Source of the DNA: Candidatus Magasanikbacteria bacterium GW2011_GWC2_37_14
Lineage (GTDB): Bacteria; Patescibacteriota; Patescibacteriia; Magasanikbacterales; UBA922
DNA: 64,000 nucleotides
Direction of reading: 5' to 3'
Assembly: GCA_000990355.1 (NCBI GenBank)
Contig: LBSX01000005.1
Coordinates: forward strand, 4,584 to 68,583
Each line of letters opens with the position of its first letter. Position 1 is the stretch's first letter. This document shows, piece by piece, positions 1 to 64,000 of this stretch. The notes under the pieces were generated by a model. The model had not been told where the DNA came from. It saw only the letters and a program-made list of their open reading frames with translations, and did no database searches. A program made the position numbers and the translations under genes.

Positions 1-147
1 CCCGAAGGACAAGCCAGAATTCGTGTGCAGATTTCCGCAGCGCATTCTTTAGAACAGATTAATAAGTGTGTGGAGGCATTTGTGAAAGTGGGGAGAGAAA
101 TGAAAGTTATTTAGAAATAAGTTGTAAGACTTGAGATATAAGAAAAT

Positions 148-1179
148 ATGAATAATAATAGAAAATTTTTATATGGACATGAGTTGGTAGTGCAAGCCTG
201 TTTAGATGCCGAGGCCGAAGTGATGTACGGTTATCCAATTACGCCAACTTGTGAAATTTTGTCGGGTTGGATTGCCACAGGCAAACCAAGTTTACAAACC
301 GAAGATGAAATCGCCGCTGGTTTTGCGGTATGTGGAGCAGTCTTGGCCGGACAAAAAGCGTTTACCGCTTCGGGTGGACCAGGTCATATTTTGCTACAAG
401 ATGGTATGAGTATGGCCGAAGGCATGCGACTTCCGTTTGTAATTATTGTTGGCCAACGTGGTGGTCCTTCTTCGGGCACAGTAATTTATTCGCAACAAGA
501 AGTAATGCTGGCTTGTTTTGGTGGTAATGGCGAAGGCCTGCGCTTGGTATATTCGCCAGCCACTAGTAGAGAATTATACGAATTAACGCGTCAGGCTTTT
601 AATGATGCTTGGCAATATCGTTTTCCAGCAATTGTATTAACTGATGGTTATTTATTAAAAATGCGTAGTGGAATAAATTTGGCAGAAATTAAAATTGAAA
701 ATGTCCCGGCACATCAATTAGTACCAGAAGATAAAATTGTGCATTGGCCAAATATTTACACCATGGAAGAAGAATTAAACGAACAAATTAATTTAGCACA
801 AAAAGATTGGGATGAAATTTCTCCACCAATTGCCAAAGCTGAAATATTAGAAACTGCTGATGCCGAAATATTATTGATTGCTCACGGGATTGTGGGTGCA
901 GCAGTAAAAGAAGCTGTAAAACAATTAAGAAAGAGTGGAATCAAAGCTGGTTATTTTCGGCCAATCACATTACGACCATTTCCCAAAAAAGATTTAGATA
1001 ATTTGTTTATGAAAGATAACCTCAAAAAGATTATTGTTATTGAATCTAGTTCTGGCCAATTAGCACGCATTGTTCGTGAACAATTGGCGCCAGAAATTGC
1101 CGTTGGTTTTGAGTATTTACAAAAACCAGGTTTGGGAATAGAGGTGGAAGAGATAATTGATTTTATTAAGAATAATTAA
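148..1179 (+). CDS. 2-oxoacid:ferredoxin oxidoreductase alpha subunit (PFOR/KOR family)
   Basis: 343-aa ORF; motifs GYPITP and GGPGHILLQDGMSMAEGMRLPFVIIVGQRGGPSSG typical of OFOR alpha subunits; followed by beta and gamma subunit genes. Confidence 0.85.
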   Translation: MNNNRKFLYGHELVVQACLDAEAEVMYGYPITPTCEILSGWIATGKPSLQTEDEIAAGFAVCGAVLAGQKAFTASGGPGHILLQDGMSMAEGMRLPFVIIVGQRGGPSSGTVIYSQQEVMLACFGGNGEGLRLVYSPATSRELYELTRQAFNDAWQYRFPAIVLTDGYLLKMRSGINLAEIKIENVPAHQLVPEDKIVHWPNIYTMEEELNEQINLAQKDWDEISPPIAKAEILETADAEILLIAHGIVGAAVKEAVKQLRKSGIKAGYFRPITLRPFPKKDLDNLFMKDNLKKIIVIESSSGQLARIVREQLAPEIAVGFEYLQKPGLGIEVEEIIDFIKNN

Positions 1180-1183
1180 AAAC

Positions 1184-1246
1184 GTCATCCTCGCGAAGGC
1201 GGGGATCTTACAACCAATTCAGGATTCCCGCTTTCGCGGGAATGAC
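1184..1246. repeat. inverted-repeat pair GTCATCCTCGCGAAGGCGGGGATC / GATTCCCGCTTTCGCGGGAATGAC in korA-korB spacer
   Basis: two near-reverse-complementary 24-mers separated by 15 bp; member of GTCAT-initiated hairpin repeats seen elsewhere in window. Confidence 0.6.
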
Positions 1247-1257
1247 GCAAAAATAAT

Positions 1258-1929
1258 ATGCCAGAGAATTTAGCAAAATTTTGTCCAGGCTGTGGGTACC
1301 CAATTACTTTACTCATGCTTAATAAAACTTTAGAAAAATTGGGAATACAAAAACAAGCCGTTTTGGGACTTGATATTGGTTGTGCCTTGCTTGCTTGGAA
1401 TTTTTTACCAATCAATACTTTTCAAACACATCATGGGCGTGTTGTGCCAACCATGATGGGTTTTAAACGCGCAAGAAAAAATTCTCTTTGCGTAGCTTTG
1501 GTGGGCGACGGTGGTGCTTATGCGATTGGTTTGCAGTCATTAATTCATGCTGCCAAACGTGATGAACCAATTATGGTAATTGTTACCAATAATACTGTAT
1601 ATGGTATGACTGGTGGGCAAACCGCACCAACTACTCTAAATATGCAAATTACCCCCACTAGTCCACAAGGTAATATTGAAGAACCATTTTTTGGTCCAGA
1701 ATTATTAAAAGGAATTGTTAAAGAAGGTGCTTTTTTGGCTCGCACAGCAGTAAATGAACCAAAACAATTAATGGAATATTTGGAAAAAGCTATTCAAACT
1801 CAGGAAGTGGGTCATTTTTCTTTGGTAGAAGTTTTAAGTTTCTGCCCAACGAATTGGAAAACCGTTGGTACACAAACTATTGATAAATTAAATGGTTTAA
1901 AGAATGTTTTTAAATTGGGTGAATTATGA
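1258..1929 (+). CDS. 2-oxoacid:ferredoxin oxidoreductase beta subunit (TPP-binding)
   Basis: N-terminal CPGCGYP and GDGG TPP-binding motif, 223 aa. Confidence 0.85.
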   Translation: MPENLAKFCPGCGYPITLLMLNKTLEKLGIQKQAVLGLDIGCALLAWNFLPINTFQTHHGRVVPTMMGFKRARKNSLCVALVGDGGAYAIGLQSLIHAAKRDEPIMVIVTNNTVYGMTGGQTAPTTLNMQITPTSPQGNIEEPFFGPELLKGIVKEGAFLARTAVNEPKQLMEYLEKAIQTQEVGHFSLVEVLSFCPTNWKTVGTQTIDKLNGLKNVFKLGEL

Positions 1930-2435
1930 TTTTAAAAATTTTATTGGCTGGTGATGGTGGTCAAGGCATACAATCAATTTCAGATTTATTGGCACAAGCT
2001 AGTTTTGCCAATGGTTTTTTCATTTCGCAAATTCCTAATTATGGTTTGGAACAACGTGGGGGAGTTTCCTTATCGTTTTTAATTATTAGTGATGAGGAAA
2101 TTGCTTACCCGCGCTTTAGTGAACCAAATGTTTTGTTAATCATGAGTGAACAGGCTGATGCCCGAACGAAGAAATTTAAAAATGCAGACCTACCTACCGG
2201 CAGGCAGGATTTAAAATTAGACATTAATGATTTTGTGGAAGTCTTTAAAGAAAATAATATTTTAAAACAAAGTTACAATATTTTCTTTTTAGGATTGATA
2301 ACAAAATTTTTAGCAGATAAAAATATTTTAAAAACTGAACAAATTTTTGAATTGCTAGAAAAAAAATTATCAAAAAAAACAAATTGGGAAGAAAATAAAA
2401 AAGCATTTGAATTATCATTAAAAATTAATAAATAA
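1926..2435 (+). CDS. 2-oxoacid:ferredoxin oxidoreductase gamma subunit
   Basis: ILLAGDGGQGIQS N-terminus typical of OFOR gamma; 4-nt overlap with beta subunit gene. Confidence 0.8.
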   Translation: MILKILLAGDGGQGIQSISDLLAQASFANGFFISQIPNYGLEQRGGVSLSFLIISDEEIAYPRFSEPNVLLIMSEQADARTKKFKNADLPTGRQDLKLDINDFVEVFKENNILKQSYNIFFLGLITKFLADKNILKTEQIFELLEKKLSKKTNWEENKKAFELSLKINK

Positions 2436-2439
2436 TTTT

Positions 2440-4263
2440 ATGTGTGGAATTGTTGGTTATCTTGGTAAAAAACCGGCCTTGCCAATTTTAATTCAAGGGC
2501 TTCGCCGTTTGGAATATCGTGGTTATGATAGTGCTGGAGTGGCCGTAATGAACGGAGAGATTGTGCGCATGCGGGCAGTAGGTAAGATTGATAGTTTGGC
2601 TGATAAACTTAAGGATACAAAAATTGAAGGCACAGTTGGTATTGCTCATACTCGCTGGGCTACGCATGGTGGGGTAACCGAAGAAAATGCCCATCCACAC
2701 TTTGCTTGTGATGGTAAATTAGTTATTGCCCATAATGGTATTATAGAAAATTATCGCGAACTTAAAGAAAAATTAACTTCACTTGGTCATACTTTTAAAT
2801 CGGAAACTGATACAGAGGTTTTGGCGCATTTAATTGAAGTTAATTATAAAGGAGATTTGCGTTTGGCAGTAGAAACTGCGTTGGCTCAAGTGCGTGGTAC
2901 TTATGGTTTGGTAGCAATGCATGCCAATGAGCCAAACAAAATTGTGGCAGCACGTTTGGGAAGTCCATTGGTAATTGGTATTGGCGAAGGTGAATATTTC
3001 ATCGCGTCTGACGCCACGCCAATGTTGGCTTATACCAAAAAAGTTACTTTCTTGGAAGATGGTGAAATTGCCGAAATTGGTTTAGAAGGTGTAAGAACTT
3101 TTAATTTGCGTGATGAACTAATTAGTAAAAAAGTAGAAGAAATTGAATGGAACGATGAACAAGCACAAAAACAAGGCTATGATCATTTTATGCTCAAAGA
3201 AATTCATGATCAGCCAACAGTTTTTGAAGATGCAATTCGAGGTCGAGTAGATTTGGAAGAAGGCACAGCACATTTGGGTGGTTTAAATATGACCGATGAT
3301 CAGATGCGTTCTATTGAACGAATTGTTTTGATTGCTTGTGGTACGGCTAGTTATGCGGCCATGGTTGGTAAATATGCTTTTGAAAGATTGGCTGGCATTC
3401 CTACCGAAGTAGATGTGGCAAGTGAATTTCGTTATCGTGACCCAATTATTACCGACAAAACTTTGGTGTTTGCTATTTCGCAATCGGGCGAAACTGCGGA
3501 TACATTGGCCGCCGTGCGCGAAGCCAAACGTAAAGGTGCTTATGTGCGTGGGATTGTAAATGTAGTTGGCTCAACTATTGCTCGCGAAACCGATGGTGGC
3601 ACTTATATTCATGCTGGGCCAGAACTAGCAGTAGCTTCTACCAAAGCTTTTACCAATATGGTGGCAATTATGATTCTCTACGCCATTCAATTTGGTCGTT
3701 TAAAACGAGTTACTTTGGCTACTGGTCAAAGATTAATTAAAGCCTTGCTAGAAATTCCCGAAAAAATGAATCAGGTATTAAAATTAAATGACCAAATAAA
3801 AGTCTTGGCAGAAAAATATTCTGGTTACAAAGATTTTCTATTTTTAGGTCGTGGTATAAATTTTCCAGTTGCCCTAGAAGGTTCACATAAATTAAAAGAA
3901 ATTTCTTATATTCATAGTGAAGCTTATCCAGCTGGTGAAATGAAACATGGGGTAAACGCTTTGCTTTCACCCGAATTTCCAATTTTTGCGATACTCGTTA
4001 AAGATCAATTATATGAAAAAATGCGCAGTAATATTGAAGAAGTAAAAGCGCGCAAGTCGCCAATTATTTTGTTGGCGACTATTGGTGACGAAGCTGTCAA
4101 AGAATTGGCCGAAGATGTTATTTATGTACCTGATACTATGGAATTGTTGGAGCCTTTGGTTAATACCTTGCTTTTGCAATTGTTTGCTTATCACATGGCT
4201 GTTATACTTGGTAAAGATGTAGATCGTCCACGCAATTTGGCTAAAAGTGTTACCGTAGAGTAG
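2440..4263 (+). CDS. glmS: glutamine--fructose-6-phosphate aminotransferase
   Basis: MCGIVGY N-terminal Ntn amidotransferase start, two SIS domains, 607 aa. Confidence 0.95.
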   Translation: MCGIVGYLGKKPALPILIQGLRRLEYRGYDSAGVAVMNGEIVRMRAVGKIDSLADKLKDTKIEGTVGIAHTRWATHGGVTEENAHPHFACDGKLVIAHNGIIENYRELKEKLTSLGHTFKSETDTEVLAHLIEVNYKGDLRLAVETALAQVRGTYGLVAMHANEPNKIVAARLGSPLVIGIGEGEYFIASDATPMLAYTKKVTFLEDGEIAEIGLEGVRTFNLRDELISKKVEEIEWNDEQAQKQGYDHFMLKEIHDQPTVFEDAIRGRVDLEEGTAHLGGLNMTDDQMRSIERIVLIACGTASYAAMVGKYAFERLAGIPTEVDVASEFRYRDPIITDKTLVFAISQSGETADTLAAVREAKRKGAYVRGIVNVVGSTIARETDGGTYIHAGPELAVASTKAFTNMVAIMILYAIQFGRLKRVTLATGQRLIKALLEIPEKMNQVLKLNDQIKVLAEKYSGYKDFLFLGRGINFPVALEGSHKLKEISYIHSEAYPAGEMKHGVNALLSPEFPIFAILVKDQLYEKMRSNIEEVKARKSPIILLATIGDEAVKELAEDVIYVPDTMELLEPLVNTLLLQLFAYHMAVILGKDVDRPRNLAKSVTVE

Positions 4264-4265
4264 GT

Positions 4266-4334
4266 TTGTCATGCTGAACTAGTTTCAGCATCTCTCCTAA
4301 ATTAAAAAGATCCTGAAATAAATTCAGGATGACA
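4266..4334. repeat. double-hairpin repeat GTCATGCTGAA..TTCAGCATCTC ... GATCCTGAAATAAATTCAGGATGAC (copy 1)
   Basis: near-identical copy at 9213-9268; both directly downstream of a stop codon. Confidence 0.65.
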
Positions 4335-4343
4335 GTAAAAATT

Positions 4344-4994
4344 ATGAAATACAAAGCAATAATTTTTGATACGGATGGAGTCTTGGTAGATAATTATCAA
4401 GCTTGGTTAGCTTTTGATCGTCAATTTTTAGCACAATACAATGTCGTACCCGATGATGCCTATATTGCATATTGTAACGGACGAAGTGAAGAAGAAGTAG
4501 TACGTTGGGTAAAAGAAAAATTTAAAATTAGTGATAGTATAGAAAAAATTACCGAGAGCCGTCAGGATTATATCAAAGATATTTATCAAAAATATTCTCA
4601 GCAACAAAAAAATGCTGAAGAATTATTAAAAAAAATTAAAGCCAGTGATTTTAAAATAGCCTTGGCTTCGGGAGCCAAGCTGTGGATGATTGAAACAATA
4701 TTAAAACGTTTTAATTGGGGGCAATATTTTGAACAAGTAGTTTCTAGTGATCATGTAAATTATTGTGGTAAACCTAACCCAGAAATTTATTTACATACTG
4801 CCAGACTACTGGGAGTTAAACCAGAAGAATGTATAGTTTTTGAAGACTCAGAAAATGGAGTAGTATCGGCCAAAAATGCGGGTATGACTTGTATTGGTTA
4901 CAAAAATATTTATATTAATGATAATTTAAGTAGAGCAGATTTTATTGTGGATGATTTAATGGATAAAAAAGTTTTAGAATTTTTAAATATATGA
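4344..4994 (+). CDS. HAD-superfamily hydrolase (beta-phosphoglucomutase-like)
   Basis: IIFDTDGVL motif I; track ORF starts at 4329 but that ATG lies inside the upstream repeat (GGATGAC), so start set at MKYK. Confidence 0.65.
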   Translation: MKYKAIIFDTDGVLVDNYQAWLAFDRQFLAQYNVVPDDAYIAYCNGRSEEEVVRWVKEKFKISDSIEKITESRQDYIKDIYQKYSQQQKNAEELLKKIKASDFKIALASGAKLWMIETILKRFNWGQYFEQVVSSDHVNYCGKPNPEIYLHTARLLGVKPEECIVFEDSENGVVSAKNAGMTCIGYKNIYINDNLSRADFIVDDLMDKKVLEFLNI

Positions 4995-5941
4995 AGAAAA
5001 AAGTCGTAGTAATTGGTGGAGGTAATGGGGGAGCAATTTCGGTAGTAGCTTTAAAACAAAATTTGGCTTTATTTGATATTTCGGCAGTAATTTCTATGGC
5101 CGATTCTACTGGTTCTTCCGGTAAATTGCGCCAAGAATACAACATGTTGCCACCAGGCGATGTAATGCGGGTAGCTTTGGCTATGAGTCGTCATGATTAT
5201 CCTTTTCTAAAAGAATTGTTTTATCGTCAGCGGTTTAAAGACTTGGGCGAATTATCTGGTCATAATCTGGGTAATTTATTTTTATTTGCTGCCTGGCAAA
5301 TGACTGGTGATTTTGTACAGGCTTTGCGAGCTTTTGAACAAGGAGTACAAGCTGTTGGTAAAGTTTATCCAAACATTTTAAAACCTACTCATATTTGTGC
5401 CGAATTAAGCAACGGCCAGATTATCAAAACTGAAGGAGAGATAGATGTACCAAAATATGATCGTAGTTTAAAAATAAAAAAAGTTTATTTAGAACCAGCA
5501 GTATCTGCTTACAAAGAGTCACTAAAAACAATTTCCGAAGCGGATTATCTTATCTTAGGTCCTGGTAGTTTACATACTAGTATCATCGCGGCCTTGCTTC
5601 CCAAAGGAATTAAGGAAGTAATTAAAAGAAATACCAAAGCCAAATTAATTTATGTGGTGGGTAATGCCCGCCATACCAATGGCGAAACTGGGCCAGAAGA
5701 TGTGGCTGGTATGGTACAAACTTTGGAAAAGTATTTGCCTCGTCCATTAGATTTGGTAATTTATAGTGGTAATAAATTAACGGCTAAACAAAAAAAGAAT
5801 TATAAAGTGAGGGGTTGGAGTTTATTGGAAGATAATGGCGATTTACTTGGTAAAAAATTGTTACGTGCACCATACGAAAGAGACAGCGGTGGTGTTTGCG
5901 CAGAAAAATTAGGAAAGATTTTAAAGAAGGTGTTAAAGTAA
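4991..5941 (+). CDS. YvcK/CofD-family (UPF0052, gluconeogenesis factor-like) protein
   Basis: VVVIGGGNGGA and ISMADSTGSSG motifs characteristic of YvcK/CofD fold. Confidence 0.7.
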   Translation: MKKKVVVIGGGNGGAISVVALKQNLALFDISAVISMADSTGSSGKLRQEYNMLPPGDVMRVALAMSRHDYPFLKELFYRQRFKDLGELSGHNLGNLFLFAAWQMTGDFVQALRAFEQGVQAVGKVYPNILKPTHICAELSNGQIIKTEGEIDVPKYDRSLKIKKVYLEPAVSAYKESLKTISEADYLILGPGSLHTSIIAALLPKGIKEVIKRNTKAKLIYVVGNARHTNGETGPEDVAGMVQTLEKYLPRPLDLVIYSGNKLTAKQKKNYKVRGWSLLEDNGDLLGKKLLRAPYERDSGGVCAEKLGKILKKVLK

Positions 5942-5955
5942 TTATTTTATTTAAT

Positions 5956-6315
5956 ATGGAAATTAAAAAAGAAATAAAAAATGACGCTTTTGCTGTTAAA
6001 ATAACTTTAGAAGAAGAAAACAAAGTTTTGGGTTGGACTTTTGTTTATATTATGTTTCAAGATCGCCATCCCGAACCTTATGCTTATTTAGAAAATGTTT
6101 ATATTGAGGAAGAATATCGCAGTCGTGGTTTGGGTACTCAGTTGTTAGAGTTAGCTATTGCCGAAGCCAAAGAACAGGGGTGTTATAAAATTATTGGCAC
6201 ATGTAAAATGAAAAAAGTTCTCGTACATGAATTTTATGAAAAACATGGTTTTAAAAAAATGGGTTTTGAGTTTAGAATGGATTTAAAAGAGACTGAAATT
6301 TTGACTAAAGATTAA
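5956..6315 (+). CDS. GNAT family N-acetyltransferase
   Basis: YIEEEYRSRGLGTQLLELAIAEAKEQG acetyl-CoA binding motif; start moved to MEIKK. Confidence 0.7.
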   Translation: MEIKKEIKNDAFAVKITLEEENKVLGWTFVYIMFQDRHPEPYAYLENVYIEEEYRSRGLGTQLLELAIAEAKEQGCYKIIGTCKMKKVLVHEFYEKHGFKKMGFEFRMDLKETEILTKD

Positions 6316-6316
6316 T

Positions 6317-6946
6317 ATGGGTGGAATAAAAGTTATTGCCGTTGATTTGGGAGGGGTGCTTTTTTCCGAAGGGAAAAAGGTAGCTTTTAGTAATTTGGCC
6401 AAAAAATATAATTATGATGAAAAAATAATCTTGCCATTAATTTCAGCTCGTTTATCCCAAATAGCCAATGATACTAGGAAAGGATTGGTTGATGAAGAAG
6501 TATTTTGGGAGTGGGTTCAAAACAATTTACCAGTTGGGTATGATGCCAAATTGATTAGGCAGGAATGGTGGGACGGCTATGTTTTGGACCCGGAGATTTT
6601 TTCCGTGTTTAAAAAGGTGAAGAGTTTAGGATCAGTAAAATTAATTATTTTTTCTGGCAATTTTTCCAGCCGAGTTGCTTATTTGGAGGAAAAGTATCAT
6701 TTCGAAAGTATTTTTGATGAAAAAATTTATTCTTTTAATGAACATCTAAATAAAACAGGTAATTGTAAGCAGTTTTTGGAGGTTTTAATTAAAAAATCTG
6801 GAGTGAAAGCGGGAGAAATATTATATTTAGATGACGGAGAGGATTTTATTGAAGAAGCTAACAAATTGGGTATGAGAGGTAAGGTCTGTAACGCTGGAGA
6901 GATGAAAAGATTAGCTAACTATTTGGAAGAATTTGGAATAAATTAA
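6317..6946 (+). CDS. HAD-like hydrolase
   Basis: VIAVDLGGVLF motif I, C-terminal YLDDGEDF motif IV. Confidence 0.55.
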   Translation: MGGIKVIAVDLGGVLFSEGKKVAFSNLAKKYNYDEKIILPLISARLSQIANDTRKGLVDEEVFWEWVQNNLPVGYDAKLIRQEWWDGYVLDPEIFSVFKKVKSLGSVKLIIFSGNFSSRVAYLEEKYHFESIFDEKIYSFNEHLNKTGNCKQFLEVLIKKSGVKAGEILYLDDGEDFIEEANKLGMRGKVCNAGEMKRLANYLEEFGIN

Positions 6947-7809
6947 GCAGTAATTTCTCCTACCAATTTGTTGGGAAAGTCCATGGGGCCGTCGCCAGTT
7001 ACTACGGCATCGAAAGATAGAGAGTATTTCTGACGGCTGTCTGGGTCGGTTTCATCATTTAAAAAACCAACACTTAACAAATTATCAAATTTGGAACCCT
7101 CAACCATATCCAAATCATCGATATTGTCACCCAGTACTAACACATTTGGTCTGTCGGCAACGTCTTGGTGACATTCATGGCCGGCCACTAAAATTTTAGC
7201 TTTGTTGGCCAGATTAATTATTGGTTCCTTAATCCGGAGCAGTTTACCTGTTTCATCAAATTCATATTCATTAGCAATAATATGTATGCCCGGTCGGTAA
7301 AGGCCGGCTTTTTTTAAATGCCCTTCAATTAAATATCGAGGACCACTCGACATTAAAACTAGGGGAATATTGCTATTTCCTAATTGTGCTAAAAATTTTT
7401 CTAATCCCTGTCTAAAACAAATCCCGGGGTTGTCGATAATCTGGTCTAGCATCTGTTTGGTAAGTCCTAATTTTATTAATAAATTATTGGTTTGTTCTTG
7501 CCATTCTTGCATTTTGGCAGCGCGTTCTTCCGGGTTCAGGTTATAATTTATTTCTATAGGGTAGTATTTTTTAAACAGTTCACTAGAGGTAGTTGCGTAT
7601 TCCGGTCCCAAAACACCGCTACTTCTAATTTCGCTGGTTACTGAAGGGACAGGTTTGGCAGTGGTTAAGGTGCGATCAAAATCAGCCAGGACGTACATTT
7701 TTTCTGGACCGTCCTTTTTAAAGTCTTGAATTGTCGCTTCTAATCTTTCTCGATCGTTGCAGATGACCTCATATGGTGAATGTGTAGGTATTTCAGGTCT
7801 AAAGTTCAT
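6943..7809 (-). CDS. HAD-family 5'-nucleotidase, pyrimidine 5'-nucleotidase (UMPH-1/NT5C3)-like
   Basis: LADFDRTLT motif I and overall architecture resembling the eukaryotic-type cytosolic 5'-nucleotidase III family. Confidence 0.45.
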   Translation of the reverse strand: MNFRPEIPTHSPYEVICNDRERLEATIQDFKKDGPEKMYVLADFDRTLTTAKPVPSVTSEIRSSGVLGPEYATTSSELFKKYYPIEINYNLNPEERAAKMQEWQEQTNNLLIKLGLTKQMLDQIIDNPGICFRQGLEKFLAQLGNSNIPLVLMSSGPRYLIEGHLKKAGLYRPGIHIIANEYEFDETGKLLRIKEPIINLANKAKILVAGHECHQDVADRPNVLVLGDNIDDLDMVEGSKFDNLLSVGFLNDETDPDSRQKYSLSFDAVVTGDGPMDFPNKLVGEITA

Positions 7810-7820
7810 AATTTTATGGG

Positions 7821-7848
7821 TTGATAAATATACATATTAGAGTATAAT
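7821..7848 (+). promoter_or_regulatory. sigma70-like promoter TTGATA-16-TATAAT
   Basis: consensus hexamers 27 bp upstream of ATG 7875. Confidence 0.4.
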
Positions 7849-7874
7849 TTACCTTGAGTTTATCACAATTGTCT

Positions 7875-9206
7875 ATGATCCAGCAAATTATTGATCTCCA
7901 TATCCACTCCAAATACTCCCGGGCGTGTAGTAAGAGTTTGGAATTGTCAGAAATTGCCAAGGCTTGTGCTATTCGTGGGGTAGATATTGTAGCAACAGGG
8001 GATTTTACCCATCCTAAGTGGTTTGAACATATAAAGACAAGTTTGGTGGAGGAAAATGAAGGGGTTTATAAATTGAAGGCTCCCACTCCCCCTACCCCCT
8101 CTCGGGCAGAGGGGGACAGTGAAACCCGTTTCATTATTGGTACAGAATTATCGTGCATTAAAAAACACAAAGACAAAACTCGAAGAATTCATGTGTGTGT
8201 TTTTGCTCCCAATATTGAAGTGGCAGAAAAATTTAATAACAAATTAGAAACAATGGGTTTTAATTTACGTTCTGATGGTCGGCCAATTTTAGGTTTAACA
8301 GTAAAACAGTTGTTAGAAATTATGTTAGAGACTGATGAACGAATGATTATGATTCCCGCCCATGCTTGGACGCCGTGGTTTGGTATTTTTGGTTCCAAAG
8401 GTGGCTATAATAGTTTAGAAGAAGCTTTTGAAGAATTAACGCCAAAGATTTTTGCAATTGAAACTGGTTTATCTAGTGACCCACCAATGAATTGGAGGCT
8501 TAGTAAATTGGATAAAATTGCACTAGTATCCAATTCTGATGCTCATAGTTTGGAAAAAATTGGGCGTGAAGCCAATGTTTTGGAATTTGTAGATGAAAAA
8601 GCCATTACTTATGAAAATATTTTTAACGTCATTAAGGAGAGTTGCCACGTAAAATCTGCTTCATCAGCAGATCACGTGGCTGGAAAGTTACTCTATACAA
8701 TAGAGTTCTTTCCAGAAGAAGGAAAGTATCATTATGATGGTCATGCGAATTGTAAATTTGTTTGTGCACCAGAAGAAAGTAGAAAATTGAAAAATATTTG
8801 TCCTAAGTGTAAAAAAGAATTAGTAATTGGAGTAATGAATCGCGTGACGGAGTTGGCTGACAGAACAGAAGAAGAAGCAAAAAAAATAAAACACGTTCCA
8901 TTTAAAAGTCTGGTACCCTTGCCAGAAATTATTGCTGATTGTTTTAATTGTGGAGTGAGTACCAAGAGAGTAAAAGAAGTATATAATAAGTTAATTAAAA
9001 AGTTAGGTAATGAATTTAATATTTTATTAAATATTGATACGCAAGAAATTGCGTTTACTTCAGAACCAATCATTGGTGAAGCAGTTGAGCGAGTAAGAAC
9101 TGGTAAAATTTATGTACGGCCTGGTTATGATGGCGAGTTTGGAGTAGTAAAAGTGTTTAGTGATGAGGAAAGAGTTGGCAAAAAACAAATAGGCCTTGAG
9201 TTATAA
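7875..9206 (+). CDS. PHP-domain metal-dependent phosphoesterase family protein with C-terminal Cys4 cluster
   Basis: DLHIHSKYS PHP motif, HAWTPW, CKFVC..CPKC; contains in-frame palindromic insertion at 8081-8118. Confidence 0.6.
   Translation: MIQQIIDLHIHSKYSRACSKSLELSEIAKACAIRGVDIVATGDFTHPKWFEHIKTSLVEENEGVYKLKAPTPPTPSRAEGDSETRFIIGTELSCIKKHKDKTRRIHVCVFAPNIEVAEKFNNKLETMGFNLRSDGRPILGLTVKQLLEIMLETDERMIMIPAHAWTPWFGIFGSKGGYNSLEEAFEELTPKIFAIETGLSSDPPMNWRLSKLDKIALVSNSDAHSLEKIGREANVLEFVDEKAITYENIFNVIKESCHVKSASSADHVAGKLLYTIEFFPEEGKYHYDGHANCKFVCAPEESRKLKNICPKCKKELVIGVMNRVTELADRTEEEAKKIKHVPFKSLVPLPEIIADCFNCGVSTKRVKEVYNKLIKKLGNEFNILLNIDTQEIAFTSEPIIGEAVERVRTGKIYVRPGYDGEFGVVKVFSDEERVGKKQIGLEL
8081..8118 (+). 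repeat. GC-rich palindromic mini-element (core CCCCTCTCGGGCAGAGGGG) inserted in frame in CDS
   Basis: encodes APTPPTPSRAEGD; near-identical elements in three other CDS. Confidence 0.7.
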
Positions 9207-9212
9207 CTGTCT

Positions 9213-9268
9213 GTCATGCTGAATTTATTTCAGCATCTCAGGGGATCCTGAAATAAATTCAGGATGAC
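9213..9268. repeat. double-hairpin repeat (copy 2 of 4266-4334 family)
   Basis: GTCATGCTGAATTTATTTCAGCATCTC ... GATCCTGAAATAAATTCAGGATGAC. Confidence 0.65.
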
Positions 9269-9277
9269 ACAAATAAC

Positions 9278-9310
9278 AAAACCCTGTACCAGAACGGTAC
9301 AGGGTTTTTT
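9278..9310. terminator. bidirectional rho-independent terminator
   Basis: AAACCCTGTACC-AGAA-CGGTACAGGGTTTTTT with A/T runs on both sides; sits between convergent genes. Confidence 0.6.
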
Positions 9311-9316
9311 AGAAAA

Positions 9317-9469
9317 TTATTTTCTCTTTTTTGCTTTTTTAGCAACTTTTCGTTTAGCTACTTTTTTAACAGCTTTCTTTTTTGCTTTCTTAACAGTCTT
9401 TCTTACCACCTTTTTAGCTTTTTTAACTTTTCTAACAACTTTCTTTTTTGCTTTTTTAACTTTTTTCAT
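9317..9469 (-). CDS. histone H1-like lysine/alanine-rich basic DNA-binding protein (50 aa)
   Basis: MKKVKKAKKKVVRKVKKAKK...; strong RBS AAAGGGGGTGG upstream of ATG at 9469; terminator downstream. Confidence 0.55.
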   Translation of the reverse strand: MKKVKKAKKKVVRKVKKAKKVVRKTVKKAKKKAVKKVAKRKVAKKAKKRK

Positions 9470-9736
9470 ATTGCCACCCCCTTTCAAAAGAAGGCACATA
9501 TTTTGTTGTGACCATGGTGCACACCAAAATTTTTTATTGTGCAAATTGTACAGGACAAGCATCGCTGTAAATTTTTTCTACTTATGTGTATAGTATAAAG
9601 AATTTTTTTGTTTTTGGAAATAGTTTTTGGTATTTTAACTGTGCATAACTATTTTAAAAATAATTTTTTATAAAATTAATATATTTTTTTATTTTTTATA
9701 AAATTTTTTTAAAAAATATTTTATAATAAAGGGGTC

Positions 9737-9765
9737 TTGATTTTTTTTGCAAAATCTGATATAGT
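9737..9765 (+). promoter_or_regulatory. sigma70-like promoter TTGATT-17-TATAGT upstream of tRNA pair
   Basis: in very AT-rich region 9600-9780. Confidence 0.45.
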
Positions 9766-9788
9766 CTCATTATCTAAAATTTTGCTAT

Positions 9789-9860
9789 GCGTCCATAGCT
9801 CAGCGGTAGAGCACCACCCTTATAAGGTGGCCGTCGATGGTTCAAATCCATCTGGACGCA
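9789..9860 (+). tRNA. tRNA with anticodon UAU (putative tRNA-Ile, AUA-decoding)
   Basis: 72-nt cloverleaf folded by hand: 7-bp acceptor GCGTCCA/TGGACGC, anticodon stem CCACC/GGTGG, loop CTTATAA, T-loop TTCAAAT; no encoded CCA. Confidence 0.75.
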
Positions 9861-9868
9861 CATCTTTC

Positions 9869-9940
9869 GCTCTCGTCGTTCAATGGATAGGACGCCAGCC
9901 TCCGAAGTTGGTGATGCGCGTTCGATTCGCGCCGAGAGCA
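9869..9940 (+). tRNA. tRNA-Arg (anticodon CCG)
   Basis: 72-nt cloverleaf: acceptor GCTCTCG/CGAGAGC, anticodon loop CTCCGAA, T-arm GCGCG-TTCGATT-CGCGC. Confidence 0.75.
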
Positions 9941-9999
9941 CAACTAAAGTTCTCCGCCTATGGCGGAAATTCCTGTCGGGGGTACTAATAGAAATTATT

Positions 10000-11025
10000 A
10001 TGATAAGTAAAAATAAAAAAATTATTATAAAAGATTTAGATAGCAAAATTCGTTTGGATGTTTTTTTGACTGAAAAACTAAAATTAACTCGTTCTAAAAT
10101 TCAAAAATTGATTGAGCAAAAATTAATTTTGTTAAACAAAGAATTACCTAAAAAAACTGGTACCATGATTTTGAATGGTGATGAGATTGAAATTATTAAA
10201 CCAGTAATTGTTAAAAAAATTATAACCAATAAAATAGAAAAAAATTTGAAAACAGAAATTGCTAATTTGCCAATTGAAATTGTCGCCGAAACTAGTGATT
10301 ATTTGGTGTTAAATAAACCAGCTGGTATATTGGTCCATCCAACCGAAGCCGGAGAAGAAAATACATTGGTAAATTGGTTGCTAACAAAGTATCCCAAAAT
10401 AAAAAAAGTTGGTGACTCCCACTCCCCCCACACCCCCTCTCGGGCAGAGGGGAAAAACATAAGACCTGGTATTGTTCATCGTTTGGATAAAGAAGCTTCG
10501 GGATTATTGGTAATTGCCAAAACTCAGGCTATGTTTGAACATTTAAAAAAACAATTTCAAAATAGAGAGATAAATAAGGAATATTTAGTTTTGGTACATG
10601 GTACAGTACAAAAAAATTATGATCAAATTGATTTTGAAATAGATCGTGGTCATGATGGTAAAATGGTGGCTCGGCCCAAAACTGATAAATTTAAAGTAAA
10701 GAATGTAGAAAAAATTCAAGAAGGCAAAGAGGCTTTGACCGAGTTTGTAATAGAAAAGAATTATGTTCGTTATACTTTGCTTCGTGTAAAAATTTTTACT
10801 GGTCGTACCAATCAAATTCGGGTACATATGATGGCTTACAGTCACCCAGTAGTTGGTGATAAATTATATTTTAATAAAAGATTAAATAGAAAACGAGATA
10901 CAGAATTAAACAGAGTATTTTTGCATGCTGTAAAGCTTGGTTTTACTGATTTAAATGGTTATGAGCAAACTTTTACAAGTAAATTGCCCAAAGAATTGGA
11001 AAGTTTTTTAAAAGACTTAAATTAA
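10000..11025 (+). CDS. RluA/RluD-family 23S rRNA pseudouridine synthase (S4 domain + PUS)
   Basis: LDVFLTEKL...SKIQKLI S4 motif, HRLDKEASGLLVIAKT catalytic motif; track ORF start 9883 lies inside tRNA, so start set at MISKNK; in-frame insertion at 10417-10452. Confidence 0.85.
   Translation: MISKNKKIIIKDLDSKIRLDVFLTEKLKLTRSKIQKLIEQKLILLNKELPKKTGTMILNGDEIEIIKPVIVKKIITNKIEKNLKTEIANLPIEIVAETSDYLVLNKPAGILVHPTEAGEENTLVNWLLTKYPKIKKVGDSHSPHTPSRAEGKNIRPGIVHRLDKEASGLLVIAKTQAMFEHLKKQFQNREINKEYLVLVHGTVQKNYDQIDFEIDRGHDGKMVARPKTDKFKVKNVEKIQEGKEALTEFVIEKNYVRYTLLRVKIFTGRTNQIRVHMMAYSHPVVGDKLYFNKRLNRKRDTELNRVFLHAVKLGFTDLNGYEQTFTSKLPKELESFLKDLN
10417..10452 (+). repeat. GC-rich palindromic mini-element inserted in frame (encodes DSHSPHTPSRAEGK)
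   Basis: TCCCACTCCCCCCACACCCCCTCTCGGGCAGAGGGG; same family as 8081. Confidence 0.7.
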
Positions 11026-11026
11026 T

Positions 11027-11620
11027 ATGTCTAAAAAAATTTTGGTAATTGCTGGCCCCACTGGTTCTGGAGAAAGTACAGTTACTAGAGAATTAATAAA
11101 AAGATATCCTATTTTTACGAGGTTGGTTACTGCTACCACTCGTGAACCACGTCTCAATGAAAAAGATGGACAAGATTATTATTTTTTTTCTGAAGAAGAA
11201 TTTAAAAAAGAAGTGACAATTGGCAATATTATTGAACATACTTTTGTAACTGGTCGGGCTGTATATTATGGCACTTATAAACCGGATTTAGAACAAAAAC
11301 TTAATGCTGGTTTTAATATTATTGTTAATCCAGATGTGGTTGGGGCCAGGTATTACAAAAAAAATTATGAGGCTACTACTATTTTTATTAAAACCGAATC
11401 AATTAGTGTTTTGGAAAAGCGTCTTAAGGGACGGGATCCCAACATTAGTGAAGTGGAGTTAAAAAGGCGTTTAGAGGCGGCTAAATATGAATTGGATAAT
11501 GAAGAGAGTTTTTATGATTATGTATTGGTAAATAAAGATAATAAATTAGAGGAAGTTTTGACTGAAATTGTAGAAATTTTGCAAAAAGAAGGTTATATTT
11601 TAGCCCTCCCCCCTAGGTAG
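11027..11620 (+). CDS. gmk: guanylate kinase
   Basis: GPTGSGEST P-loop, TTREPR motif. Confidence 0.9.
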   Translation: MSKKILVIAGPTGSGESTVTRELIKRYPIFTRLVTATTREPRLNEKDGQDYYFFSEEEFKKEVTIGNIIEHTFVTGRAVYYGTYKPDLEQKLNAGFNIIVNPDVVGARYYKKNYEATTIFIKTESISVLEKRLKGRDPNISEVELKRRLEAAKYELDNEESFYDYVLVNKDNKLEEVLTEIVEILQKEGYILALPPR

Positions 11621-11731
11621 ATAGGAAAAATTTAGGCTCTTGACTTTTTTTGGGTTTTATAGTAACATAACGTCACTTTATGTATAACTGACGTTGGCAT
11701 TCTAGACCAACCTCTCATTAACAATATTAAT

Positions 11732-12166
11732 ATGAATGAAGATAATAGAACAAATTTAGCTCCTGGCATGATTATTAAAGTCCACCAGAAGATTAAAGAA
11801 ACCAATACCAAAGGTGAAGAAAAAGAACGTATTCAGGTTTTTGAAGGTATGGTAATTGCGGTAAAACATGGTAAAGAACCAGGTGCTACTGTAACCGTAA
11901 GAAAGATCTCCAATAGTGTAGGTGTAGAGAAAATTTTCCCTATTCATTCGCCAGTGGTTGAAAAAATCGAAGTAGTGCGCCAAGTAAAGGTGCGCCAGGC
12001 TCGCCCTTACTATTTGCGTGACTATAAAAAGAAATTAAAAGAAATTAAAGGTAATAAAGTAGAAAAGGTAGACAACGAAATATTAAAGAACAAAAAAGAA
12101 ATTGAACCAGTAGACATTTTGCCAGAAGTAATAGAAGAAAAAGTAGTAGAAGAAACTAAAGAATAA
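11732..12166 (+). CDS. rplS: 50S ribosomal protein L19 with C-terminal K/E-rich extension
   Basis: [12 protein letters not shown]...[29 protein letters not shown] matches L19 core. Confidence 0.9.
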
Positions 12167-12170
12167 AATA

Positions 12171-12195
12171 AAAGCCGCGTTCATCGCGGCTTTTA
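12171..12195 (+). terminator. rho-independent terminator after rplS
   Basis: AAAGCCGCG-TTCAT-CGCGGCTTTT. Confidence 0.6.
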
Positions 12196-12214
12196 AAATC
12201 TCTGGATTTGTGAT

Positions 12215-12285
12215 AATCTGGGTGGGTAAGGAGGAGAGAGAGGTGGCTTCCGCCCAAGGCGGACCAGCCTCGGGCTGGGAGTGGT
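12215..12285. repeat. GC-rich mini-hairpin cluster (CCGCCCAAGGCGG, CCAGCCTCGGGCTGG)
   Basis: GC-rich island in AT-rich spacer, same style as hairpin arrays at 12641, 48336, 57627. Confidence 0.4.
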
Positions 12286-12302
12286 TATATTAATAATTTG
12301 GT

Positions 12303-12545
12303 ATGCATTACGTTTACATTTTGAAAAGTGTAAAAAGTGGAAAATTGTATAAGGGTTTTACTAATGATTTAAAAAGAAGAATAAAAGAACATAATTTAGG
12401 TAATAGCGAATTTACATCCAATAATGGTCCTTGGAAGTTGGTGTATTATGAGGCTTTTTTGTCAAAAAAGGACGCGCAACAAGAAGAAATTTTTCTAAAA
12501 ACAGGTAAGGGGAGAGAAAGAATAAAATATTTACTAACAATATAA
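12303..12545 (+). CDS. GIY-YIG nuclease family protein
   Basis: HYVYILKSVKSGKLYKGFTNDLKRRIKEHN GIY-YIG motif. Confidence 0.8.
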   Translation: MHYVYILKSVKSGKLYKGFTNDLKRRIKEHNLGNSEFTSNNGPWKLVYYEAFLSKKDAQQEEIFLKTGKGRERIKYLLTI

Positions 12546-12550
12546 ATAAT

Positions 12551-12637
12551 GGAGGCGTGGCTGAGTGGTCGAAAGCACCGCATTCGAAACGCGGCAGACC
12601 TTTACCGGTCTCAGGGGTTCAAATCCTCTCGCCTCCG
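12551..12637 (+). tRNA. tRNA-Ser (anticodon CGA), class II with long variable arm
   Basis: acceptor GGAGGCG/CGCCTCC, anticodon loop TTCGAAA, long variable arm CAGACCTTTACCGGTCTCAGG, T-loop TTCAAAT. Confidence 0.75.
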
Positions 12638-12640
12638 CAT

Positions 12641-12690
12641 GGGTTCCCCGAGATAAACTCGGGGTCCCGGGTTAATCCCGGGATAAATCC
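12641..12690. repeat. GC-rich hairpin modules CCCCGAGATAAACTCGGGG and CCCGGGTTAATCCCGGG
   Basis: first module nearly identical to CCCCGAGTATACGGGG in the 57627-57790 array. Confidence 0.5.
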
Positions 12691-12709
12691 CGCCCTTTCC
12701 TCATAATAT

Positions 12710-12980
12710 ATGTCCATAAAAATCACCTATTTTGTACATGGTACAACAACCGACAACGAAAAAGGCCTGGCGACTGGCTGGGAGCAGGGAGAGTTGTCGG
12801 CTTTGGGGATTGAACAATCCAAAAAATTATCAAAACAAACATATTGCCATTGTGGCTCATCAAGCTCCGCAACTAGCCTTAGATGTAATTTTGAGTGGTA
12901 AAACCTGGGAACAGGCAATTGACGAAGATTGGCGAAAGCAGAAAGCCTGGCAACCAGGGTGGGGTTATATTATTGAATAA
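12710..12980 (+). pseudogene. histidine phosphatase (phosphoglycerate mutase-like) family remnant, frameshifted and internally deleted
   Basis: N-terminal ITYFVHGTTTDNEKGLATGW...LGIEQ in one frame and HIAIVAHQAPQLALDVIL C-terminal motif in another frame; combined only about 90 aa versus about 200 for intact family. Confidence 0.45.
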
Positions 12981-13732
12981 TGCTAAATTTTATGAACATC
13001 ATAAAAACTAAAAGTTTTGAACTTGCTGTAAATATAAAAGGTGATCCAAGTTCCACAAAACTGGCAATTTTAATTCCGGGTAGATTGGATACCAAAGATT
13101 ATTGTAACTTTGTTAGTCATGCTAATTATTTAGTCAGTAAAAGTTTTTTTGTTGTGGCGTTTGATCCACCAGGTACATGGGATAGCCCAGGGGGAATTGA
13201 TATTTATTCCACGACAAATTATATTATAGCGGTTAATGAATTAATTGAATATTTTGGTAATAAATCAACATTATTATTGGGACACAGTCGGGGGGCAGCG
13301 ACCGCTATTCTTGCTGGTGCACCCAATCCAAATGTCATTGGTATAGTTTCTATAATAGCAAACTACGGCAAACCAACTCCTCTGGATCAAGAGTCTTTAC
13401 AAAAGGGTTTTAAGATTTCTTATCGAGATCTTCCCCCAGGAAATTCCCCAACGAAAAAACAAAAAGAATTTTTATTACCTATTAGTTATTGGGAGGATGG
13501 GAAAAATTACGATGCTGGTGATTCTTTAAAAAAATGTTCAAAACCAAAACTACTAGTTTATGGGTCGAAAGATGAGTTTACTACTGTTGAGGAGGTAGAA
13601 AAATTGTATACACTAATTCCTGAACCAAAAATGTTAAAATTAGTTGATTCCACACATGATTATCGTTATTTTCCAGAAGCCATTGAAGAAATTAATTTAG
13701 TGATTGGCAAATTTCTTGATTCAGCAATCTAA
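12980..13732 (+). CDS. alpha/beta hydrolase fold protein
   Basis: GHSRG nucleophile elbow, 250 aa. Confidence 0.65.
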   Translation: MLNFMNIIKTKSFELAVNIKGDPSSTKLAILIPGRLDTKDYCNFVSHANYLVSKSFFVVAFDPPGTWDSPGGIDIYSTTNYIIAVNELIEYFGNKSTLLLGHSRGAATAILAGAPNPNVIGIVSIIANYGKPTPLDQESLQKGFKISYRDLPPGNSPTKKQKEFLLPISYWEDGKNYDAGDSLKKCSKPKLLVYGSKDEFTTVEEVEKLYTLIPEPKMLKLVDSTHDYRYFPEAIEEINLVIGKFLDSAI

Positions 13733-13761
13733 ATATTTTTAAAACAGTTTAAAATAATTTT

Positions 13762-14364
13762 ATGCCAGAAGAAAAAAGCCCAGCCTCCGCTAAAGCTACG
13801 GCGGGTAAAGAAAATTTATATACAGCCAGTGAAATGAAGAAAGTTTTGCAAAATGCCGAAATGGCTTTGTGGTTAGATAGTTATAATAATATCTTTTCTG
13901 ATTTTGACCCCCGACCTTTTGCCGAACGAGCTTTGTCCGATGATTTTATATTGGAAATGAAAAAAGTCGCTCGCGATCGCGGTAAAGATAGTTATGAATT
14001 AAAATTTTTATTAGCCCCAGAAACAAGAAATCACCATCAGGAAGAAGTTATTAAAGAACGTTTACATCATTTTTTTATTGAACAACACCATCAATATATT
14101 AAGGAACGAAAAGGGATAATTGCTCGTGGTTTTTTGTTTGTTATTTTGGGTGTAGTTTTTATGTCAGTTGCTTCATTTTTGTTGACCTTTTTTGCTAATG
14201 AAAAATTTTTATTTAATTTTCTCGTTATACTTTTAGAGCCAGCTGGCTGGTTTTTGTTTTGGGAAGGTTTGTCACACGCTATGTATAAATCAGAGCAAGT
14301 AAATCCAGAAATAAAATTTTATCATAAAATGGCACATAGTAAGATTGAATTTATTTCGTATTAA
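13762..14364 (+). CDS. hypothetical membrane protein (two C-terminal TM helices)
   Basis: ORF with hydrophobic segments GFLFVILGVVFMSVASFLL and FLVILLEPAGWFLFW; no recognised family. Confidence 0.4.
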   Translation: MPEEKSPASAKATAGKENLYTASEMKKVLQNAEMALWLDSYNNIFSDFDPRPFAERALSDDFILEMKKVARDRGKDSYELKFLLAPETRNHHQEEVIKERLHHFFIEQHHQYIKERKGIIARGFLFVILGVVFMSVASFLLTFFANEKFLFNFLVILLEPAGWFLFWEGLSHAMYKSEQVNPEIKFYHKMAHSKIEFISY

Positions 14365-14368
14365 TTAT

Positions 14369-15118
14369 ATGAAAATTAGATTTTTAGGTACCAACGGTTG
14401 GTACGATGACAAAAGTCATAATACTATTAGCACTTTGATTGATGTTAAAGATTGCTATCTTATTTTAGATGCTGGCTATGGAATTACCAAATCAATTAAG
14501 TATCTTAAAAAAGATAAACCAATTTATTTATTTCTTAGTCATTTACATTTAGATCATATTGTAGGTCTGCATGCACTCCCTCTTTTTCATGATAAAAATG
14601 TTACAATTTATTTACCAGTGGGCATGAAAAGATATTATGATATTTTAGTTAGAGCTCCTTTTACTGGCTTAGGTGATAAGTTTAAGATAAAAGAATTGAA
14701 GCCAGGCGTATATAAATCACCGGTAAATTTTGAATGTTTATTTCTACAGCACACTGTTCCTACACTTGGTTTTAGATTTAATCTGGAAGGAAAAGTAATT
14801 ACTTATTGTTGTGACACGACGGTTTGCAAAAATGATCTATTGTTGGCAAAAAATGCAGATGTTTTAATTCATGAATGTTCAAACAAAGTTGGAACTTCTG
14901 GTGGTTGGGGGCATTCTAACCCGGTTGATGTAGGAAAATTAGCTGTGAGAGCCAAAGTAAAACGGCTATTTTTAACACATTTTGCTCCTAATGTGTACAA
15001 GAAATTTTCTGATAGAAAATGGGCGGAGAAACAAACAAAAAAATATTTTTTAAATACTAAAATTGCTTCTGAAAATGAAGTTATAAGTTTGCCATCAACC
15101 AAAAATAATTATTTATAA
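14369..15118 (+). CDS. MBL-fold metallo-hydrolase (RNase Z/beta-lactamase superfamily)
   Basis: LSHLHLDHIVGL HxHxDH motif; start set at MKIRFLGTNG. Confidence 0.75.
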   Translation: MKIRFLGTNGWYDDKSHNTISTLIDVKDCYLILDAGYGITKSIKYLKKDKPIYLFLSHLHLDHIVGLHALPLFHDKNVTIYLPVGMKRYYDILVRAPFTGLGDKFKIKELKPGVYKSPVNFECLFLQHTVPTLGFRFNLEGKVITYCCDTTVCKNDLLLAKNADVLIHECSNKVGTSGGWGHSNPVDVGKLAVRAKVKRLFLTHFAPNVYKKFSDRKWAEKQTKKYFLNTKIASENEVISLPSTKNNYL

Positions 15119-15360
15119 ACTATTTTTTGAATAAAAAGTGTTAGCCAAAGACTGGCAGTAAAAAAACCTAGTAAAGCGGAAAATTTTAAAGAAAGTGTTA
15201 AATAAACAATTGACATTACATACATGCCAATAGAATTTGGTAGTGAGGTAGAAATGACAATAGATCCTTTTTTATTTTTAAATCCGTAGTAAACTTGTGG
15301 TATCAAAGCAAAAACAAACATTATACTGATAATTGTGATAATTATATCTTGCCAAAGCAT
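15109..15360 (-). CDS. SemiSWEET-like PQ-loop sugar transporter (83 aa, 3 TM)
   Basis: ALIPQVYYGFKNKKGS PQ-loop in TM1 followed by basic patch, size and topology of bacterial SemiSWEETs. Confidence 0.45.
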   Translation of the reverse strand: MLWQDIIITIISIMFVFALIPQVYYGFKNKKGSIVISTSLPNSIGMYVMSIVYLTLSLKFSALLGFFTASLWLTLFIQKIVYK

Positions 15361-15392
15361 AAAAAATAGCTTAATAATATATTAATTATAGC

Positions 15393-16643
15393 ATGTTAAG
15401 AGTAAAAATAGAAAAGCTGGTATTTGGTGGGCAAGCTTTGGGTCGAGTAGATGACAAAGCTGTTTTTGTATGGAATGCTTTGCCTGGTGAAGAAGTAGAA
15501 GTGGAATTAAAAAAAAATAAACATAATTTTGCCGAAGGTGTAGTCAAAGAAATTATTACTCGCTCTCCCGACCGTTTGGAACCACGCGAAAATCATTTTT
15601 TGTCTTGTAGTCCTTGGCAAATAATGAGTTTTGCTACAGAAAATAAATGGAAAGTGGAGATGTCAATTGAGACATATCAAAAGTTTGCTGGTTTAACAGT
15701 TACTGATTTAGAAATTGTTAGTGATGGGGTAGAGTATGGATATAGAAATAAAATGGAGTATAGTTTTACAGAAGAAAATAGTGTAATTAGTCTGGCTTTT
15801 TTTGAACGTAATGGCAAAAAACATTTAGCCATTCCCAAATGTGAATTGGCCAGTGAAGCAATAAATAAAGTGGCTTTGGAACTTTTAGCTTGGGTAAATG
15901 AAAATAAAATTTCGCTTCGTAGTTTAAAAACAATGATTATCCGTTCGAATCAAAAAGGTGAAGTTTTGGCTGGGTTGTTTATAAAAGATCGTTTAGAATT
16001 TAATGATTATCCAAAGTTAACAAATAATTTAGTTGGCTTAACTATCTATTACTCTACTCATAAAAGTCCGGCTTCGGTGCCAACCGCGGTTTTATACAAA
16101 ATTGGTCAGGACTATTTAGAAGAAGATTTGTTTGGTGTAAAACTTCGTTATGGTTTGTTTAGTTTTTTTCAAATTAATGTGCCAATTTTTAAACAAGCTT
16201 TAGCCGAGATTAAAAATCACCTAAGCAACAATGATAAAGTAGTGGATTATTATTCTGGGGTAGGGGCAATTGGTTTGCCTGTTGGGGCAAAAGAGCTAGT
16301 AGAAAGCAATCCGGAAGCAGTGGAATTTGCCAAAATAAATATTGAGTTAAATAAAATCAAAGCCGAAGCAATTTGTGCTCCATCGGAAAAAATGGTGGAG
16401 TTAATTACTGCAGAAAAAACTATTATTTTTGATCCACCTAGGGCTGGGTTGGATAAAAGGGTAGTTGATCAAGTTTTAAATAAATTACCCAAGAAAATTA
16501 TTTATTTATCTTGTGACATTGCTACTCAAGCACGAGATTTAGGATTATTAAAAGAAGCTTACGAAATTAAATTTTTAAAATTATATAATTTCTTTCCACG
16601 CACAGCTCATATTGAAGGGCTTTGTGTTTTAGAAAAAAAATAA
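15393..16643 (+). CDS. RNA (uracil-C5)-methyltransferase, TrmA/RlmD family (TRAM + class I SAM MTase)
   Basis: N-terminal TRAM-like barrel (VEKLVFGGQALGR), C-terminal DPPRAGL motif IV. Confidence 0.7.
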   Translation: MLRVKIEKLVFGGQALGRVDDKAVFVWNALPGEEVEVELKKNKHNFAEGVVKEIITRSPDRLEPRENHFLSCSPWQIMSFATENKWKVEMSIETYQKFAGLTVTDLEIVSDGVEYGYRNKMEYSFTEENSVISLAFFERNGKKHLAIPKCELASEAINKVALELLAWVNENKISLRSLKTMIIRSNQKGEVLAGLFIKDRLEFNDYPKLTNNLVGLTIYYSTHKSPASVPTAVLYKIGQDYLEEDLFGVKLRYGLFSFFQINVPIFKQALAEIKNHLSNNDKVVDYYSGVGAIGLPVGAKELVESNPEAVEFAKINIELNKIKAEAICAPSEKMVELITAEKTIIFDPPRAGLDKRVVDQVLNKLPKKIIYLSCDIATQARDLGLLKEAYEIKFLKLYNFFPRTAHIEGLCVLEKK

Positions 16644-16644
16644 T

Positions 16645-17847
16645 ATGAATAAAACAGGCATTGTTTTAAAACCAGGTCGTGATAAAGCCATAAAAAATAA
16701 ACATCATTGGATTTTTTCCGGAGCAGTTTCATATATTTCCGAATTTAGTAATGGTGAAATTTTGCCAGTTTATAATTCTACTGGAGAATTACTAGGCCAT
16801 GCTTATTGCAACAAGAATACTTCTATTTTGGGAAGAATGATTAGTTTTGGCAATACTGATCCAGTCAAAGAATTAGAAAAAAATTTGGAAAGCGCGATTG
16901 CGATGCGTAAAAGTTTGTTTAATGAAAAAATAACTAATTGTTATCGTCTGGTTAATTCCGAGGGTGACAATATTCCGGGTTTAATTATAGATAAATATGC
17001 TGGTGTTTTGGTAATTCAAAGTGCGACAGCGGGTATTGATTTATTAAAACCACAAATTGTAGAATTTTTAGTAAAAAAATTAAAACCCGTGGCAATTTAT
17101 GAAAAATCCGATTTATCATCTCGCCGTGAAGAAGGTTTGACTATGAGCGAAGGTTTGGTATATGGTAAAGAAGTAAAGAATGTAGAAGTAATTGAAAATG
17201 GTTTAAAGTTTGTAGTGGATTTGGTGAATAGCCAAAAAACTGGTTTTTTTCTTGATCAGCGGGAAATGCGGGTTTGGGCAGGCGAATTAGCCAAAAACAA
17301 ATCTGTGCTTAATTGTTTTGCCTATACTGGAGGTTTTTCTTTGTATGCCGTTCAAGGCGGGGCTAAACAGGTAGACACAGTAGATATTTCTAGTGAAGCA
17401 ATACAGAGAGCCGAGGAAAATTTTAAATTAAATGGTTTTCTCCCGCCTCCCCCTACCCCCTCCTCGGGCATGAGGGGGCAATTTGGATTTATTACGGCTG
17501 ACATTTTTGAATTTTTACGAGCTGAAAAATTAAATTATGATTTAATTATTTTGGATCCGCCAGCTTTTGCTAAAAAGAAAACCGATGTTATCAAAGCTTG
17601 TCGAGGCTACAAAGATATTAATCGCTTGGCACTACAAAAAATGCCAGCTGGTAGTATTTTAATCACTTCTTCTTGTTCTTATCATGTAGACGAAAAACTC
17701 TTCCAAACTGTAGTTTTTCAAGCTGCGGTAGAAGCAAACAGAAAGGTCCGGATAATTGGTCGTCATCATTTAGCACCCGACCACCCAATAAATATCTTTC
17801 ATCCCGAGGGGGAATATTTAAAAAGTTTGGTTTTGTACATAGAGTAA
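16645..17847 (+). CDS. rlmI: 23S rRNA (cytosine-C5)-methyltransferase RlmI-like (PUA + SAM MTase)
   Basis: LNCFAYTGGFS motif I, ILDPPAFAKKK motif IV; in-frame insertion at 17441-17478. Confidence 0.8.
   Translation: MNKTGIVLKPGRDKAIKNKHHWIFSGAVSYISEFSNGEILPVYNSTGELLGHAYCNKNTSILGRMISFGNTDPVKELEKNLESAIAMRKSLFNEKITNCYRLVNSEGDNIPGLIIDKYAGVLVIQSATAGIDLLKPQIVEFLVKKLKPVAIYEKSDLSSRREEGLTMSEGLVYGKEVKNVEVIENGLKFVVDLVNSQKTGFFLDQREMRVWAGELAKNKSVLNCFAYTGGFSLYAVQGGAKQVDTVDISSEAIQRAEENFKLNGFLPPPPTPSSGMRGQFGFITADIFEFLRAEKLNYDLIILDPPAFAKKKTDVIKACRGYKDINRLALQKMPAGSILITSSCSYHVDEKLFQTVVFQAAVEANRKVRIIGRHHLAPDHPINIFHPEGEYLKSLVLYIE
17441..17478 (+). repeat. GC-rich palindromic mini-element inserted in frame (encodes LPPPPTPSSGMRGQ)
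   Basis: TCCCGCCTCCCCCTACCCCCTCCTCGGGCATGAGGGGG. Confidence 0.7.
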
Positions 17848-17880
17848 TTTTGTAAGAAAAAGGCTATAATATCGTCATAT

Positions 17881-18402
17881 ATGTTGAAAGTGCAAAACAG
17901 CTTTATGGAAAAGGAATTTTTGGCAGTTTATGATAAACACGCCGACGCGGTTTTTCGCTTTTGCTACCTGCGTTTGTTTGAGCGTGAATTGGCCAAGGAT
18001 TTTATGCAACAAGCGTTCCTTAAAACTTGGGAGTATCTTGGTAAAAATAGTAATAAAGAAATAGATAATTTAAAAGCTTTTGTTTTTAAAGTGGCTCGGA
18101 ATTTAATTATTGATTATAGCCGGGCAAAAAAAGAAAATCTTTCGGTAGAGACAATGCTTGAAAATGGTAATGATTTAATGGCCAAAGCTGAAGATTTAAA
18201 TTTAAAAATTGATTTACAAGAAGTTAAAAAAGTTTTAAATAATTTAGAAGAAATGTATAGTGAAGTTTTAAATTTGAGATATATAGAAGGATTTCGTCCA
18301 AAAGAAATAGCGTTAATTTTAAATGAATCAGAAGATGTGGTATCGGTAAGAATACATCGGGGATTAAAAAAGATGAAAGAAATAATTAAAGAAATTGATT
18401 AA
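17881..18402 (+). CDS. ECF (sigma-70 family group 4) RNA polymerase sigma factor
   Basis: region 2 (FKVARNLIIDYSR) and region 4 (LRYIEGFRPKEIALILNESEDVV). Confidence 0.85.
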   Translation: MLKVQNSFMEKEFLAVYDKHADAVFRFCYLRLFERELAKDFMQQAFLKTWEYLGKNSNKEIDNLKAFVFKVARNLIIDYSRAKKENLSVETMLENGNDLMAKAEDLNLKIDLQEVKKVLNNLEEMYSEVLNLRYIEGFRPKEIALILNESEDVVSVRIHRGLKKMKEIIKEID

Positions 18403-18477
18403 ATTAATTTTCTTGCTGCGGGTTCGCTCCGCTAGGTCCTCGCTACAAAAATAAATTTAATCAATTTCTGCAACAAT

Positions 18478-19776
18478 ATGAAATTTTTTAGAAAATTAAA
18501 ATCTATCAAATTATCTAAAAAAGAAAAACAAAATTTTCGGATAGTTTTGTCTAATTTAATTATGAATAGTGCCGGCTTGTCGGGCGTAGCGGAGCGAAGA
18601 CCGGTAAGAAATTACTATAATTTACGTCATAATAATCAGAAGGTTCCATTCCTTCATTTAATACTTAAACATAATTATATGATAGCAGGTTTGCTTATTG
18701 CCGCTATTTTGGCCATGGGTGGCGGTACTGCCGTGGCAGCCGAAAATTCAGTCCCAGGGGATCTTTTGTATAGAATAAAGACCCAAGTAAATGAAGAAGT
18801 ACGTTCGGCTTTGGCCATTAGTCCAGAAGCGCAAGCCGCTTGGGATGCTAAACGTGCCGAAAGACGTTTGGAAGAAACCGAAAAATTAGCTGGCGAAAAC
18901 AAATTAACTACCTCTACTTCGGAAATGTTGGCTAGCAAGTTTGCAGAATTTTCGCAAAAAGCGACTGATCGTTTACAAAAATTAGAAGACGCAGGAAAAC
19001 TTACTCCGGAACAGGTTCAAAATTTAAAAGCCAATTTTGAAGTGGCAGTAAAAGCTCATGATGAAATTTTATCTAGGATCGAAGAAAAAAAGCAGAATCG
19101 TGGGGAAATGAAAGCAGTAATGGATTCTTTACGTGGACAAGCTTCTACTACTATCAAAGACAGGCTTGAACATGATTTAAAGTTAATTGAAGAAGGAACT
19201 TCTAGTACTCTAAGTAAGGTATCTGAAAACAGAAAAAATGCAGCTCAAAATAAAATTAGCGAAGTGCAAAAATTTATTGATAATAATGATGATAAAGTAA
19301 GTAGTGAGAATAAAGCAGAAGCTGTTAAAAAATTAGCTGAAGCAACTACCTTAGTTACCGAAGGTGACAAATTAGTTATTGAACAAAAATTTGGTGAAGC
19401 AATTATGAAATATAGCGAAGCCCACCGTAAAGCCCAAGAAGCGCAAATGTATTTGACCACCAGATTCCGTTTGGAAAGAAGAATGGAAAGCACCTCTTCT
19501 ACTCCAGCAGTTTTTGCTAGTGGTACTTTGCAGTTTAATAATGAAAAAAGACAAGAAATTTGGGACACTCACGAAGGTTTTAAAAATATGGAAGAGAAGT
19601 TAAAAGAAGAGGTAAAGCAAGCCAGAGAAACCTTTAAAGAAGTTAAACAACAAGAAATGGAAAAAATTAAAGAAGCAATAAAAGCTAATCGTCCTCCAAA
19701 ACCAGAAGATAAGGTTGAAAATGAAGTAGAAAATGAAGATGATAACGGTTCAAGTACAACTTCTACAAATCAATAA
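18478..19776 (+). CDS. DUF5667-like membrane-anchored coiled-coil protein, putative anti-sigma partner of ECF sigma
   Basis: single TM (IAGLLIAAILAMGG), VPGDLLYRIK motif, long coiled coil; position directly downstream of ECF sigma gene. Confidence 0.45.
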   Translation: MKFFRKLKSIKLSKKEKQNFRIVLSNLIMNSAGLSGVAERRPVRNYYNLRHNNQKVPFLHLILKHNYMIAGLLIAAILAMGGGTAVAAENSVPGDLLYRIKTQVNEEVRSALAISPEAQAAWDAKRAERRLEETEKLAGENKLTTSTSEMLASKFAEFSQKATDRLQKLEDAGKLTPEQVQNLKANFEVAVKAHDEILSRIEEKKQNRGEMKAVMDSLRGQASTTIKDRLEHDLKLIEEGTSSTLSKVSENRKNAAQNKISEVQKFIDNNDDKVSSENKAEAVKKLAEATTLVTEGDKLVIEQKFGEAIMKYSEAHRKAQEAQMYLTTRFRLERRMESTSSTPAVFASGTLQFNNEKRQEIWDTHEGFKNMEEKLKEEVKQARETFKEVKQQEMEKIKEAIKANRPPKPEDKVENEVENEDDNGSSTTSTNQ

Positions 19777-19787
19777 AGACAGTAAAT

Positions 19788-19815
19788 AACCCCGGGATGA
19801 ACCCGGGGTTTCTTG
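19788..19815 (+). terminator. rho-independent terminator
   Basis: AACCCCGGG-ATGA-ACCCGGGGTTTCTT. Confidence 0.55.
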
Positions 19816-19865
19816 TCAAAAATAACAAAAACTGCTATATTATTCGGGTATTTAACTTTAATTTT

Positions 19866-20807
19866 ATGGCTATTTTAGTTTCGGGTTCTTTGGCTTATGA
19901 TTATATAATGGATTTTCCCGATAGTTTTAAAAATCATATTTTGCCAAATCAGTTGCATATTTTGAATGTTTGTTTTGTGGTAGATAATTTACAGCGTAAT
20001 TTTGGTGGTACCGCGGGTAATATTGCTTATACCATGAATTTACTTAGTGCTGAGCCTTTAATTTTTGCGCCACTTGGTGAAGATGGTAAAGATTATTTAA
20101 ATTATTTTAAAAAACTTAATTTAAAAACTGATTATATTTTTTTGAGTCAAGAAAAACTTACAGCTTCGGCACATATTACTACGGACAAAGATAATAACCA
20201 AATAACGGCTTTTTATAATGGGGCGTTGATTGAAGGAGAAAAAATAGCAGTGAAAGATTTAAAAGATGACGTGGCTTTTGCTTTAATTTCCCCTACACAA
20301 AAAGAAGTAATGATTAAACATGCCAAAGAATGTTATGAATTGCAAATACCATTTTGTTTTGATCCTGGTCAACAAGTAACTGCTTTTTCGGCTCAAGAAT
20401 TAATGATGGTTATTGGTCAAGCAAAGTTTTTGATTGGCAATGATTATGAATTAAAATTGATTGAAGAAAAAACTGGTTGGGGAGTGTTTGAACTTTTAAA
20501 ACATGTAGAAGTAGTAATTATTACTTTGGGTGAAAAAGGTTCTTTGATAGTTAACAAAGATGGGGCAATAGAAGTGGGTGTTTGTCCTGCAATTTCGGTA
20601 GATGACCCAACCGGAGCTGGGGATGCTTATCGGGCAGGGTTTTTTTCTGCTTTTGTTAAAGGAAAAGATTTAAAAACTTGTGGGCAAGTGGGCGCCGTGG
20701 CTGCAACTTATGCAGTAGAAAATTATGGTACACAAAATCATTGCTTTACTTTGGCAGAGTTTAAAAATCGCTATGAAAAAGCTTTTGTTGAAAATTTAAC
20801 TTGGTAA
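19866..20807 (+). CDS. PfkB-family carbohydrate/nucleoside kinase
   Basis: GGTAGNIAY and DPTGAGDAYRAGF ribokinase-family motifs; start set at MAILVSG. Confidence 0.7.
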   Translation: MAILVSGSLAYDYIMDFPDSFKNHILPNQLHILNVCFVVDNLQRNFGGTAGNIAYTMNLLSAEPLIFAPLGEDGKDYLNYFKKLNLKTDYIFLSQEKLTASAHITTDKDNNQITAFYNGALIEGEKIAVKDLKDDVAFALISPTQKEVMIKHAKECYELQIPFCFDPGQQVTAFSAQELMMVIGQAKFLIGNDYELKLIEEKTGWGVFELLKHVEVVIITLGEKGSLIVNKDGAIEVGVCPAISVDDPTGAGDAYRAGFFSAFVKGKDLKTCGQVGAVAATYAVENYGTQNHCFTLAEFKNRYEKAFVENLTW

Positions 20808-20852
20808 CTGTCATTGCGAGCCCCGTCCGAGCGGGGCGAAGCAATCCCAAGG
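20808..20852. repeat. hairpin repeat GTCATTGCGAG-[CCCCGTCCGAGCGGGG]-CGAAGCAATCCCAAGG
   Basis: second copy with different inner hairpin at 60834-60882; both abut a stop codon. Confidence 0.65.
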
Positions 20853-20903
20853 TATATGAGAGAATACTTTGTTTATATAATGACTAAAATAATTTAATGA
20901 CAT

Positions 20904-22310
20904 ATGATACAAGATTTTAAAGTAAGAGATATTTCGTTGGCAGAATGGGGAAGACGTGAAATACAAATTGCCGAAAAAGAAATGGTCGGTTTAATGGCAA
21001 TTCGTGAAAAGTATAGTAAAACAAAACCCCTGTCCGGAGTAAAGATTATGGGTTCACTCCACATGACTATTCAAACTGCGGTATTGATGGAAACATTAGT
21101 AGCACTTGGCGCCCAAGTTCGTTGGGTATCGTGTAATATTTTTTCTACTCAAGATCATGCTGCTGCCGCGATGGCAGAAGTGGATATTCCGGTTTTTGCT
21201 TGGAAGGGTGAAACATTGGAAGAGTATTGGTGGTGTACCGAAAAAGCCTTAGACTTCGGCAACGGGCAAGGACCAGATATGATTGTTGATGATGGTGGAG
21301 ATGCCACAATGATGATTCACAAAGGGGTAGAAATAGAAGCAGACCCAAGTTTATTGGATGTTGATTATTCTGCCAAAGAAGAAGATCTTAGAGAATTAAT
21401 GAAAAATTTAAAAATAGAATATAAAAAAAATCCAACTCGTTGGACAGAAGTGGCAAAAAAAGTAAAAGGTGTGTCCGAAGAAACTACCACGGGTGTGCAT
21501 CGTTTGTATCAAATGTTTGAAGCAGGAAAATTATTATTTCCCGCTATTAATGTGAATGATTCCGTAACCAAATCTAAGTTTGATAATATTTATGGTTGTC
21601 GCCATTCAGTGGTGGATGGTTTGAATCGAGCCATGGATGTAATGCTTGGTGGGAAAGTGGCCGTAATTTGTGGTTATGGTGATGTAGGTAAAGGTTGTGC
21701 TCAAGCGCTCAAGGGACAAGGTTGCCGGGTAATTGTTACGGAAATTGATCCAATTTGCGCTTTACAAGCAGCAATGGAAGGTTATCAGGTTAAAACAGTA
21801 GAAGATACTTTGGGTGAAGCTGATATCTATGTAACCACTACTGGTAATCGGGATATTATCCGGGTTGAACATATGGAAAAAATGAAAGATCAAGCAGTAG
21901 TGTGTAATATTGGTCATTTTGATAATGAAATTCAAGTAGAAAAATTAAATAAATTAGCTGGTGTGCAAAAAATAAATATCAAACCACAAGTTGATAAATA
22001 TTTATTTCCAAATGGCAATGCTATATATATGTTGGCCGAAGGACGCCTAATGAATTTGGGTTGTGCTACTGGCCATCCAAGCTTTGTAATGAGTAATAGT
22101 TTTGCCAATCAAGTTTTGGCCCAGATTGATTTGTGGGAAAAGAATTACGAAGTTGGTGTGTATCGTTTGGCAAAAGAATTGGATGAAGAAGTTGCGAGGT
22201 TACATCTTGCCAAAATAGGGGTTAAACTTACCAAACTTACAGCTGAGCAGGCTGAATATTTGGGGGTAAAGGTAAATGGGCCGTATAAGGCGGATCATTA
22301 TCGGTATTAA
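20904..22310 (+). CDS. ahcY: adenosylhomocysteinase
   Basis: 468 aa, NAD-binding GYGDVGKG, highly conserved SAHH sequence throughout. Confidence 0.95.
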
Positions 22311-22316
22311 AAAGAC

Positions 22317-23075
22317 ATGCCCATAATGCGCTTGCAAAAATTTATTGCGGACCAAGGAATTTGTTCTCGGCGAAAGGCCGAAGAACTTATTTTGGCTAAA
22401 AAAGTAAAAGTAAATGGAGTAGTAGCCGAAATTGGTTTAAAAATTGACAGTGAGAAAGATAAGGTGGAAGTGGTAAATTTCAATTCTCCCACCACCCCGG
22501 CTTTCAGCCACCCCTCCTCCGGCAGGAGGGGACACGTGTACATTGCCTTGAACAAACCAGTGGGTTTTATTTGTTCGGCAAGTAATGAACAGGGTAAAAC
22601 TGTTTTGGAACTTCTAACAAAAGAAAATTATTTTGGTAAAGAAAAATTAGAAATTAAAGATCGGGTTTATCCCGTTGGCAGGCTAGACAAAGATTCAGAA
22701 GGTTTAGTATTGCTTACGAATGATGGTGAACTTACCAATAAATTAATTCATCCACGTTATCAACATGAAAAAGAATACGAAGTAGGGTTAAACAAACCAT
22801 TGGGAAAACCTGAGGTAAAGATTTTAGAAAATAGTATGGAAATTGGCCCTGGAGAACGTGTTTGGGGAATAAAAATAAAAGATCTTGTTTGCAAAAATGA
22901 TCAAACTATAGCTACAGTGATTTTGCACGAGGGCAAGAATCGTCAAATTAGACGGATGTTTGGTAAATTGGGCTATAAAGTGATGTTTTTACGTCGGGTG
23001 CGTATTGGTAAATTAAAATTAGGCACTTTGCCTTTGGGTAAATGGAAAATGATTGGCAAAATTCAAATAATTTAA
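22317..23075 (+). CDS. RsuA/RluB-family rRNA pseudouridine synthase (S4 domain)
   Basis: RLQKFIADQGICSRRKAEELI S4 motif, GRLDKDSEGLVLLTNDG catalytic motif; in-frame insertion 22487-22531. Confidence 0.85.
   Translation: MPIMRLQKFIADQGICSRRKAEELILAKKVKVNGVVAEIGLKIDSEKDKVEVVNFNSPTTPAFSHPSSGRRGHVYIALNKPVGFICSASNEQGKTVLELLTKENYFGKEKLEIKDRVYPVGRLDKDSEGLVLLTNDGELTNKLIHPRYQHEKEYEVGLNKPLGKPEVKILENSMEIGPGERVWGIKIKDLVCKNDQTIATVILHEGKNRQIRRMFGKLGYKVMFLRRVRIGKLKLGTLPLGKWKMIGKIQII
22487..22531 (+). repeat. GC-rich palindromic mini-element inserted in frame (encodes SPTTPAFSHPSSGRRGH)
   Basis: CCCCTCCTCCGGCAGGAGGGG palindrome core. Confidence 0.7.
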
Positions 23076-23092
23076 CCATTGTTTTGGGGGTG

Positions 23093-23119
23093 TTGACTTT
23101 TGTTAAAATATGGTATACT
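23093..23119 (+). promoter_or_regulatory. promoter-like TTGACT-15-TATACT
   Basis: consensus hexamers with short 15-nt spacer, upstream of dsbA-like gene. Confidence 0.35.
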
Positions 23120-23144
23120 ATTGCTATTCAATAAATTCTTCAAT

Positions 23145-23903
23145 ATGTCTGCAGATTTTTCTTCCATTTCAACAAAACCTTGGTACAAAACTGGCAAAGG
23201 TATTGGTTTTTTATTTTTAGGTTTGATTGTGGTTGTGGTCTTATTAGTTTTTTTGGGCTTTTTTGCTTATTATGCGGTAACTATCAAATATGGTGATGCC
23301 ACAGGTTTAAGTGAACAGTTTTCCACACAAAAATTTAGTGTAAATAAAAATGCCGATGTTACAGCAGGTTTAGAAAAAATTGACGATATTAATAAATATA
23401 TTCATGATTTTAATCCAGTTTTGGGAAATATTAATTCGCCAGTTACGGTTGTGGCTTTTGTGGATTTTGAATGTCCTTATAGTCAAGAAGCTTTTTTGGG
23501 TTTTAATAATTTAATTAAAAAATACGAACCAGTAATTAAAGTTGTTTTTAAACATTTGCCACTTACTGATTTACACCCCAATGCTTTGAATGCCAGTTTG
23601 GCAGGCGCTTGTGCCAACACCCAAAATAAATTTTGGCCTTATTATAATAATTTATTTACAAACAAAGATTTAACTACAGAAGGGTTATTAAAACAAGCTG
23701 TGTCTTTGGGTTTAAATGATATAGACTTTACCAATTGTTTTAATAATAAAATAACACTAGATGACGTTAATATTGATTTAACAGATGCTGTAGCTCTTGG
23801 GGTGCGTGGTACTCCTACTTATTTTGTAAATGGGGTTAAATTGGAAGGGGTAATCGACGAAGCAACTTGGGATAAAATTATTTTACAAGTTTTAAATAAA
23901 TAA
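23145..23903 (+). CDS. DsbA-family thiol:disulfide oxidoreductase, membrane-anchored
   Basis: N-terminal TM, thioredoxin CPYS active site, FVNG cis-Pro region. Confidence 0.75.
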   Translation: MSADFSSISTKPWYKTGKGIGFLFLGLIVVVVLLVFLGFFAYYAVTIKYGDATGLSEQFSTQKFSVNKNADVTAGLEKIDDINKYIHDFNPVLGNINSPVTVVAFVDFECPYSQEAFLGFNNLIKKYEPVIKVVFKHLPLTDLHPNALNASLAGACANTQNKFWPYYNNLFTNKDLTTEGLLKQAVSLGLNDIDFTNCFNNKITLDDVNIDLTDAVALGVRGTPTYFVNGVKLEGVIDEATWDKIILQVLNK

Positions 23904-23904
23904 T

Positions 23905-25749
23905 ATGAAAAAATATTTTTTCTTTTTATTAATATTCTCAATTTTATTTTCTCAATTTTTTTCTTTTGCCAACGCTGAGGGTAGTTGTGTTAGTGATAGT
24001 GATTGTGACCTTAATGAAGAATGTGTAGGAGATATCTGCGCTGCTAAGTTTTGTACATCCGATGATGATTGTTTGGTAGGTGGGGCCAAATGTATTGGTG
24101 GTGTTTGCGACGTGGAAAGTGCCGTTGCTGCAGCCGAAGGAGGTGGATCAGCCACCGGGCCAAAAAGTGTGGCTAGTGGTGTGGCAGAAAGTGGTGGTTA
24201 TGCACCAACAGTCTCATTTAAAGGTTTGGATCAACGTTGTTGGGTAAAAGAAAAGTGCATAGAAGCAGAAGGAGCAGCTTATGGCGCAAATACGGAAACA
24301 ATTACTGCTTGTGGTGGAGAAAAAAATGCTGTTGGTGAAGAATTAGTTTTTTGTAAACCTCCTTATGTAGCCCAAACAGAAGTTACTTTTGGCAATACCA
24401 ATACTTTTGCCAATATGGGGGAATTTATTAAATATATGTTTCGTTATGCCATTATTGTGGCTGGTGTGGTAGCAGTAATCATGGTAATTTTTGCTGGCAT
24501 ACAATGGACCATCTCTGGTGGTAATGCCGAAAAAATTTCTAGTGCCAGGAAAAAAATTGGTGGAGCCATGATGGGTTTATTTCTAATAATCATGAGTTAT
24601 AGTATTTTAAGTTTTATAAATCCTTATTTGGTAAATTTGCGTTTACCCCAAGCTTGGATGATTAATACTCAAGGATTGGCGCCAGTGTATTGTGACTTTT
24701 TGTCTTCTTCGACTACTGTAGCTACTGCCTACCCTTATGGTACCAAAAAAACTATTTTAGAAAAACAGCAAATGTCTACTTCTGTTACTTATAATGTAAA
24801 TAGCCAAGTAGCCACTTGTGGCACAGAATATTTTGTAAAAGATACTGGTGGACAAACTTGTTCTGGGAATGCTTGCCCTAGTGGACAATTATGTTCAAAT
24901 TTTTCAAATGGTGAAGATCTAACACCGAAATGCGTTACCAGTAAATTGGCAGGTAGAATTACGGGAACCTTTAGTGTTTTTAGAGCCCCAGCCGTAGATA
25001 AAAGTGATAATGAAATTGAATTGTTGGCTTTATGTAAAGCTGATGCTAATAAAATTGTAAAAGTTGCCACTATTAAGTACGAAGGCTCCACCTCAGATGG
25101 TGACCCTTATTTTTTTGATTATCTTGATAAATTAGATAGTGCTTGTAGTGATTATGGCGGGCCAGTTGGCTTTTATTTGGGTGTGGAAGTTAATGACGAA
25201 ACTGAGTATAGTGGTAGTGGCTGGGTAGAAGGAGCTCCTTGGACTTATGGTACAGATGACTGGTTTGCTATTGGACAGTCTTCTCCTAATTCGCACAATT
25301 GTAGTGTAAATTTGGCAAAAGTTTTTCAGCAAATTTATGCCAAACAAATTTATTGTGGTCCTGGTAATTTAATGTGTACTTGCGCTTATTTATCACAAAA
25401 TAAAAATCCAGCTAGTGCGGCTCTTAGCCCAGATTTTATAAAACATCTAATTAGTTTGGAAGAATTAAAAAAAGGTTATGTTTGCCATATAGATATTAGC
25501 AGACGTAATTTCCCGTCAGCAGAAAATGGTATGCAATGGCCAACTTTAGGTAGTGTTGTTAATGGTACAATGGCAGGAGCTGCCACTGGTGCTGTTTTAG
25601 GTACTTTTTTTCCTGCTCCTGGTGTAGCCACACTAGCAGGAGGAGTAGCAGGTGGTGTTAAAGGGGCTGTTATTGTTCCTGCTGTACAGATTTTGAGTGG
25701 TTTATGGAATTATGTGGATGACCCCACAAGTTGCCAAGATAAAAATTAA
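23905..25749 (+). CDS. secreted Cys-rich protein with central two-TM hairpin (VirB2/TrbC-pilin-like topology) and large Cys-rich C-terminal domain
   Basis: signal peptide, CxxxC-rich N-region, TM-basic loop-TM (AIIVAGVVAVIMVIFAGIQW..ARKKIGGAMMGLFLIIMSYSIL); family assignment tentative. Confidence 0.4.
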   Translation: MKKYFFFLLIFSILFSQFFSFANAEGSCVSDSDCDLNEECVGDICAAKFCTSDDDCLVGGAKCIGGVCDVESAVAAAEGGGSATGPKSVASGVAESGGYAPTVSFKGLDQRCWVKEKCIEAEGAAYGANTETITACGGEKNAVGEELVFCKPPYVAQTEVTFGNTNTFANMGEFIKYMFRYAIIVAGVVAVIMVIFAGIQWTISGGNAEKISSARKKIGGAMMGLFLIIMSYSILSFINPYLVNLRLPQAWMINTQGLAPVYCDFLSSSTTVATAYPYGTKKTILEKQQMSTSVTYNVNSQVATCGTEYFVKDTGGQTCSGNACPSGQLCSNFSNGEDLTPKCVTSKLAGRITGTFSVFRAPAVDKSDNEIELLALCKADANKIVKVATIKYEGSTSDGDPYFFDYLDKLDSACSDYGGPVGFYLGVEVNDETEYSGSGWVEGAPWTYGTDDWFAIGQSSPNSHNCSVNLAKVFQQIYAKQIYCGPGNLMCTCAYLSQNKNPASAALSPDFIKHLISLEELKKGYVCHIDISRRNFPSAENGMQWPTLGSVVNGTMAGAATGAVLGTFFPAPGVATLAGGVAGGVKGAVIVPAVQILSGLWNYVDDPTSCQDKN

Positions 25750-25845
25750 TAAAATTTAAGTTATTAAAAGTGTGGACAAAATAAAAATTATAAATTCTCG
25801 CGTACACCCCAGCACCATAAAGGTGCGGGGCAAGCAATTTAAAAT

Positions 25846-28677
25846 ATGAATAAAGATGTAATAAGTATTAAGAACGCCAAAGTACACAACTTGAAAGGCG
25901 TTTCGCTAGAAATTCCCAAAAATAAATTAACTGTAATTACAGGACTTTCCGGATCCGGAAAGTCCTCTTTGGCTTTTGATACAATTTATGCCGAGGGCCA
26001 ACGAAGGTATGCCGAAAGTTTGTCGTCTTATGCTCGGCAATTTATGGAAGTGCAAGACAAGCCAGATGTAGACGAAATTCAGGGTTTGTCGCCTACCATT
26101 GCCATTGATCAAAAAACTACGGCACAAAATCCTCGTTCTACTGTGGGTACAGTAACCGAAGTTTATGATTATTTGCGTTTGCTTTTTTCTCGGGTGGGTA
26201 CACAATATTGTCCGGATTGTAAATTAGCCGTAAGAGCTTATAGTGAAGGAGAAATTATTGAAGAAGTAAGAAAAATTGTTCGTCAGGGAACAGGACTGTC
26301 TATATTTGCCCCCACGATTATTGAACAAACAGTTAAACCAAAAGAATTACTAAATCATTTGGAACAAACTGGTTATGAGTTGCTCCGTTTGAATGGGGTG
26401 TTAATGAAGTTAGCCGAAGTTGGTAAGTATAAATTTTTGCCAGATAAAAAATATACTATTGAAATTTTGATTGGTAAAATTGAAGATATTAAAAAACATG
26501 ATCCAGCAAATTTAGTAATTAAAACGCTTGATTTAAGTAATGGTTATTTATTGGCAGTTACCGAAGCTGGTGAAGAATATAATTATTCTTTGGTAGCCAA
26601 GTGTGCTCGTTGTGGACGGAAATTTGAAAAAATAGAACCACGGACTTTTAGTTTTAATAGTCCCTATGGTGCTTGTGCTCGTTGTACGGGTTTGGGTCGG
26701 ACTTTGGAAGTAGACACCGAGTTGGTAATACCCAATTCACGGCTTACTTTGGCCGAAGGGGCAATCCAGCCTTGGACCAGAATTGTGGGTAATCAAAATT
26801 ATTATCAAAAATTATTGGCGGCCGTGGCCAAAACTCATAATTTTTCTGTGGATACTCCGGTAAAAGATTTATCCAAAAAAGTAATGGATTTGCTTTTTTA
26901 TGGCACCGATGGTGAGTTGTATGAAGTGGAAGGCAAAAAAGTAAATTTTGAGGGCATTGTGAGTAATTTAGCTAGTCGTCATGCCGAAACTGATTCTGAT
27001 TATATACGCAAAGAAATAGAAAATTACATGCGAGAAAAGGTTTGTTCTGTTTGCAATGGTCGACGTTTAAAGGCAGAATCTTTGTTTGTTAAGTTTTTGG
27101 ATTTAAGCATTGCTGAAGTAGTAGAAATGAGTGTGTCCGAAGGCAGAGAGTTTTTTGCGGGTATTGTTAGTGGTAAAAATAAAAATAATTTAACTTTGAA
27201 CAAACAACAGTTGGCGGTAACCATGGCAATTTTAAAAGAAATTGATAAACGTTTGAGTAATTTATTAGAAGTTGGTTTGCATTATTTAACTTTGGATCGT
27301 TCGGTAAACACTTTGGCTGGTGGTGAAGCGCAACGGGTGCGGTTGTCCACTCAATTATCTACAGGTTTAACCGGAGTAATTTATATTTTGGATGAACCAT
27401 CAATCGGACTTCATTCTCGAGATAATGATAAATTAATTTCTACTTTAAAAAACTTACGTGATTTGGGTAATACGGTAATTGTAGTAGAACACGATGGAGC
27501 CATGATAAAAGCTGCAGATTATATTGTGGATGTTGGCCCGGGAGCAGGTGAGTATGGTGGGCATATTGTGGCCGAAGGTAATTTGCAACAAATTAAAAAG
27601 AATAAAAATTCTTTAACCGGAGCTTTTTTAACTGGGCGTGAAGAAATTGAGCTACCTAAAAAATTACACAAAGGCAATAATAAATTTTTAAGTATTATTG
27701 GCGCCAAAGCCTTTAACCTTAAAAATATTGATGTAGATATTCCTTTGGGGAAATTAGTTTGTTTAACTGGTGTTTCGGGGTCTGGTAAATCTACTTTAAT
27801 TTCGGAAATTTTAGGCAAAGCTCTTAGCCAATATTTTTATCGCGCCAAAGCCGAACCTGCCGAACATAAAGCTTTAAAAGGTTTAAGCAATATTGATAAA
27901 GTAATTGAAATTGATCAAGCGCCCATTGGCCGTACTCCTCGTTCCAATCCGGCCACTTATACGGGAATATTTAGTTATATTCGTGATTTGTTTACGGCTG
28001 TGCCCGAAGCCAGAATGCGCGGTTATGATGCTGGTAAATTTAGTTTTAATGTAAAAGGTGGTGGGCGTTGCGAAGCTTGCGCGGGCGAGGGCTATGTGCG
28101 AATTCCTATGCAATTTTTGTCGGATGTATTTGTAGAATGTCCGGAATGTAGCGGTAAAAGATATAATAAAGAAGCCTTGGAAATTCATTATCATGGAAAA
28201 GATATTGCCGATGTTTTGAATTTAACAGTGGAAGAAGCTTATAAATTTTTTCACGATGTGCCACCAATTGCCGACAAAATGCAGATTTTACGTGATGTGG
28301 GTTTAAGTTACATTCATTTGGGGCAATCGGCCACTACCTTGTCTGGTGGTGAAGCTCAACGGGTAAAATTGGCTACCGAATTATCGCGTCGTGCTACTGG
28401 CAAGACTTTGTATATTTTGGATGAACCAACTACTGGTTTACATTTTGCCGATATTAAACGTTTGTTACAAGTGTTAAATCAACTAGTAGACAAAGGTAAC
28501 ACGGTTTTGATTATTGAACACAATCTAGATGTAATTAAATGTGCGGATTGGATTATTGATTTGGGGCCCGAAGGTGGTAAAGGTGGTGGAGAAATTGTTG
28601 CTCAAGGCACACCCAAAGATGTAGCAAAAGTTAAAAAGAGTTACACGGGGCAGTATTTGAAAGAGATGTTGAAGTAA
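25846..28677 (+). CDS. uvrA: excinuclease ABC subunit A
   Basis: two ABC ATPase modules (GLSGSGKSS, GVSGSGKST), zinc fingers, 943 aa. Confidence 0.97.
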   Translation: MNKDVISIKNAKVHNLKGVSLEIPKNKLTVITGLSGSGKSSLAFDTIYAEGQRRYAESLSSYARQFMEVQDKPDVDEIQGLSPTIAIDQKTTAQNPRSTVGTVTEVYDYLRLLFSRVGTQYCPDCKLAVRAYSEGEIIEEVRKIVRQGTGLSIFAPTIIEQTVKPKELLNHLEQTGYELLRLNGVLMKLAEVGKYKFLPDKKYTIEILIGKIEDIKKHDPANLVIKTLDLSNGYLLAVTEAGEEYNYSLVAKCARCGRKFEKIEPRTFSFNSPYGACARCTGLGRTLEVDTELVIPNSRLTLAEGAIQPWTRIVGNQNYYQKLLAAVAKTHNFSVDTPVKDLSKKVMDLLFYGTDGELYEVEGKKVNFEGIVSNLASRHAETDSDYIRKEIENYMREKVCSVCNGRRLKAESLFVKFLDLSIAEVVEMSVSEGREFFAGIVSGKNKNNLTLNKQQLAVTMAILKEIDKRLSNLLEVGLHYLTLDRSVNTLAGGEAQRVRLSTQLSTGLTGVIYILDEPSIGLHSRDNDKLISTLKNLRDLGNTVIVVEHDGAMIKAADYIVDVGPGAGEYGGHIVAEGNLQQIKKNKNSLTGAFLTGREEIELPKKLHKGNNKFLSIIGAKAFNLKNIDVDIPLGKLVCLTGVSGSGKSTLISEILGKALSQYFYRAKAEPAEHKALKGLSNIDKVIEIDQAPIGRTPRSNPATYTGIFSYIRDLFTAVPEARMRGYDAGKFSFNVKGGGRCEACAGEGYVRIPMQFLSDVFVECPECSGKRYNKEALEIHYHGKDIADVLNLTVEEAYKFFHDVPPIADKMQILRDVGLSYIHLGQSATTLSGGEAQRVKLATELSRRATGKTLYILDEPTTGLHFADIKRLLQVLNQLVDKGNTVLIIEHNLDVIKCADWIIDLGPEGGKGGGEIVAQGTPKDVAKVKKSYTGQYLKEMLK

Positions 28678-28697
28678 AAATAAATTAAAAAGAATTG

Positions 28698-28736
28698 AGG
28701 CGTCCCGAATGTGTTCGGGACGCCTTTGATTTTTAA
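28698..28736. terminator. bidirectional rho-independent terminator after uvrA
   Basis: AGGCGTCCCGAA-TGTG-TTCGGGACGCCTTTGATTTTT. Confidence 0.65.
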
Positions 28737-28763
28737 AGAACAAGTTTAGTGATGCTCTGTAAT

Positions 28764-28985
28764 TTACAGAGTCACCGTGCCTGTACCTCTACAGGTGTGG
28801 CAAGAGTAGATTGGTATATCCCGTTGTCTACCTGTACCACTGCAATCCGAACAAGTGACAAAAGAAATTTCCAAGACTTGATAACCCAGGCTATTGCATC
28901 TTGGACAGTCGTATATCCTTCCGAGATAGTATAAATGACCACTACCATGGCAGGCAGTACACCGTTCTTTCACTCTTTGCAACAT
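28764..28985 (-). CDS. DnaJ-type (CxxCxGxG x4) zinc-finger miniprotein, 73 aa
   Basis: CTACHGSG, CPRCNSLG, CSDCSGTG, CHTCRGTG; AGGAGG RBS 6 nt upstream of ATG, overlapping stop of upstream gene (translational coupling). Confidence 0.55.
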   Translation of the reverse strand: MLQRVKERCTACHGSGHLYYLGRIYDCPRCNSLGYQVLEISFVTCSDCSGTGRQRDIPIYSCHTCRGTGTVTL

Positions 28986-28996
28986 GTTTTCCTCCT

Positions 28997-30110
28997 TTAG
29001 TCGCATTCACCAAATGGGAATGCATTAAGAAATCCCCCTTCATTAAGTTGAGGCACCTCAACTTTTGGGTAGATTTCGTTCACACGACGCAACACTTTGA
29101 TAGTTTTTTCCAAGGTGGTTCCACTCAAACCAAATGGATTGATAATTTCTCGTAACCAAGATTCCAGCATTGGTTGCCGATTAAATTTCTCACTGACCAT
29201 CAATGATGAATCAGTAAAAGAAATTCTATCAGCAATTGAAACCACTTTTTCTACCTGGCGATCGTAACAGACAAAAGCAAATTGGCTCCCTCTTTTTTTC
29301 ATAACCTGACGAATAAGATCATCGAAATTGCTTTCAGTAGTTGGTCCGATTTTTATATTAACACCGAAGACATCATAGAGATAAATTACTTCGGCTAATA
29401 CTAGAATTGAGTACCAGCGTTGGTATTCGGTGTCGTAACGATTATAGTTGGCATAATTTTTGATAGAGATTATTTCCCCATCATTTGCTTCGCTACAGTA
29501 TTGAATAGCTTCTTGCAAAGAGAGTTGATATCTTTCACTAAGCCACAAATCATTAGCATCGATGACAATTGGTTTATTCTTTTGTGGAAAAAGTGACAAA
29601 CTTATGGCTTCCAGATATCGTCCTCTAGTTTTTGAACAAGCCAAGACGGTGTCACTCGTTTGGAACCAGCTAGTCAATCGTAGACAAACTTCCTTTGCTG
29701 TTTGTTTGGTAAATTTAGTGGCAGGAACTTCACGATTTTGATTAACTACCGCATAGGGTGAGGCATTCAAGACAAGACCGCGCCAGCCAGTCCTTTTTAT
29801 GTAGCCAAAGAAGTCCAAGAGAGCAAGGTTTTCCCCTAACTGAGCCACATAAGGGTTGTAACTAACGCCTTTGTAGGGTAATAGTTGAACCTTACTGTCC
29901 AGTAGGTCAAGAAAATCACTCACATAGGGAATCACAATTTGTTGGATTTCCAAATCTCTTTGCAAAACTAAACCTAAAAGTTCAAGTGCATTATCTATTT
30001 TGCGACAGGTTTGTTGCCAACGTCCAAATGAGATTTTTCCTTGAATAGCATTAGCCACTCTGAGTCCTGGTCGGAGAATCACCGACATTTTTTGGTAGGT
30101 TGTGTCCATG
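28997..30110 (-). CDS. hypothetical protein, 371 aa, no recognised family; elevated GC
   Basis: long ORF with RBS AGGAGA 7 nt upstream of ATG; GC about 45-50% versus about 35% backbone. Confidence 0.5.
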
Positions 30111-30147
30111 TGTTTGTCTCCTCTTAAGTTGTAAAAGAACATCGCAA

Positions 30148-30178
30148 ACAAAAAATCACCGACTTGGTGATTTTTTGT
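30148..30178 (-). promoter_or_regulatory. terminator-like hairpin in 5' leader (possible attenuator) of the 371-aa gene
   Basis: AAAAAATCACC-GACTT-GGTGATTTTTT flanked by A/T runs, 38 nt upstream of start codon; candidate promoter TTGACA-17-TAATGT about 200 nt upstream. Confidence 0.35.
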
Positions 30179-30349
30179 CCAAAATAGCAAAACAACAAAG
30201 TTAGTTGGCTACTTTGGACATATTTTGTGGTGGTTTAATTTTTGAGTGGTTTTTTGTTTCATATTCTTGTATCACTGTATTACTACATTAACACAAGAAA
30301 AAATTGTTGTCAAATAGGGGTGTGGATAAAAAGGTTGTTTTTTCACGTG

Positions 30350-30377
30350 GTAGAGACGCAAAATTTTGCGTCTCTAC
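30350..30377. repeat. REP: 28-bp perfect palindrome GTAGAGACGCAAAATTTTGCGTCTCTAC (copy 1, just downstream of RAYT stop)
   Basis: perfect palindrome with 5' GTAG; 3 copies in window. Confidence 0.8.
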
Positions 30378-30389
30378 AGTGAAACGTTA

Positions 30390-30956
30390 TTATACCAACA
30401 ATCCCTCAGGATTATTTCTATCACGGTCCCACATTGAGGGATTATTGAAAATATATTGTTGAATATTGTGTAGCGAAATTTCGTCACGAATGATGTGGTC
30501 GTAAAATCGTGCTTGCCAGATGAATGAGACGTTGTTTGTTGTAGCCCATTTTGATACACCAATTTTAAATCCGCGAATAATTGATGATAAATTTTTGGAT
30601 TGTGGGCCAAATTTATTGTGGTAAAGTTTGTCGTTGTCGTGTAGAGACGCAAAATTTTGCGTCTCTACAATTGGCGGATTGTTGTTAATTATAATAATTC
30701 CATGTACATGATTTGGCATTATCACAAATTCGTCTAATGTTACAAACGGAAAATGTTTTGGTATTTCCAACCAATATTTTGTGGCCATTTTTCCAATATC
30801 ATTCAAAACAATTTCATCACCAACTATTTCACCAAAATAACAGAATTTATTTTTGGTGCAAATAGTTATAAAATAATAACCCGTTTGGCTATAGTCATAT
30901 CCAGCCAAACGGGTTGAAGGTATTAAAAATTTATTTCTAAATAAATTGTCGGTCAT
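30390..30956 (-). CDS. REP-associated tyrosine transposase (RAYT; IS200/IS605 Y1 HuH family)
   Basis: RLAGYDYSQTGYYFITICTK N-motif, HVHGII HuH motif, WQARFYDHIIRDE...YIFNNP C-terminal Tyr motif; contains REP copy in frame. Confidence 0.8.
   Translation of the reverse strand: MTDNLFRNKFLIPSTRLAGYDYSQTGYYFITICTKNKFCYFGEIVGDEIVLNDIGKMATKYWLEIPKHFPFVTLDEFVIMPNHVHGIIIINNNPPIVETQNFASLHDNDKLYHNKFGPQSKNLSSIIRGFKIGVSKWATTNNVSFIWQARFYDHIIRDEISLHNIQQYIFNNPSMWDRDRNNPEGLLV
30641..30668. repeat. REP copy 2, in frame inside RAYT CDS (encodes VETQNFASL)
   Basis: identical 28-bp palindrome. Confidence 0.8.
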
Positions 30957-31234
30957 TTTCTCAAATTTTCCAAAGCTTTTTTGTAGCCATCTTCGCCATG
31001 TTCTAGCCAGTGAGCGATGCGGGTAATGGTTGTGGTAGAGAGTTTAGTAATCTTGGCAACTTCGCGATAAGTCTTGCCTTGGTTTAAAAGTAATACGGCT
31101 TGCCAACGATTAGACATTTCTTCCAATTCATCCAAGGTACAAAGATCGCGCAAAAAATTGGCAATGTCGTGTGGCGTTTTTAACACCGAAAAAGCTTTGG
31201 CTAGGTTTTTAAGTTTTTCATTTTTCCAATTCAT
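30953..31234 (-). CDS. TrpR-like (YerC/YecD family) HTH protein
   Basis: FLRDLCTLDELEEMSNRWQAVLLLNQGKTYREVAKITKLSTTTITR matches Trp-repressor-like fold; 4-nt overlap with RAYT gene. Confidence 0.7.
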   Translation of the reverse strand: MNWKNEKLKNLAKAFSVLKTPHDIANFLRDLCTLDELEEMSNRWQAVLLLNQGKTYREVAKITKLSTTTITRIAHWLEHGEDGYKKALENLRK

Positions 31235-32522
31235 AATTTTTGGTAATTAAAAGTAAAGCTGGTAAAAGCCAAAAAAGTATTGCCAGGTCGTTTTTGATAT
31301 ATGGAGAGTCGACCAAGCCCATCACGAGAATAATTATCATTGAAGAGATAAGGTAAATTGTTACATTGTTACATTGTTGCACTGTTTCACTGTTATCTGT
31401 TATCTGATATTTGATATTTGACATTACTGTTTTGAAAAACCAAAATATAATTAAAAGAAAACTTACTAATCCCAATAATCCCAAATTTACATACATTGTG
31501 AGGAATATATTATGTGGATGATGAAAAATTTCAATATTTTCACCATTTACTTGGCTGTGGTAAGGAACAATTTTTTGTGAATAACTAGTCAAGCCTGCAC
31601 CAGCCAAAGGATGATCTTTTAAAAAGTTTAGGGTGTCTTGCCACATTACTAAGCGGATTTGTCCGGAGCGATCGCCAAAAAATATTTCTTGTTTAATCTT
31701 TGAGAGGCTTGCAAGGCTGACAAGGCTTACGATGCCAACAATGCCAATGATAATAATTGGCCAACGAGTTTTTTTGTAGACTAGTAATAAAAAACCACTT
31801 CCAGCTAGAACCCCAAGCAAGGGGCCAGTGCCTTTGGAAAAAATTATTGCCGACAGATAGCAGATAGCAGATAACAGATAGCTAGTGATTAGTAACCAAT
31901 TTTTTTGTTTTAATTTTTGCCATTCTTGAATAATAAAATATATAATAAAAGGAACAATCGGCGCCAAAAATAGCCCTACTCCATTGGGAAAGCCATACCA
32001 AGCTGTAACACGAAAAGTATTGTGGTTTTGCCAAAAAGCATAGGGCACTTGCCAACCAGTAAAGTGTTGGTAAATAGAGAGAAGGGCTGTAACTAATCCA
32101 GAAACAATTAAGGCGTAAATTATTTTGTGGGGAATTTTTTTAAAAGTAGTAATTAAAATAATAAAAATTAAAATTGGCTCGACATAAAATGCTTTCCATT
32201 CTCCCAAGGCAGCTCGAAGATTGCTAGAAGTAAAAATTGAAATTGTGGCAGAAATTAGAAATAAAGTAATTCCTGCAAATAAAATCTTATTTTGGTTTAT
32301 GTTATCTGCTATTTGATATTTGCTTTTTGATTTAATTAACCAAACTATAAGAATAATCCAAAACATTATTTCTAATAATGTGGTTGGTAATGATCCTAAA
32401 TTTAAGCGAATTAAGTAAGTAGGTAATAATAAAAAAAATAAAAATAAGCCATTGGTAAAATTTTTCCAAGTAAGGAAAGTAAATAATATTGAATAAACAA
32501 TTAATACTGAGTAAAATAACAT
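31218..32522 (-). CDS. O-antigen ligase/polymerase-like (Wzy_C) polytopic membrane protein
   Basis: 10+ TM helices, periplasmic loop pattern; adjacent to Wzx-like flippase. Confidence 0.6.
   Translation of the reverse strand: MLFYSVLIVYSILFTFLTWKNFTNGLFLFFLLLPTYLIRLNLGSLPTTLLEIMFWIILIVWLIKSKSKYQIADNINQNKILFAGITLFLISATISIFTSSNLRAALGEWKAFYVEPILIFIILITTFKKIPHKIIYALIVSGLVTALLSIYQHFTGWQVPYAFWQNHNTFRVTAWYGFPNGVGLFLAPIVPFIIYFIIQEWQKLKQKNWLLITSYLLSAICYLSAIIFSKGTGPLLGVLAGSGFLLLVYKKTRWPIIIIGIVGIVSLVSLASLSKIKQEIFFGDRSGQIRLVMWQDTLNFLKDHPLAGAGLTSYSQKIVPYHSQVNGENIEIFHHPHNIFLTMYVNLGLLGLVSFLLIIFWFFKTVMSNIKYQITDNSETVQQCNNVTIYLISSMIIILVMGLVDSPYIKNDLAILFWLLPALLLITKNYELEK
31358..31421. repeat. cascade of tandem 8-mer/7-mer repeats (TTACATTG x2, TTGCACTG, TTTCACTG, TTATCTG x2, ATATTTG x2) inside CDS
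   Basis: counted directly; 60 bp total so in frame. Confidence 0.75.
31854..31882. repeat. heptanucleotide tandem repeat CAGATAG x4 (one imperfect) inside CDS
   Basis: CAGATAGCAGATAGCAGATAACAGATAG; reverse complement is the CTATCTG/TTATCTG unit of the other two repeat sites. Confidence 0.75.
32299..32327. repeat. heptamer series GTTATCTG-CTATTTG-ATATTTG-CTTTTTG inside CDS
   Basis: same xTATxTG heptamer family as 31358-31421. Confidence 0.65.
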
Positions 32523-32524
32523 AA

Positions 32525-33976
32525 TTATTTTTGTTTGATTGCAAGAATTTCCTTTAGTGTTTCTTGAGAAATTGCTTTGGTGACTAGTAATACTAGGCCG
32601 TAAACCAAAACACCAATTATAACCAACAAAATTACATTAAGTTTTATTAAATAATTTAAAGCAAAACCCATTAACACTCCAGCTAATAAAATTTTTCCAA
32701 AAGTTAAAGTTTGAATTTTTTCTTTGGTGTAATGTTTTATAACTATTAACAATAATATTCCAGCATAAAATTCGGAAAAAACGGTCATCCAAGCGGCACC
32801 GTACATGCCAAATTTGGGAATAAAATACAAATATCCTGCCAAAGTAAGCACCGCATCGCTAACATAAATCCAGATAGTTTGTTTTTGTTTGTTAATAGCT
32901 ACAGCAGTATGCCCAAAGATGGATCCTAAAAATACCCCAAATACCGCTAGAGCTAGTATTTTTAAAGGAGCACCGGCATTGTATTCTGGTGCTACCAGAT
33001 TCATTATTTTGTCTGCCAAAATTATTGTGCCAATAGTTAAGGGCACAGCAAAAAGCATCATGCCATCAAAGGCTTGCTGATAAAATTTGCGGAATTCTGT
33101 TTTTAAACTTCTTGACCAGTAATAAGATAAAAGTGGTAACATTACTCCCATAAGCATCATGGCCGTTTGTGCCAAAATATCAATTACGCGGTAAGCTGCC
33201 CCGTAAATACCCACCTCTTGTTGGCTTTTAAATAAGGAAAGTAACACTGTGTCTCCACGTAAATAGACAACATTAAAGATAATGGAAATAGCCACTGGCC
33301 ACATTTTTTTGATGATTGATTTCCAAATGTTCCAATCAAAAGCCGGGCTAATAGCCGTAAATTTTCTAGCCGAAAACCACATGCAAATGGTGTAGATTAA
33401 ACTATTTAAAACTACCACCCACATTACAGTTAAAAAGCTGGCTTGATTTTTAATACAAAGCCACAGGCCAATAGTAAAAATAATTCGGCCAATATTTTCA
33501 CCAATCGCTGATAAATGCATTTGTAATTTATTTTGGTAAAGGCCAATAAATACTTGGTTCATGGCCACACTTAAAAAAGTGAGTGTGGAGATGACAATAG
33601 CAATTTTTACTTGTGGTGGGTAAGGAAAAAACAAAGCTAAAAGTGGTGCTAATCCTAAAAAAATAATCGCACTAGTTAATCTAAAACCAATTAGATTTCT
33701 AAATAATTTGTTTTTATCATGTTCGGGCTCGCTAAGCATTTGAGCAGTAACGGGAATTAAACCAAAATCTATTAAAATTCCTATAAATTGCAAAAAAGAC
33801 ATGGTGGTAATGTACCAGCCAAATTTTTCTGGGCCTAAATAGCGTGTCATTAATCCTAGACCCAAAAGACCCAAGGCAGTGGAAGTTATTTTGCCAATGA
33901 TTTGTACAGAAGTATTTTTTACAATTGCACGAGTAGTAGACATATTATATTGTTGATTATGTGGATATCTTATCAT
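32525..33976 (-). CDS. polysaccharide flippase (Wzx/MOP superfamily)
   Basis: 483 aa, 12-14 TM, typical Wzx-like N-terminus. Confidence 0.75.
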   Translation of the reverse strand: MIRYPHNQQYNMSTTRAIVKNTSVQIIGKITSTALGLLGLGLMTRYLGPEKFGWYITTMSFLQFIGILIDFGLIPVTAQMLSEPEHDKNKLFRNLIGFRLTSAIIFLGLAPLLALFFPYPPQVKIAIVISTLTFLSVAMNQVFIGLYQNKLQMHLSAIGENIGRIIFTIGLWLCIKNQASFLTVMWVVVLNSLIYTICMWFSARKFTAISPAFDWNIWKSIIKKMWPVAISIIFNVVYLRGDTVLLSLFKSQQEVGIYGAAYRVIDILAQTAMMLMGVMLPLLSYYWSRSLKTEFRKFYQQAFDGMMLFAVPLTIGTIILADKIMNLVAPEYNAGAPLKILALAVFGVFLGSIFGHTAVAINKQKQTIWIYVSDAVLTLAGYLYFIPKFGMYGAAWMTVFSEFYAGILLLIVIKHYTKEKIQTLTFGKILLAGVLMGFALNYLIKLNVILLVIIGVLVYGLVLLVTKAISQETLKEILAIKQK

Positions 33977-34039
33977 TTTTTGGCTTAGGTATCAACTATT
34001 TTTTGGATAGTATTTTTTGTGCTATAATACTCTATACCT

Positions 34040-35854
34040 ATGAAAAAAATATTCTTTTTAAGCTTAATTTTATCTTTATTTACAATTGGCTCAGTTTTGG
34101 CAGCCGAGCCCACAGTAAAAGTCAAGGATAACGCTTATAGCGCTAAATTTGTTTCACAAAACGAGGCTGACCCGATTGTTATTGAAGCTGGGGCAACTAA
34201 GAATATTGTAATTAAATTTAAAAATGTTGGTTCAATAAATTGGGATGGTTCTAAAAGTCATTTTATCTCGGCTTATACAATGGAACCACGAGAAAGAAAA
34301 TCAGTATTTTTTACTTCGAATTGGCTAAGTAGTAATCAAACTGGGAAAATTGGTGGAGTGGTTAAGCCCGGGCAGACCGGTGAATTAAGTATTAATTTAA
34401 AAGCTCCAGAGAAAATTGGTGAATATATAGAAAAATTTTATTTGGCGGCCGAGAATTATTCTTGGGTACAGAATGGTTATTTTTTTCTAAAAATTAAAGT
34501 TGTGCCAGCTAAAATTTTGGTTAAAAAGGATTCCGAAGCAGTTGTAACAACCACTCCTAGTAATTCGGCTACTGGTTATGCAATTAATAAACAAATTTGG
34601 ACTAAAAAAACTGCTAGTGGAGTAGGTGGGGAGGTAATAAAAGTGGTAATGGCTTGGCAAAATAAAGGTAAAAATACTTGGGCAAAATATCAGCTTACTG
34701 GTTCGTCAAATATTTATGATAGTTCGTGGGCAAATAAAGATACAATATTAAGTGAGAATCAAGAAGTGCTTGCAGAAAATTTTTTGAGAAAAGAATTTTA
34801 TTTTAAATTACCTAACAAACAAGGTGAGTACGTGGCAGAGTTTGTTTTAAATATTGATGAAGGAAAAATTAAAGAAACAATGTTGGTGCCACTTACTGTT
34901 ACTGCTGATGGGACAGAAGTACAGACTGGTGAAATAGAAAATTCGGTAATTAATAATTCAGGAAATCAAGTAATAAATAGTTTGCGTTTGGGGGAAGAAC
35001 CTAGAATGAGAGTTGGTTTGGTTGCTCCTGAAAGTAATTTTATTCAATTTCGTTCTTATGAAGATGATTACAAAGTTTTGAGTGGGGGAGAAGAAAAGGG
35101 AATTTTGCCAACAAGAAAATTTGCGGTGATTAAATATGAGGATGGTAAATATAATTTTAAAGGTGGCGATTTGGAATTTATTTCTACCAATTATATTCGT
35201 TTGGAACCGGTGAATAACCCTAGAGCAGTTTTTTCGGTGCCAAATTTAATAAGAACGGCAAAATGGGTCGGTCCAGGGGTTGATTTTGACACTTATCGTG
35301 GGGCAATGGAGTATCGCCGAGGTGAAGTTGATAAAAAATTATATGTGGTAAATGATTTGCTCTTGGAAGATTATGTACGAGGTATGGCCGAAAACAGTCT
35401 GTCGGCTTCACAAGAATTTTTGAAGGCTAATTTAATTGCTGCCCGCACGTATGCTTATGTTAGCCGTGGTAAGTATCCTTTTTTTGATGTAGTAGGCAAT
35501 ACTTATGATCAGTTATATCTAGGTGTTAATGCCGAAAAGATTTTAACCAATGTGCAAGAGGCAACCACAGCCAGCCAAGGAATGATGGTAACTTATGATG
35601 GCGAAGTAGTAGTAACACCGTATTTTGGCAATAGTAGTGGTACAACCAAGAGTTGGAAAAGTGCTTGGGGCGGGAGTAATAAACCTTGGCTAGTGCCAGT
35701 AATCTGCGAATATGACAAGGGTAAACGAATGAATGGTCATGGTGTGGGTATGAGTCAACTAGATGCTTATAATCGTGCTAAAACCGAAGGTATAAATTTT
35801 GTGGAATTATTAAAACATTATTATACTGGTGTAGAAATAGAAAAACTTTATTAA
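34040..35854 (+). CDS. secreted protein with C-terminal SpoIID/LytB domain
   Basis: signal peptide; C-terminal ANLIAARTYA...YDQLY...VTPYFGNSSGTTKSW...WLVPVICEYD matches SpoIID/LytB amidase-enhancer domain. Confidence 0.7.
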   Translation: MKKIFFLSLILSLFTIGSVLAAEPTVKVKDNAYSAKFVSQNEADPIVIEAGATKNIVIKFKNVGSINWDGSKSHFISAYTMEPRERKSVFFTSNWLSSNQTGKIGGVVKPGQTGELSINLKAPEKIGEYIEKFYLAAENYSWVQNGYFFLKIKVVPAKILVKKDSEAVVTTTPSNSATGYAINKQIWTKKTASGVGGEVIKVVMAWQNKGKNTWAKYQLTGSSNIYDSSWANKDTILSENQEVLAENFLRKEFYFKLPNKQGEYVAEFVLNIDEGKIKETMLVPLTVTADGTEVQTGEIENSVINNSGNQVINSLRLGEEPRMRVGLVAPESNFIQFRSYEDDYKVLSGGEEKGILPTRKFAVIKYEDGKYNFKGGDLEFISTNYIRLEPVNNPRAVFSVPNLIRTAKWVGPGVDFDTYRGAMEYRRGEVDKKLYVVNDLLLEDYVRGMAENSLSASQEFLKANLIAARTYAYVSRGKYPFFDVVGNTYDQLYLGVNAEKILTNVQEATTASQGMMVTYDGEVVVTPYFGNSSGTTKSWKSAWGGSNKPWLVPVICEYDKGKRMNGHGVGMSQLDAYNRAKTEGINFVELLKHYYTGVEIEKLY

Positions 35855-35856
35855 AT

Positions 35857-35887
35857 AAAAAATCCTGATTAAAATCAGGATTTTTTA
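35857..35887. terminator. bidirectional terminator between convergent genes
   Basis: AAAAATCCTGATT-AAA-ATCAGGATTTTTT. Confidence 0.6.
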
Positions 35888-37101
35888 AATCTATAAATTT
35901 CTCGACCCAGATGTTGATTTGGTCGATGGTAGAGTAGAGACGCAAAATTTTGCGTCTCTACTCTAAATGGCATAATTTCAAAACCAATTTTTTTCAAATC
36001 TTTTTCCCAATTTATCGCTAACCAATCATTACCAATTTTAAATTTAGGGATAGCAATTACTATTACACCTTGTGGTTCCAGAATTTTGTAAAATTCTTGG
36101 CAAGCTTTTAAATAAAGACTTTTTAATTCAGTTAATTGTTTTTCTAATTGGTTTTTGTTTTCACGACCAGTTAAGGGTTTGCCCAGATAAGTCTCAGTAA
36201 CAATTAAAGTAACAGAATTGTTTTTTATTTTTTTAGTTAATTGAGTGGCGTCACTAATAATAAATTGGCAACCAATATTTTTAAGATTATATTTTTCTTT
36301 TAACCAAAGGAAATTTTTTTCACTGTCAACAACGGCTTTTTCCGAAATGTCAGCAGCAATTAAATTATTAAAATTCATGAGAGTGGCTTCATTTAATATT
36401 GTACCCGAGCCACAAAATGGGTCCAAGAGAATTTTGTTTTTAATCACCCCGGCGCCCTCGGCAACTCCCCCCGCCTGCCTTGACGGCATGTCGGGCAGGC
36501 CTGCCCCCTCTTGGTAAAAGGGGGATAAAGCGAGATTAATCATTATCTTGGCAAGCTTGGGCGGTAGCATGCCAGACAAGTCATCACTGTCTGGTCTTTG
36601 GTAGTCACGTTCAGCCATTTCTTCAAATGGCTGTAGAGCGGTCGTAACAAAAATTTGCTTATTGATTACTGTTAAATCCGATTTTTTCTCTACTAATTTG
36701 TTGTAAAGAATAGTAGCGGTATTTTTTGGCTCAATGTAGCGTACAGAATAACCGTTGGTTTTTAAAGCTTTTTTAAGTTCCAAAGCTAGTCTTTGATCAT
36801 TTAAAGAATATTCAATTTTACCAGTAGGGCAATTAGTTATTAAGTATTCTTGTAGGTGAGTTAACAACCCCCCTTCGCCCCCCTTTATTAAGGGGGGAAT
36901 TTCGGTAGCAATTTTTATAGTGCCACCCAGCTGTTTGATTAATTTTGCTGAATCTAGTTTTTTGTTGGTTTCAATTAATAAATATTGGTTGGAATTTTGT
37001 TTTAGGGTTTTAATATTTTTAAGTTTTAATGACGAAAAAACCGCCTGGATTTCGGCGGTGGAAATAAGAGGTTGGTGCCCTAATTGAAAAAGGAAATTCA
37101 T
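35875..37101 (-). CDS. UPF0020/THUMP-type RNA (guanine-N2) methyltransferase-like protein
   Basis: LDPFCGSGTILNEA SAM motif I; carries three in-frame repeat insertions (36447-36527, 36868-36897, REP at 35934-35961). Confidence 0.6.
   Translation of the reverse strand: MNFLFQLGHQPLISTAEIQAVFSSLKLKNIKTLKQNSNQYLLIETNKKLDSAKLIKQLGGTIKIATEIPPLIKGGEGGLLTHLQEYLITNCPTGKIEYSLNDQRLALELKKALKTNGYSVRYIEPKNTATILYNKLVEKKSDLTVINKQIFVTTALQPFEEMAERDYQRPDSDDLSGMLPPKLAKIMINLALSPFYQEGAGLPDMPSRQAGGVAEGAGVIKNKILLDPFCGSGTILNEATLMNFNNLIAADISEKAVVDSEKNFLWLKEKYNLKNIGCQFIISDATQLTKKIKNNSVTLIVTETYLGKPLTGRENKNQLEKQLTELKSLYLKACQEFYKILEPQGVIVIAIPKFKIGNDWLAINWEKDLKKIGFEIMPFRVETQNFASLLYHRPNQHLGREIYRFKKS
35934..35961. repeat. 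REP copy 3, forms in-frame 3' end of methyltransferase CDS (VETQNFASL...)
   Basis: identical 28-bp palindrome, extended palindrome TAGAGTAGAGACGC..GCGTCTCTACTCTA. Confidence 0.8.
36447..36527. repeat. GC-rich composite hairpin element, in frame in CDS (encodes ...QEGAGLPDMPSRQAGGVAEGAG...)
   Basis: about 47 bp (GGCCTGCCCGACATGCCGTCAAGGCAGGCGGGGGGAGTTGCCGAGG) shared in reverse orientation with 48451-48500. Confidence 0.7.
36868..36897. repeat. GC-rich hairpin CCCCCCTTTATTAAGGGGGG in frame in CDS (encodes IKGGEGGLL)
   Basis: perfect stem of 6-7 G:C pairs inside AT-rich coding sequence. Confidence 0.55.
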
Positions 37102-37463
37102 AATGATTTTTCGGTAGAGGAGGAAATATTATTGAAAGGATCATTAAAATTAGTTGAGGTTGTTGTTTGAATTTTTTCTTGCCAAATTTTTTCTACCTTT
37201 TCAAATTTTGTAAAATCAATTACTTCTAATGAAGAGAGCCCGCTTTTGGCAATAATTATTTCTTCGGCTTGGCCAATAGTAAGAAAAATATTTTGATAAA
37301 TAAATAAACACCCTAAAATTGTGGCTAAGCCCAAAAGAGTGAAAACCGAAATATTTATTAAGCGTAATTTTAAAAATTGTTGGTATTCTGGTGAATGATA
37401 AGTTTTTTCTTGTTGGTGTTTGGATTGTAATTTATTTAGTAGCCACATAAATAATAGCATCAA
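37098..37463 (-). CDS. small membrane protein of pilus operon (hypothetical)
   Basis: single TM, overlaps pilO end. Confidence 0.3.
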   Translation of the reverse strand: MMLLFMWLLNKLQSKHQQEKTYHSPEYQQFLKLRLINISVFTLLGLATILGCLFIYQNIFLTIGQAEEIIIAKSGLSSLEVIDFTKFEKVEKIWQEKIQTTTSTNFNDPFNNISSSTEKSL

Positions 37464-38013
37464 AACGCAAATTAATTGGATTTACTTCGTTTTCTATTTG
37501 GTTTTTCCTTTTTTCAAAATTTATATTTTCAATAATTACATAATAAGGAAGTTCTTCTAAATCTTTTAAATAAGCCAAATGATCTAAAAATGTTCCTTCG
37601 TTTAAAAATGAAAGACGGTAATAAACAGGGAAGATGCGGGCATCTTTGTTTTTGCTTTCTGTATTTATTTTGGTTTCATCCACCAAGTTTAAGTTCATTG
37701 TTTGATTAATATTGTGAGAATTGGCAATTTTTTCTAAAGTGGTAATTAAATCGATTTCTTCTCCTGGTTTAACAAAAACTTGTTCCATTTGGGTGGTAAC
37801 TTGTTTAATTTGGTTTAGTTCTTTTAAAGATTTTTTAAGTTTTTGGGTTTTTTGATAACGTTCTTCAAGTTGTCCCTGAATGGTATTAATTTCATTTTTT
37901 AATTTTAAAATATCTTTAATGCTAGGGTAAACAATGAAAATAATAATAACAATCAAAACTAAACCAATTGAGGCATTGGCAATTAAGATTTTTTGTTTGA
38001 GGTTTAAGGTCAT
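37432..38013 (-). CDS. pilO: type IV pilus assembly protein PilO-like
   Basis: N-terminal TM + coiled coil, position after pilN. Confidence 0.5.
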   Translation of the reverse strand: MTLNLKQKILIANASIGLVLIVIIIFIVYPSIKDILKLKNEINTIQGQLEERYQKTQKLKKSLKELNQIKQVTTQMEQVFVKPGEEIDLITTLEKIANSHNINQTMNLNLVDETKINTESKNKDARIFPVYYRLSFLNEGTFLDHLAYLKDLEELPYYVIIENINFEKRKNQIENEVNPINLRFDAIIYVATK

Positions 38014-38016
38014 AGC

Positions 38017-38547
38017 TTATTTTAGGAGGACAACCAAAGAAAACAATAAATTAGTTTTTTCGGTTAATTGACTGGGGGGGATATCGGCTGTTTGTAAAAA
38101 GGGAATAGTAATTAATTGATTTTTAAGATTTATTAGGTCTTCTCTGGTAAGAGCTGTGCCTTGTAAAGTAAGTTTTTTATTTTTTTGGTCCAAACTTAAA
38201 TTTTGTAAGGTAATATTTTGAGGAATTTTTTCACTAATAATAACTATTTTGTTACTCCAGGAATAATATTCATTTTGGATTTTTTCTACTTTGTTTATTG
38301 TTTGGTTTATTTTTTTAATGTCTAGATTAGTTTCGGAATAGTGACTGCTAATAGAAATAATTTGTTCAGCAATTTTGTTGAAATAATCTTCTAAAATCCA
38401 TTGTCCACCTAAGAGAGTAATTCCACAGAGACTGATAATAATTAAAATTATTTCTAATAAATTTTTTATAAATTGAAAATTAACCATTCTTTTTAAATGT
38501 TGAGCTTTTTCTGGTGAAAGTAAATTTAAGCGGTGGGGGAACATCAT
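38017..38547 (-). CDS. pilN: type IV pilus assembly protein PilN-like
   Basis: RLNLLSPE N-terminus, single TM, follows pilM. Confidence 0.55.
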   Translation of the reverse strand: MMFPHRLNLLSPEKAQHLKRMVNFQFIKNLLEIILIIISLCGITLLGGQWILEDYFNKIAEQIISISSHYSETNLDIKKINQTINKVEKIQNEYYSWSNKIVIISEKIPQNITLQNLSLDQKNKKLTLQGTALTREDLINLKNQLITIPFLQTADIPPSQLTEKTNLLFSLVVLLK

Positions 38548-38553
38548 ATTCTA

Positions 38554-39660
38554 TTATAAAACATCTTTGGTATAAAAAGGATTGTCGGCAGCGCGTAGTG
38601 CCAAACCAATGGCTGTGGCGCAACCCAAAGATTCCTGATAATTTATTTTTGGTTCTTTTTTTGAAAAAAGATTTTTCCAAGGATGTCCAGGGCTGGCAAT
38701 AACTTTAAGGCGTTTGGAAATGGTTTTATCAAGCATGGCCATATTGGAACCACCACCACACATGGTAATGCGGGTGATTTTGTTGGCTTCGGGAAAGTGA
38801 GAATAATAAAATTGGAAAGAATCTTCTAAATAATCTATTAATTTGTCTGTCATTTCGAGCATTATATTCCAAGCTTTACCAGTGTGATTTTGAAAACTTA
38901 AGCCTTTTTCAATTTTTATTTTTTCGGCTTCTTCTTGAGTAATGTGTAGTTGTTGGGCAATGGCTGTAGTAATTATTTCTCCGGAAAATGGTAAAGAAGT
39001 AGAAAATTGAATAATGTCGTGGTCATAAACAATAAAACTTGAGCGGGTAGCACCTAAATCTAATAGGCCCCGGGCCTCTTGCTCGTATTCTTTGTTGGCA
39101 GTGATCATGGAGCGGGCTATTGATAAAGCTTCAACTTCTAAGGCCACCACGCCTAAGCCTAAACTTTCTAATAAATAAGTGTAATTATCGGCAATTCTTT
39201 TAGGCACAGCACCAATTAAAATTCTAGTTTTTTCTTCGGAATTTTCTTGGTCGGGCATTATTTGCCATTGGATATAATAACTACCATCGTCGTCATAAGG
39301 AATATGTTTTTTGGCTAAATTTTTGATATCATCTTCAAATAATTCTTTGGCAGGAGTGTTGGTTTTTATTAATTTTATAAAGCTCTGTGTTTCGGGCAAA
39401 GCAACTACTACCCAAGGACTGGTGATGGGTTTTTCATCGCCCCGGCCTTTTAAAAGACGCATGATTCGTCGGCGTACTTCTTCTGGTTTTTCTAATTCAC
39501 CATTTACAATTAGTCCCGGTGGTAGTTCAATACTACGGTAGTTTTTTAAATTATAAGTAGGCTTGCTGTTGAAGAAAGATTGGTTTTCTATTTGGATGAG
39601 TTTTATACTTAAATCACCAATATCTAGTCCAAAGGCGCCAGGAAAAGGATTGTTGAACAT
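38554..39660 (-). CDS. pilM: type IV pilus assembly ATPase-fold protein PilM
   Basis: GLDIGDLSIKLIQ actin-like fold N-terminus, 368 aa. Confidence 0.8.
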   Translation of the reverse strand: MFNNPFPGAFGLDIGDLSIKLIQIENQSFFNSKPTYNLKNYRSIELPPGLIVNGELEKPEEVRRRIMRLLKGRGDEKPITSPWVVVALPETQSFIKLIKTNTPAKELFEDDIKNLAKKHIPYDDDGSYYIQWQIMPDQENSEEKTRILIGAVPKRIADNYTYLLESLGLGVVALEVEALSIARSMITANKEYEQEARGLLDLGATRSSFIVYDHDIIQFSTSLPFSGEIITTAIAQQLHITQEEAEKIKIEKGLSFQNHTGKAWNIMLEMTDKLIDYLEDSFQFYYSHFPEANKITRITMCGGGSNMAMLDKTISKRLKVIASPGHPWKNLFSKKEPKINYQESLGCATAIGLALRAADNPFYTKDVL

Positions 39661-39717
39661 AAAAGAAGCTTAACTAAAGCTTCTTTATTATAGCAGAAAA
39701 ATAATGTTTTGGCGACA

Positions 39718-40839
39718 CTAAAAACTTTGTACCAAAGTATACATGGGCATAATTACTGCTACTGCCATGCCAGCCACAGCTACACCTAAAACCAAAATAA
39801 TTACTGGTTCAATTATTTGGGTAAAGTTTTTCATGGTTTTGTCTACCTCTTTACTATAAAAGTTTGCTAGTTCGTTTAATAATTGGTCAATTTCTCCAGT
39901 ACGTTCACCAACCATAATCATCTCAGTGACCATTGGTGGAAAAAGATTGCTGTGGGTGCCAAGAATTTCGGAAAGTGGGGTGCCAGTTTTTATTTTTTCA
40001 GCGGCTTCGTGTAAAGCTTTTTTGTATAAAACATTACCACAAGTTTCGGCAGTAATGTCGGTGGCGTCAACAATTGGAATAGTACTTTTTAAAAGAGAGG
40101 AAAGAGTAAGTGAAAATCTAGCTAAATTTATTTTTTTGATTATTGTTCCAGCGATTGGTAATTTTAAACTTATTTTGTGAACCATTTCTTTGAATTGTGG
40201 AGATTTTTTTAAACCGGTGGCAAAACTAAAAATAAATAAAAATATAAACAAGATTAAACCTATTAAATTTTTTGGCTGACTCATAAAATCAGTAATGGCC
40301 ATTAAAATTTTGGTAGCAGTGGGTAATTCTGCATCAAATTCTTTAAACATCTCAAGCATTTTTGGTAAGACTACTGTTACCATCATTACCCCAATACCAC
40401 TCATAGCAAACAAAATAACTGCTGGATAAATCATCGCTCCGCGAATGCTGGACATTAATTCTTGAGTTTTTTGCATCTGAATAACTATTTGGTTTAGAGA
40501 TTCTTCCAATTTACCAGAAATTTCTCCCGAGGCAATCATTTTTACATAAATTGGTGGAAAGACTTTGGGATATTCGGCTAGTACTTCACTAAATTGGCGT
40601 CCTTCTTCTACCCCAGCTTTTATTTGGCCAATAACTTTTTTTAGTTTTTTATTTTCTAGTTCTTTGTTTAGTACTTCCAAAGATTCGGTTAAAGACAAAC
40701 CGGCATGAATCATGGTACGGATATGATCAATAAAAAATATTTTTTGGACAAAAGGAACACTTGTTAGGTGATCGGTAACCCAAGCGTTAATTTTTATTTC
40801 TAGGGGTGAGAGTTTTCTTTTTTCACTCATATTATTCAC
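39718..40839 (-). CDS. pilC: type IV pilus platform protein PilC (GspF family)
   Basis: two GspF repeats, 373 aa. Confidence 0.85.
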   Translation of the reverse strand: MNNMSEKRKLSPLEIKINAWVTDHLTSVPFVQKIFFIDHIRTMIHAGLSLTESLEVLNKELENKKLKKVIGQIKAGVEEGRQFSEVLAEYPKVFPPIYVKMIASGEISGKLEESLNQIVIQMQKTQELMSSIRGAMIYPAVILFAMSGIGVMMVTVVLPKMLEMFKEFDAELPTATKILMAITDFMSQPKNLIGLILFIFLFIFSFATGLKKSPQFKEMVHKISLKLPIAGTIIKKINLARFSLTLSSLLKSTIPIVDATDITAETCGNVLYKKALHEAAEKIKTGTPLSEILGTHSNLFPPMVTEMIMVGERTGEIDQLLNELANFYSKEVDKTMKNFTQIIEPVIILVLGVAVAGMAVAVIMPMYTLVQSF

Positions 40840-42559
40840 GAGTAACTCTTAAGACTTCTTCGATTGTCGTTATTCCTTGTTTGGCTTTTACCAAACCATC
40901 TTCGAGCATGGTAATCATACCTTGTTCACGGGCGTATTTTTTTATTACATCAGCATTGGCACGTTCGTTGATTTTTTGAGCAATGTCTTTGTTTATTTCC
41001 AAAATTTCATAAATACCAATTCGGCCTTTGTGTCCGCTATTGCCACAGCGACGGCAGCCTTCGCCATGATAAAAAGTAATGCTTTCCAATTTGTCTTCTT
41101 TGCTATTTAATTTTATATTTTGTCCTTCGAACAAAGTTTTTATTTGTTTAATATCAAAAAGTTTTTCTAATTCGGCAATAGCATTTTTTTGTAATTGGTA
41201 TTCTTTTTTACAATTTTCGCAAATTTTACGTACCAATCTTTGAGCCACAATAATATTAGCGGTAAAAGCTAATAAAAATGGTGCAATTCCCATGTCTAGT
41301 AAACGTGGCAAAGTGGTTGGCGCATCATTGGTATGTAAAGTAGAGAGTACCAAGTGACCAGTCATGGCCGCATGAATAGCAATTTCGGCGGTTTCCTGAT
41401 CGCGAATTTCTCCTACCATAATAATATCTGGATCTTGGCGAAGAAATGCTCGAAGTCCAACAGCAAAAGTAAAACCAACTTGGGTATTTATCTGGCTTTG
41501 GTTAATTCCTTTTACATGGTATTCAATTGGGTCTTCAATAGTGGAAATATTTACATCGGGTTGATTTAAGATTCCGAGTAATGAATAAAGAGTAGTAGTT
41601 TTACCACTACCAGTAGGCCCAGTTACCAAAATCATACCATGTGGTTTTTCAATAGCTTGTTCTACCAATTTTCGTGGTCCTGGCAAAAATCCTAACTGGT
41701 CTAGACTTAATGGTTTTTGGCCTTCGTGGAGCAAACGCATAACAACCTTTTCACCGTCATACACTGGAATAATAGAAACACGAAAAGATAATTTTTCTTC
41801 TTGAATTTGAATTTTAAAACGGCCATCTTGGGGTTTCATGTGTTCGTCCAATTTTAAATTGGACAAAACTTTGATACGAGCAACAATTCCCCCGGCCACT
41901 GTTTTGGGCAAAGTCATGACATTTTTTAAAATACCATCCACGCGATAGCGCACAGTAACTTCTTTTTCTGTGGGTTCAATATGAATATCAGAGGCGCCTT
42001 CGTACACGGCATGCTCCAAAGTGCTGTTTACAATATTTATAATTGGCATTTCTTCGGCTGCTTTTTTTAAGTCGTTTTCGCCAATTTCTTCACTGTCTTT
42101 GAGTTGGGTAATAGAAACATCACTTTCTAAATCTGCATGATAGCGATGCAGAGCTTCTTTAATATCTGAGGGCGTGGTTAAAAAAATTTTTGGAGTAAGC
42201 GCGGTTTTACGATGTAAAAATTCAATAGTTTGGATATCTTGGGGATCGAGCATGGCCAAGTGTATTTCGGTATTGGTTTTATTAAAAGCTACCACTTGGT
42301 GAGTTTGAGCCAATGGGGCTGGTACCAAATTAAGGACTTCTTTTTTGATTTCTACCCCTTTTAAAGCAACAATTGGTACTTCAAAGATTTCTGCCGCTGC
42401 CGTATATAGTTCCATTTCGTCGACTGTACCATCGTCAAGCAAAAGTTGTTCAATATCTTTGTTTAGTTTTTTGGCTTTTTCCGCGTTAGCTTTAAAATCA
42501 GTTTCAGAAATTTTGAATTTTTTGGTTAATAATTGTTTAAGAATTTTCTCAGGTAACAT
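40832..42559 (-). CDS. pilB: type IV pilus assembly ATPase PilB (GspE family)
   Basis: VTGPTGSGKTTTLYS Walker A, Asp/His boxes, C-terminal CxxC tetracysteine. Confidence 0.9.
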   Translation of the reverse strand: MLPEKILKQLLTKKFKISETDFKANAEKAKKLNKDIEQLLLDDGTVDEMELYTAAAEIFEVPIVALKGVEIKKEVLNLVPAPLAQTHQVVAFNKTNTEIHLAMLDPQDIQTIEFLHRKTALTPKIFLTTPSDIKEALHRYHADLESDVSITQLKDSEEIGENDLKKAAEEMPIINIVNSTLEHAVYEGASDIHIEPTEKEVTVRYRVDGILKNVMTLPKTVAGGIVARIKVLSNLKLDEHMKPQDGRFKIQIQEEKLSFRVSIIPVYDGEKVVMRLLHEGQKPLSLDQLGFLPGPRKLVEQAIEKPHGMILVTGPTGSGKTTTLYSLLGILNQPDVNISTIEDPIEYHVKGINQSQINTQVGFTFAVGLRAFLRQDPDIIMVGEIRDQETAEIAIHAAMTGHLVLSTLHTNDAPTTLPRLLDMGIAPFLLAFTANIIVAQRLVRKICENCKKEYQLQKNAIAELEKLFDIKQIKTLFEGQNIKLNSKEDKLESITFYHGEGCRRCGNSGHKGRIGIYEILEINKDIAQKINERANADVIKKYAREQGMITMLEDGLVKAKQGITTIEEVLRVTRE

Positions 42560-42689
42560 AAAAAGAAAGACTAGAGATTATTTATATAAATATTATAACA
42601 TATTTATAACAAAAAGGTTAGGAAGCAAGGTTGACAAAAAAGAATTTTTGGAGTAAAAATAACTTGAACCATCACCAAGTTAGGCAATC

Positions 42690-43013
42690 ATGGACGATCT
42701 CAAGAAATTCACCCTGGATGCTTCCACGTCGGAAGCGCTCGCGCAGTCGCTCGAGGCTCTCAACAATTTCTTGCTCGGACAGAGAGTCACCCGGCGACAC
42801 TCGGTCGCCCAGGCAGGCTGGCTCTTCAAGATCCTCTTGGAGTACAGGGACAGCCCCAGCGCCAACGGGCACCCCCAACTGGCTATTGCCCGGACACTGG
42901 AAGAAGCCCAGAAACACCGGGGGCTGGGGAAGTCGGTGGATCTCTATCTCCACCAGGCCACCCCCGCCAGCGAGGTCATGGAGTTCTACTTCGTCTGGCA
43001 CATCGTCCGCTAG
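42690..43013 (+). CDS. hypothetical 107-aa protein on a high-GC (about 60%) islet
   Basis: GC3-rich codon usage consistent with real coding in a high-GC donor; candidate TTGACA-17-TAAAAA promoter in adjacent AT-rich DNA. Confidence 0.4.
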   Translation: MDDLKKFTLDASTSEALAQSLEALNNFLLGQRVTRRHSVAQAGWLFKILLEYRDSPSANGHPQLAIARTLEEAQKHRGLGKSVDLYLHQATPASEVMEFYFVWHIVR

Positions 43014-43201
43014 GAGGACCACCATGGTTGCTCGTTCGCCGCCGTTCTTTCACCAAGGGGGAAGCCCCCGACTGCACGATACCGGAGGAACAGTCGGGAA
43101 CAGTCGAAAGATCATCTAGAAATAGGTGGTTTTTTGTTTTTATCTTACATTGACAATTAGGTAAAATTGTGATAAAATAATATTTCAGTTATTTATAAAA
43201 T

Positions 43202-44653
43202 ATGGCCGAAGAAGTAATTTTAAGATTTGATAATTTAACTTTTGGTTATGCCGAAAAAAAGCCAATCTTGGATGAGGTAGGTTTTGGTATACACAAAAAT
43301 GCTAAAATTACTTTAATGGGCCAAAATGGTGCGGGAAAAAGTACAATTTTTAAATTAATTAAAGGTGAATTAAAACCAACAAAAGGCAATGTTTTTATTA
43401 CCAATAATGCCACCATTGCCACTGCTTCTCAGGTAATTGGTCGTGAAGATCTTAATTTAACTTTGGCACAATATTTTTCCAAAGCTTTCACACCAGTGCC
43501 AGGAAATATTAAAAGCCAAATAAACAAAGTAATGATTGCGGTAAATTTGACTGTGCCCTTGGACAGAAAAGTAGGGGAATTATCGGGTGGGCAACAAGCA
43601 CGAATTTTATTAGCTTTTGCTTTAATCCAAAATCCCGATATTTTGTTATTGGATGAACCAACAAATAATTTGGATAAAGATGGCATTGATCATTTAATAC
43701 AATTTTTGGTAATGTACGAAAAAACCGTGTTGGTAATTTCTCATGATGCTGATTTTTTGAATTGTTTTACCGAAGGAGTAATTTATTTGGATGTTTTTAC
43801 CAAAAAAGTGGAAACTTATGTTGGTGATTATTATTCGGTAGTAGAAGAAATACAAAATCGTATTGAACGCGAAATAAAAAAGAATGCGCAATTGGAAAAA
43901 GAAATTTTGGACAACAAAGAAAAGGTAAACTTTTTTGCTCACAAAGGTGGCAAGATGCGCAAACTAGCTAGTAAATTAAAGGAAGAAGTACAAGAAATGG
44001 AAGAAAATAAAGTAGAAGTACGGCGTGAAGACAAAACTATTCGGGAATTTAGTATTCCAGCGCAGGGAATTGTGGGGGATATTGTAACTATCAAATCGGT
44101 AAAAATAATTAAAAATCATGAACCAGTGGTAAAAGAAGTAGAGATTGTTTTACGACAAAAAGACAGGCTTTTGATTTCTGGACCAAACGGCATTGGCAAG
44201 AGTACACTACTCCGAAATTTGGTAAATAAAGAAAGTGAGGGCGCAACTATTTTGGAAAATACGCGCGTGGGTTATTATAGTCAAGATTTTGCTACCTTGG
44301 ATTATGAGCAAACTGTATTTGATTCTTTGCAAAGTGTTTTGGCCGATGGACTAGACATCCAGCAAATGCGCGCAATTGCTGCGGGTTTTTTGATTACCGG
44401 TGAACTAATGGGTTTAAAAATTTCGCATTTATCCGAAGGACAAAAAGGTTTGTTGTCTTTTGCTCGTTTGGTATCCATGAAACCTGGCCTTTTGATTTTG
44501 GATGAGCCAACTAACCATATTAATTTTCGTCATATACAAATAATTGCCCAGGCGATAAATAATTTTGAGGGAGCAATTATTTTGATTAGTCATATGCCAG
44601 ATTTTGTAAAAGAGATTAAATTTAACCAAGAATTGGATTTGGGCAGGTTTTAA
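43202..44653 (+). CDS. ABC-F family ATPase (tandem ABC domains)
   Basis: two Walker A (GQNGAGKST, GPNGIGKST) and two LSGGQ signatures, no TM domain. Confidence 0.85.
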   Translation: MAEEVILRFDNLTFGYAEKKPILDEVGFGIHKNAKITLMGQNGAGKSTIFKLIKGELKPTKGNVFITNNATIATASQVIGREDLNLTLAQYFSKAFTPVPGNIKSQINKVMIAVNLTVPLDRKVGELSGGQQARILLAFALIQNPDILLLDEPTNNLDKDGIDHLIQFLVMYEKTVLVISHDADFLNCFTEGVIYLDVFTKKVETYVGDYYSVVEEIQNRIEREIKKNAQLEKEILDNKEKVNFFAHKGGKMRKLASKLKEEVQEMEENKVEVRREDKTIREFSIPAQGIVGDIVTIKSVKIIKNHEPVVKEVEIVLRQKDRLLISGPNGIGKSTLLRNLVNKESEGATILENTRVGYYSQDFATLDYEQTVFDSLQSVLADGLDIQQMRAIAAGFLITGELMGLKISHLSEGQKGLLSFARLVSMKPGLLILDEPTNHINFRHIQIIAQAINNFEGAIILISHMPDFVKEIKFNQELDLGRF

Positions 44654-44683
44654 TTGTTTTGTAAAAATTAGTTATAAGTTATT

Positions 44684-45097
44684 ATGTCTCTAGTTTTTAA
44701 AAAACAAATTCCCGAATCAGAAATTAAATTTACTTTTGCCCGGTCATCTGGCGCGGGTGGGCAAAATGTAAATAAAACTTCTACCAAAGTTGTTTTGCGT
44801 TGGCAAGTGGGCAACTCAGCAGTTTTTAATTATGCCGAAAAAAATAGAATCAGAAACAAATTAGTTGGCCGATTAAATAGTCTTGATGAAATAGTTATCA
44901 CAGCAGAAGAAGAAAGATCACAAATTCAAAATCGTCTTCAAGCTATTGCTCGTTTGCAAACATTGGTAAATATTGCCTTACTCGTACCCAAAAAACGTCG
45001 GCCAACCAAACCAACTTATTCTTCCAAACTCAAAAGATTGGCAGGCAAAAAACAACATTCCAAACTTAAAGAAGGAAGACGGGTGGTGGGGGAATAG
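44684..45097 (+). CDS. arfB: peptidyl-tRNA hydrolase ArfB (GGQ-domain ribosome rescue factor)
   Basis: SSGAGGQNVNK GGQ motif, basic C-terminal tail. Confidence 0.8.
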   Translation: MSLVFKKQIPESEIKFTFARSSGAGGQNVNKTSTKVVLRWQVGNSAVFNYAEKNRIRNKLVGRLNSLDEIVITAEEERSQIQNRLQAIARLQTLVNIALLVPKKRRPTKPTYSSKLKRLAGKKQHSKLKEGRRVVGE

Positions 45098-45142
45098 CAG
45101 AGTGGAGCGGAATGTGATAGAATGTAAGAAAAAGAATGTTTT

Positions 45143-46852
45143 ATGCTTCAAGAAACAGCATTAGAAATTTTAAAAACCGGTGCCAATGTTTTTTTAACGG
45201 GTGAGCCAGGCTCGGGCAAAACACATACCATTAATCGGTATGTTTCTTATTTGCGTGCACGAGGAATTGAGCCAGCCGTTACCGCTTCTACGGGCATTGC
45301 GGCCACGCATTTGGGTGGCATGACCATTCATTCTTGGAGCGGGCTGGGAATTAAAACCAGATTAAGCAAATACGAATTAGACAAGTTGGCTTTTACTGAA
45401 TATTTAAATAAACGCATTAGCCGAGCTAAAGTTTTGATTATTGACGAAATTTCTATGCTTGGGCCAGAAATGGTGGCTACAGTAGAGGCAGTTTGCCGAG
45501 AAATAAAAGATAACACCTTGCCTTTTGGGGGACTGCAAGTTATTTTTGTGGGTGATTTTTTTCAATTGCCACCAGTGGTGAGAAATAAAGAAAATAATGA
45601 CGAACAAGAAAAATTGTTTAATGAACCAAAGTCACGTTTTGCTTTTCATTCTTCGGTTTGGAACCAAGCTAATTTATTTATTTGTTATTTAACCGAACAA
45701 TTTCGTCAAGATGATGATAAATTTTTGGAAGTTTTGTCGGCTATTCGGCATAATGTTTTTAATGATCAACATTTACAGCATTTAATTAAACGTCAGACCG
45801 AAGCACACCTGGCGCCAAAAGGCGTACCGAAATTATTTTCACACAATGTGAATGTAGATAAAGTAAATGAAGAAGAATTGGCAAAAATTTCTGGAGAAGA
45901 AAAAGAATTTATTGCTCATTCATATGGAGCTAGGCCCTTGGTAGAAACTTTGCAAAAAGGTTGTTTGTCGCCCGAACGACTTTGTTTAAAAATTGGGGCA
46001 GTAGTAATGTTTACCAAAAATAATTTGCGTGAAGGTTTTGTAAATGGTACTTTGGGTCGTGTGGAAAGTTTTGGTAAGGGCAGTAACCAGCCAATTGTGC
46101 GCACTAAAGATGGCAAAAGAATTGAAGTAACACCAATGGATTGGACGATTGAAGAAAATGGACGTCTTAAAGCGTCAATTACTCAATTTCCTTTACGTTT
46201 GGCTTGGGCCATTACTGTACACAAAAGCCAAGGCATGAGTTTGGATGAAGCAGTAATGGATTTGAGTGCTGTTTTTGAATATGGCCAGGGTTATGTGGCC
46301 TTGTCGCGTGTGCGTCGTTTAACAGGTCTACATCTTTTGGGTTGGAATGAGCAAACTTTTCAAGTGCACCCCGAAGTTTTACTTAAAGATAAGGCAATGC
46401 GTTTGGATTCCGAGGTAATAGAAAATGCTTTTATTAGTATGTTACCCGAAGAATTAAAAACTATGCAAAGAAATTTTATTTTGGCTTCGGGAGGCAGAGA
46501 AAATGCAGAAGAGATAACAGAAAAAGTTAAAAAAAATAATAAAAAAGGAGAGACGCACAATGAAACATTAAAATTATGGCAGAGTGGCAAAAAAATTGCC
46601 GAAATTGCCAAAGAACGTGGGCTTACGGAACAAACAATTTTAAGTCACATTGAAAAATTAGTTACAAAAGGAAAGATTAATCGAGCAGATTTAAAATCAT
46701 TAATTTCCGCACCATTATTGCACGCTTTGCCACGTATTCAAGAAGTTTTTGCGAAATTGGGTACAGAAAAATTAGCCCCAGTTTTTGCCAGGTTTGGTGG
46801 AGAGTATTCTTACAATGATTTGCGTTTGGCTAGGATGATGTCTGAAAGGTAG
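45143..46852 (+). CDS. PIF1/RecD-like SF1B DNA helicase with C-terminal HTH
   Basis: GEPGSGKTH Walker A, VLIIDEISM Walker B, VHKSQGMS motif. Confidence 0.75.
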   Translation: MLQETALEILKTGANVFLTGEPGSGKTHTINRYVSYLRARGIEPAVTASTGIAATHLGGMTIHSWSGLGIKTRLSKYELDKLAFTEYLNKRISRAKVLIIDEISMLGPEMVATVEAVCREIKDNTLPFGGLQVIFVGDFFQLPPVVRNKENNDEQEKLFNEPKSRFAFHSSVWNQANLFICYLTEQFRQDDDKFLEVLSAIRHNVFNDQHLQHLIKRQTEAHLAPKGVPKLFSHNVNVDKVNEEELAKISGEEKEFIAHSYGARPLVETLQKGCLSPERLCLKIGAVVMFTKNNLREGFVNGTLGRVESFGKGSNQPIVRTKDGKRIEVTPMDWTIEENGRLKASITQFPLRLAWAITVHKSQGMSLDEAVMDLSAVFEYGQGYVALSRVRRLTGLHLLGWNEQTFQVHPEVLLKDKAMRLDSEVIENAFISMLPEELKTMQRNFILASGGRENAEEITEKVKKNNKKGETHNETLKLWQSGKKIAEIAKERGLTEQTILSHIEKLVTKGKINRADLKSLISAPLLHALPRIQEVFAKLGTEKLAPVFARFGGEYSYNDLRLARMMSER

Positions 46853-46873
46853 ACAAAAGCGATGTTTAGGGGG

Positions 46874-46904
46874 TTGACAGATTCATTTTATTTTGTTATT
46901 ATAA
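46874..46904 (+). promoter_or_regulatory. sigma70-like promoter TTGACA-17-TATTAT(AAT) upstream of rpsF
   Basis: consensus -35 and -10. Confidence 0.5.
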
Positions 46905-46970
46905 TGAAGCTCCAGAAGCAAATTTTATAAGTCCTGGTCGATCGGGACAAAGAAATTTTTTAAGTAAATT

Positions 46971-47552
46971 ATGAAAAAATACGAATTATTAGTTGTTTTT
47001 CCAGGTACTTTGGCAGAAAATGAAGTAAATGCCGAGGCGGAAAAAGTAAAAGCTGTGGTAACCGAAAATGGCGGTGTTGAATTTGAGATGGGCGAAATAG
47101 AAAAAAGACGTTTAGCTTATCCTATTAAACACATTCGTTATGGTTATTTTCAATTAGCCTTTTTTTCGGCTGATACTGTACAAGTAAAAATCATTGAAAA
47201 TAAATTTCGTTTGATGTCCGAATTATTACGAGCAGTAATAAGACAGCAAAATGTTAAAGCAAACAAAAAAATTAATTTTGGTGCTTTGATAATTGGCGAA
47301 GACAACAAGCGATCAGAAACTGAAAATGAACCAATACATTACAATCAGCCAGTTGCTTCTGTAGTAACAGAAGAAAAGGTGGTGCAAGAAGAAAAGAAAG
47401 TAGAAGTAATTGTTTCCGAAGAACAACAAAAATTAGCAGCAGCTCCAGTAAAAAAAGCTAGTGCCAAAAAAGAAGAAAAGAAAAAAATTAATTTGGATGA
47501 TATTGATAAAAAATTGGATGAGATTTTGGACATTGGTTTGGATAATGTATAA
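46971..47552 (+). CDS. rpsF: 30S ribosomal protein S6 with long acidic/basic C-terminal extension
   Basis: MKKYELLVVFPG S6 N-terminus; rpsF-ssb-rpsR order. Confidence 0.85.
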   Translation: MKKYELLVVFPGTLAENEVNAEAEKVKAVVTENGGVEFEMGEIEKRRLAYPIKHIRYGYFQLAFFSADTVQVKIIENKFRLMSELLRAVIRQQNVKANKKINFGALIIGEDNKRSETENEPIHYNQPVASVVTEEKVVQEEKKVEVIVSEEQQKLAAAPVKKASAKKEEKKKINLDDIDKKLDEILDIGLDNV

Positions 47553-47581
47553 TAATTACCGTAATTATTAATTTAAAATAT

Positions 47582-48034
47582 ATGGATTTGAATAGAGCAA
47601 CTATTCTCGGGCGTTTGACCCGCGATCCAGAATTAAAAACTACTCCCAACGGAAAGAGTGTGGCCACTATTGGCCTAGCTACCAATAGAGTTTGGACAAA
47701 TGCTGGCACTGGCGCCAAAGAAGAAAAAACTGAATTCCATAATTGTGTGCTTTGGGGTAAATTAGCCGAGATTGCTGGTCAATATTTAAGCAAAGGACGT
47801 CGTTTGTATGTGGAAGGAAGATTGGAAACCAGAGATTGGACAGGTCAGGACGGTGTAAAACGTTATCGTACCGAAATTGTGGTAGATAATATGATTATGC
47901 TTGACGGTCCACGCGGGACCGAAACCGGTAATCGCCCAGTTGCCAAAGTAGATTATTCAGAACCAGCTTTGCCAACTATTTCTGCCGATGAAGTAGTAGA
48001 AGAAGAAATTAAAGTTGAAGATATTCCATTTTAA
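47582..48034 (+). CDS. ssb: single-stranded DNA-binding protein
   Basis: OB fold motifs, acidic C-terminal DIPF tail. Confidence 0.9.
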   Translation: MDLNRATILGRLTRDPELKTTPNGKSVATIGLATNRVWTNAGTGAKEEKTEFHNCVLWGKLAEIAGQYLSKGRRLYVEGRLETRDWTGQDGVKRYRTEIVVDNMIMLDGPRGTETGNRPVAKVDYSEPALPTISADEVVEEEIKVEDIPF

Positions 48035-48039
48035 AAATT

Positions 48040-48279
48040 ATGATGTACAACAATAACAAAGAAAATGCAAAACCCATAGTAAGATATTGTCATTATTGTG
48101 TAAATAAACAAACAGCAGTAGATTACAAAGATGTACAATTATTACGTCGTTTTGTTTCCTCTTATTTAAAGATTGCTCCTCAACGTCGCAGTGGTTTGTG
48201 TGCACTCCACCAACGTAAAGTTGCTAATGCTATTAAACAAGCTAGAGTTGCTGGTTTAATGGGATTTGTGTCGAAGTAA
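48040..48279 (+). CDS. rpsR: 30S ribosomal protein S18
   Basis: CHYCVNK...DYKDVQLLRRFVS S18 signature. Confidence 0.9.
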   Translation: MMYNNNKENAKPIVRYCHYCVNKQTAVDYKDVQLLRRFVSSYLKIAPQRRSGLCALHQRKVANAIKQARVAGLMGFVSK

Positions 48280-48300
48280 AGTTTATAAAGTCTATAAAGT

Positions 48301-48336
48301 AAAACCGTCCCGCAACCTGCGGGACGGTTTTTTTCT
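48301..48336 (+). terminator. rho-independent terminator after rpsR
   Basis: AAAACCGTCCCGC-AACC-TGCGGGACGGTTTTTTT. Confidence 0.7.
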
Positions 48337-48565
48337 CCCCCTACAAGGGGAGGATTACGAAATGTGTTTGTGTGCGCGTGAACGAGTGATTGAACGTCGT
48401 CGCTGTCCCCCTCTTTCCCAACCTGCCTGCCGGTAGGCAGGGAGGGGGTAGGCCTGCCCGACATGCCGTCAAGGCAGGCGGGGGGAGTTTGCCGAGGCTT
48501 GCACAAACTCCGGCAACTCCACCGTCCGCCCTGGGCGGGCACCTCCTCTTGGTAAGAGGAGGATT
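48336..48565. repeat. array of GC-rich hairpin modules (includes CTCCCCCTACAAGGGGAGGATTACGAA and the GGCCTGCCCGACATGCCGTCAAGGCAGGCGGGG module)
   Basis: modules shared with 36447-36527 (reverse orientation) and 57763-57790. Confidence 0.7.
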
Positions 48566-48600
48566 AAAAAACACTCCGCTAATTAGCAGAGTGTTTTATA
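48566..48600 (-). terminator. hairpin plus T-run, candidate terminator for minus-strand lipoprotein gene
   Basis: AAAACACTCCGC-TAATTA-GCAGAGTGTTTTAT. Confidence 0.35.
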
Positions 48601-48720
48601 TTAACCCTCGGTTCTCCACAACACACTTATCTAAATATAAATGTATTCTGGAGATCGGAACCGAGGGTTCAGTGCCGATCATCCTTGGGGGGTGGTCGGC
48701 CGGGAGTGGCCTGGTGGGGT

Positions 48721-49101
48721 TCAACGCCCGCAGTTGAAGAGCTTGTGACTGCAGTTGGGGGTGGGGTCGCAGACATCACCACTACCGTCCTTGTCGACGT
48801 CGGTCTGGTCCGAGTTTGGTTTCTCGGGGCAGTTGTCGCAGACGTCGCCCACACCGTCCTTGTCGAAGTCGCGTTGGTCGTGGTTGAAGGTCCGCACCAA
48901 TGGGCAGTTGTCGATGCGGTCGGGGATGTTGTCCCCATCCACGTCGGAGTTGCGTTCGGCTTCGGCGGCCGACTGCTTCTGTCCGGCCTGGTAGTCTTCC
49001 CAGGCCTTCTCTCTGTCGGACGCTGGCCCACGCATCATGAGGACACAGCCTGAGAGATTTAGCACCATCGCCCACAGGGCGATAAGGATCATGCGGTTCA
49101 T
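48721..49101 (-). CDS. lipoprotein with thrombospondin type-3 (calcium-binding) repeats, on high-GC islet
   Basis: lipobox LNLSGC, three DxDxDGxxDxxDNC TSP3 repeats; GC about 60%, GC3-rich codons. Confidence 0.6.
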
Positions 49102-49263
49102 GATTGCCTTTCAGCCCCAATGGGGCAGTGGTTAACCGCTTATTTTAGCAAAAAATTTGGCTAAATTAAGCGATTTACAACTATAAAAATATTTTATATA
49201 CTAACGGCGTATTATAGCACAAATTTGCCTTTTTGTCAAGAAGGTGTTATCCACTCCTTTAAT

Positions 49264-49292
49264 TTGACAGTTCTTTTTTTATGAGGTATACT
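49264..49292 (+). promoter_or_regulatory. sigma70 consensus promoter TTGACA-17-TATACT with about 220-nt leader before rpoB
   Basis: perfect -35, near-perfect -10. Confidence 0.6.
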
Positions 49293-49512
49293 GTTGTCAC
49301 TTTTCTCTCAGGGACACATTTGATTAGCAATTTGTCTGAACTTGAAAACCTGGGGTGTCGTACTCAAAAATACCTAATTTAAAGGGTTTTCGGGTAAGTA
49401 CCTACAGCATGTTGGAAAAAATACTTCGACAATAAATAATATTTTTGAGCTTCCTTAATAAAGGAAATTTTTTGTTATCTAAAAAATAATTTTTTAAAAT
49501 AATTTTATTTAT

Positions 49513-52500
49513 ATGCCAATTTTCAAACGTCAGCCTTTAAAAATAAAAGAACGTCAGTTCTTTACCGATAAACGCGAAGCCATACCTTTGCCAGATTTAA
49601 TTCAAATCCAAAAGGATTCTTATAACTGGTTTGTAAAAAATGGCGTGCGAGAATTGTTTGAAGAAATTTCTCCAATTACTGATTTTACTGGCCGTGATTT
49701 GGAATTGTATTTTGAAGATTATTATATTGATGAACCAAAATTTGATGAAGTAACTTGTCGTGAAAAAAATATTACCTATGAAGCGCCACTCCGGGTAAAT
49801 GCCAAATTAATTAATAAGCGCACTAGTAAGAGTGACACCCAAGAAATTTATTTGGGTGATATTCCAGTAATGACTCCTCGCGGAACTTTTGTGGTAAACG
49901 GTATTGAACGTTGTGTGGTGGCCCAGCTTATTCGTAGTGCCGGCGCTTTCTTTACTGCCGAGAATGTACGTGGTCGCCGTTATTATGGAGCAAAAATTAT
50001 TCCTAATCGTGGAGCCTGGATTGAAATTGAAACTGATTTAAATAATGTCGTTTGGATTAAAGTAGACCGCAAAAGAAAAGTAGCAGCCACATCTTTGCTT
50101 CGCGCTTTTGGTATGGGTAATGACGAAGATATTATTAAAGCTTTTAAAGATGTAAATAGTCATCCCAATGTTGATTATGTAGAAGCGACTCTAAAAAAAG
50201 ATGCCGCTAGAAATGAAGATGATGGTTTGATTGAAGTTTATCGTCGTATTCGCCCAGGTGATTTGGCTACTTCCGACAATGCCAAGAGTTTAATTCATGC
50301 CATGTTTTTTAATTTTGACCGTTATGATTTGGGACGTGTAGGTGTTTACAAATTTAATACTAAATTTGAATTGAATTTAAAAGAAGATGATTATGAAAAG
50401 AAAGAAGAAAGAGTGTTATCTTTAGAAAAAATATTATTAGTTTTAAAAGAAGTAGTGCGTTTGAATGTTACTCAAGAAGAACCAGATGATATTGATCATT
50501 TGGGAAATCGACGTTTGCGCGCGGTTGGTGAATTGGTACAAAATCGTTTTCGCGTGGGTATGGCCAGAATGGAACGTATTGTAAAAGACAGAATGAGTAC
50601 TTATGAATTGGAAAGTTTAAGTCCAAATCGTCTTATCAATGCTCGTCCGGTAATTGGTGCTGTTCATGAATTTTTTATGAGTTCCCAATTATCCCAGTTT
50701 ATGGATCAAATAAATCCTTTGTCTGAATTGGAACATAAACGTCGTGTTTCGGCCTTGGGACCCGGAGGTTTGTCCCGTGATCGTGCTGGCTTTGAAGTTC
50801 GGGACGTTCACACCACTCACTATGGTAGAATTTGCCCAATTGCTACCCCCGAAGGTCCAAATATTGGCTTGGTTGGTCATTTGGCTAGTTTTGCCAAAGT
50901 AAATAGTTTTGGCTTTTTGGAAACACCTTACCGAAAAGTGGCTCAAGAAAAAGGTAAAAAACCAAAAGTTACCAATGAAGTTGTTTATTTAAATTCTTTT
51001 CAAGAAGAAAGAATAATTACTGTAAGTGCTAATACTGTTGTTGACAAAGATGGTTATATTTTGGGCGTAAGAGTTCCAGCTCGTATTAAAGGTGAGCCAG
51101 GAGTAACTGAAGTAGAAAATATTGATTACATGGATGTGGCTTCCAATCAAATTTTAAGTATTGCTACTTCTTGTATTCCATTTTTGGAACACGATGATGC
51201 TACTCGCGCTTTGATGGGTTCAAACATGCAACGCCAAGCAGTGCCTTGTATTTGTCCCGAAGCTCCTTTGGTTGGTACTGGCATCGAAGGCAAAGCCGCC
51301 GAAAATAGTGGTCATGTGTTGCTTAGTGATTGTGATGGCGAAGCAACTTATGTAGATGGCATGCGAATAGAAATTACCAATAAAAAAGGTGAAATTAAAA
51401 AATATCGTTTAAACAAATTTGTTCGTTCCAACGCTTCTAGTTGTATAGACCAACGTCCATTGGTAAATTTGGGTGATAAAGTTAAAAAAGGTCAACCAAT
51501 TTGTGATGGCCCATCTACAGATCAAGGTGAATTGGCCTTGGGGCAGAATGTTTTGGTTGCTTATATGGTGTGGGATGGTTTTAACTACGAAGATGCGGTA
51601 ATTGTTTCCGAACGTTTGGTACAAAAAGACAAATATACTTCGGTTCATATCGAAGATTATAAAATTGATGTACGTGAAACAAAATTAGGACCAGAAGTAG
51701 TAACTGCCGACATTCCAAATGTTTCTGAAGAAAAATTAAAAAATTTGGATGCCGAAGGAATTGTGCGTATTGGTGCCGAAGTTCAATCTGGAGATATTTT
51801 GGTAGGTAAAATTACGCCAAAGGGTGAAACTGAATTATCTCCTGAAGAACGATTACTTCGCGCCATCTTTGGAGAAAAAGCCCGAGATGTACGTGATTCC
51901 TCACTTTATTTGGAACATGGTGAACATGGTAAAGTAATTGATATTAAAATTTTCTCGGCCGAAAATGGTGACAAATTACAGCCAGGCGTAATTAAACAAG
52001 TACAAATTACCGTGGCTGATTTGCGCAAAATTCAAGTGGGTGACAAAATGGCTGGCCGTCATGGAAACAAAGGTGTTATTTCCAAAGTAGTGCCAGTAGC
52101 CGATATGCCATTTTTGGAAGATGGTACCCCAGTAGATATTATTTTATCTCCTTTGGGTGTTATTTCTCGTATGAATTTGGGGCAATTGCTAGAAACCCAT
52201 TTGGGTTTGGCAGCCAATGCTTTGGGATACAAAGCCGCTACCCCTACTTTAAATGGAGTTACCGAAGAACAAATTAAAGCCGAATTAGTTAAAGCTGGTT
52301 TTCCAGCTAGTGGTCAATTACAACTTTGTGACGGCCGTACTGGTGAACCATTTGATCACAAAACTACTGTGGGTTATCCTTACATGCTCAAATTAAACCA
52401 CATGGTAGAAGACAAAATTCACCAACGTTCAATTGGTCCATACAGTTTAATTACTCAACAACCTTTGGGTGGCAAAGCCCAATTTGGTGGACAGCGTTTT

Positions 52501-52818
52501 GGAGAAATGGAAGTGTGGGCCTTAGAAGCATATGGCGCCGCCCATACTTTACAAGAAATTTTAACTATCAAATCCGATGATGTACCCGGACGTTCCAAAG
52601 CTTATGAAGCGATTATTAAGGGTGAAAAAATTACCCGGGTTAATTTACCAGAATCATTCAATGTGTTGGTTAGAGAATTGAAAGGTTTGGCACTGGATGT
52701 AGAACTTTTGTCTAGAAATCAAGATGGCACTTTTCGGGCAGTAAGCGAAGAAGAATCAATCAAGAAGCCCGAAGAAGAGAATCGTGAAAGAGTAAAGACA
52801 GAAACAGTTGAAGAATAA
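49513..52818 (+). CDS. rpoB: DNA-directed RNA polymerase subunit beta
   Basis: 1101 aa, conserved throughout. Confidence 0.98.
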   Translation: MPIFKRQPLKIKERQFFTDKREAIPLPDLIQIQKDSYNWFVKNGVRELFEEISPITDFTGRDLELYFEDYYIDEPKFDEVTCREKNITYEAPLRVNAKLINKRTSKSDTQEIYLGDIPVMTPRGTFVVNGIERCVVAQLIRSAGAFFTAENVRGRRYYGAKIIPNRGAWIEIETDLNNVVWIKVDRKRKVAATSLLRAFGMGNDEDIIKAFKDVNSHPNVDYVEATLKKDAARNEDDGLIEVYRRIRPGDLATSDNAKSLIHAMFFNFDRYDLGRVGVYKFNTKFELNLKEDDYEKKEERVLSLEKILLVLKEVVRLNVTQEEPDDIDHLGNRRLRAVGELVQNRFRVGMARMERIVKDRMSTYELESLSPNRLINARPVIGAVHEFFMSSQLSQFMDQINPLSELEHKRRVSALGPGGLSRDRAGFEVRDVHTTHYGRICPIATPEGPNIGLVGHLASFAKVNSFGFLETPYRKVAQEKGKKPKVTNEVVYLNSFQEERIITVSANTVVDKDGYILGVRVPARIKGEPGVTEVENIDYMDVASNQILSIATSCIPFLEHDDATRALMGSNMQRQAVPCICPEAPLVGTGIEGKAAENSGHVLLSDCDGEATYVDGMRIEITNKKGEIKKYRLNKFVRSNASSCIDQRPLVNLGDKVKKGQPICDGPSTDQGELALGQNVLVAYMVWDGFNYEDAVIVSERLVQKDKYTSVHIEDYKIDVRETKLGPEVVTADIPNVSEEKLKNLDAEGIVRIGAEVQSGDILVGKITPKGETELSPEERLLRAIFGEKARDVRDSSLYLEHGEHGKVIDIKIFSAENGDKLQPGVIKQVQITVADLRKIQVGDKMAGRHGNKGVISKVVPVADMPFLEDGTPVDIILSPLGVISRMNLGQLLETHLGLAANALGYKAATPTLNGVTEEQIKAELVKAGFPASGQLQLCDGRTGEPFDHKTTVGYPYMLKLNHMVEDKIHQRSIGPYSLITQQPLGGKAQFGGQRFGEMEVWALEAYGAAHTLQEILTIKSDDVPGRSKAYEAIIKGEKITRVNLPESFNVLVRELKGLALDVELLSRNQDGTFRAVSEEESIKKPEEENRERVKTETVEE

Positions 52819-52856
52819 TTTAATACTTTAATTATCAATTATTATTCTATAAATTT

Positions 52857-55800
52857 ATGACACGTGATTCTCTACATTCAATGGAATTTGATGCCTTGCG
52901 TTTAAGAGTAGCTTCTCCCGAAGTTATTCGCGCTTGGTCTTATGGCGAAGTAAATAAGCCGGAAACTATTAACTATCGTACGCAAAAACCAGAAAAAGGT
53001 GGTTTGTTTGCCGAAGAAATTTTTGGACCGACCAAAGATTGGGAATGTTACTGTGGAAAGTACAAAAAAATTCGTTATAAAGGAATTATCTGCGATAAGT
53101 GTGGAGTAGAAGTTACTCATTCGTTGGTTCGTCGTCAAAGAATGGGACACATTGAACTTTGCACTGCTGTTTCGCATATTTGGTTTTTACGTTCCATTCC
53201 TTCTAAAGTCGGTTTAATTTTAGATCTATCTATTCAGTCTTTGGAAAAAGTAATTTATTTTGCTTCTTTTATTATCACCAAAGTACACGAAGATGCCAAA
53301 AAAGAAACACACGAATTATTAAAGCAAGAATATAAGTCCAAGAAAAAACAAATTTTAAAAGAAACAGAAACAGAAATTGCCCAAGCCAATGAACAGAAAA
53401 AAGGCCATGCTGTTTTGGAAGAAATTGCCAAAGAACGAGATCGTAAATTACAATCTTTGGAAGATGATTTTTCTCAAGCAGAAACTGATTTACATGATTT
53501 GCAAATTTTAAAAATTATTTCGGAAAATCGTTATCAAGAATTAGCTTTACGTTTTGGTCATTTGTTTGATGCGGAAATTGGGGCCGAGGCTGTACGTCGT
53601 TTACTCGAAAGATTAAATTTGGCTGAAACAATCAAAAATTTAGAAGCAGAAACTTTAAAAACCAAAGGAGCCAAACGTGACCGCTTGGTGCGTCGGGTAA
53701 AACTTTTAAAGAGTTTGCATAAAAATGATATTCGTCCTGAATGGATGATCCTGACTACTATTCCAGTGGTGCCGCCAGATTTGCGTCCAATGGTAGCATT
53801 AGATGGTGGACGTTTTGCGACTTCTGATTTAAATGATTTGTATCGTCGGGTAATCAACCGTAATAATCGTTTACGTCGTTTGTTAGAACTTAATGCTCCA
53901 GAAGTAATTTGTCGTAATGAAAAAAGAATGTTGCAAGAAGCAGTTGACGCCCTAATCGACAACAATGCTCGGGCTAGTAAAACTGTAACTGCTTCTACCG
54001 GGCAAAAAAGACAATTACGTTCTTTGGCCGACATCTTAAAAGGTAAACAAGGTCGTTTCCGTCAAAACTTGCTTGGTAAACGCGTGGACTATTCTGGTCG
54101 TTCGGTAATTGTGGTTGGACCAAAATTACATATTGATCAATGTGGTATTCCTAAGCGTATGGCTTTGGAATTATTCAAACCATTTGTGATGGCCGAAATT
54201 ATTAAACGTGAATTAGCCCACAACGTGCGCAGTGCTAGTCGTTTTATCGAAACCAATGCTCCAGAAGTTTGGGATATTTTGGAAGAATTAATTGGCAAAA
54301 CTAGAGTACTGTTAAATCGTGCTCCAACTTTGCATCGTTTGGGTATTCAAGCATTCCGTCCTCATTTGGTAGAAGGAAAAGCAATTAATTTGCATCCGCT
54401 TGTTTGTCCAGCTTTTAATGCTGACTTCGACGGCGATCAAATGGCCGTACATTTGCCATTAACCGAAGAAGCCAAATGGGAAGCAGAACATTTAATGGCT
54501 GCAGAAAAAAATCTTTTAAAACCAGCTACGGGCGCTCCAGTAATTACTCCACAACAAGATATTGCTTTGGGTTGTTATTATTTAACCAAATATCGTGAAG
54601 ATGACAAAGGTGAAGTGAAAAAATATTTCTCTGGATTAAAAGAAGCTCGTTATGCTTACCAAACACGTAAAATTTCTTTGAAAGACAGAATCAAAGTTCG
54701 TTTTGATGATTTAAGTAAATTTCCCGAAGGTCAAGAATCAATTATTGAAACTTCTTTGGGTAGAATTTTCTTCAACGAAATTTTGCCAGAGCGTTTACCA
54801 TTTTATAATGAAGCGATTACCAAAAAACATTTGGCCAATATCATTCAATTATTGTTGGAATTTTATGGCCAACAAGAAACCGCCTTTGTCTTGGACAAGA
54901 TGAAAGATTTAGGTTTTAAATATGTAACCAAATCTGGTTATTCATTGGGCATGGACGATTTTGGTAGAATCCCCGAAAAAGCCGCAATTTTAGTAGAAGG
55001 TGACGCCTTGGTATTGCAAGTGCAAGATCAATACAAAGACGGTTTGCTTACAGACAGTGAACGTCATTCCAAAGTTTTGGAAATTTGGACTACGGTAAAA
55101 GATCGAGTAGTTGGACACAACAAAGAAGCTTTGGATAAAGACGGCCCAGCTTTTGCCATGATTGATTCTGGGGCTCGTGGTTCTTGGGGTCAGCTTGGCC
55201 AAACCATTGGTATGAAAGGCTTGGTAGCTTCTCCTTCTGGAGAAATTATTGAATTGCCAGTAAAAGGCAACTTTAAAGAAGGTTTTGATGTACTTGAATT
55301 CTTTATTTCTTCTCATGGTACTAGAAAAGGTTTGTCCGATACTGCTCTTCGTACTGCCAACGCTGGTTACTTAACCCGCCGTTTGGTAGATGTAGCCCAA
55401 GATGTAGTAGTTTTGGCCGAAGATTGTGGCGAAGATGAAGGTCAAATATTTACCAAAAAACAATCAGAAGAAATGGGAGAAAAATTATCCGAAAGAGTAC
55501 AAGGTAGATTTGTGTTGGCCGATGTAAAAGTTGGTAACAAAATAATTATTAAAAAAGATGAAATTGTTACCGAAGAAATTGCCAGAAAAATTAATGAAAA
55601 TAATATTGAGGAAGTGCATGTTCGCTCAGTTTCCAAATGCCGATTGCCAAAAGGTGTTTGCCAAAAATGTTATGGCTTTGACTTAGGTTATAATCGTTTG
55701 GTAGAAAAAGGTATTGCCGTAGGTACAATCGCTGCCCAATCCATTGGTGAACCGGGCACTCAGCTTACCATGCGTACCTTCCATTTGGGTGGTGTAGCCG

Positions 55801-56732
55801 GTGGTGGTGATATTACCCAAGGTTTGCCTCGTGTAGAAGAACTTTTTGAAGCTCGTCCCCCAAAACGTCAATCTGTTTTAACTGAAGTTTCGGGCACAGT
55901 AGAAATTGAAGATGCTGATGGTAAAGTAATTACCGGTCCAACTGGACGTAAAATTTTTGAAGGTCGTCGTGGACAAAAAATTATTAAAGTTCATTTTGAA
56001 GGAACCGAAGAAGCCAAATTTAAAGTTAATGCTCAAGATGATTTGCAAGTAAAAGATGGTGATAAAGTAAAAAAAGACGATGTGCTCTTGGTGCGAGGTT
56101 CTTCTGGAGAAGAAATAAAAGCTAGTTATCCTGGGACAGTAGCAATAAATGGTAAAGAATTATTACTTACTTTTGAAGGTAAACAAACCAAAGAATATAT
56201 TGTTCCATTGGGATATAAGATTTGGGTGAAAAATGGCGATCAAATTCAAAAAGGCGATCAAATTACCGAAGGCGCGGTGAATTTGCAAGAATTATATGAA
56301 TTAAGAGGTAAACCAGCGGTAGAAAGATATGTGCTTAGTGAAATCAAAGCAATTTATGCTTCGCAAGGTCAGCGTTTAAATGATAAACACGTAGAAATTA
56401 TTATTAAACAAATGTTTTCTCGTGTGTATGTAGAAGATCCAGGCGATACCGAATTATTGCCAGGAGAAACTGTAGAAAAAGCTCAAGTAATGGTGGCCAA
56501 CGAACAAATGCGCAAAGAAGGTAAAAAAGAAGCCAGTGGTCGTGAATTATTCTTGGGTGTTTCCAAAGTTTCACTTTCTACCCAAAGCTTTTTATCTTCG
56601 GCTTCGTTCCAAGAAACTGCTCGCGTACTTATTAATGCCGCAATTACTGGTAAAGTAGATTATTTAAATGGTCTAAAAGAAAATGTAATTATCGGCCGAC
56701 TTATTCCTGCTGGTACTGGGTATAAGGAGTAA
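52857..56732 (+). CDS. rpoC: DNA-directed RNA polymerase subunit beta'
   Basis: 1291 aa, NADFDGD active site, zinc-binding CxxC. Confidence 0.98.
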   Translation: MTRDSLHSMEFDALRLRVASPEVIRAWSYGEVNKPETINYRTQKPEKGGLFAEEIFGPTKDWECYCGKYKKIRYKGIICDKCGVEVTHSLVRRQRMGHIELCTAVSHIWFLRSIPSKVGLILDLSIQSLEKVIYFASFIITKVHEDAKKETHELLKQEYKSKKKQILKETETEIAQANEQKKGHAVLEEIAKERDRKLQSLEDDFSQAETDLHDLQILKIISENRYQELALRFGHLFDAEIGAEAVRRLLERLNLAETIKNLEAETLKTKGAKRDRLVRRVKLLKSLHKNDIRPEWMILTTIPVVPPDLRPMVALDGGRFATSDLNDLYRRVINRNNRLRRLLELNAPEVICRNEKRMLQEAVDALIDNNARASKTVTASTGQKRQLRSLADILKGKQGRFRQNLLGKRVDYSGRSVIVVGPKLHIDQCGIPKRMALELFKPFVMAEIIKRELAHNVRSASRFIETNAPEVWDILEELIGKTRVLLNRAPTLHRLGIQAFRPHLVEGKAINLHPLVCPAFNADFDGDQMAVHLPLTEEAKWEAEHLMAAEKNLLKPATGAPVITPQQDIALGCYYLTKYREDDKGEVKKYFSGLKEARYAYQTRKISLKDRIKVRFDDLSKFPEGQESIIETSLGRIFFNEILPERLPFYNEAITKKHLANIIQLLLEFYGQQETAFVLDKMKDLGFKYVTKSGYSLGMDDFGRIPEKAAILVEGDALVLQVQDQYKDGLLTDSERHSKVLEIWTTVKDRVVGHNKEALDKDGPAFAMIDSGARGSWGQLGQTIGMKGLVASPSGEIIELPVKGNFKEGFDVLEFFISSHGTRKGLSDTALRTANAGYLTRRLVDVAQDVVVLAEDCGEDEGQIFTKKQSEEMGEKLSERVQGRFVLADVKVGNKIIIKKDEIVTEEIARKINENNIEEVHVRSVSKCRLPKGVCQKCYGFDLGYNRLVEKGIAVGTIAAQSIGEPGTQLTMRTFHLGGVAGGGDITQGLPRVEELFEARPPKRQSVLTEVSGTVEIEDADGKVITGPTGRKIFEGRRGQKIIKVHFEGTEEAKFKVNAQDDLQVKDGDKVKKDDVLLVRGSSGEEIKASYPGTVAINGKELLLTFEGKQTKEYIVPLGYKIWVKNGDQIQKGDQITEGAVNLQELYELRGKPAVERYVLSEIKAIYASQGQRLNDKHVEIIIKQMFSRVYVEDPGDTELLPGETVEKAQVMVANEQMRKEGKKEASGRELFLGVSKVSLSTQSFLSSASFQETARVLINAAITGKVDYLNGLKENVIIGRLIPAGTGYKE

Positions 56733-56744
56733 AACTGTTAAAAT

Positions 56745-56781
56745 AAAATCGTCCCAAATTAGTTGGGACGATTTTTTTATT
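56745..56781 (+). terminator. rho-independent terminator after rpoC
   Basis: AAAATCGTCCCAA-ATTA-GTTGGGACGATTTTTTTATT. Confidence 0.7.
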
Positions 56782-56883
56782 ATACTCACGTACTAGCGTA
56801 CTAGTACAGTAGTGCGTTTGTTAAGACAAAATACTTTTGGGAAGGGGGGACACAGAACTGCGTCCCCAGAGGAGGGAAGTGAA

Positions 56884-57525
56884 CTACCGGAAGAGTACGC
56901 ACCGCGGGGGCACGATCAGGCTGGCGGGGTTGACACCGTCCCAGCTGATCAGTCCCTGGAGCACCATGTTTGTCATGTGCGACTGCCACGCCCGTTCGAC
57001 TTCGTTGACGCGCTTGGCCAAGGAGTCGGGGGTGTCGTCATCGCGGATCAAGACCGGGTAGTGGAAGAAGACCGGTCCTCGGTCGAATTCTTCGGTGACG
57101 AAGTGCATGCAGACCGCGCTGGCGGTCAGCTCGCCTTGGTGGAAGGTGGCCATCACGGCTTCGTGCACGTGGTGGCCGTACATGCCCGGACCGCCGTACT
57201 TGTACAACGGACCGGGGTGGATGTTGATGGTCTTCTTGGGGTCGAGACCCCTGACCAACTTCAGCCAGCCGGACAGCGCGACGAGGTCGGGCTGGAAGGC
57301 GTCGACGAGAAGCTGATATTGGTCTACCGACCAGGGTGCGGGCATGTGAACGAATTTGACGCCCAATTTTTCGGCGCGTCGTTCTACACCACCACCTCGC
57401 ACGTTGGAAACTACGGCCACGATGTCCGCCTGGAGAACTCCGGTGCGGGAATTCTCCACGAGTTCTTGGAAGCCAGAGCCTCCACCCTCCCTGGAACCCG
57501 AAGCGAATACGAGAATCCTTTTCAT
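56884..57525 (-). CDS. PurN-like formyltransferase (stand-alone formyl_trans_N domain, 213 aa) on high-GC islet
   Basis: MKRILVFASGS N-terminus, NIHPGPLYKYGG and HFVTEEFDRGPV motifs of GAR formyltransferase family; GC about 60%; start set at MKRIL (track ORF starts upstream). Confidence 0.7.
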   Translation of the reverse strand: MKRILVFASGSREGGGSGFQELVENSRTGVLQADIVAVVSNVRGGGVERRAEKLGVKFVHMPAPWSVDQYQLLVDAFQPDLVALSGWLKLVRGLDPKKTINIHPGPLYKYGGPGMYGHHVHEAVMATFHQGELTASAVCMHFVTEEFDRGPVFFHYPVLIRDDDTPDSLAKRVNEVERAWQSHMTNMVLQGLISWDGVNPASLIVPPRCVLFR

Positions 57526-57626
57526 GTCTGAGCCTTTCTGGTTGTTGTTCACCACTCCCAAAAATATTTTGTAAATAACTAAACTATTGGTTAGCTTAGC
57601 GCTAAATATGGGAATTGTCAATGGTA

Positions 57627-57790
57627 TTCCCCCTTAGAAAAGGGGGAATAAGGGGGTTGTTGGTAAACCCTCCCCTTGTAGGGGAGGTACCCCGAGTATA
57701 CGGGGTGGTGGGGTTCGTAGTTCTAACATGAACCCCCACCCTCCGACTGCGACGTCGGAGGACTCCCCCTACGAGGGGGAGGATTACGAA
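57627..57790. repeat. array of six consecutive GC-rich hairpins (TTCCCCCTTAGAAAAGGGGGAA, CCCTCCCCTTGTAGGGGAGG, CCCCGAGTATACGGGG, GGTGGGGGTTCG..GAACCCCCACC, CTCCGACTGCGACGTCGGAG, CTCCCCCTACGAGGGGGAGGATTACGAA)
   Basis: last module nearly identical to 48336-48362; CCCCGAG..CGGGG module matches 12646-12664. Confidence 0.7.
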
Positions 57791-57796
57791 CTTTTT

Positions 57797-58255
57797 TTAA
57801 ATAATAAACCTATATCGACATTTTTTTCTGTCGCCATTTAAGTACTGGTCATTGTGTTTTGGTAGATCAACAATTTCTATTAGTTTACCACCGGCCAATT
57901 CGCAAGTTTTTCTGGAAGCAAGATTGTTTGTATCGCAGGTTATATAAATTTCGTTTAAATTGTGTTTTTTGGCAAAAGGTAATAATAATTTAATACTTCT
58001 GGCTGCATAATGATGACCTCTAAATTTTTCTTTTACCCCATAACCAATATGTCCACCATAAAAAATATTTTCATTATTGCCAATTCTTAAGTGTATAAGA
58101 CCCATGCATTCACTGGTACTGGAGTTTTTCATTTCAAAATTATAGGCTGGAACATATTTTTTTTCTTCGTTTGCAGGAATTTTTTTTACCAATATTAACT
58201 CCAACTCATTATCAATTAGTTTACCAGGACTTAGGAATTTAAAAATATTTTTCAT
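57797..58255 (-). CDS. GNAT family N-acetyltransferase
   Basis: HIGYGVKEKFRGHHYAARSIKLLLPFA acetyltransferase core. Confidence 0.55.
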   Translation of the reverse strand: MKNIFKFLSPGKLIDNELELILVKKIPANEEKKYVPAYNFEMKNSSTSECMGLIHLRIGNNENIFYGGHIGYGVKEKFRGHHYAARSIKLLLPFAKKHNLNEIYITCDTNNLASRKTCELAGGKLIEIVDLPKHNDQYLNGDRKKCRYRFII

Positions 58256-58357
58256 ATTTTTACTTTATCATTTTTAGTTTTTCCTGGCAAGCCATAAGCC
58301 TTGATTTATATCTTTAAATAGCCTAAAATACTCATATAATTACTAAGTACAATTTTT

Positions 58358-59089
58358 ATGTCCGGACATTCCAAATGGCACAATATTCAAGGTAAAAAGG
58401 GTAAAGCCGACAAGGCTCGAAGCAATGTTTTTACCAAATTAGCCCGTATGATCACGATTACTGCCCGTGAAGGCGGTGGCGACCCAGTAATGAATTTTTC
58501 ATTGCGTTTATCAATCGACAAAGCCAAGGCCGCCAACATGCCCAAAGAAAATATTGAACGCGCCATCAAAAAAGGCATTGGTGAAGATGACGGAGCCAAA
58601 CTTGAAGAAGTAATGTACGAAGGTTATGGACCAAGCGGGGTGGCTTTTCTCGTAGAAACTTTAACCGATAATATTAATCGCACAGTTTCGGAAGTAAAAA
58701 ATGTTATTTCCAAAAGAGGCGGATCACTCGGAGCAGCTGGTAGTGTAAAATGGATGTTTAATCGTCTCGGCGTGGTGCGCCTCGACGAAAGTCAAAAGTC
58801 AAAAGTCCAAAGTCAAAAGTCCGAATTTGAACTTGAATTAATGGACGCGGGAATTAATGAAATGAATGATTCTGAATTTGGTTTGGAAATCACTTGCCCA
58901 GTTGAAAGTTTTCAAAAGGTTTTGGAAGTGGTAAAAAAATATGAGTTAGAACCAGAAAGTTCGGGGTTGGAATGGGTGGCCAAAGAATTAGTTACTCTAG
59001 ACGAAGAAACTTCTAACAAAGTAAGCGAACTTTATGATGAACTTGATGATTTGGATGATGTGCGTGAAGTGTATACGAATGAAGCATAG
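58358..59089 (+). CDS. yebC: YebC/PmpR family transcriptional regulator
   Basis: MSGHSKWHNIQ N-terminus diagnostic; contains in-frame AAGTCAA tandem repeat. Confidence 0.9.
   Translation: MSGHSKWHNIQGKKGKADKARSNVFTKLARMITITAREGGGDPVMNFSLRLSIDKAKAANMPKENIERAIKKGIGEDDGAKLEEVMYEGYGPSGVAFLVETLTDNINRTVSEVKNVISKRGGSLGAAGSVKWMFNRLGVVRLDESQKSKVQSQKSEFELELMDAGINEMNDSEFGLEITCPVESFQKVLEVVKKYELEPESSGLEWVAKELVTLDEETSNKVSELYDELDDLDDVREVYTNEA
58789..58824. repeat. tandem heptamer AAGTCAA (about 5 units, degenerate) inside yebC, in frame (encodes QKSKVQSQKSE)
   Basis: AAGTCAAAAGTCAAAAGTCCAAAGTCAAAAGTCCGAA. Confidence 0.7.
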
Positions 59090-59094
59090 CTTAT

Positions 59095-59205
59095 TTGTAA
59101 TTTTCAATTTACAATAATCAATTTACAATAAATTTTCAATGAGATAATTTTCATTGATAATTTGTAAATTGAAAATTTGTTGAAAATTGTAAATTGATAA
59201 TTGAT
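59095..59205. repeat. about 110-bp imperfect palindrome built from CAATTTACAAT units in yebC-ruvC spacer
   Basis: left arm TTTCAATTTACAATAATCAATTTACAATAAATTTTCAATGA mirrors right arm TCATTGATAATTTGTAAATTGAAAATTTGTTGAAAATTGTAAATTG. Confidence 0.6.
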
Positions 59206-59707
59206 TATTATGTCAAACAACAAAGGTAAAGAGCGTGTTTTAGGAATTGATCCAGGGTTCGGTAGAACTGGTTTTGGGGTAATTGAAAAAATAAATGGCG
59301 TTTGGAAAGTTTTGGGTTATGGTTGTATCGAAACTCCCAAGACTGATGATTATTCTTTAAGATTATTAGAACTTAGTAAATGTTTAAAACAAATTATAAA
59401 AAAGTATCAGCCGGCAAAAGCGGGGGTAGAGGATTTGTTTTTTTATAACAATGCCAAAACCGCAATAAAAGTCGGTCAGGCTAGGGGTGTAGTCCTCTTA
59501 ACTTTGGCCGAAGCAAATATTCCGGTTTGGGAATTTACCCCGCTACAAGTAAAACAAACTATTACGGGTTATGGTAAAGCCGAAAAATCAGCCATGCAAA
59601 AAATGGTGCAAAAATTGTTTGGTTTAACCAAGAAAATTACCCCCGATGATGCGGCCGATGCCTTGGCAGTTGCCCTAACAACTGCAGGGTGCTTAAAACT
59701 TAAATAA
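59201..59707 (+). CDS. ruvC: crossover junction endodeoxyribonuclease RuvC
   Basis: VLGIDPGFGRTGFGVIE N-terminus, conserved acidic residues. Confidence 0.9.
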   Translation: MIIMSNNKGKERVLGIDPGFGRTGFGVIEKINGVWKVLGYGCIETPKTDDYSLRLLELSKCLKQIIKKYQPAKAGVEDLFFYNNAKTAIKVGQARGVVLLTLAEANIPVWEFTPLQVKQTITGYGKAEKSAMQKMVQKLFGLTKKITPDDAADALAVALTTAGCLKLK

Positions 59708-59734
59708 CTGGATTGCTAAAATCCAGTTTTTTTT
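59708..59734 (+). terminator. rho-independent terminator after ruvC
   Basis: CTGGATT-GCTAAA-ATCCAG-TTTTTTTT. Confidence 0.6.
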
Positions 59735-59744
59735 GTATAATAAC

Positions 59745-59825
59745 CAAAGTTCATAAAGTCAGAAAGTTCGTAAAGTTCATCAAGAATTGGACTTTATAAA
59801 CTTTATAACTTTATAAACTTTTAAA
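59745..59825. repeat. imperfect palindrome: AAGTTCATAAAG/GTTCGTAAAGTTCAT versus tandem CTTTATAAA x3 upstream of gap
   Basis: GACTTTATAAACTTTATAACTTTATAAAC is near reverse complement of the left units. Confidence 0.5.
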
Positions 59826-59834
59826 ACTAACAAT

Positions 59835-60833
59835 ATGATTAACATCGCAATCAACGGGTTTGGCAGAATTGGCCGTCAGGCTTTTAAAGCTGCTTTTAAA
59901 AATAAGAATATCAAAATTGTTGCCATCAATGATTTAACCGACACCAAAACTTTGGCTCATCTTTTGCAATACGACACTGCCTATGGCAAATATGAATTGG
60001 CTGTTTCACATGATGAAAAAAATATCATTGTTAAGGGCAAGAAAACTCCGGTCTTTGCCGAAAAAGATCCTTCGCTTTTGCCTTGGAAAAAATTAAAAGT
60101 GGATGTGGTATTAGAGTGTACTGGTCGTTTTACCGACAAAGCTGGTGCTGAATTGCATGTTAAAGCTGGTGCCAAAAAAGTTATTATCTCTGCCCCGGCC
60201 AAGGGTGGTGATGTACCCACTTATGTGCGGGCAGTTAATTGTGGCAAAGTAGGTAAAGAAAAATCAAAAGTAATAAACAATGCTTCTTGTACCACCAATT
60301 GTATTGCTCCAGTAATGGCAATTTTGGATGAAAAATTTGGTATAGAAAAAGCTATGATGAGTACAGTGCATGGTTATACAGCTGATCAAAATTTACAAGA
60401 TAGTCCACACAAAGATTTGCGTCGCGCTCGGGCAGCTGCCGAAAATATTGTGCCAACTACTACTGGCGCGGCCAAAGCAGTTGGTGAAGTAAAAACTAAT
60501 TTACAAGGAATTTTTGATGGTGTGGCTTTTCGGGTGCCAGTGCCAACTTGTTCGCTATCCGACATTACTGCAGTCTTAAAAAAGAATGTTACCAAAGAAG
60601 AAATTAATAAAGTCTTGATTGAAGCTTCCAAAACTGCTCGTTTTGCTGGAGTTTTGGCAGTAACAACTGAACCTTTGGTTTCTTCCGACTATGTTGGCAA
60701 TGCTTATTCTTCCATAGTAGATTTACCTTTAACCAATGTGGTGGGTGGGAATTTAGTAAAAGTAGTAGCTTGGTATGATAATGAATATGGCTATGCTCAT
60801 CGTTTAATAGAAATGGCATTGTTGTTTGCCTAG
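59835..60833 (+). CDS. gap: glyceraldehyde-3-phosphate dehydrogenase
   Basis: INGFGRIGR Rossmann start, SCTTNC catalytic Cys. Confidence 0.95.
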   Translation: MINIAINGFGRIGRQAFKAAFKNKNIKIVAINDLTDTKTLAHLLQYDTAYGKYELAVSHDEKNIIVKGKKTPVFAEKDPSLLPWKKLKVDVVLECTGRFTDKAGAELHVKAGAKKVIISAPAKGGDVPTYVRAVNCGKVGKEKSKVINNASCTTNCIAPVMAILDEKFGIEKAMMSTVHGYTADQNLQDSPHKDLRRARAAAENIVPTTTGAAKAVGEVKTNLQGIFDGVAFRVPVPTCSLSDITAVLKKNVTKEEINKVLIEASKTARFAGVLAVTTEPLVSSDYVGNAYSSIVDLPLTNVVGGNLVKVVAWYDNEYGYAHRLIEMALLFA

Positions 60834-60882
60834 TGTCATTGCGAGGAAGTGCCGATGAGGCACTGACGAAGCAATCCCAAGG
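60834..60882. repeat. hairpin repeat GTCATTGCGAG-[GAAGTGCCGATGAGGCACTGAC]-GAAGCAATCCCAAGG (copy 2)
   Basis: shares both flanks with 20808-20852; starts 1 nt after gap stop codon. Confidence 0.65.
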
Positions 60883-60897
60883 CTTTAGAAATAAATT

Positions 60898-62130
60898 ATG
60901 AAATTGAGAACGCTTAAACAAATCAAGAACTTAAAAAACAAGCGCGTGTTGGTACGAGTGGATTTTAATGTGCCGGTAAATAATGGAAAAATTCTTGATG
61001 ATGAACGGATTAAACTTTCTGTTCCGACAATTGAATATTTATTAAAGAAAAAAGCCAAAGTAATTTTATTGACTCATTTAGGTCGTCCGGCTGGTTACAA
61101 TGGTAAAGGCAAAAGTGGTTATGACAAGAAGTTTGCTTTAACCTCAGTTGTAAAAAAGGCTAGTGAATTATTAAATAAAGAAATAAAATTTGTTGAGGAT
61201 ATTAAAATTGGGCGAGCAAAAGATCAAGAACTATATTTTGCTAATGCGGAAAAAGAAATAGCCAAAATGAAAGATGGAGAAATTGTAATGTTGGAAAATA
61301 TGCGATTTTTCCCTGAAGAAGCTAAAGAAATAACAAAACTAAGCAAAAAAATTGCTAAGTTAGGTGATATTTTTGTTTTAGATGGATTTGCGGTTGCTCA
61401 TCGTGAGGCCGCTTCGGTTTCGGGAGTGGCAAAATATTTACCTTCTTTTGCAGGGTTCTTGTTAGAAAAAGAAATTATTAATTTAAATAAAGTTACGGAA
61501 AAACCAAAAAGTCCTTTTGTAGTGGTGTTGGGTGGTGCCAAAGTAGAAACCAAAGCACCGGTTTTAAAAAATTTATTACCCAAAGCTGATTATGTTTTAA
61601 TTGGTGGGGGAGTATTTAATACTTATTTAAAAGCTGTAGGGTATAAACTCGGTGGATCTTTGGTAGATAATGATTATTTAAAAGATTCATTAAAATATTG
61701 CAAGACAATGAAAGTAATTAAACCAATTGATGTAGTAGTGGGAACTGAGGACGGTAAACATTATGAGGTATTAAAAGTTAATTCAAAATTAGAAATTAAA
61801 AATTCAAAATTAGCCATTCTGGATATTGGGCCAGCTACAATTCGCCTTTATGCCGAGTATATCAAGAAGGCTAAAACCTTGGTGTGGAATGGAGCTATGG
61901 GGTATTTTGAAAAAAGGGTGTACAGCACTGGAACATTGTCTGTCGCGCGTTTAGTGGCTTCTAGAGCGCGTGGACGTGCGTTTGGGGTAATTGGTGGGGG
62001 TGAGACATTAGAAGCTATGGAGAGGGTAAAAATGACCGAATTTGTGGATTTAGTTTCTACTGGTGGAGGAGCAATGTTGGAATATTTAGCAGGCAAGAAA
62101 TTGCCAGGAATTAGAGCGTTGATTTCATGA
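60898..62130 (+). CDS. pgk: phosphoglycerate kinase
   Basis: RVDFNVP N-terminus, conserved PGK domains, 410 aa. Confidence 0.95.
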   Translation: MKLRTLKQIKNLKNKRVLVRVDFNVPVNNGKILDDERIKLSVPTIEYLLKKKAKVILLTHLGRPAGYNGKGKSGYDKKFALTSVVKKASELLNKEIKFVEDIKIGRAKDQELYFANAEKEIAKMKDGEIVMLENMRFFPEEAKEITKLSKKIAKLGDIFVLDGFAVAHREAASVSGVAKYLPSFAGFLLEKEIINLNKVTEKPKSPFVVVLGGAKVETKAPVLKNLLPKADYVLIGGGVFNTYLKAVGYKLGGSLVDNDYLKDSLKYCKTMKVIKPIDVVVGTEDGKHYEVLKVNSKLEIKNSKLAILDIGPATIRLYAEYIKKAKTLVWNGAMGYFEKRVYSTGTLSVARLVASRARGRAFGVIGGGETLEAMERVKMTEFVDLVSTGGGAMLEYLAGKKLPGIRALIS

Positions 62131-62274
62131 ACACATGGACTCAAATAGCATGAACTCACTAATTGTTGAGTAAATGTTATTTGTGTCCATGAGTTAATGT
62201 TTTGTTGTTGGTTGAATTTTGTGATATAATATAAATATCAAATTATAAATTTTATTAATAATTAATACAATTGT

Positions 62275-63126
62275 ATGCCTGTCAAAAAAATCGACGAGAC
62301 TCTCGTCAAAGGCTCCTGTTGTGGAGAAGGTAAGAGCTGTTGCTCATTACCAATGGGTAAATGTTGCCGTGGCAATTTTGCTCATAAAATTATGCTTACC
62401 CTCGCGGGTATTTTGTTGGTTTACGGAATTGTCTTGGTTGGCACCATGATCCGCAACAACATGCAACAATATTATTTTATTGGCAAAGCGCCAAAATCAG
62501 AAAGATTAATTACTGTAGAAGCTAGTGGTAAAGTTACAGTAAAACCAGATCTAGCAGTTACTACCATGGGTATGATGGCCGAAGCCAAAACTGTGGCCGA
62601 AGCCCAAAAGAAAAATACCGAAGTGATGAATAATTTATTGGCCAAATTAAAAGCTGTGGGCGTGGATGAAAAAGATATTCAAACTGCTAATTACAATGTA
62701 TATCCACAATACGATTATACAGATGGTACTAGTGTGCTAAAAGGCTATCAAGTAAGCCAAAACTTAACAGTTAAAATTCGTGACTTAAATAAAGCTGATC
62801 AAATTTTGGGCTTGGCCGGAGAAGTTGGCGCCAATAGTGTAAGTGGCATTGAATTTACATTCGATGATACTGATGTTTATGTAGCAGAAGCTAGAGACTT
62901 GGCAATGAAAAAAATAGAAGATAAAGTAAAAATGTTGTCGCAACAGTTGGGTGTGCGTTTTATGAATGTCACTTCTTATTATGAATATAATGATCAAGGT
63001 ACAGCCTATCCAAAGATGTATGCCGAATCGGCTATGGGTATGGGTAATGCAGTTTCTGTACCAGATATTCAGCCAGGTACCAATGATATTTCTTTGAAAG
63101 TTAATGTGACGTTTGAAATAAGATAA
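62275..63126 (+). CDS. SIMPL-domain (DUF541) protein with Cys-rich N-terminus and TM anchor
   Basis: SIMPL-type repeats across C-terminal 220 aa; N-terminal CCGEGKSCC..CC. Confidence 0.7.
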   Translation: MPVKKIDETLVKGSCCGEGKSCCSLPMGKCCRGNFAHKIMLTLAGILLVYGIVLVGTMIRNNMQQYYFIGKAPKSERLITVEASGKVTVKPDLAVTTMGMMAEAKTVAEAQKKNTEVMNNLLAKLKAVGVDEKDIQTANYNVYPQYDYTDGTSVLKGYQVSQNLTVKIRDLNKADQILGLAGEVGANSVSGIEFTFDDTDVYVAEARDLAMKKIEDKVKMLSQQLGVRFMNVTSYYEYNDQGTAYPKMYAESAMGMGNAVSVPDIQPGTNDISLKVNVTFEIR

Positions 63127-63142
63127 ATTGAATAATAAAAAT

Positions 63143-63170
63143 TCCTCGACTAAATGTCGGGGTTTTTTAT
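63143..63170 (+). terminator. rho-independent terminator
   Basis: CCTCGAC-TAAAT-GTCGGGGTTTTTTA. Confidence 0.55.
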
Positions 63171-63471
63171 TTTAGGTTTATTGATTTAATCCAATGAGGA
63201 AATATGGAATTGGGGCTGGAAGCGGGAAAATATTTTCCCGCATCTTAACCTAATTCCTTATTCCTTTTCTTTTTAAAATATATAATAACATCTCCCGACG
63301 TTAAGTCATGGGATGTTTTAGTTTATCCCTACTCCCCCCGTATAGTTTTTTAAAAAGCAGATTTTATGATATAATAGTTTTGTTAAAATTTAATCAAACA
63401 AATTTATATCCTTCACTATCAAAGGCAAAATTTATAGTATTGTCAAAGAATATTTATTCATTAGTATTATT

Positions 63472-64000
63472 GTGTTGTTTTTGGGTGTGGCAGGGGTGCT
63501 TTTGCCATATTTGTATGGAGGTATTGATAATGTCAAGGCTGTTAGTTTTAGTAGTGTAGCAACGATAGCAGAGAATACTTATGGTTATGAAAATACATTA
63601 AAGTTACAAAAAATTAATGGAATATACTATTCATCACATTTGGCCAACGACGGTGATGGGGATGGTGCTCTTACAATAGCGACATCTTCAGATGGGTCTA
63701 CTTGGGGTTCGCCATACACAGCTATGACGGATATTTCTCCAAAAGATTGTGAATTTGGCTATTATGAAAACGGGGGCTACTTCTATGCTATTTTTTCAAA
63801 TTATAATAATAATGATCACACACCAACAGAAATAGTTATTACCACTTCTTCAGATACTATTACTTGGTCAGCGACGTCAACAGTAGTAAATAATATTGAT
63901 CCAGTAGTTGATAATGATATAAAAGTTTTTTCTTCAGTCGTGTCTTCCAGTAATTATTTGTCTTTTGCATATTTTAATGTAGATTCTGGGGTTGTAATAT
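63472..64000 (+). CDS. partial (5' part only) secreted protein with BNR/Asp-box motif, runs off window end
   Basis: open frame with no stop from 63394 to window end, N-terminal hydrophobic segment, SSDGSTWGS Asp-box; no in-frame ATG, candidate GTG start at 63472. Confidence 0.35.
   Translation, partial: MLFLGVAGVLLPYLYGGIDNVKAVSFSSVATIAENTYGYENTLKLQKINGIYYSSHLANDGDGDGALTIATSSDGSTWGSPYTAMTDISPKDCEFGYYENGGYFYAIFSNYNNNDHTPTEIVITTSSDTITWSATSTVVNNIDPVVDNDIKVFSSVVSSSNYLSFAYFNVDSGVVI

Follow-up and report, generated by a model that had tools for sequence, protein, structure and literature searches.

Genes and inserted elements

In the window, by which we mean the whole 64,000-nt stretch of DNA analysed, from the candidate-phyla-radiation (CPR) bacterium Ca. 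Magasanikbacteria GW2011_GWC2_37_14, short GC-rich segments lie within the coding sequences of five genes:

7875..9206, plus strand: conserved PHP-like (HxH, MJ0043-type) protein; possible ORF start at 7854
9997..11025, plus strand: RluD-like pseudouridine synthase; Pfam S4 and PseudoU_synth_2
16645..17847, plus strand: RlmI-type rRNA methyltransferase; Pfam PUA_3 and Methyltrans_SAM
22317..23075, plus strand: RsuA/RluB/RluF-type pseudouridine synthase; Pfam S4 and PseudoU_synth_2
35875..37101, minus strand: SAM-dependent methyltransferase (UPF0020/RMKL-like) with two elements; Pfam UPF0020/Methyltransf_31

The first four genes are the hosts named in the original prediction, and the fifth lies outside it. 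The PHP-like protein gave no match in the Pfam search, though it is widespread and conserved, and a longer call of the RluD-like ORF, from 9883, overlaps a tRNA gene. All four predicted segments were found, stop-free and in frame within uninterrupted ORFs, and the 1-nt indels that put the 5′ half into different reading frames at different sites are as described. The segments are 37–47 nt long with a GC content of 72–77% against 36% for the window; the predicted contrast is borne out, whereas the predicted figure of above 75% is slightly too high for part of the set. The exact 19-mer CCCCTCTCGGGCAGAGGGG occurs twice in the window (0.01 expected), and a looser pattern scan of the window returned exactly four copies, on the plus strand only. 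With Y and R denoting the pyrimidine and purine stems, their layouts are as follows:

8080..8116, plus strand (C-rich reading; the putatively triplex-competent G-rich strand is opposite): short-form element in the PHP-like gene; CTCCC, arm ACTCCCCC, linker TA, Y CCCCCTCT, loop CGGGC, R AGAGGGGG; 0 mismatches between arm and R; encoded peptide APTPPTPSRAEG
10416..10453, plus strand: short-form element in the RluD-like gene, immediately upstream of the catalytic RPGIVHRLD motif; CTCCC, arm ACTCCCCCC, linker ACA, Y CCCCTCT, loop CGGGC, R AGAGGGG; encoded peptide SHSPHTPSRAEG
17440..17478, plus strand: short-form element in the RlmI gene; CTCCC, arm GCCTCCCCC, linker TA, Y CCCCCTCCT, loop CGGGC, R ATGAGGGGG, with one stem mismatch; encoded peptide LPPPPTPSSGMRG
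22486..22532, plus strand: long-form element in the RsuA/RluB-like gene, in the linker from the S4 to the catalytic domain; CTCCC, arm ACCACCCC, mini-hairpin GGCT-TTC-AGCC, A, Y CCCCTCCT, loop CCGGC, R AGGAGGGG; encoded peptide SPTTPAFSHPSSGRRG; this layout is the cross-phylum consensus form

In terms of the host proteins, the inserts appear from alignments and models to lie in loops or linkers, as had been predicted. The RluD-like insert aligns to a gap in RluD (1v9f) and the RlmI insert to a gap in E. coli RlmI (3c0k), and the latter is an 11-aa gap relative to the RlmI homologs P0002 and P0003 (87% and 85% identical), which lack 33 nt. AlphaFold places the RlmI insert in coil (residues 263–279, pLDDT about 58), and the insertion site in the PHP-like protein corresponds to a short loop in close stand-alone homologs. 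The four elements are probably translated as an extra surface loop. Their persistence, stop-free and in frame, in four intact genes agrees with the claim that only frame-compatible copies persist and fits purifying selection for such copies, as with Rickettsia palindromic elements (RPEs).

Three-part architecture of the elements

In the C-rich reading, three parts can be told apart in each element: an arm rich in C, a small hairpin that varies and may be missing, and a hairpin formed by a pyrimidine and a purine stem. The arm mirrors the purine stem, with C opposite G and A or T opposite A. On the G-rich strand, which is the minus strand for the four reported copies, the order is a Y stem, a 3–5-nt loop, the complementary R stem, a linker of 2–4 nt (short form) or a small variable hairpin (long form), and a last block, rich in G and T(A), that mirrors R. 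This three-part layout is that of a triplex motif. The palindromic core of the original prediction is only part of the structure, the whole of which is a mirror-plus-inverted repeat.

The Y/R stems of the four reported copies are 7–9 bp with 0–1 mismatch, and arm and R match at 8/8 (PHP-like), 7/7 (RluD-like), 8/9 (RlmI) and 8/8 (RsuA/RluB-like) positions; the stem sequences of this family are AGGAGGGG or AGAGGGG. Loop 1 measures 5 nt and loop 2 measures 2–4 nt in the short copies; in the long form, to which the RsuA copy and the majority of those in other phyla belong, a 12–20-nt hairpin serves as loop 2. The linker from arm to hairpin is variable (TAA, TGA, TAC, ACA and others). The triplex model leaves two conserved features unexplained, the CTCCC at the 5′ end and the CGGGC loop.

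The same architecture recurs elsewhere in the window:

36463..36524, plus strand: element that keeps the frame of the minus-strand methyltransferase ORF; arm AACTCCCCC, 28-nt hairpin linker GCCTGCC..GGCAGGC, Y CCCCCTCTT, loop GGT, R AAAAGGGGG
36865..36897, plus strand: short-form element within that ORF, likewise in frame; arm AACCCCCC, linker TTCG, Y CCCCCCTT, loop TATT, R AAGGGGGG; encodes IPPLIKGGEGG
48406..48488, minus strand (G-rich strand on plus): probably intergenic element, parsed by eye; Y CCCCCTC, hairpin-bearing loop, R GAGGGGG, hairpin linker, mirror arm GGGGGGAG
48516..48562, plus strand: long-form element, probably intergenic; arm ACTCCACC, hairpin GTCCGCC-CTG-GGCGGGC, Y CCTCCTCT, loop TGGTA, R AGAGGAGG
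57627..57657, minus strand (G-rich strand on plus): short-form intergenic element; Y TTCCCCCT, loop TAGAAA, R AGGGGGAA, linker T, mirror arm AAGGGGGT
57669..57712, minus strand (G-rich strand on plus): long-form intergenic element; Y CCCTCCCCT, loop TGT, R AGGGGAGG, hairpin CCCCG-AGTATA-CGGGG, mirror arm GGTGGGGT
57732..57781, plus strand: long-form intergenic element; arm AACCCCCAC, hairpin CTCCGAC..GTCGGAG, Y CTCCCCCT, loop ACG, R AGGGGGAG

Because the host ORF of the element at 36463..36524 is on the minus strand, the G-rich strand is the sense strand there. The hairpin linker of this element is nearly identical to that at 48406..48488, which was missed by the automatic scan because its loop 1 is long.

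Covariation between arm and purine stem

The scan of the window found 11 Y/R hairpins. In 10 of them one side, never both, carries an arm that follows the parallel rule (C for G, A/T for A) with 0–1 mismatch, and 8 different R sequences are represented; shuffled windows gave 0.1 hairpins and 0.01 hairpins with an arm. With the copy added by eye, the window holds at least 11 elements, six of them intragenic. Among some 140 other loci we found 228 unique copies with an exact arm, covering 32 distinct purine stems. In these copies G is always faced by C in the arm, and A by A (77%), T (15%) or G (7%); read on the G-rich strand, the rule corresponds to T.A-T and A.A-T triads. In the cross-family matrix, arms follow their own pattern along the diagonal (0.45–0.67, maximum near 0.5), with values of about 0–0.2 for other patterns. 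The hairpin between arm and Y covaries as well, with 34 different stems in 75 copies, mostly of 5–6 bp and closed by TTC or TGC triloops.

The parallel and antiparallel registers are indistinguishable in the commonest family because its main arm, CTCCCACCACCCC, is nearly mirror-symmetric; the argument for the parallel register is carried by the asymmetric families. TM_ECO-like stems GGGAGAGGG with the arm CCCTCACCC are also present among the fetched loci. The RsuA copy is predicted to fold as DNA into two hairpins (z = −2.8 and −3.0), and in ViennaRNA, which models Watson-Crick hairpins only and not Hoogsteen pairing, the three short copies have hairpin energies no better than shuffles (z = −0.4 to −1.3).

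Gain and loss across genomes

Orthologs of the four hosts either lack these elements or carry other inserts at the same loops. Comparison of the filled RlmI allele with the empty alleles P0002 and P0003 revealed the 33-nt difference and no target-site duplication, and no direct repeats were found flanking the four reported copies. The empty allele retains CGGGGG and may be a deletion derivative, hence no clean pre-insertion site. The related CPR orthologs P0004, P0005 and P0215 carry the same element at the same codon, and P0007 and P0009, which are nearer to P0004 and P0005, lack it. The same peptide segments in orthologs from unrelated taxa had been named as a sign against insertion. That sign is seen in part, in related CPR, but the pattern is patchy: instead of a peptide inherited from an ancestor, these sequence comparisons indicate that copies have been gained, lost or replaced repeatedly. 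At the nucleotide level element copies are 90–95% identical, versus 71–77% for the host genes.

The other sites behave similarly. At the RsuA site, the nearest ortholog (78% identical) carries an element of another triplex family; in the RluD loop, L140 has the same element and L139 a member of the same superfamily in opposite orientation; and the Saccharibacteria ortholog of the PHP-like gene (L028) has elements at the same loop. These presence/absence patterns suggest that the elements are mobile.

The AGGAGGGG family occurs in records titled as several phyla, within PolA, UvrB, PheT, CysRS, RlmI and the same loop of the PHP-like protein. Taken together, intragenic copies outside the window lie in PolA, UvrB, PheT (two), CysRS, YchF, RlmI, AcrB and others. 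The family is confined neither to this genome nor to four genes. The proposed preference for RNA-modification genes is seen in the window (4/5 host genes versus 1 of about 57; post hoc p = 4e-5) but not elsewhere, where such genes account for 1/15 intragenic copies (RlmI). A Pfam search of the window's predicted ORFs found no transposase, reverse transcriptase or integrase domain, and no neighbouring gene, Y1/RAYT included, recurs across 120 loci.

Class assignment and alternative explanations

Several known classes were considered and set aside. A MITE was rejected on the lack of flanking direct repeats at the four copies and of a duplication in the filled/empty RlmI comparison, and E. coli BoxC/TM_ECO proper on the stems (AGGAGGGG or AGAGGGG), the intragenic copies and the CPR host. 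The end tetranucleotide GTAG or CGTC of REP/REPIN is not conserved in the elements. A curated RNA family was rejected on the Rfam 15 covariance models, which detected only three tRNAs in the window and, at eight element-bearing loci, only sub-threshold matches at chance level, none reaching the gathering score.

We consider it unlikely that the elements are ordinary REP/REPIN- or RPE-type palindromes, moved as single-stranded hairpins by a RAYT (HUH Y1 transposase) encoded elsewhere in the genome, with the C-rich arm as a conserved tail read by the enzyme. This reading would account for the hairpin, the lack of a target-site duplication and the REPIN-like inverted doublets in other genomes (e.g. 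L007, L013, L034 and L037), and in-frame intragenic REPs and RPEs are documented. However, there is no GTAG or CGTC tag (CTAC occurs in two copies only, on the wrong side of the hairpin), the REP/RAYT model gives no part to the covariation of arm and purine stem seen over 32 stems, Pfam found no Y1 transposase among the window's predicted ORFs and none recurs near 120 copies, and orientation is unbiased relative to GC skew (50 versus 46). That the G-rich strand forms a G-quadruplex or a G.G fold-back, its mirror symmetry reflecting the arrangement of G-tracts, is improbable to a slightly greater degree: at least four G-runs are present on this strand and quadruplexes are possible in principle for such sequences (Holder et al., PMC4666352), but a quadruplex needs neither the Y stem, which is always present, nor its exact complementarity to R, the A and T positions covary too, and the 18 imino signals in the NMR spectrum of TM_ECO are consistent with a triplex and not with a G-quadruplex (PMC4666352).

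Selection on the transcript, with the RNA acting as a cis-regulatory or stabilising module in which an anti-SD-like CCUCC pairs with an SD-like GGAGG, is very unlikely, even though the main stem CCCCUCCU/AGGAGGGG has this form, the small hairpin covaries as in structured RNAs and the mRNA of the four reported genes corresponds to the C-rich strand. No Rfam match reaches gathering or E-value thresholds, both orientations relative to host genes occur, and the SD-like sequence is missing in many families (e.g. AGGGGGAG and AAGGGGGG); moreover, the arm has A, not U, opposite A-U in 77% of positions, a composition that fits a purine-motif triplex formed by the opposite strand of the DNA, and RNA is reported not to form triplexes of this kind. 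Strongly disfavoured is the notion that there are no inserted elements, only locally evolved low-complexity Pro/Gly linkers under protein-level selection or assembly artefacts. The RsuA linker and the PHP loop do vary naturally in length among homologs, but the same nucleotide sequence recurs in different frames and orientations and also between genes, the 72–77% GC of the elements stands out from a 36% GC genome, the identical contig is found in several independent assemblies (ENA, Logan, JGI and NCBI), and the family is present in a record titled Bacteroides sp. 51 that carries no MAG label (L035).

The reading that we favour, with a probability of roughly 0.75, is that each of the four segments is a copy of a non-autonomous, dispersed DNA repeat from the class of intrastrand purine-motif triplexes (class II) to which PIT elements, BoxC and TM_ECO belong. 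From the covariation, together with published CD and NMR data on TM_ECO, we infer that one strand, doubling back on itself two times, would form a purine-motif triplex whose triads are G.G-C, T.A-T and A.A-T. At orthologous sites, elements would appear, disappear or give way to others and leave no target-site duplication; because no element-encoded or neighbouring enzyme was found, they would spread in trans or through a structure-triggered replication, repair or recombination process. In a gene-dense genome of 36% GC many copies would land in genes, and those that persist would be divisible by three in length, free of stop codons and placed where a surface loop or a linker between domains tolerates them. 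Translation presumably turns them into loops rich in Pro, Ser, Gly and Arg that fulfil no necessary function themselves.

Comparison with known systems

Mitochondrial GC clusters, "byp" elements and coding palindromes, the last outlined for Nematomorpha in PMC6649704, resemble the present elements as small, structured, GC-rich invaders of coding sequence that is rich in AT. They differ in being organellar and of unrelated sequence. The ribosome skips byps; the present elements are stop-free and in frame.

RPEs, reportedly described by Ogata et al. in 2000, are the systems to which the original prediction likened the elements. RPE-1 is about 100–150 bp and specific to Rickettsia. The likeness holds for behaviour, as both are repeated structured inserts that lie in frame at tolerated sites in functional housekeeping genes of a small genome and add peptide segments in loops only where the fold persists. 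It does not extend to class: compared by description, RPEs are palindromes whose definition lacks a mirror/triplex architecture, and the mirror rule of the C-rich arm points to intrastrand triplex motifs rather than to RPE or REP. RPEs are also mentioned in PMC3733652, with RPE-4 and RPE-6 within CGTC-tagged REPs.

Intragenic GTAG/CGTC REPs (Di Nocera et al. 2013, PMC3733652) and REPIN/RAYT systems share with the present elements short GC-rich hairpin repeats, often as inverted dimers, and some such REPs lie in DNA repair, tRNA synthetase and pseudouridine synthase genes, where they encode 20–30 extra residues. The present elements differ from them in the defining mirror arm, in having no GTAG/CGTC tag and in that no RAYT was found in the window or at 120 loci.

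The closest systems are the class II Y-R-RH motifs BoxC/TM_ECO, described in the ITxF catalogue of Holder et al. 2015 (PMC4666352), and the PIT elements (Hoyne/Maher 2000, as cited in PMC4666352). In these and in the present elements alike a Y stem, an R stem and a G-rich reverse-Hoogsteen mirror block lie on one strand, with 7–9-nt stems, short loops (here in the short form) and a GC-rich composition in AT-richer genomes; copies are highly conserved, form inverted doublets, have no known associated transposase and are linked to local gain, loss and rearrangement. For the published triplex motifs, too, no transposase was found and a link to genomic instability was drawn; the TM_ECO triplex was observed by NMR and CD on isolated single-stranded DNA, and DMS footprinting revealed no stable triplex in vivo (PMC4666352). 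TM_ECO, with the consensus CCCTCNCCC N3-6 GGGNGAGGG N3 GGGNGAGGG, is a repeat of Proteobacteria and in E. coli K-12 is "always located intergenically" (PMC4666352). The present elements are of the same class and a different family, with stems AGGAGGGG or AGAGGGG instead of GGGNGAGGG, 6/11 window copies intragenic and in frame, an additional conserved 5′ CTCCC and a CPR host. The published definition specifies stems of 6–15 nt with at most one mismatch and loops of 1–6 nt (PMC4666352), a range that the covarying mini-hairpin in loop 2 of the long form exceeds. What is new here is the intragenic, in-frame and probably translated form of an already known class of triplex repeat.

Elements in the Window and Their Host Genes

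According to the original prediction, four housekeeping genes of the window carry GC-rich segments in frame, and all four segments were found where it had placed them. The exact core CCCCTCTCGGGCAGAGGGG occurs twice in the window versus 0.01 occurrences expected by chance, and a pattern tolerant of 1-nt indels recovers exactly four copies, all on the plus strand, with the ORF uninterrupted around each. The elements have a GC content of 72–77%, against 36% for the host genome; an example of a predicted peptide across an insert is LPPPPTPSSGMR. The window comes from a housekeeping region of a CPR bacterium, Ca. Magasanikbacteria GW2011_GWC2_37_14, and assemblies made independently (ENA, Logan, JGI, and NCBI) contain the same sequence. 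Three of the hosts are named by Pfam (RluD-like and RsuA/RluB-like pseudouridine synthases and RlmI); a Pfam search with the "PHP" host gave no match, and this host is conserved and widespread (911 representative homologs at E < 1e-30). The RluD-like gene lies just downstream of two tRNA genes (9789–9940) and probably starts at the ATG at 9997, since the longest ORF call (9883–11025) overlaps the second tRNA. The number of elements has since grown from the four of the original prediction to 11, six of them intragenic, and a fifth host gene has been added.

Element-bearing genes and element clusters of the window
7875–9206, plus: PHP-like gene with element
9997–11025, plus: RluD-like gene, RNA modification, with element
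15393–16643: RNA-modification gene without element
16645–17847, plus: RlmI gene, RNA modification, with element
22317–23075, plus: RsuA/RluB-like gene, RNA modification, with element
35875–37101, minus: fifth host, RNA modification, with two triplex-type elements in frame (36463–36524 and 36865–36897)
48406–48562, mixed orientation: cluster of two copies in probable intergenic DNA
57627–57781, mixed orientation: cluster of three copies in probable intergenic DNA

The fifth host is a UPF0020/RMKL-like SAM methyltransferase, for which a PDB sequence search returned no match. In both of its copies, which encode SPFYQEGAGLPDMPSRQAGGVAEGAGV and IPPLIKGGEGG, the sense strand is the G-rich strand. 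The hairpin linkers at 48449–48478 and 36473–36500, 12 kb apart, are nearly identical and inverted to each other. In each of the six intragenic copies the plus strand is the C-rich one regardless of the strand of the host gene, and GC skew is positive over the entire window.

Elements reside in four of the five RNA-modification enzyme genes of the window versus one of the ~57 other genes (Fisher p = 4e-5, post hoc). The suspected preference for such enzymes thus holds locally, but 15 intragenic copies from other genomes do not show it. In other low-GC genomes, intragenic copies lie in either orientation in real conserved genes, including those for DNA polymerase I, UvrB, PheT (twice), CysRS, YchF, a beta-CASP RNase, RlmI, AcrB, and PfkB.

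The window has further GC-rich features. Three ORFs of 57–60% GC in this 36% GC genome (42631–43119, 48721–49101, and 56884–57621; one without a Pfam match, one with TSP_3 repeats, one a formyltransferase) look like recent horizontal acquisitions, and two of them adjoin element clusters. Other GC-rich segments lie at 20807–20852, 12233–12287, 12732–12980, and 18414–18604; they comprise a palindrome, CATTGCGAGCCCCG..CGGGGCGAAGCAATC, and a structured G-rich stretch that ends in GGGAGTGGTTA, both between genes, as well as an ORF-like region of 45% GC beside a tRNA gene that matches nothing in Pfam or Rfam, and GC islands around the start of a DUF5667 gene.

Insertion into Protein Loops

Alignment with solved homologs bears out the proposal that the segments are insertions: the RlmI segment is a gap against 3c0k and 1wxw, the RluD segment is a gap against 1v9f immediately before the catalytic HRLD motif, and the segment in the linker between the S4 and catalytic domains is a gap against RluF (3dh3). 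The RlmI homologs P0002 (87% identical) and P0003 (85%) lack exactly 11 residues. At the DNA level, filled and empty RlmI differ by 33 nt, TTTTC[TCCCGCC...CATGA]GGGGGCAA, and the comparison reveals no target-site duplication. The "empty" allele retains CGG GGG, a possible footprint that is unusual for the host genome. Only four loci were recovered when metagenomes were scanned for syntenic relatives. RlmI is the one host for which clean empty sites were obtained.

Surface-loop placement was likewise supported where it was mapped in three dimensions, in RlmI only. In the AlphaFold model (mean pLDDT 87), the insert sits in a coil between helix 250–262 and strand 280–284; the 10-residue block 271–280 has a mean pLDDT of 58, with residues 272–274 below 50. 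Homologs differ naturally in the length of both the PHP-like loop and the RsuA linker.

Architecture and Three-Strand Covariation

A hairpin-pattern scan of one genome per species yielded at least 120 loci. An upstream arm, which the pattern does not demand, is common to nearly all of the matches listed, and their consensus reads CTCCCACCACCCC, a variable small hairpin, CA, CCCCTCCT-CSGGC-AGGAGGGG, and A. Titles among these matches include Burkholderiales, Gammaproteobacteria, Acidobacteria, Prevotella, Bacteroides, and several CPR phyla, and one element-bearing record, Bacteroides sp. 51, has no MAG label. The RsuA copy has the long consensus form, and the PHP-like, RluD, and RlmI copies lack the small hairpin, which covaries freely among the matches listed (34 different stems in 75 copies, mostly 5–6 bp, with TTC or TGC triloops). 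The 5′ CTCCC and the CGGGC loop are conserved, and the AGGAGGGG family is near-invariant across phyla.

Arm and purine stem follow a simple rule. In parallel register, an arm C stands opposite a purine-stem G, and an arm A or T stands opposite an A; among the matches listed, the rule extends over 32 different purine stems in 228 unique copies, and the cross-family matrix of arm versus purine stem is diagonal. Ten of the 11 pyrimidine/purine hairpins in the window have a matching arm, on exactly one side, compared with 0.01 in shuffled windows. Because ordinary duplication or inversion yields no mirror repeat, this covariation argues for selection on Hoogsteen-type pairing. Along the G-rich strand, a pyrimidine stem comes first, followed by a loop, the purine stem, a linker, and a G/T(A)-rich mirror block, which is how a class II intrastrand purine-motif triplex (G.G-C, T.A-T, A.A-T) is laid out. 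Watson–Crick folding energy was not useful as a discriminator for the short forms.

Turnover at Orthologous Sites

The RlmI element occupies the same codon in the RlmI proteins P0001, P0004, and P0005 and is missing from P0002 and P0003. It is also missing from P0006, P0007, and P0009, which the tree places with P0004 and P0005; this patchy distribution therefore requires several gains, losses, or conversions. The three RlmI copies differ at 2–4 of 39 nt, and their host genes share 71–77% nucleotide identity.

The nearest RsuA ortholog (78% identical) has another triplex family in the linker, at the same place, ACCCCACCC-TCA-CCCTCCCCT-CAC-AGGGGAGGG. The RluD loop, KVGDS-xx-RPGIVHRLD, is a hot spot, with peptides like those of GC elements in at least 15 CPR homologs; at the DNA level, among loci in other genomes, L140 has the same element, L139 has one of the same superfamily in opposite orientation, and L141 has an unrelated GC hairpin. 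Elements are also present in the PHP-like loop of a Saccharibacteria ortholog (54% identity).

Unrelated structured inserts occur at the same loops in other CPR lineages, in a PHP-like ortholog (L131:2186-3571), a RluD ortholog (L141:1124-2167), and the RlmI homologs P0021, P0028, and P0031. Among these inserts are a palindrome, GACTTCAG...CTGAAGTC, and a GTCCGC..GCGGAC hairpin, along with the peptides EVPSRAERSEVEG and SRGTTRDPDFTSG; hence these loops are sites at which inserts in general land or are tolerated. A RlmI homolog from a 43% GC MAG (L008:5987-7453) has several insertions relative to the window protein, two of them triplex-type elements at other loops, encoding ATPATPVALGDHPSSGRRGQ and SPPARGGARGGGG.

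Mode of Spread and Persistence

Several vehicles for the elements were considered. A Pfam scan of the predicted ORFs of the window, several of which had no match, revealed no transposase, integrase, or reverse transcriptase domain, and all-against-all ORF clustering around 120 of the at least 120 loci, aimed at a linked mobilising gene, found no family in more than eight. The 65-nt consensus has no blastn match in plasmid and phage collections, a result for which low-complexity masking is possibly responsible; a pattern scan of viral contigs gave only four matches, so phages are not the carriers of the elements. For 96 copies from other genomes, replication strand assigned by local GC skew divides 50 versus 46; a lagging-strand, single-stranded DNA insertion signature is therefore not supported, and the strand bias of the window's intragenic copies is absent.

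The G-rich strand, when single-stranded, probably adopts the triplex fold. Spread would occur in trans or via structure-provoked replication, repair, or recombination; arrest of polymerases and instability nearby have been tied to such motifs in published data. Intragenic survivors would be those that keep the frame, contain no stop, and fall in a tolerant loop, other intragenic copies not being retained, and the survivors would be translated. A bolder proposal, to which we give roughly one chance in four, is that the elements are cross-phylum, structure-defined selfish DNA whose triplex or G.G fold drives its own copying without a dedicated transposase, with families repeatedly homing to the same protein loops, replacing one another, and continually reshaping the surface loops of core enzymes where genomes are reduced. 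Such copying might proceed, for example, by replication stalling, template switching, or ectopic conversion, and the candidate homing sites would be the RluD pre-catalytic loop, the RsuA linker, and the PHP-like loop (Magasanikbacteria and Saccharibacteria). A PIF1-like helicase gene lies at 45143–46852; PIF1-family helicases unwind G-rich non-B DNA, and a link to element tolerance is speculative.

The elements lie within core genes of CPR genomes, among them those for rRNA-modification enzymes, PolA, UvrB, and aminoacyl-tRNA synthetases, and there they appear to be translated. They account for a share of the odd Pro/Ser/Gly/Arg-rich insertions in CPR proteins, and such insertions mislead alignment, domain assignment, and structure prediction. 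Together, the sites that are filled, empty, or replaced form a natural series for working out the insertion mechanism. The three-strand covariation (32 stem families among the matches listed) provides comparative evidence for in vivo selection on a Hoogsteen-paired DNA structure, which biophysical work on TM_ECO could not reach.

Relation to Known Repeats

To our knowledge, intrastrand triplex repeats have hitherto been regarded as oddities of intergenic DNA in enterobacteria and cyanobacteria, with neither function nor means of spread known. Such motifs, earlier named PIT elements, were catalogued in 5246 prokaryotic genomes and plasmids by Holder et al. 2015 (PMC4666352). The E. coli BoxC motif, TM_ECO (CCCTCNCCC N3-6 GGGNGAGGG N3 GGGNGAGGG), forms a stable triplex from single-stranded DNA as judged by CD and NMR; it occurs 3610 times in 262 proteobacterial genomes, always intergenically in E. 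coli K-12, with no associated transposase seen and with ties to local genomic instability (PMC4666352). The present elements share this architectural definition but belong to a different sequence family, and their long form, with a hairpin in loop 2, would be missed by the published search (loops of 1–6 nt).

No matching family was found in Rfam at gathering or E-value thresholds; a full-text search with the element sequence gave only unrelated primer matches, and keyword searches on CPR or in-frame palindromes yielded no description of the elements. Identity with integron attC sites was rejected, the strict R″/L″...L′/R′ test being passed at a single locus, L037. At this locus (L037:144-320, a Burkholderiales MAG), an inverted element doublet lies between GCCTAACAAAATGA ... 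TCATTTTGTTAGGC, an arrangement like attC R″/L″ ... L′/R′ core sites; the flank AATTCATTTTGTTAG recurs in Burkholderiales MAGs (L014 and other loci).

In-frame REPs and RPEs inside genes are documented, their families defined by GTAG or CGTC tags (PMC3733652), whereas the present elements carry neither tag; membership in the GTAG-tagged REPs was rejected on this ground. The analogy with Rickettsia palindromic elements captures the behavior of the elements but not their kind: they belong to a known class, the intrastrand triplex-motif repeats, and what is new is their setting inside CPR core genes, where they turn over and are apparently translated.

Follow-up and report, generated by a model that had tools for sequence, protein, structure and literature searches.

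The stretch of DNA analysed here (hereafter the window; 64,000 nucleotides, GC content of 36%) comes from Candidatus Magasanikbacteria bacterium GW2011_GWC2_37_14 and carries a REP-associated tyrosine transposase (RAYT, or TnpA_REP) gene together with three copies of a 28-nt perfect palindrome, GTAGAGACGCAAAATTTTGCGTCTCTAC, hereafter the REP (Table 1). The RAYT gene is present once in the window and forms the 3' end of a gene string, Polysacc_synt - Wzy_C - YerC-like. One REP lies just past the RAYT stop codon, one is embedded in the RAYT gene itself, and the third is located in a methyltransferase gene.

Table 1. Features of the RAYT/REP locus (positions counted from the first nucleotide of the window)
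Feature	Position	Strand	Description
Terminator-like hairpin with T-run	30145-30181	-	~210 nt downstream of the RAYT stop
Extragenic REP	30350..30377	.	12 nt 3' of the RAYT stop; "double-foot," 5' GTAG and 3' CTAC
RAYT / TnpA_REP gene	30390..30956	-	188 aa, intact; TnpA_Y1 subclass 2.4 / Bertels group 4
Intragenic REP	30641..30668	.	Inside the RAYT gene, in frame within the HuH-Tyr linker; encodes V96-ETQNFAS-L
TrpR-like (YerC/YecD) ORF	30953-31234		Upstream of the RAYT gene, 4-nt ATGA overlap; TIGR02531, 62.8 bits, above cutoff
SAM-dependent methyltransferase gene (UPF0020/Trm11-like)	35875-37101	-	Host of the third REP; Pfam PF01170, PF13847; 408 aa
Third REP	35934..35961	.	In frame in the Trm11-like methyltransferase gene; encodes VETQNFASL

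The RAYT protein and its fold

The sequence-only reading of this DNA had recognized a minus-strand open reading frame (ORF) with RAYT sequence blocks, an HuH motif, and a Tyr block, and all of the quoted segments (RLAGYDYSQTGYYFITICTK, NHVHGII, WQARFYDHIIRDE, and YIFNNP) are indeed present in its product. The catalytic motifs are the HuH (N82-H83-V84-H85), W147-Q148, and the catalytic Y168 within YIFNNP, with a distance of 85 residues between H83 and Y168, and every family-invariant residue of a 38-sequence alignment is kept, including H83, H85, W147, Q148, Y168, N172, and P173. The product is 100% identical to the GW2011_GWC2 protein US42_C0005G0037. A check against PF01797 and TnpA_REP profiles, which had been proposed along with that reading, did return matches, but both fall below their thresholds: the best profile, NCBIfam NF047646 (REP_Tyr_transpos), scores 54.8 bits (E = 9e-15; cutoff, 80), and Pfam PF01797 (Y1_Tnp) scores 18.4 bits over the HuH half only (gathering threshold, 23). 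A precomputed PF01797 match is present in some close homologues. Judged by its sequence, the RAYT is related to the proteobacterial (E. coli-type) RayT and is not filed as its equivalog.

Homologues of the RAYT number 6383 proteins at E ≤ 1e-5, with hosts including Patescibacteria, Latescibacteria, Zixibacteria, Nitrospirae, and Flavobacteriaceae, among others. A RAYT/REP pair had been regarded as unusual in a CPR genome, which is not borne out by this family of more than 6000 members; seven of the named top matches belong to Patescibacteria, indicating that the system is common there.

In a direct sequence search of the PDB with the RAYT, the match to 4ER8 was so weak (E = 0.29) that a comparison of folds was needed. 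The AlphaFold2 model, built on the homologue alignment, has a mean pLDDT of 82.6 with core values above 90, while the linker at about residues 91 to 120, which includes the REP-encoded peptide and varies in length among homologues, has a pLDDT of 50 to 60 and is therefore modelled as a peripheral loop. The best Foldseek match of the model in the PDB is 4ER8_A (E = 5.1e-07; TM values of 0.53 and 0.60), on which it superimposes with a root mean square deviation of 2.5 Å over 150 columns; the next matches are the IS608, ISDra2, and IS200 transposases. In the weak sequence alignment with 4ER8, RAYT residues W147, Q148, D153, H154, and R157 are paired with E. coli W94, Q95, E100, H101, and R104, which are the contacts to the GTAG guide (Quentin et al. 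2018, PMC6006769). With its motifs intact, 4ER8 as the best fold match, and REP_Tyr_transpos as the best (below-cutoff) profile, the proposal of a RAYT with a cognate GTAG REP is upheld.

Palindrome copies, their host genes, and the neighbourhood

All three copies occur with 0 mismatches where the sequence-only reading had placed them (30350, 30641, and 35934), and the palindrome was found 0 times in 100 dinucleotide-preserving shuffles of the window. Within the 64 kb, there are no further copies at up to 3 mismatches, no isolated half-sites or solitary arms of at least 9 nt, and no degenerate copies at up to 8 mismatches except one chance-level match. The three copies are all located within 5.6 kb of the RAYT gene, with none in the other ~58 kb, a clustering that has p ~0.02 under uniform placement. 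Such identical, clustered copies suggest recent, local activity or homogenization, and the presence of three copies in 64 kb indicates that the REP population may be very small.

Folded as single-stranded DNA (ssDNA), each copy forms a stem of 12 to 16 bp with a 4-nt loop (-12.8 to -16.9 kcal/mol, z of -6.3 to -11). The palindrome at the 30641 copy extends to 30 nt through a flanking T/A (30640-30669), and that in the methyltransferase gene reaches 36 nt (35930-35965), equal to 12 codons, by 4 bp more on each side (TAGA…TCTA). Of the three, the 30350 copy alone lies between genes. It had been described as lying beyond the RAYT stop, which holds, at a distance of 13 bp, which has to be corrected to 12 nt. 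REPs flank the gene on this downstream side only; there is none upstream, where the RAYT start overlaps the stop of the preceding ORF and so leaves no place for a REP or left-end hairpin. The other two copies are in frame inside coding sequence. Because the element is a perfect palindrome, its phases are equal on both strands: one reads VETQNFASL, one reads RDAKFCVST, and one contains a stop (TAG), so that two of the three phases are open. The in-frame intragenic REP, which the earlier reading overlooked, is the most distinctive feature of the locus and has been published for its subclass (PMC6006769).

The methyltransferase that hosts the third REP is longer than its closest homologues (about 375 aa). 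An alignment with 14 homologues places the REP peptide in a short variable surface loop just before an invariant LLYHR block, and this loop is lengthened by 4 to 5 residues in the window's protein only. The right 4-bp extension of the 35930-35965 palindrome overlaps the conserved LLY codons; the extension may be the footprint of a target site or a junction, or due to chance. A separate 24-residue insertion, PFYQEGAGLPDMPSRQAGGVAEGAG, is likewise absent from all 14 homologues. Unrelated to the REP, a GC-rich 48-nt repeat, AACTCCCCCCGCCTGCCTTGACGGCATGTCGGGCAGGCCTGCCCCCTC, occurs at 36463-36510 and, inverted and 98% identical, at 48442-48489. Its methyltransferase copy encodes, in frame, the insertion just described (about 24 aa, …EGAGLPDMPSRQAGGV…), and its second copy is intergenic, in a GC-rich stretch of about 440 nt (48280-48720) that lies downstream of an S18-like ORF and has no Rfam match.

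Several further features of the window were observed. A small minus-strand ORF at 48721-49101 has tandem Asp-rich repeats (48757-48879), which may resemble thrombospondin type-3 calcium-binding repeats, and is situated in a GC-rich kilobase (50% versus 36% for the window); this region may be foreign DNA. A second GC peak, at 57001-58000 (0.508 in a window otherwise at 30 to 40% GC), contains no Rfam family at gathering score. Another short hairpin repeat, AGATCCTGAAATAAATTCAGGATGACAG-like and distinct from the REP, is found at 4308-4335 and, inverted, at 9211-9238, with 93% complementarity. Across the whole window, Rfam reports three tRNAs only, and none of its families falls at the REPs or the GC-rich stretches.

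The 4-nt overlap (ATGA) between the RAYT gene and the TrpR-like gene is real, but the latter does not hold up as a meaningful partner. A phmmer search against the six-frame ORFs of 200 loci with the palindrome or a RAYT homologue, among which 58 RAYT loci include at least 500 nt upstream, gave 0 YerC-like homologues; we therefore rejected the YerC-like gene as a conserved RAYT partner and regard the pairing as local. The downstream REP was also considered as a terminator and rejected, since it lacks a T-tract and the terminator scan calls the other hairpin listed in Table 1, which probably marks where transcription of the Polysacc_synt - Wzy_C - YerC-like - RAYT unit truly ends.

The linker hairpin in homologues and the REP core in other genomes

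VETQNFASL or a near variant occupies one alignment position in nearly all of 38 homologues from several phyla, and several of the aligned proteins have 2 to 5 tandem copies of this type of peptide. We selected 80 metagenomic loci by the protein motifs MPNHxHGI and SIIRGFKIG alone, which avoids selection on the palindrome. The linker could be delimited with an HMM and loose anchors in 60 of them, the second anchor being absent in the other 20, and a perfect linker hairpin of at least 8 bp was present in 48 of these 60 mapped genes, usually with GTAG...CTAC feet. The stems vary by sub-lineage with compensation in both arms, as in GAGACGCAA/TTGCGTCTC, GGGGCGAAA/TTTCGCCCC, GAGACGTTGCA/TGCAACGTCTC, GGGGTTCAA/TTGAACCCC, GGGGCACGGCA/TGCCGTGCCCC, and GAGACAGGTTT/AAACCTGTCTC, among others. 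Sub-clades with very different linker peptides still have perfect GTAG...CTAC palindromes, and related genes can translate a given element in different frames (VETLHATSL versus RDVACNVST); the homologue P0085 likewise uses the other open frame, giving RDAKSCVST.

Synonymous recoding, which needs no anchors and was applied to all 80 loci, separates the hairpin from the peptide. The longest perfect stem in the 50 codons that follow the HuH has a median length of 13 bp; the corresponding value is 5.35 bp when these peptides are recoded with codon-usage weighting and 5 bp for the 50 codons that precede the HuH. The observed stem exceeds all 100 recodings in 54 of the 80 loci. In the 12 genes encoding ETQ[ND]xAS, each position of the REP uses one single codon in 12 of 12, whereas at each position of the catalytic motifs PNHxHGI, IIRGFKIG, and WQxRFYDH of the same genes, which are conserved to an equal degree, 2 to 4 codons are in use and the majority codon accounts for 62 to 71%. 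The constraint on the linker hairpin acts at the nucleotide level.

Stem type also follows protein relationship: after masking of the linker, the nearest protein neighbour shares the stem type in 30 of 59 cases (9.9 expected; maximum of 17 in 1000 randomizations). External copies in the homologue loci are of the internal type, loop included, and often stand 1 to 60 nt upstream and 2 to 19 nt downstream of the genes, comparable to the 30350 copy of the window. The co-occurrence of the palindrome with RAYT homologues is supported in this way, as unrelated metagenomic loci have palindromes of the same class within the gene as well as beside it. None of the outcomes that the sequence-only reading had named as refuting it was observed. 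Tandem arrays of 3 to 6 full or partial REP units were seen inside or just upstream of the linker in the RAYT homologues P0052, P0116, L134, L135, L142, L152, L154, and L180; examples are ETQNIVETQNIVETQNFVETQNIVETQNIASL and a fivefold repeat of DVETRNFT. Such arrays lead to highly variable linker lengths, which makes the linker a dynamic site of REP landing or duplication.

A scan for the core GAGACGCAANNNNTTGCGTCTC with one genome per species gave at least 120 stretches. Among the matches listed, hosts include Bacteroidota, Chloroflexota, Planctomycetota, Myxococcota, Desulfobacterota, Gammaproteobacteria, Victivallales, and Patescibacteria (Gracilibacteria, Parcubacteria), as well as others; 146 of the 152 REP copies in these listed matches reside in 8-kb pieces that lack a RAYT homologue, and most of the 152 retain GTAG and CTAC feet with variable loops. 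Largely away from any RAYT homologue and with its feet kept, the core behaves like a mobile element dispersed as a REP, not like a segment of a gene. In Bacteroidota and Planctomycetota, it is often arranged in close pairs or arrays 40 to 120 nt apart with one GTAG/CTAC foot per unit (for instance, GTAG…GTCGTT followed by AACGAC…CTAC), resembling REPIN/BIME dimers, as opposed to the solitary double-foot units of the window; such dimers were found at loci L005, L011, L014, L015, L018, L027, L058, L063, L099, L112, L114, L117, and L120.

Interpretation of the locus

The locus is very probably a REPtron in which a RAYT of TnpA_Y1 subclass 2.4 / group 4 is paired with its cognate REP. The analysis shows the features of the sequence, the family motifs, the fold, a linker hairpin conserved at the nucleotide level, and REP types that co-vary with RAYT clade, and the find is an intact, ordinary representative of a published class in an arrangement already described. 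The system would consist of a single-copy gene for a putative HuH/Tyr ssDNA endonuclease-ligase and a double-foot REP with a 12-bp stem, a 4-nt loop, and a GTAG foot on either strand. If it works like E. coli TnpA_REP and IS608 TnpA, this protein would recognize the REP hairpin formed on ssDNA, such as the lagging-strand template, and would read the GTAG foot through its conserved W-Q...D-H..R block; cleavage and rejoining beside the foot may then move or copy REPs. The RAYT would be catalytically active in this reading, and its REPs may currently be mobile. The intragenic copies are presumably tolerated because two of the three frames are open and their sites are variable, probably disordered loops.

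Three other explanations of the locus have to be weighed. VETQNFASL might be a conserved functional peptide, with the palindrome as a by-product of its codons and the other copies coincidental or derived from the gene, and its near invariance at one position in 38 homologues from several phyla would fit this. We consider this highly improbable and rejected the peptide as a protein motif on the basis of the codon analysis, the alternative frames, and the dispersed nongenic copies: synonymous sites are fixed in the REP codons while the catalytic motifs of the same genes vary, recoded peptides form stems of about 5 bp against the 13 bp observed, RDAKSCVST in P0085 and RDVACNVST versus VETLHATSL show that other frames are used, sub-clades with quite different peptides preserve perfect GTAG...CTAC palindromes, and 146 of the 152 listed copies are in stretches that lack a RAYT homologue. 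The segment is, moreover, modelled at low confidence. A literature search for ETQNFASL, DAKFCVST, and other such peptides found no mention of them. The palindromes might instead be regulatory hairpins unrelated to the transposase, serving as a terminator or as an operator for the TrpR/YerC-like protein, as a perfect palindrome 12 nt past the stop and an HTH gene overlapping the RAYT start by 4 nt could suggest; yet two of the three copies are inside coding sequence, the REP has no T-tract, the terminator-like site of the operon is the other hairpin (30181-30145), and a YerC-like homologue accompanies the palindrome or a RAYT homologue in 0 of 200 loci; this explanation, too, is highly improbable.

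It is somewhat less far-fetched, but still improbable, that the gene and its flanking hairpins constitute an autonomous, self-copying insertion sequence of the IS200/IS605 type instead of a single-copy RAYT acting on REPs in trans. The fold is common to the IS608 and ISDra2 TnpA proteins, the patchy distribution across phyla with the same REP core suggests horizontal transfer, and the flanking-16-mer abundance of group 4 is low, at about 14 (Bertels, Gallie & Rainey 2017, PMC5581495). Against it, the motifs are NHVH/WQ/YIFNNP and not the DH[VI]H / W[TS] / Y[IV]ENQ of subclass 1.1, the window holds one copy of the gene with no adjacent tnpB-like ORF, a left-end hairpin is absent where the start codon overlaps the stop of the upstream ORF, and the hairpins are identical symmetric palindromes and not distinct left and right ends. 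The 146 of 152 listed REPs in 8-kb stretches lacking a RAYT homologue also count against it.

Within the preferred REPtron reading, the REP inside the RAYT gene could itself be selected, as a heritable seed or master copy and/or as a cis hairpin for self-regulation. Selection of this kind would explain why a perfect hairpin is kept at one linker in most family members, why synonymous sites are frozen, and why one and the same REP core is found with the family in at least 8 phyla, and, if the seed reading were true, joint transfer and inheritance of enzyme and substrate would be guaranteed. We nevertheless hold this to be rather unlikely: reading frames vary and tandem arrays occur, which favours a simpler view in which REPs of the local pool have entered the linker again and again as a neutral hotspot. 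The wider question of why RAYT genes of this subclass nearly always harbour their substrate was raised in 2018 and is not specific to the window.

For the genome at hand, the REPtron reading means that a subclass 2.4 RAYT/REP system, in-frame REP included, is intact in a reduced CPR genome, and that short REPs can lengthen housekeeping proteins in such a genome. For annotation, VETQNFASL/RDAKFCVST-like peptides in Patescibacteria, Bacteroidota, and other proteins are to be taken as footprints of mobile palindromes and not as protein motifs.

Comparison with known systems

IS200/IS605 TnpA proteins such as those of IS608 and ISDra2 share with the RAYT the HuH/Y1 fold and, by analogy, probably the hairpin-guided ssDNA chemistry. 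The motifs of their subclass 1.1 and its distinct subterminal left and right hairpins are not found in the window, where the element has neither tnpB nor distinct ends and is not multi-copy in the 64 kb.

E. coli TnpA_REP/RayT, characterized with its REP-BIME (PDB 4ER8; Messing et al. 2012, PMC3479197), is closer. It is the best structural match, and the two enzymes share the HuH/Tyr core, the WQ..(E/D)H..R guide-recognition block, a GTAG at the hairpin foot, and a REP adjoining the gene. However, they have only 19% identity, and E. coli TnpA_REP is a member of subclass 2.2 (DHLH, WE, YIHYNP) whose gene contains no REP. Unlike the REPs of the window, those of E. coli are imperfect and asymmetric (only one end has a GTAG), and they run to hundreds of copies.

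In-frame REPs have also been reported in unrelated housekeeping genes (Di Nocera et al. 2013, PMC3733652). Similar to the methyltransferase copy, those elements, along with the Rickettsia palindromic elements, lengthen their host proteins, by between a few and about 30 residues, where insertions are tolerated, but the published list centres on Proteobacteria, Opitutus, and Rickettsia, whereas the window has another REP family and another host gene.

The published class to which the locus corresponds is TnpA_Y1 subclass 2.4 (Quentin, Siguier, Chandler & Fichant 2018, BMC Genomics 19:475, PMC6006769), equivalent to Bertels group 4. Subclass 2.4 proteins have the motifs NH[IFV]H, WQ, and YIxNNP (Table 1 of that paper), a mean length of 194 aa, and an enlarged and variable HuH-Y spacing with a median of 88 aa that results from an insertion between beta3 and alphaC; their REPs are of the "double foot" type with 5' GT[AG]G and 3' C[TC]AC, and in-frame REPs inside tnpAREP between HuH and Y are described as "a remarkable and unique feature" (PMC6006769). 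The RAYT of the window agrees with all of these points, having NHVH (residues 82 to 85), W147-Q148, Y168-IFNNP, a spacing of 85 residues, a variable linker, an in-frame REP between HuH and Y, a downstream double-foot REP, and, in the model, a TnpA_REP-like fold. Group 4 RAYTs are distributed over 61 species in 17 classes (PMC5581495), and their low flanking-16-mer abundance is compatible with the few copies in the window. There are two differences: the host belongs to Patescibacteria, a group not named in those papers, which used earlier complete genomes, and the RAYT of the window has no upstream flanking REP. Relative to Quentin et al. (2018), the nucleotide-level test, the co-variation of clade and stem, and the finding of a single, identical REP core in many phyla appear to be modest extensions. 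In its length of about 190 aa, its low REP copy number, and its patchy spread over many phyla, the system agrees with subclass 2.4 / group 4.

Follow-up and report, generated by a model that had tools for sequence, protein, structure and literature searches.

The locus studied here, in Candidatus Magasanikbacteria (Patescibacteria), raises the question of why one short palindrome is read in frame in two genes, the first of which is a RAYT (TnpA_REP) gene. The window, by which we mean the whole 64,000-nt stretch of DNA that was analysed, contains three identical copies of a 28-nt perfect palindrome, GTAGAGACGCAAAATTTTGCGTCTCTAC, with a chance expectation of 0 copies (100 dinucleotide-preserving shuffles); no degenerate copies were found in these 64 kb. 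All three copies, none of them assigned to a strand, have the GTAG...CTAC "double-foot" ends. Copy 1 (30350–30377) is extragenic and follows the RAYT stop codon at a distance of 12 nt; no T-run comes after it, and a terminator-like site was looked for there and not found. Copy 2 (30641–30668) is in frame in the RAYT gene, where it encodes V97-E-T-Q-N-F-A-S-L105, and with its flanking T and A it forms a 30-nt perfect palindrome (30640–30669). Copy 3 (35934–35961) is in frame at V381–L389 of a methyltransferase, and here the perfect palindrome reaches 36 nt (35930–35965). A sequence-only reading had reported copies 2 and 3, their shared frame and the position of copy 2 between the HuH motif and the catalytic Tyr. 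The positions and letters that it gave are correct. Each of the two intragenic copies leaves the frame unbroken and is translated as VETQNFASL, and copy 2 indeed lies between H83/H85 and Y168. Folded as single-stranded DNA the palindrome has a free energy of –14.7 kcal/mol (z = –7.1 against shuffles). Like a classical REP it is a RAYT-associated palindromic stem-loop with a GTAG tetranucleotide foot.

The RAYT gene (30390–30956, minus strand) encodes 188 aa without interruption and is the only RAYT gene in the window. It matches the NCBIfam family REP_Tyr_transpos with E = 9e-15, a score below the family cutoff, and Pfam Y1_Tnp weakly. The best match in the PDB is TnpA_REP (4ER8), both by sequence profile (E = 7.6e-6) and by fold (E = 5e-7, Foldseek), followed in Foldseek by the IS608, ISDra2 and IS200 transposases, as expected of the HUH/Y1 (IS200-like) fold. 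The REP_Tyr_transpos and 4ER8 matches bear out the earlier naming of this ORF as a RAYT. The motifs N82-H-V-H85, W147-Q148 and Y168-I-F-N-N-P173 are all present and agree with the NH[IFV]H, WQ and YIxNNP signatures of subclass 2.4 (RAYT group 4). H83 and H85 are invariant across 39 RAYT sequences, and W147, Q148, Y168, N172 and P173 are likewise invariant in the RAYT alignment. In an AF2 model (pLDDT 81.8) the REP-encoded residues V97–L105 fall within a low-confidence loop (residues 91–120, pLDDT 51–60) that separates the HuH strand (E83-90) from a helix (H123-140). This matches the subclass 2.4 insertion between beta3 (HuH) and alphaC with an in-frame REP. We are confident in this identification of the parts and of the known hallmark arrangement of the subclass, a confidence that does not extend to why the intragenic copy persists. 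Directly upstream lies a TrpR-like HTH gene (30953–31234, minus strand; Pfam Trp_repressor E = 1.4e-21), which shares 4 nt (ATGA) with the start of the RAYT gene. It is local context only; no TrpR-like homolog adjoins the RAYT gene in 80 other loci.

On one alternative reading the RAYT gene would be a pseudogene in decay, and the ORF of the methyltransferase would run on artificially across a REP that is in truth extragenic. RAYT scores below the curated Pfam and NCBIfam cutoffs speak for such a reading, but these scores are low because the core is split by the REP. The ORF is uninterrupted and retains every one of the invariant residues listed above, contrary to the earlier suggestion of decay, and its homologs number 6,384 at E <= 0.001. 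The methyltransferase gene (35875–37101, minus strand) encodes a SAM-dependent UPF0020/Trm11-like (TIGR01177-like) protein of 408 aa in which the Pfam PF01170 domain is recognized (E = 2.8e-9, 37.4 bits vs a cutoff of 22.3). TIGR01177 matches with E = 1e-16, the TIGR01177 and Trm14 scores being far below their equivalog cutoffs, and some of the 120 Patescibacteria orthologs are named "tRNA G10 N-methylase Trm11" by JGI. The REP had been thought to provide the last ~20 codons of this gene, and a true stop upstream of the REP had been considered. Instead, the REP encodes residues 381–389, after which come 19 native residues. The last 20 residues, LLYHRPNQHLGREIYRFKKS, are conserved in the 120 orthologs, which share a C-terminal motif LLYHRPxQHLGREI; an alignment with 23 of the orthologs shows no variation at L389, Y391, R393, Q396, R400 and I402, and L389 stands 20 aa from the stop here, as it does in 72/120 orthologs. 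A hairpin with a stem of 15 bp, flanked by A/T runs (35856–35887, no strand assigned), overlaps the methyltransferase stop and lies between it and a convergent SpoIID-like gene, consistent with a native, terminator-like 3' end downstream of the REP. The intact RAYT ORF with its invariant residues, together with the conserved methyltransferase C-terminus and stop distance, refutes the pseudogene-and-extension reading, whose probability we regard as practically nil.

Within the methyltransferase, copy 3 fills the variable loop P378–L389, which has 10 aa here vs 6–7 aa in 98/120 orthologs. The gain is 3–4 aa and does not correspond to a clean 28–30-nt insertion, and the orthologs are ~50% identical, so that the insertion point is not fixable. 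In other genomes the orthologous methyltransferases have REP-like peptides of other kinds in the same two loops. We take this copy to be a dispersed REP of the ordinary sort, inserted into a variable surface loop just ahead of the conserved C-terminal strand; the gene keeps its own stop and, apparently, its terminator. The same gene contains in frame a second short repeat (36463–36501, minus strand) with a 39-nt exact twin at 48451–48489 (plus strand), in a 33-aa G+C-rich insert missing from the 23 aligned orthologs. It is unrelated to the REP system, yet shows the same tolerance for in-frame inserts.

The in-frame REP of the RAYT gene had been judged unusual. The homologs and the literature speak otherwise: the strict double-foot palindrome occurs in the linker between HuH and Tyr in 43/81 homologous RAYT genes, and in-frame REPs at this place are described as the hallmark of TnpA_REP subclass 2.4 by Quentin et al. 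2018 (BMC Genomics 19:475, PMC6006769). When remnants judged by eye are included, the count rises to ~70/81. The linkers of these 81 genes, from ~15 phyla, hold 45 strict palindromes in 7.1 kb (6.3 per kb), compared to 49 in 1.21 Mb (0.04 per kb) outside these RAYT genes, an enrichment of ~156-fold; 26 of the 49 lie within 300 nt of a RAYT gene. A flanking REP at <=300 nt accompanies the gene in 12 of 27 comparable loci. The single flanking REP in our window is explained by the upstream side being occupied by the overlapping TrpR-like gene. In 13 of the 27 loci there is no other palindrome copy (at least 5 kb on each side, "sole" meaning within ~10 kb), and the present analysis therefore adds that the intragenic copy is often the sole local copy. 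In an alignment with 38 homologs belonging to several phyla, conservation reaches 90% or more at E98, Q100, N101, A103 and L105. Orthologs from many phyla carry VETQNFASL at the same place, and such native occurrence is what the sequence-only reading had itself named as evidence against its view.

Is it then the peptide that is conserved? On that reading VETQNFASL would be a functional protein motif and the palindrome incidental, as the five positions conserved at 90% or more in close homologs and the predominance of one reading frame might suggest. The codons argue against it. In 11 RAYT genes of ~50–60% protein identity, chosen by peptide, pairs with the same amino acid use the identical codon in 435/445 cases (98%) within the REP, vs 1198/2642 (45%) in 56 other conserved columns of the same genes. 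ACG, GCG, TCT and GAG are each fixed in 11/11 genes in the REP, with synonymous variation free elsewhere. Frame 0 of the palindrome is the one translated in 41 cases and the +1 frame, giving RDAKFCVST-type peptides, in 6, the TAG frame being used in none; in other lineages palindromes of the same architecture encode the unrelated peptides VGAKNFSPL, VETLHATSL and VGTRHGVSL. Among 31 distinct 28-mers, 7/12 stem pairs have changes on both sides and the covariation score is 0.54 vs 0.16 for shuffles. This set was preselected for palindromy, so that the 98.9% of paired positions is true by construction and only the two-sided changes are informative. One such change is the compensatory A>G/T>C pair of GTAGAGGCGCAAAATTTTGCGCCTCTAC in P0005/L201; the T>A and S>P replacements co-occur in its peptide VEAQNFAPL. 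Fixed codons, two frames, paired changes and the predicted disorder of the segment effectively refute a functional VETQNFASL motif, and we consider it very improbable. Our analysis adds, on sequence evidence, that it is the DNA palindrome, not the peptide, that is kept across lineages.

We propose that the locus is a REPtron of the TnpA_REP subclass 2.4/RAYT group 4 type, that is, a single-copy HUH/Y1 enzyme with its cognate 28–30-nt double-foot REP. By analogy with E. coli TnpA_REP and the IS200/IS605 TnpA enzymes, the RAYT would bind the single-stranded REP hairpin with its GTAG foot, cut it and rejoin it, which would spread REP copies through the genome. A REP within the RAYT gene is the normal state of the subfamily; it is located in the linker, predicted to be disordered, that joins the HuH strand to the helix after it. 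The palindrome has stops in only one of its three frames, and the 30-nt unit with its frequent T/A flanks corresponds to 10 codons, so the protein can tolerate the REP. The peptide would then be a by-product of the palindrome, which is most likely held fixed so that the RAYT can still recognize the sequence. Always travelling with the gene, the intragenic REP may serve as a resident or "master" copy, a role that, set against neutral recurrent insertion, we judge only just short of an even call. More tentatively, and less probably than not, selection may have made the palindrome an integral component of the group 4 RAYT genes and not an accidental insertion, so that the enzyme carries its own recognition hairpin. 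Such a built-in hairpin would explain both a DNA sequence fixed across phyla and its being often the sole copy nearby. Against the REPtron explanation, the three copies in 64 kb, 2/3 of them intragenic, are unlike a classical high-copy extragenic REP, which typically exceeds 100 copies per genome; the count of three applies to the window only.

Selection is not the only way to arrive at this arrangement. If RAYT acts preferentially in cis, a tolerant linker would receive repeated REP insertions that subsequently decay, without any function, which is essentially how Quentin et al. 2018 (PMC6006769) read it. The linker has low pLDDT and a highly variable length of 8–82 aa. Many linkers contain decayed, 2–4 tandem or half-REP arrays (for example L028, L049, L060 and L080), which fit insertion–slippage turnover as well as selection, and five have a clean 10-aa linker without REP (L017, L026, L047, L052 and L064). 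In L052 and L064 a REP is found upstream of the HuH motif instead. Dispersal also favours neutrality, as the same REP is found in frame in many unrelated ORFs, including the two loops of the orthologous methyltransferases. The exact 28-mer occurs 132 times in metagenomes, 16 times in RAYT ORFs, 6 times beside one and 110 times elsewhere; many copies lie in frame within long, unrelated ORFs, and the flanks are random except for T at –1 and A at +1. On the other hand, a neutral passenger is difficult to reconcile with the lack of a donor copy within ~10 kb in 13/27 loci, with the 156-fold enrichment over surrounding DNA, and with a perfect palindrome and identical codons that persist though synonymous sites are otherwise saturated. 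Nor would insertions that were random and independent produce the 41:6 frame bias, except where the protein tolerates one of the two peptides better. We regard neutral insertion as a real possibility, though not the probable one.

The REP may also attenuate or regulate RAYT, as had been proposed from the sequence; RAYT would bind or nick the hairpin of its own gene, either in DNA made single-stranded by replication or transcription or in the mRNA, and so limit its expression. The hairpin is stable (–14.7 kcal/mol as DNA, z = –7) and conserved at the DNA level, and single-copy, seemingly domesticated RAYTs (Bertels 2017) would favour tight control. Yet neither a promoter nor a terminator signal accompanies the hairpin, an Rfam search with it gave no match, a 13-bp mid-ORF hairpin is a weak barrier to ribosomes, and RAYT members without a REP exist. 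Autoregulation is therefore possible but improbable.

Returning to the REPtron assignment, Quentin et al. 2018 (PMC6006769) give subclass 2.4 proteins of ~190 aa without a C-terminal extension, with NHVH, WQ and YIxNNP, a variable beta3–alphaC insertion, a patchy distribution across many phyla, as for our homologs, and a double-foot REP defined by 5' GT[AG]G and 3' C[TC]AC (GTAG ... CTAC here) in frame between HuH and Tyr. Besides the single flanking REP, two features differ: the host is a member of the Patescibacteria/CPR, a group absent from the phyla listed for the subclass in the consulted passages of that paper, and the copy number within 64 kb is very low. Group 4 RAYTs as a whole are found in 17 classes, with low-copy flanking 16-mers, about 14 copies (Bertels et al. 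2017). REPINs (Bertels & Rainey 2011) are similarly non-autonomous elements associated with a RAYT, but here there is one perfect 28–30-nt palindrome whose flanks are random beyond T/A, which does not make a REPIN. In-frame short palindromic repeats in housekeeping genes recall the Rickettsia palindromic elements (RPEs) and the GTAG/CGTC REPs reported inside unrelated genes (Di Nocera et al. 2013, BMC Genomics 14:522). These lengthen the protein by a peptide, in a loop or close to a terminus, and the gene stays active; the methyltransferase copy fits this description, except that a single 28–36-nt unit here largely replaces a 6–7-aa loop for a net gain of 3–4 aa.

E. coli TnpA_REP (4ER8; subclass 2.2, RAYT group 2) is the best sequence and structural match, with the same HUH/Y1 fold, a GTAG-footed hairpin as substrate (a role assigned to the present REP by analogy) and a single-copy gene with adjoining REPs. 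The E. coli TnpA_REP/REP–BIME system is reportedly the subject of work by Ton-Hoang and by Messing in 2012. E. coli REPs are imperfect, bulged, present in hundreds of copies and strictly extragenic in BIMEs, unlike those described here, and the enzyme has DHLH and WE motifs and no REP within its gene.

A RAYT gene with an in-frame REP is a known arrangement, described in 2018, and no sign of damage or decay; the present locus adds a Patescibacteria host. Annotators meeting peptides of the VETQNFASL or RDAKFCVST type, whether in Patescibacteria or in the many other phyla, should read them as translated REPs, not motifs, and a REP-split RAYT should not be called a pseudogene even when its Pfam and NCBIfam scores miss the cutoffs. 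In reduced CPR genomes, essential-looking genes can accommodate short palindromic inserts of several kinds. No RAYT group other than subclass 2.4 is known to combine enzyme and putative substrate in a single ORF. If the palindrome is indeed built in, gene and substrate would form an indivisible unit that, once transferred horizontally, could give rise to a fresh population of REPs, or that could regulate itself.

The 28-nt REP palindrome, GTAGAGACGCAAAATTTTGCGTCTCTAC, is perfect and occurs in three exact copies in the window, where dinucleotide-preserving shuffles predict none. Copy 1 (30350-30377) is extragenic, 12 nt beyond the stop codon of the RAYT gene. Copy 2 (30641-30668) lies within the RAYT ORF, read in the frame V97-ETQNFAS-L105, and copy 3 (35934-35961) lies within the methyltransferase ORF, where it encodes V381-L389 in the same frame as copy 2. 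The positions and the in-frame reading in both genes, first proposed in a sequence-only reading, were confirmed to the base for all three copies. With its flanks, the perfect palindrome extends to 30 nt for copy 2 and 36 nt for copy 3. As single-stranded DNA the REP forms a 13-bp hairpin (–14.7 kcal/mol, z = –7.1). We rejected copy 1 as an intrinsic terminator of the RAYT gene, as both a T-run and a terminator-like site are absent. A search of the window for degenerate copies found none beyond these three; one REP half-site with mismatch is present at 46547. The segment 11924-11943, GTAGAGAAAATTTTCCCTAT, is REP-like but lacks the inner stem (ACGC/GCGT), and is a doubtful remnant that may be either a decayed copy or a chance resemblance. 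An Rfam scan of 29900-37200 returned only sub-threshold chance matches.

The only RAYT gene in the window (30390-30956, minus strand) encodes 188 residues, and the twin of its protein in the database is assigned to Candidatus Magasanikbacteria GW2011_GWC2. The protein matches the NCBIfam family "REP-associated tyrosine transposase" (E = 9e-15) and, weakly, Pfam Y1_Tnp, both below the curated cutoffs because the linker between the HuH strand and helix αC splits the core. A profile of 39 RAYT homologs had a single match in the PDB, 4ER8, the structure of E. coli TnpA_REP in complex with a REP hairpin. In structure, too, the AlphaFold model (pLDDT 81.8) matches 4ER8 best, with the IS608, ISDra2 and IS200 transposases next in rank. 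The REP peptide falls in a disordered linker, the low-confidence loop of residues 91-120 that joins strand 83-90 to helix 123-140. The REP had been thought a possible mark of a decaying gene, but the ORF is intact and retains H83, H85, W147, Q148, Y168, N172 and P173, all invariant in the homolog alignment. The start of the RAYT gene overlaps, through ATGA, a TrpR-family HTH gene (30953-31234, minus strand, Pfam E = 1.4e-21), which suggests co-translation. A conserved partnership between the two was rejected, as tblastn found no homolog of the TrpR-like gene at the 80 other RAYT loci.

An in-frame REP inside a RAYT gene, initially regarded as unusual, is normal in this subfamily and has already been published. 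In an alignment of 38 RAYT homologs from Patescibacteria, Nitrospirae, Zixibacteria, Latescibacteria and Flavobacteriaceae, VETQNFASL occupies the same place, directly after the HuH strand, with E98, Q100, N101, A103 and L105 at least 90% conserved, and some homologs have two to four REP copies. Orthologs thus carry natively the residues that had been taken for an insertion. Quentin et al. 2018 (PMC6006769) define TnpA_REP subclass 2.4, the equivalent of RAYT group 4 of Bertels, by NH[IFV]H, WQ, YIxNNP, a length of about 194 residues and REPs of the "double foot" type (5' GT[AG]G ... C[TC]AC 3'), and give a REP in frame in the stretch from HuH to Tyr as its hallmark. The window RAYT agrees in every sequence feature (NHVH, WQ, YIFNNP, 188 residues, GTAG...CTAC) and adds a CPR/Patescibacteria member to this known type. 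In the literature searched, Quentin et al. 2018 is the sole description of in-gene REPs of RAYTs; searches for RAYTs in Patescibacteria/CPR found nothing relevant, and those for VETQNFASL, RDAKFCVS or the 28-mer found no papers.

What is conserved is the DNA palindrome and not the peptide. Linkers were extracted by HMM from 81 genes. The 80 homologous RAYT loci came from one-genome-per-species contigs that represent Gammaproteobacteria, Peribacteria, Bacteroidota, Ignavibacteria, Cyanobacteria, Planctomycetes, Chloroflexi and Spirochaetes as well as other groups. The 7.1 kb of HuH-to-αC linker DNA contains 45 strict double-foot palindromes (at least 12 of 14 pairs) in 43 of the 81 genes, whereas 1.21 Mb outside RAYT genes contains 49, of which 26 lie within 300 nt of a RAYT gene. 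The densities of 6.3 and 0.04 per kb differ about 156-fold. By eye, a REP or recognizable remnant is present in about 70 of the 81 linkers. Tandem arrays of half-REPs occur in the RAYT linkers of loci including L028, L049, L060 and L080, for example VETRHMNVDTQYMNIDTRHMNVETRH... in a Nostocaceae gene; such arrays suggest replication slippage at the hairpin. Where strict intragenic REPs have at least 5 kb of locus on either side, no further copy with up to four mismatches was found within 13 of 27 loci, and in 12 of 27 another copy lies no more than 300 nt from the gene.

The palindrome varies by lineage, and its arms alter jointly (...GACGC AAAATTTT GCGTC..., ...GACGTTGCATGCAACGTC..., GTAGGGGCGAAAAATTTTTCGCCCCTAC, GTAGGGACACGCCATGGCGTGTCCCTAC). 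Among 31 distinct 28-mers, two-sided changes affect 7 of 12 stem pairs (72 cells), with a covariation score of 0.54 compared to 0.16 in shuffles; as the set was chosen for palindromy, the covariation is informative and the percentage paired is not. In the homolog P0005 the peptide VEAQNFAPL is encoded by GTAGAGGCGCAAAATTTTGCGCCTCTAC, with a compensatory A>G/T>C pair. This variant is the sole copy in 19.5 kb, and at L201 9900-9960 the gene lies directly downstream of an apparent tRNA 3' end (GGTTCGAGTCCGG...). Codon usage agrees: in 11 RAYT genes of about 50-60% protein identity that encode ETQN[FLI]ASL, the codon is the same for 435 of 445 pairs that share a residue inside the REP (98%), against 1198 of 2642 (45%) in 56 other conserved columns, and ACG, GCG, TCT and GAG are each present in all 11. 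The palindromes are read in the V-E/G-... frame 41 times, in the RDAKFCVST-type frame 6 times and never in the frame containing TAG. The RAYT alignment, this frame use and the codon identity exclude both a functional peptide and a pseudogene as explanations.

The 28-mer is a dispersed element. Its exact sequence occurs at least 132 times on at least 120 metagenome contigs; among the 132 listed, 16 lie inside a RAYT ORF, 6 adjoin one and 110 are elsewhere, many of them in long ORFs and in either open frame. Copies are often deep within ORFs, as in contig L153 (an ORF of 1036 residues) and contig L120, where one 560-residue ORF holds two. The flanks are random except for a T at –1 and an A at +1 in roughly half of cases, which often makes the unit 30 nt, or 10 codons, so that insertions are frame-neutral.

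The methyltransferase gene (35875-37101, minus strand) encodes 408 residues with a PF01170 (UPF0020) SAM-methyltransferase domain and has 120 close orthologs in Patescibacteria, some named Trm11 by JGI. Its REP copy is truly in frame, and matches the intragenic GTAG REPs in the catalogue of Di Nocera et al. 2013, but it does not supply the last 20 or so codons as was first supposed: a conserved segment follows it. L389, Y391, R393, Q396, R400 and I402 are invariant in 23 aligned orthologs, and L389 to the C-terminus measures 20 residues in 72 of the 120 orthologs as in the window gene. The preceding P378-L389 loop has 10 residues, compared to 6-7 in 98 of the 120. The REP therefore lies in a variable loop that it has largely replaced. 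The nearest orthologs are only about 50-57% identical, delimiting the insertion to the loop and not to a point in the DNA. In orthologs from other Patescibacteria, different REP-like peptides occupy the same loop in P0123 (VETRLISSL) and P0125 (VQTHLGASL), and a second loop that also carries an insert in the window gene holds them in P0130 (VETHLGAS), P0154 (VETRHCLVST) and P0180 (VQTSHGAPL), which implies that permissive loops were struck repeatedly. A perfect 15-bp-stem hairpin, TAAAAAATCCTGATT/AATCAGGATTTTTTA (35856-35887), flanked by A/T runs, overlaps the methyltransferase stop between this gene and a convergent SpoIID-like gene and, from its sequence, looks like a bidirectional terminator.

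The same gene carries a second repeat. A 39-nt repeat unrelated to the REP, GGCCTGCCCGACATGCCGTCAAGGCAGGCGGGGGGAGTT, is exact at 36463-36501 (minus strand) and 48451-48489 (plus strand); the former copy is in frame within a 33-residue G+C-rich insert (SPFYQEGAGLPDMPSRQAGGVAEGAGV) absent from the 23 aligned orthologs. A small hairpin, CCCCCCTTAATAAAGGGGGG (about 36878-36897, minus strand), encodes PPLIKGG and, judged from sequence, might represent yet another, third type of in-frame insertion; orthologs vary in length there. Elsewhere in the window (36% G+C), the G+C-rich hairpin pattern CCCCTC-TCGGGCA-GAGGGG, preceded by C-rich runs, has three matches where none is expected (8096-8114, 10434-10452 and 17457-17477), and 22485-22543 is similar. 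Markedly G+C-rich blocks at 42720-43090, 48416-49035 and 56884-57786 may represent foreign genes or genes that are unusual in some other way.

Why the in-gene copy persists can be answered tentatively. By analogy with E. coli TnpA_REP and IS200/IS605, the RAYT would recognize the REP hairpin and its GTAG foot on single-stranded DNA, and would then cut and rejoin REP DNA. One reading makes the in-gene REP a resident or "master" copy, kept recognizable and travelling with the gene. Selection on the DNA as such a copy has, in our view, close to an even chance of being correct, and fits the occurrence of RAYT group 4 in 17 classes and the small number of repeats that flank its genes (Bertels et al. 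2017). Quentin's reading, that neutral insertion and slippage recur in a loop that tolerates them, is possible rather than probable; in its favor are the many linkers with decayed and tandem half-REPs, the members that lack a REP there (L017, L026, L047, L052 and L064) and the REP that L052 and L064 carry upstream of the HuH motif. Autoregulation via the in-gene hairpin, which the sequence-only reading had raised as attenuation or regulation of RAYT activity, appears improbable. If the in-gene hairpin is indeed a selected part of the RAYT system, it would be of greater interest.
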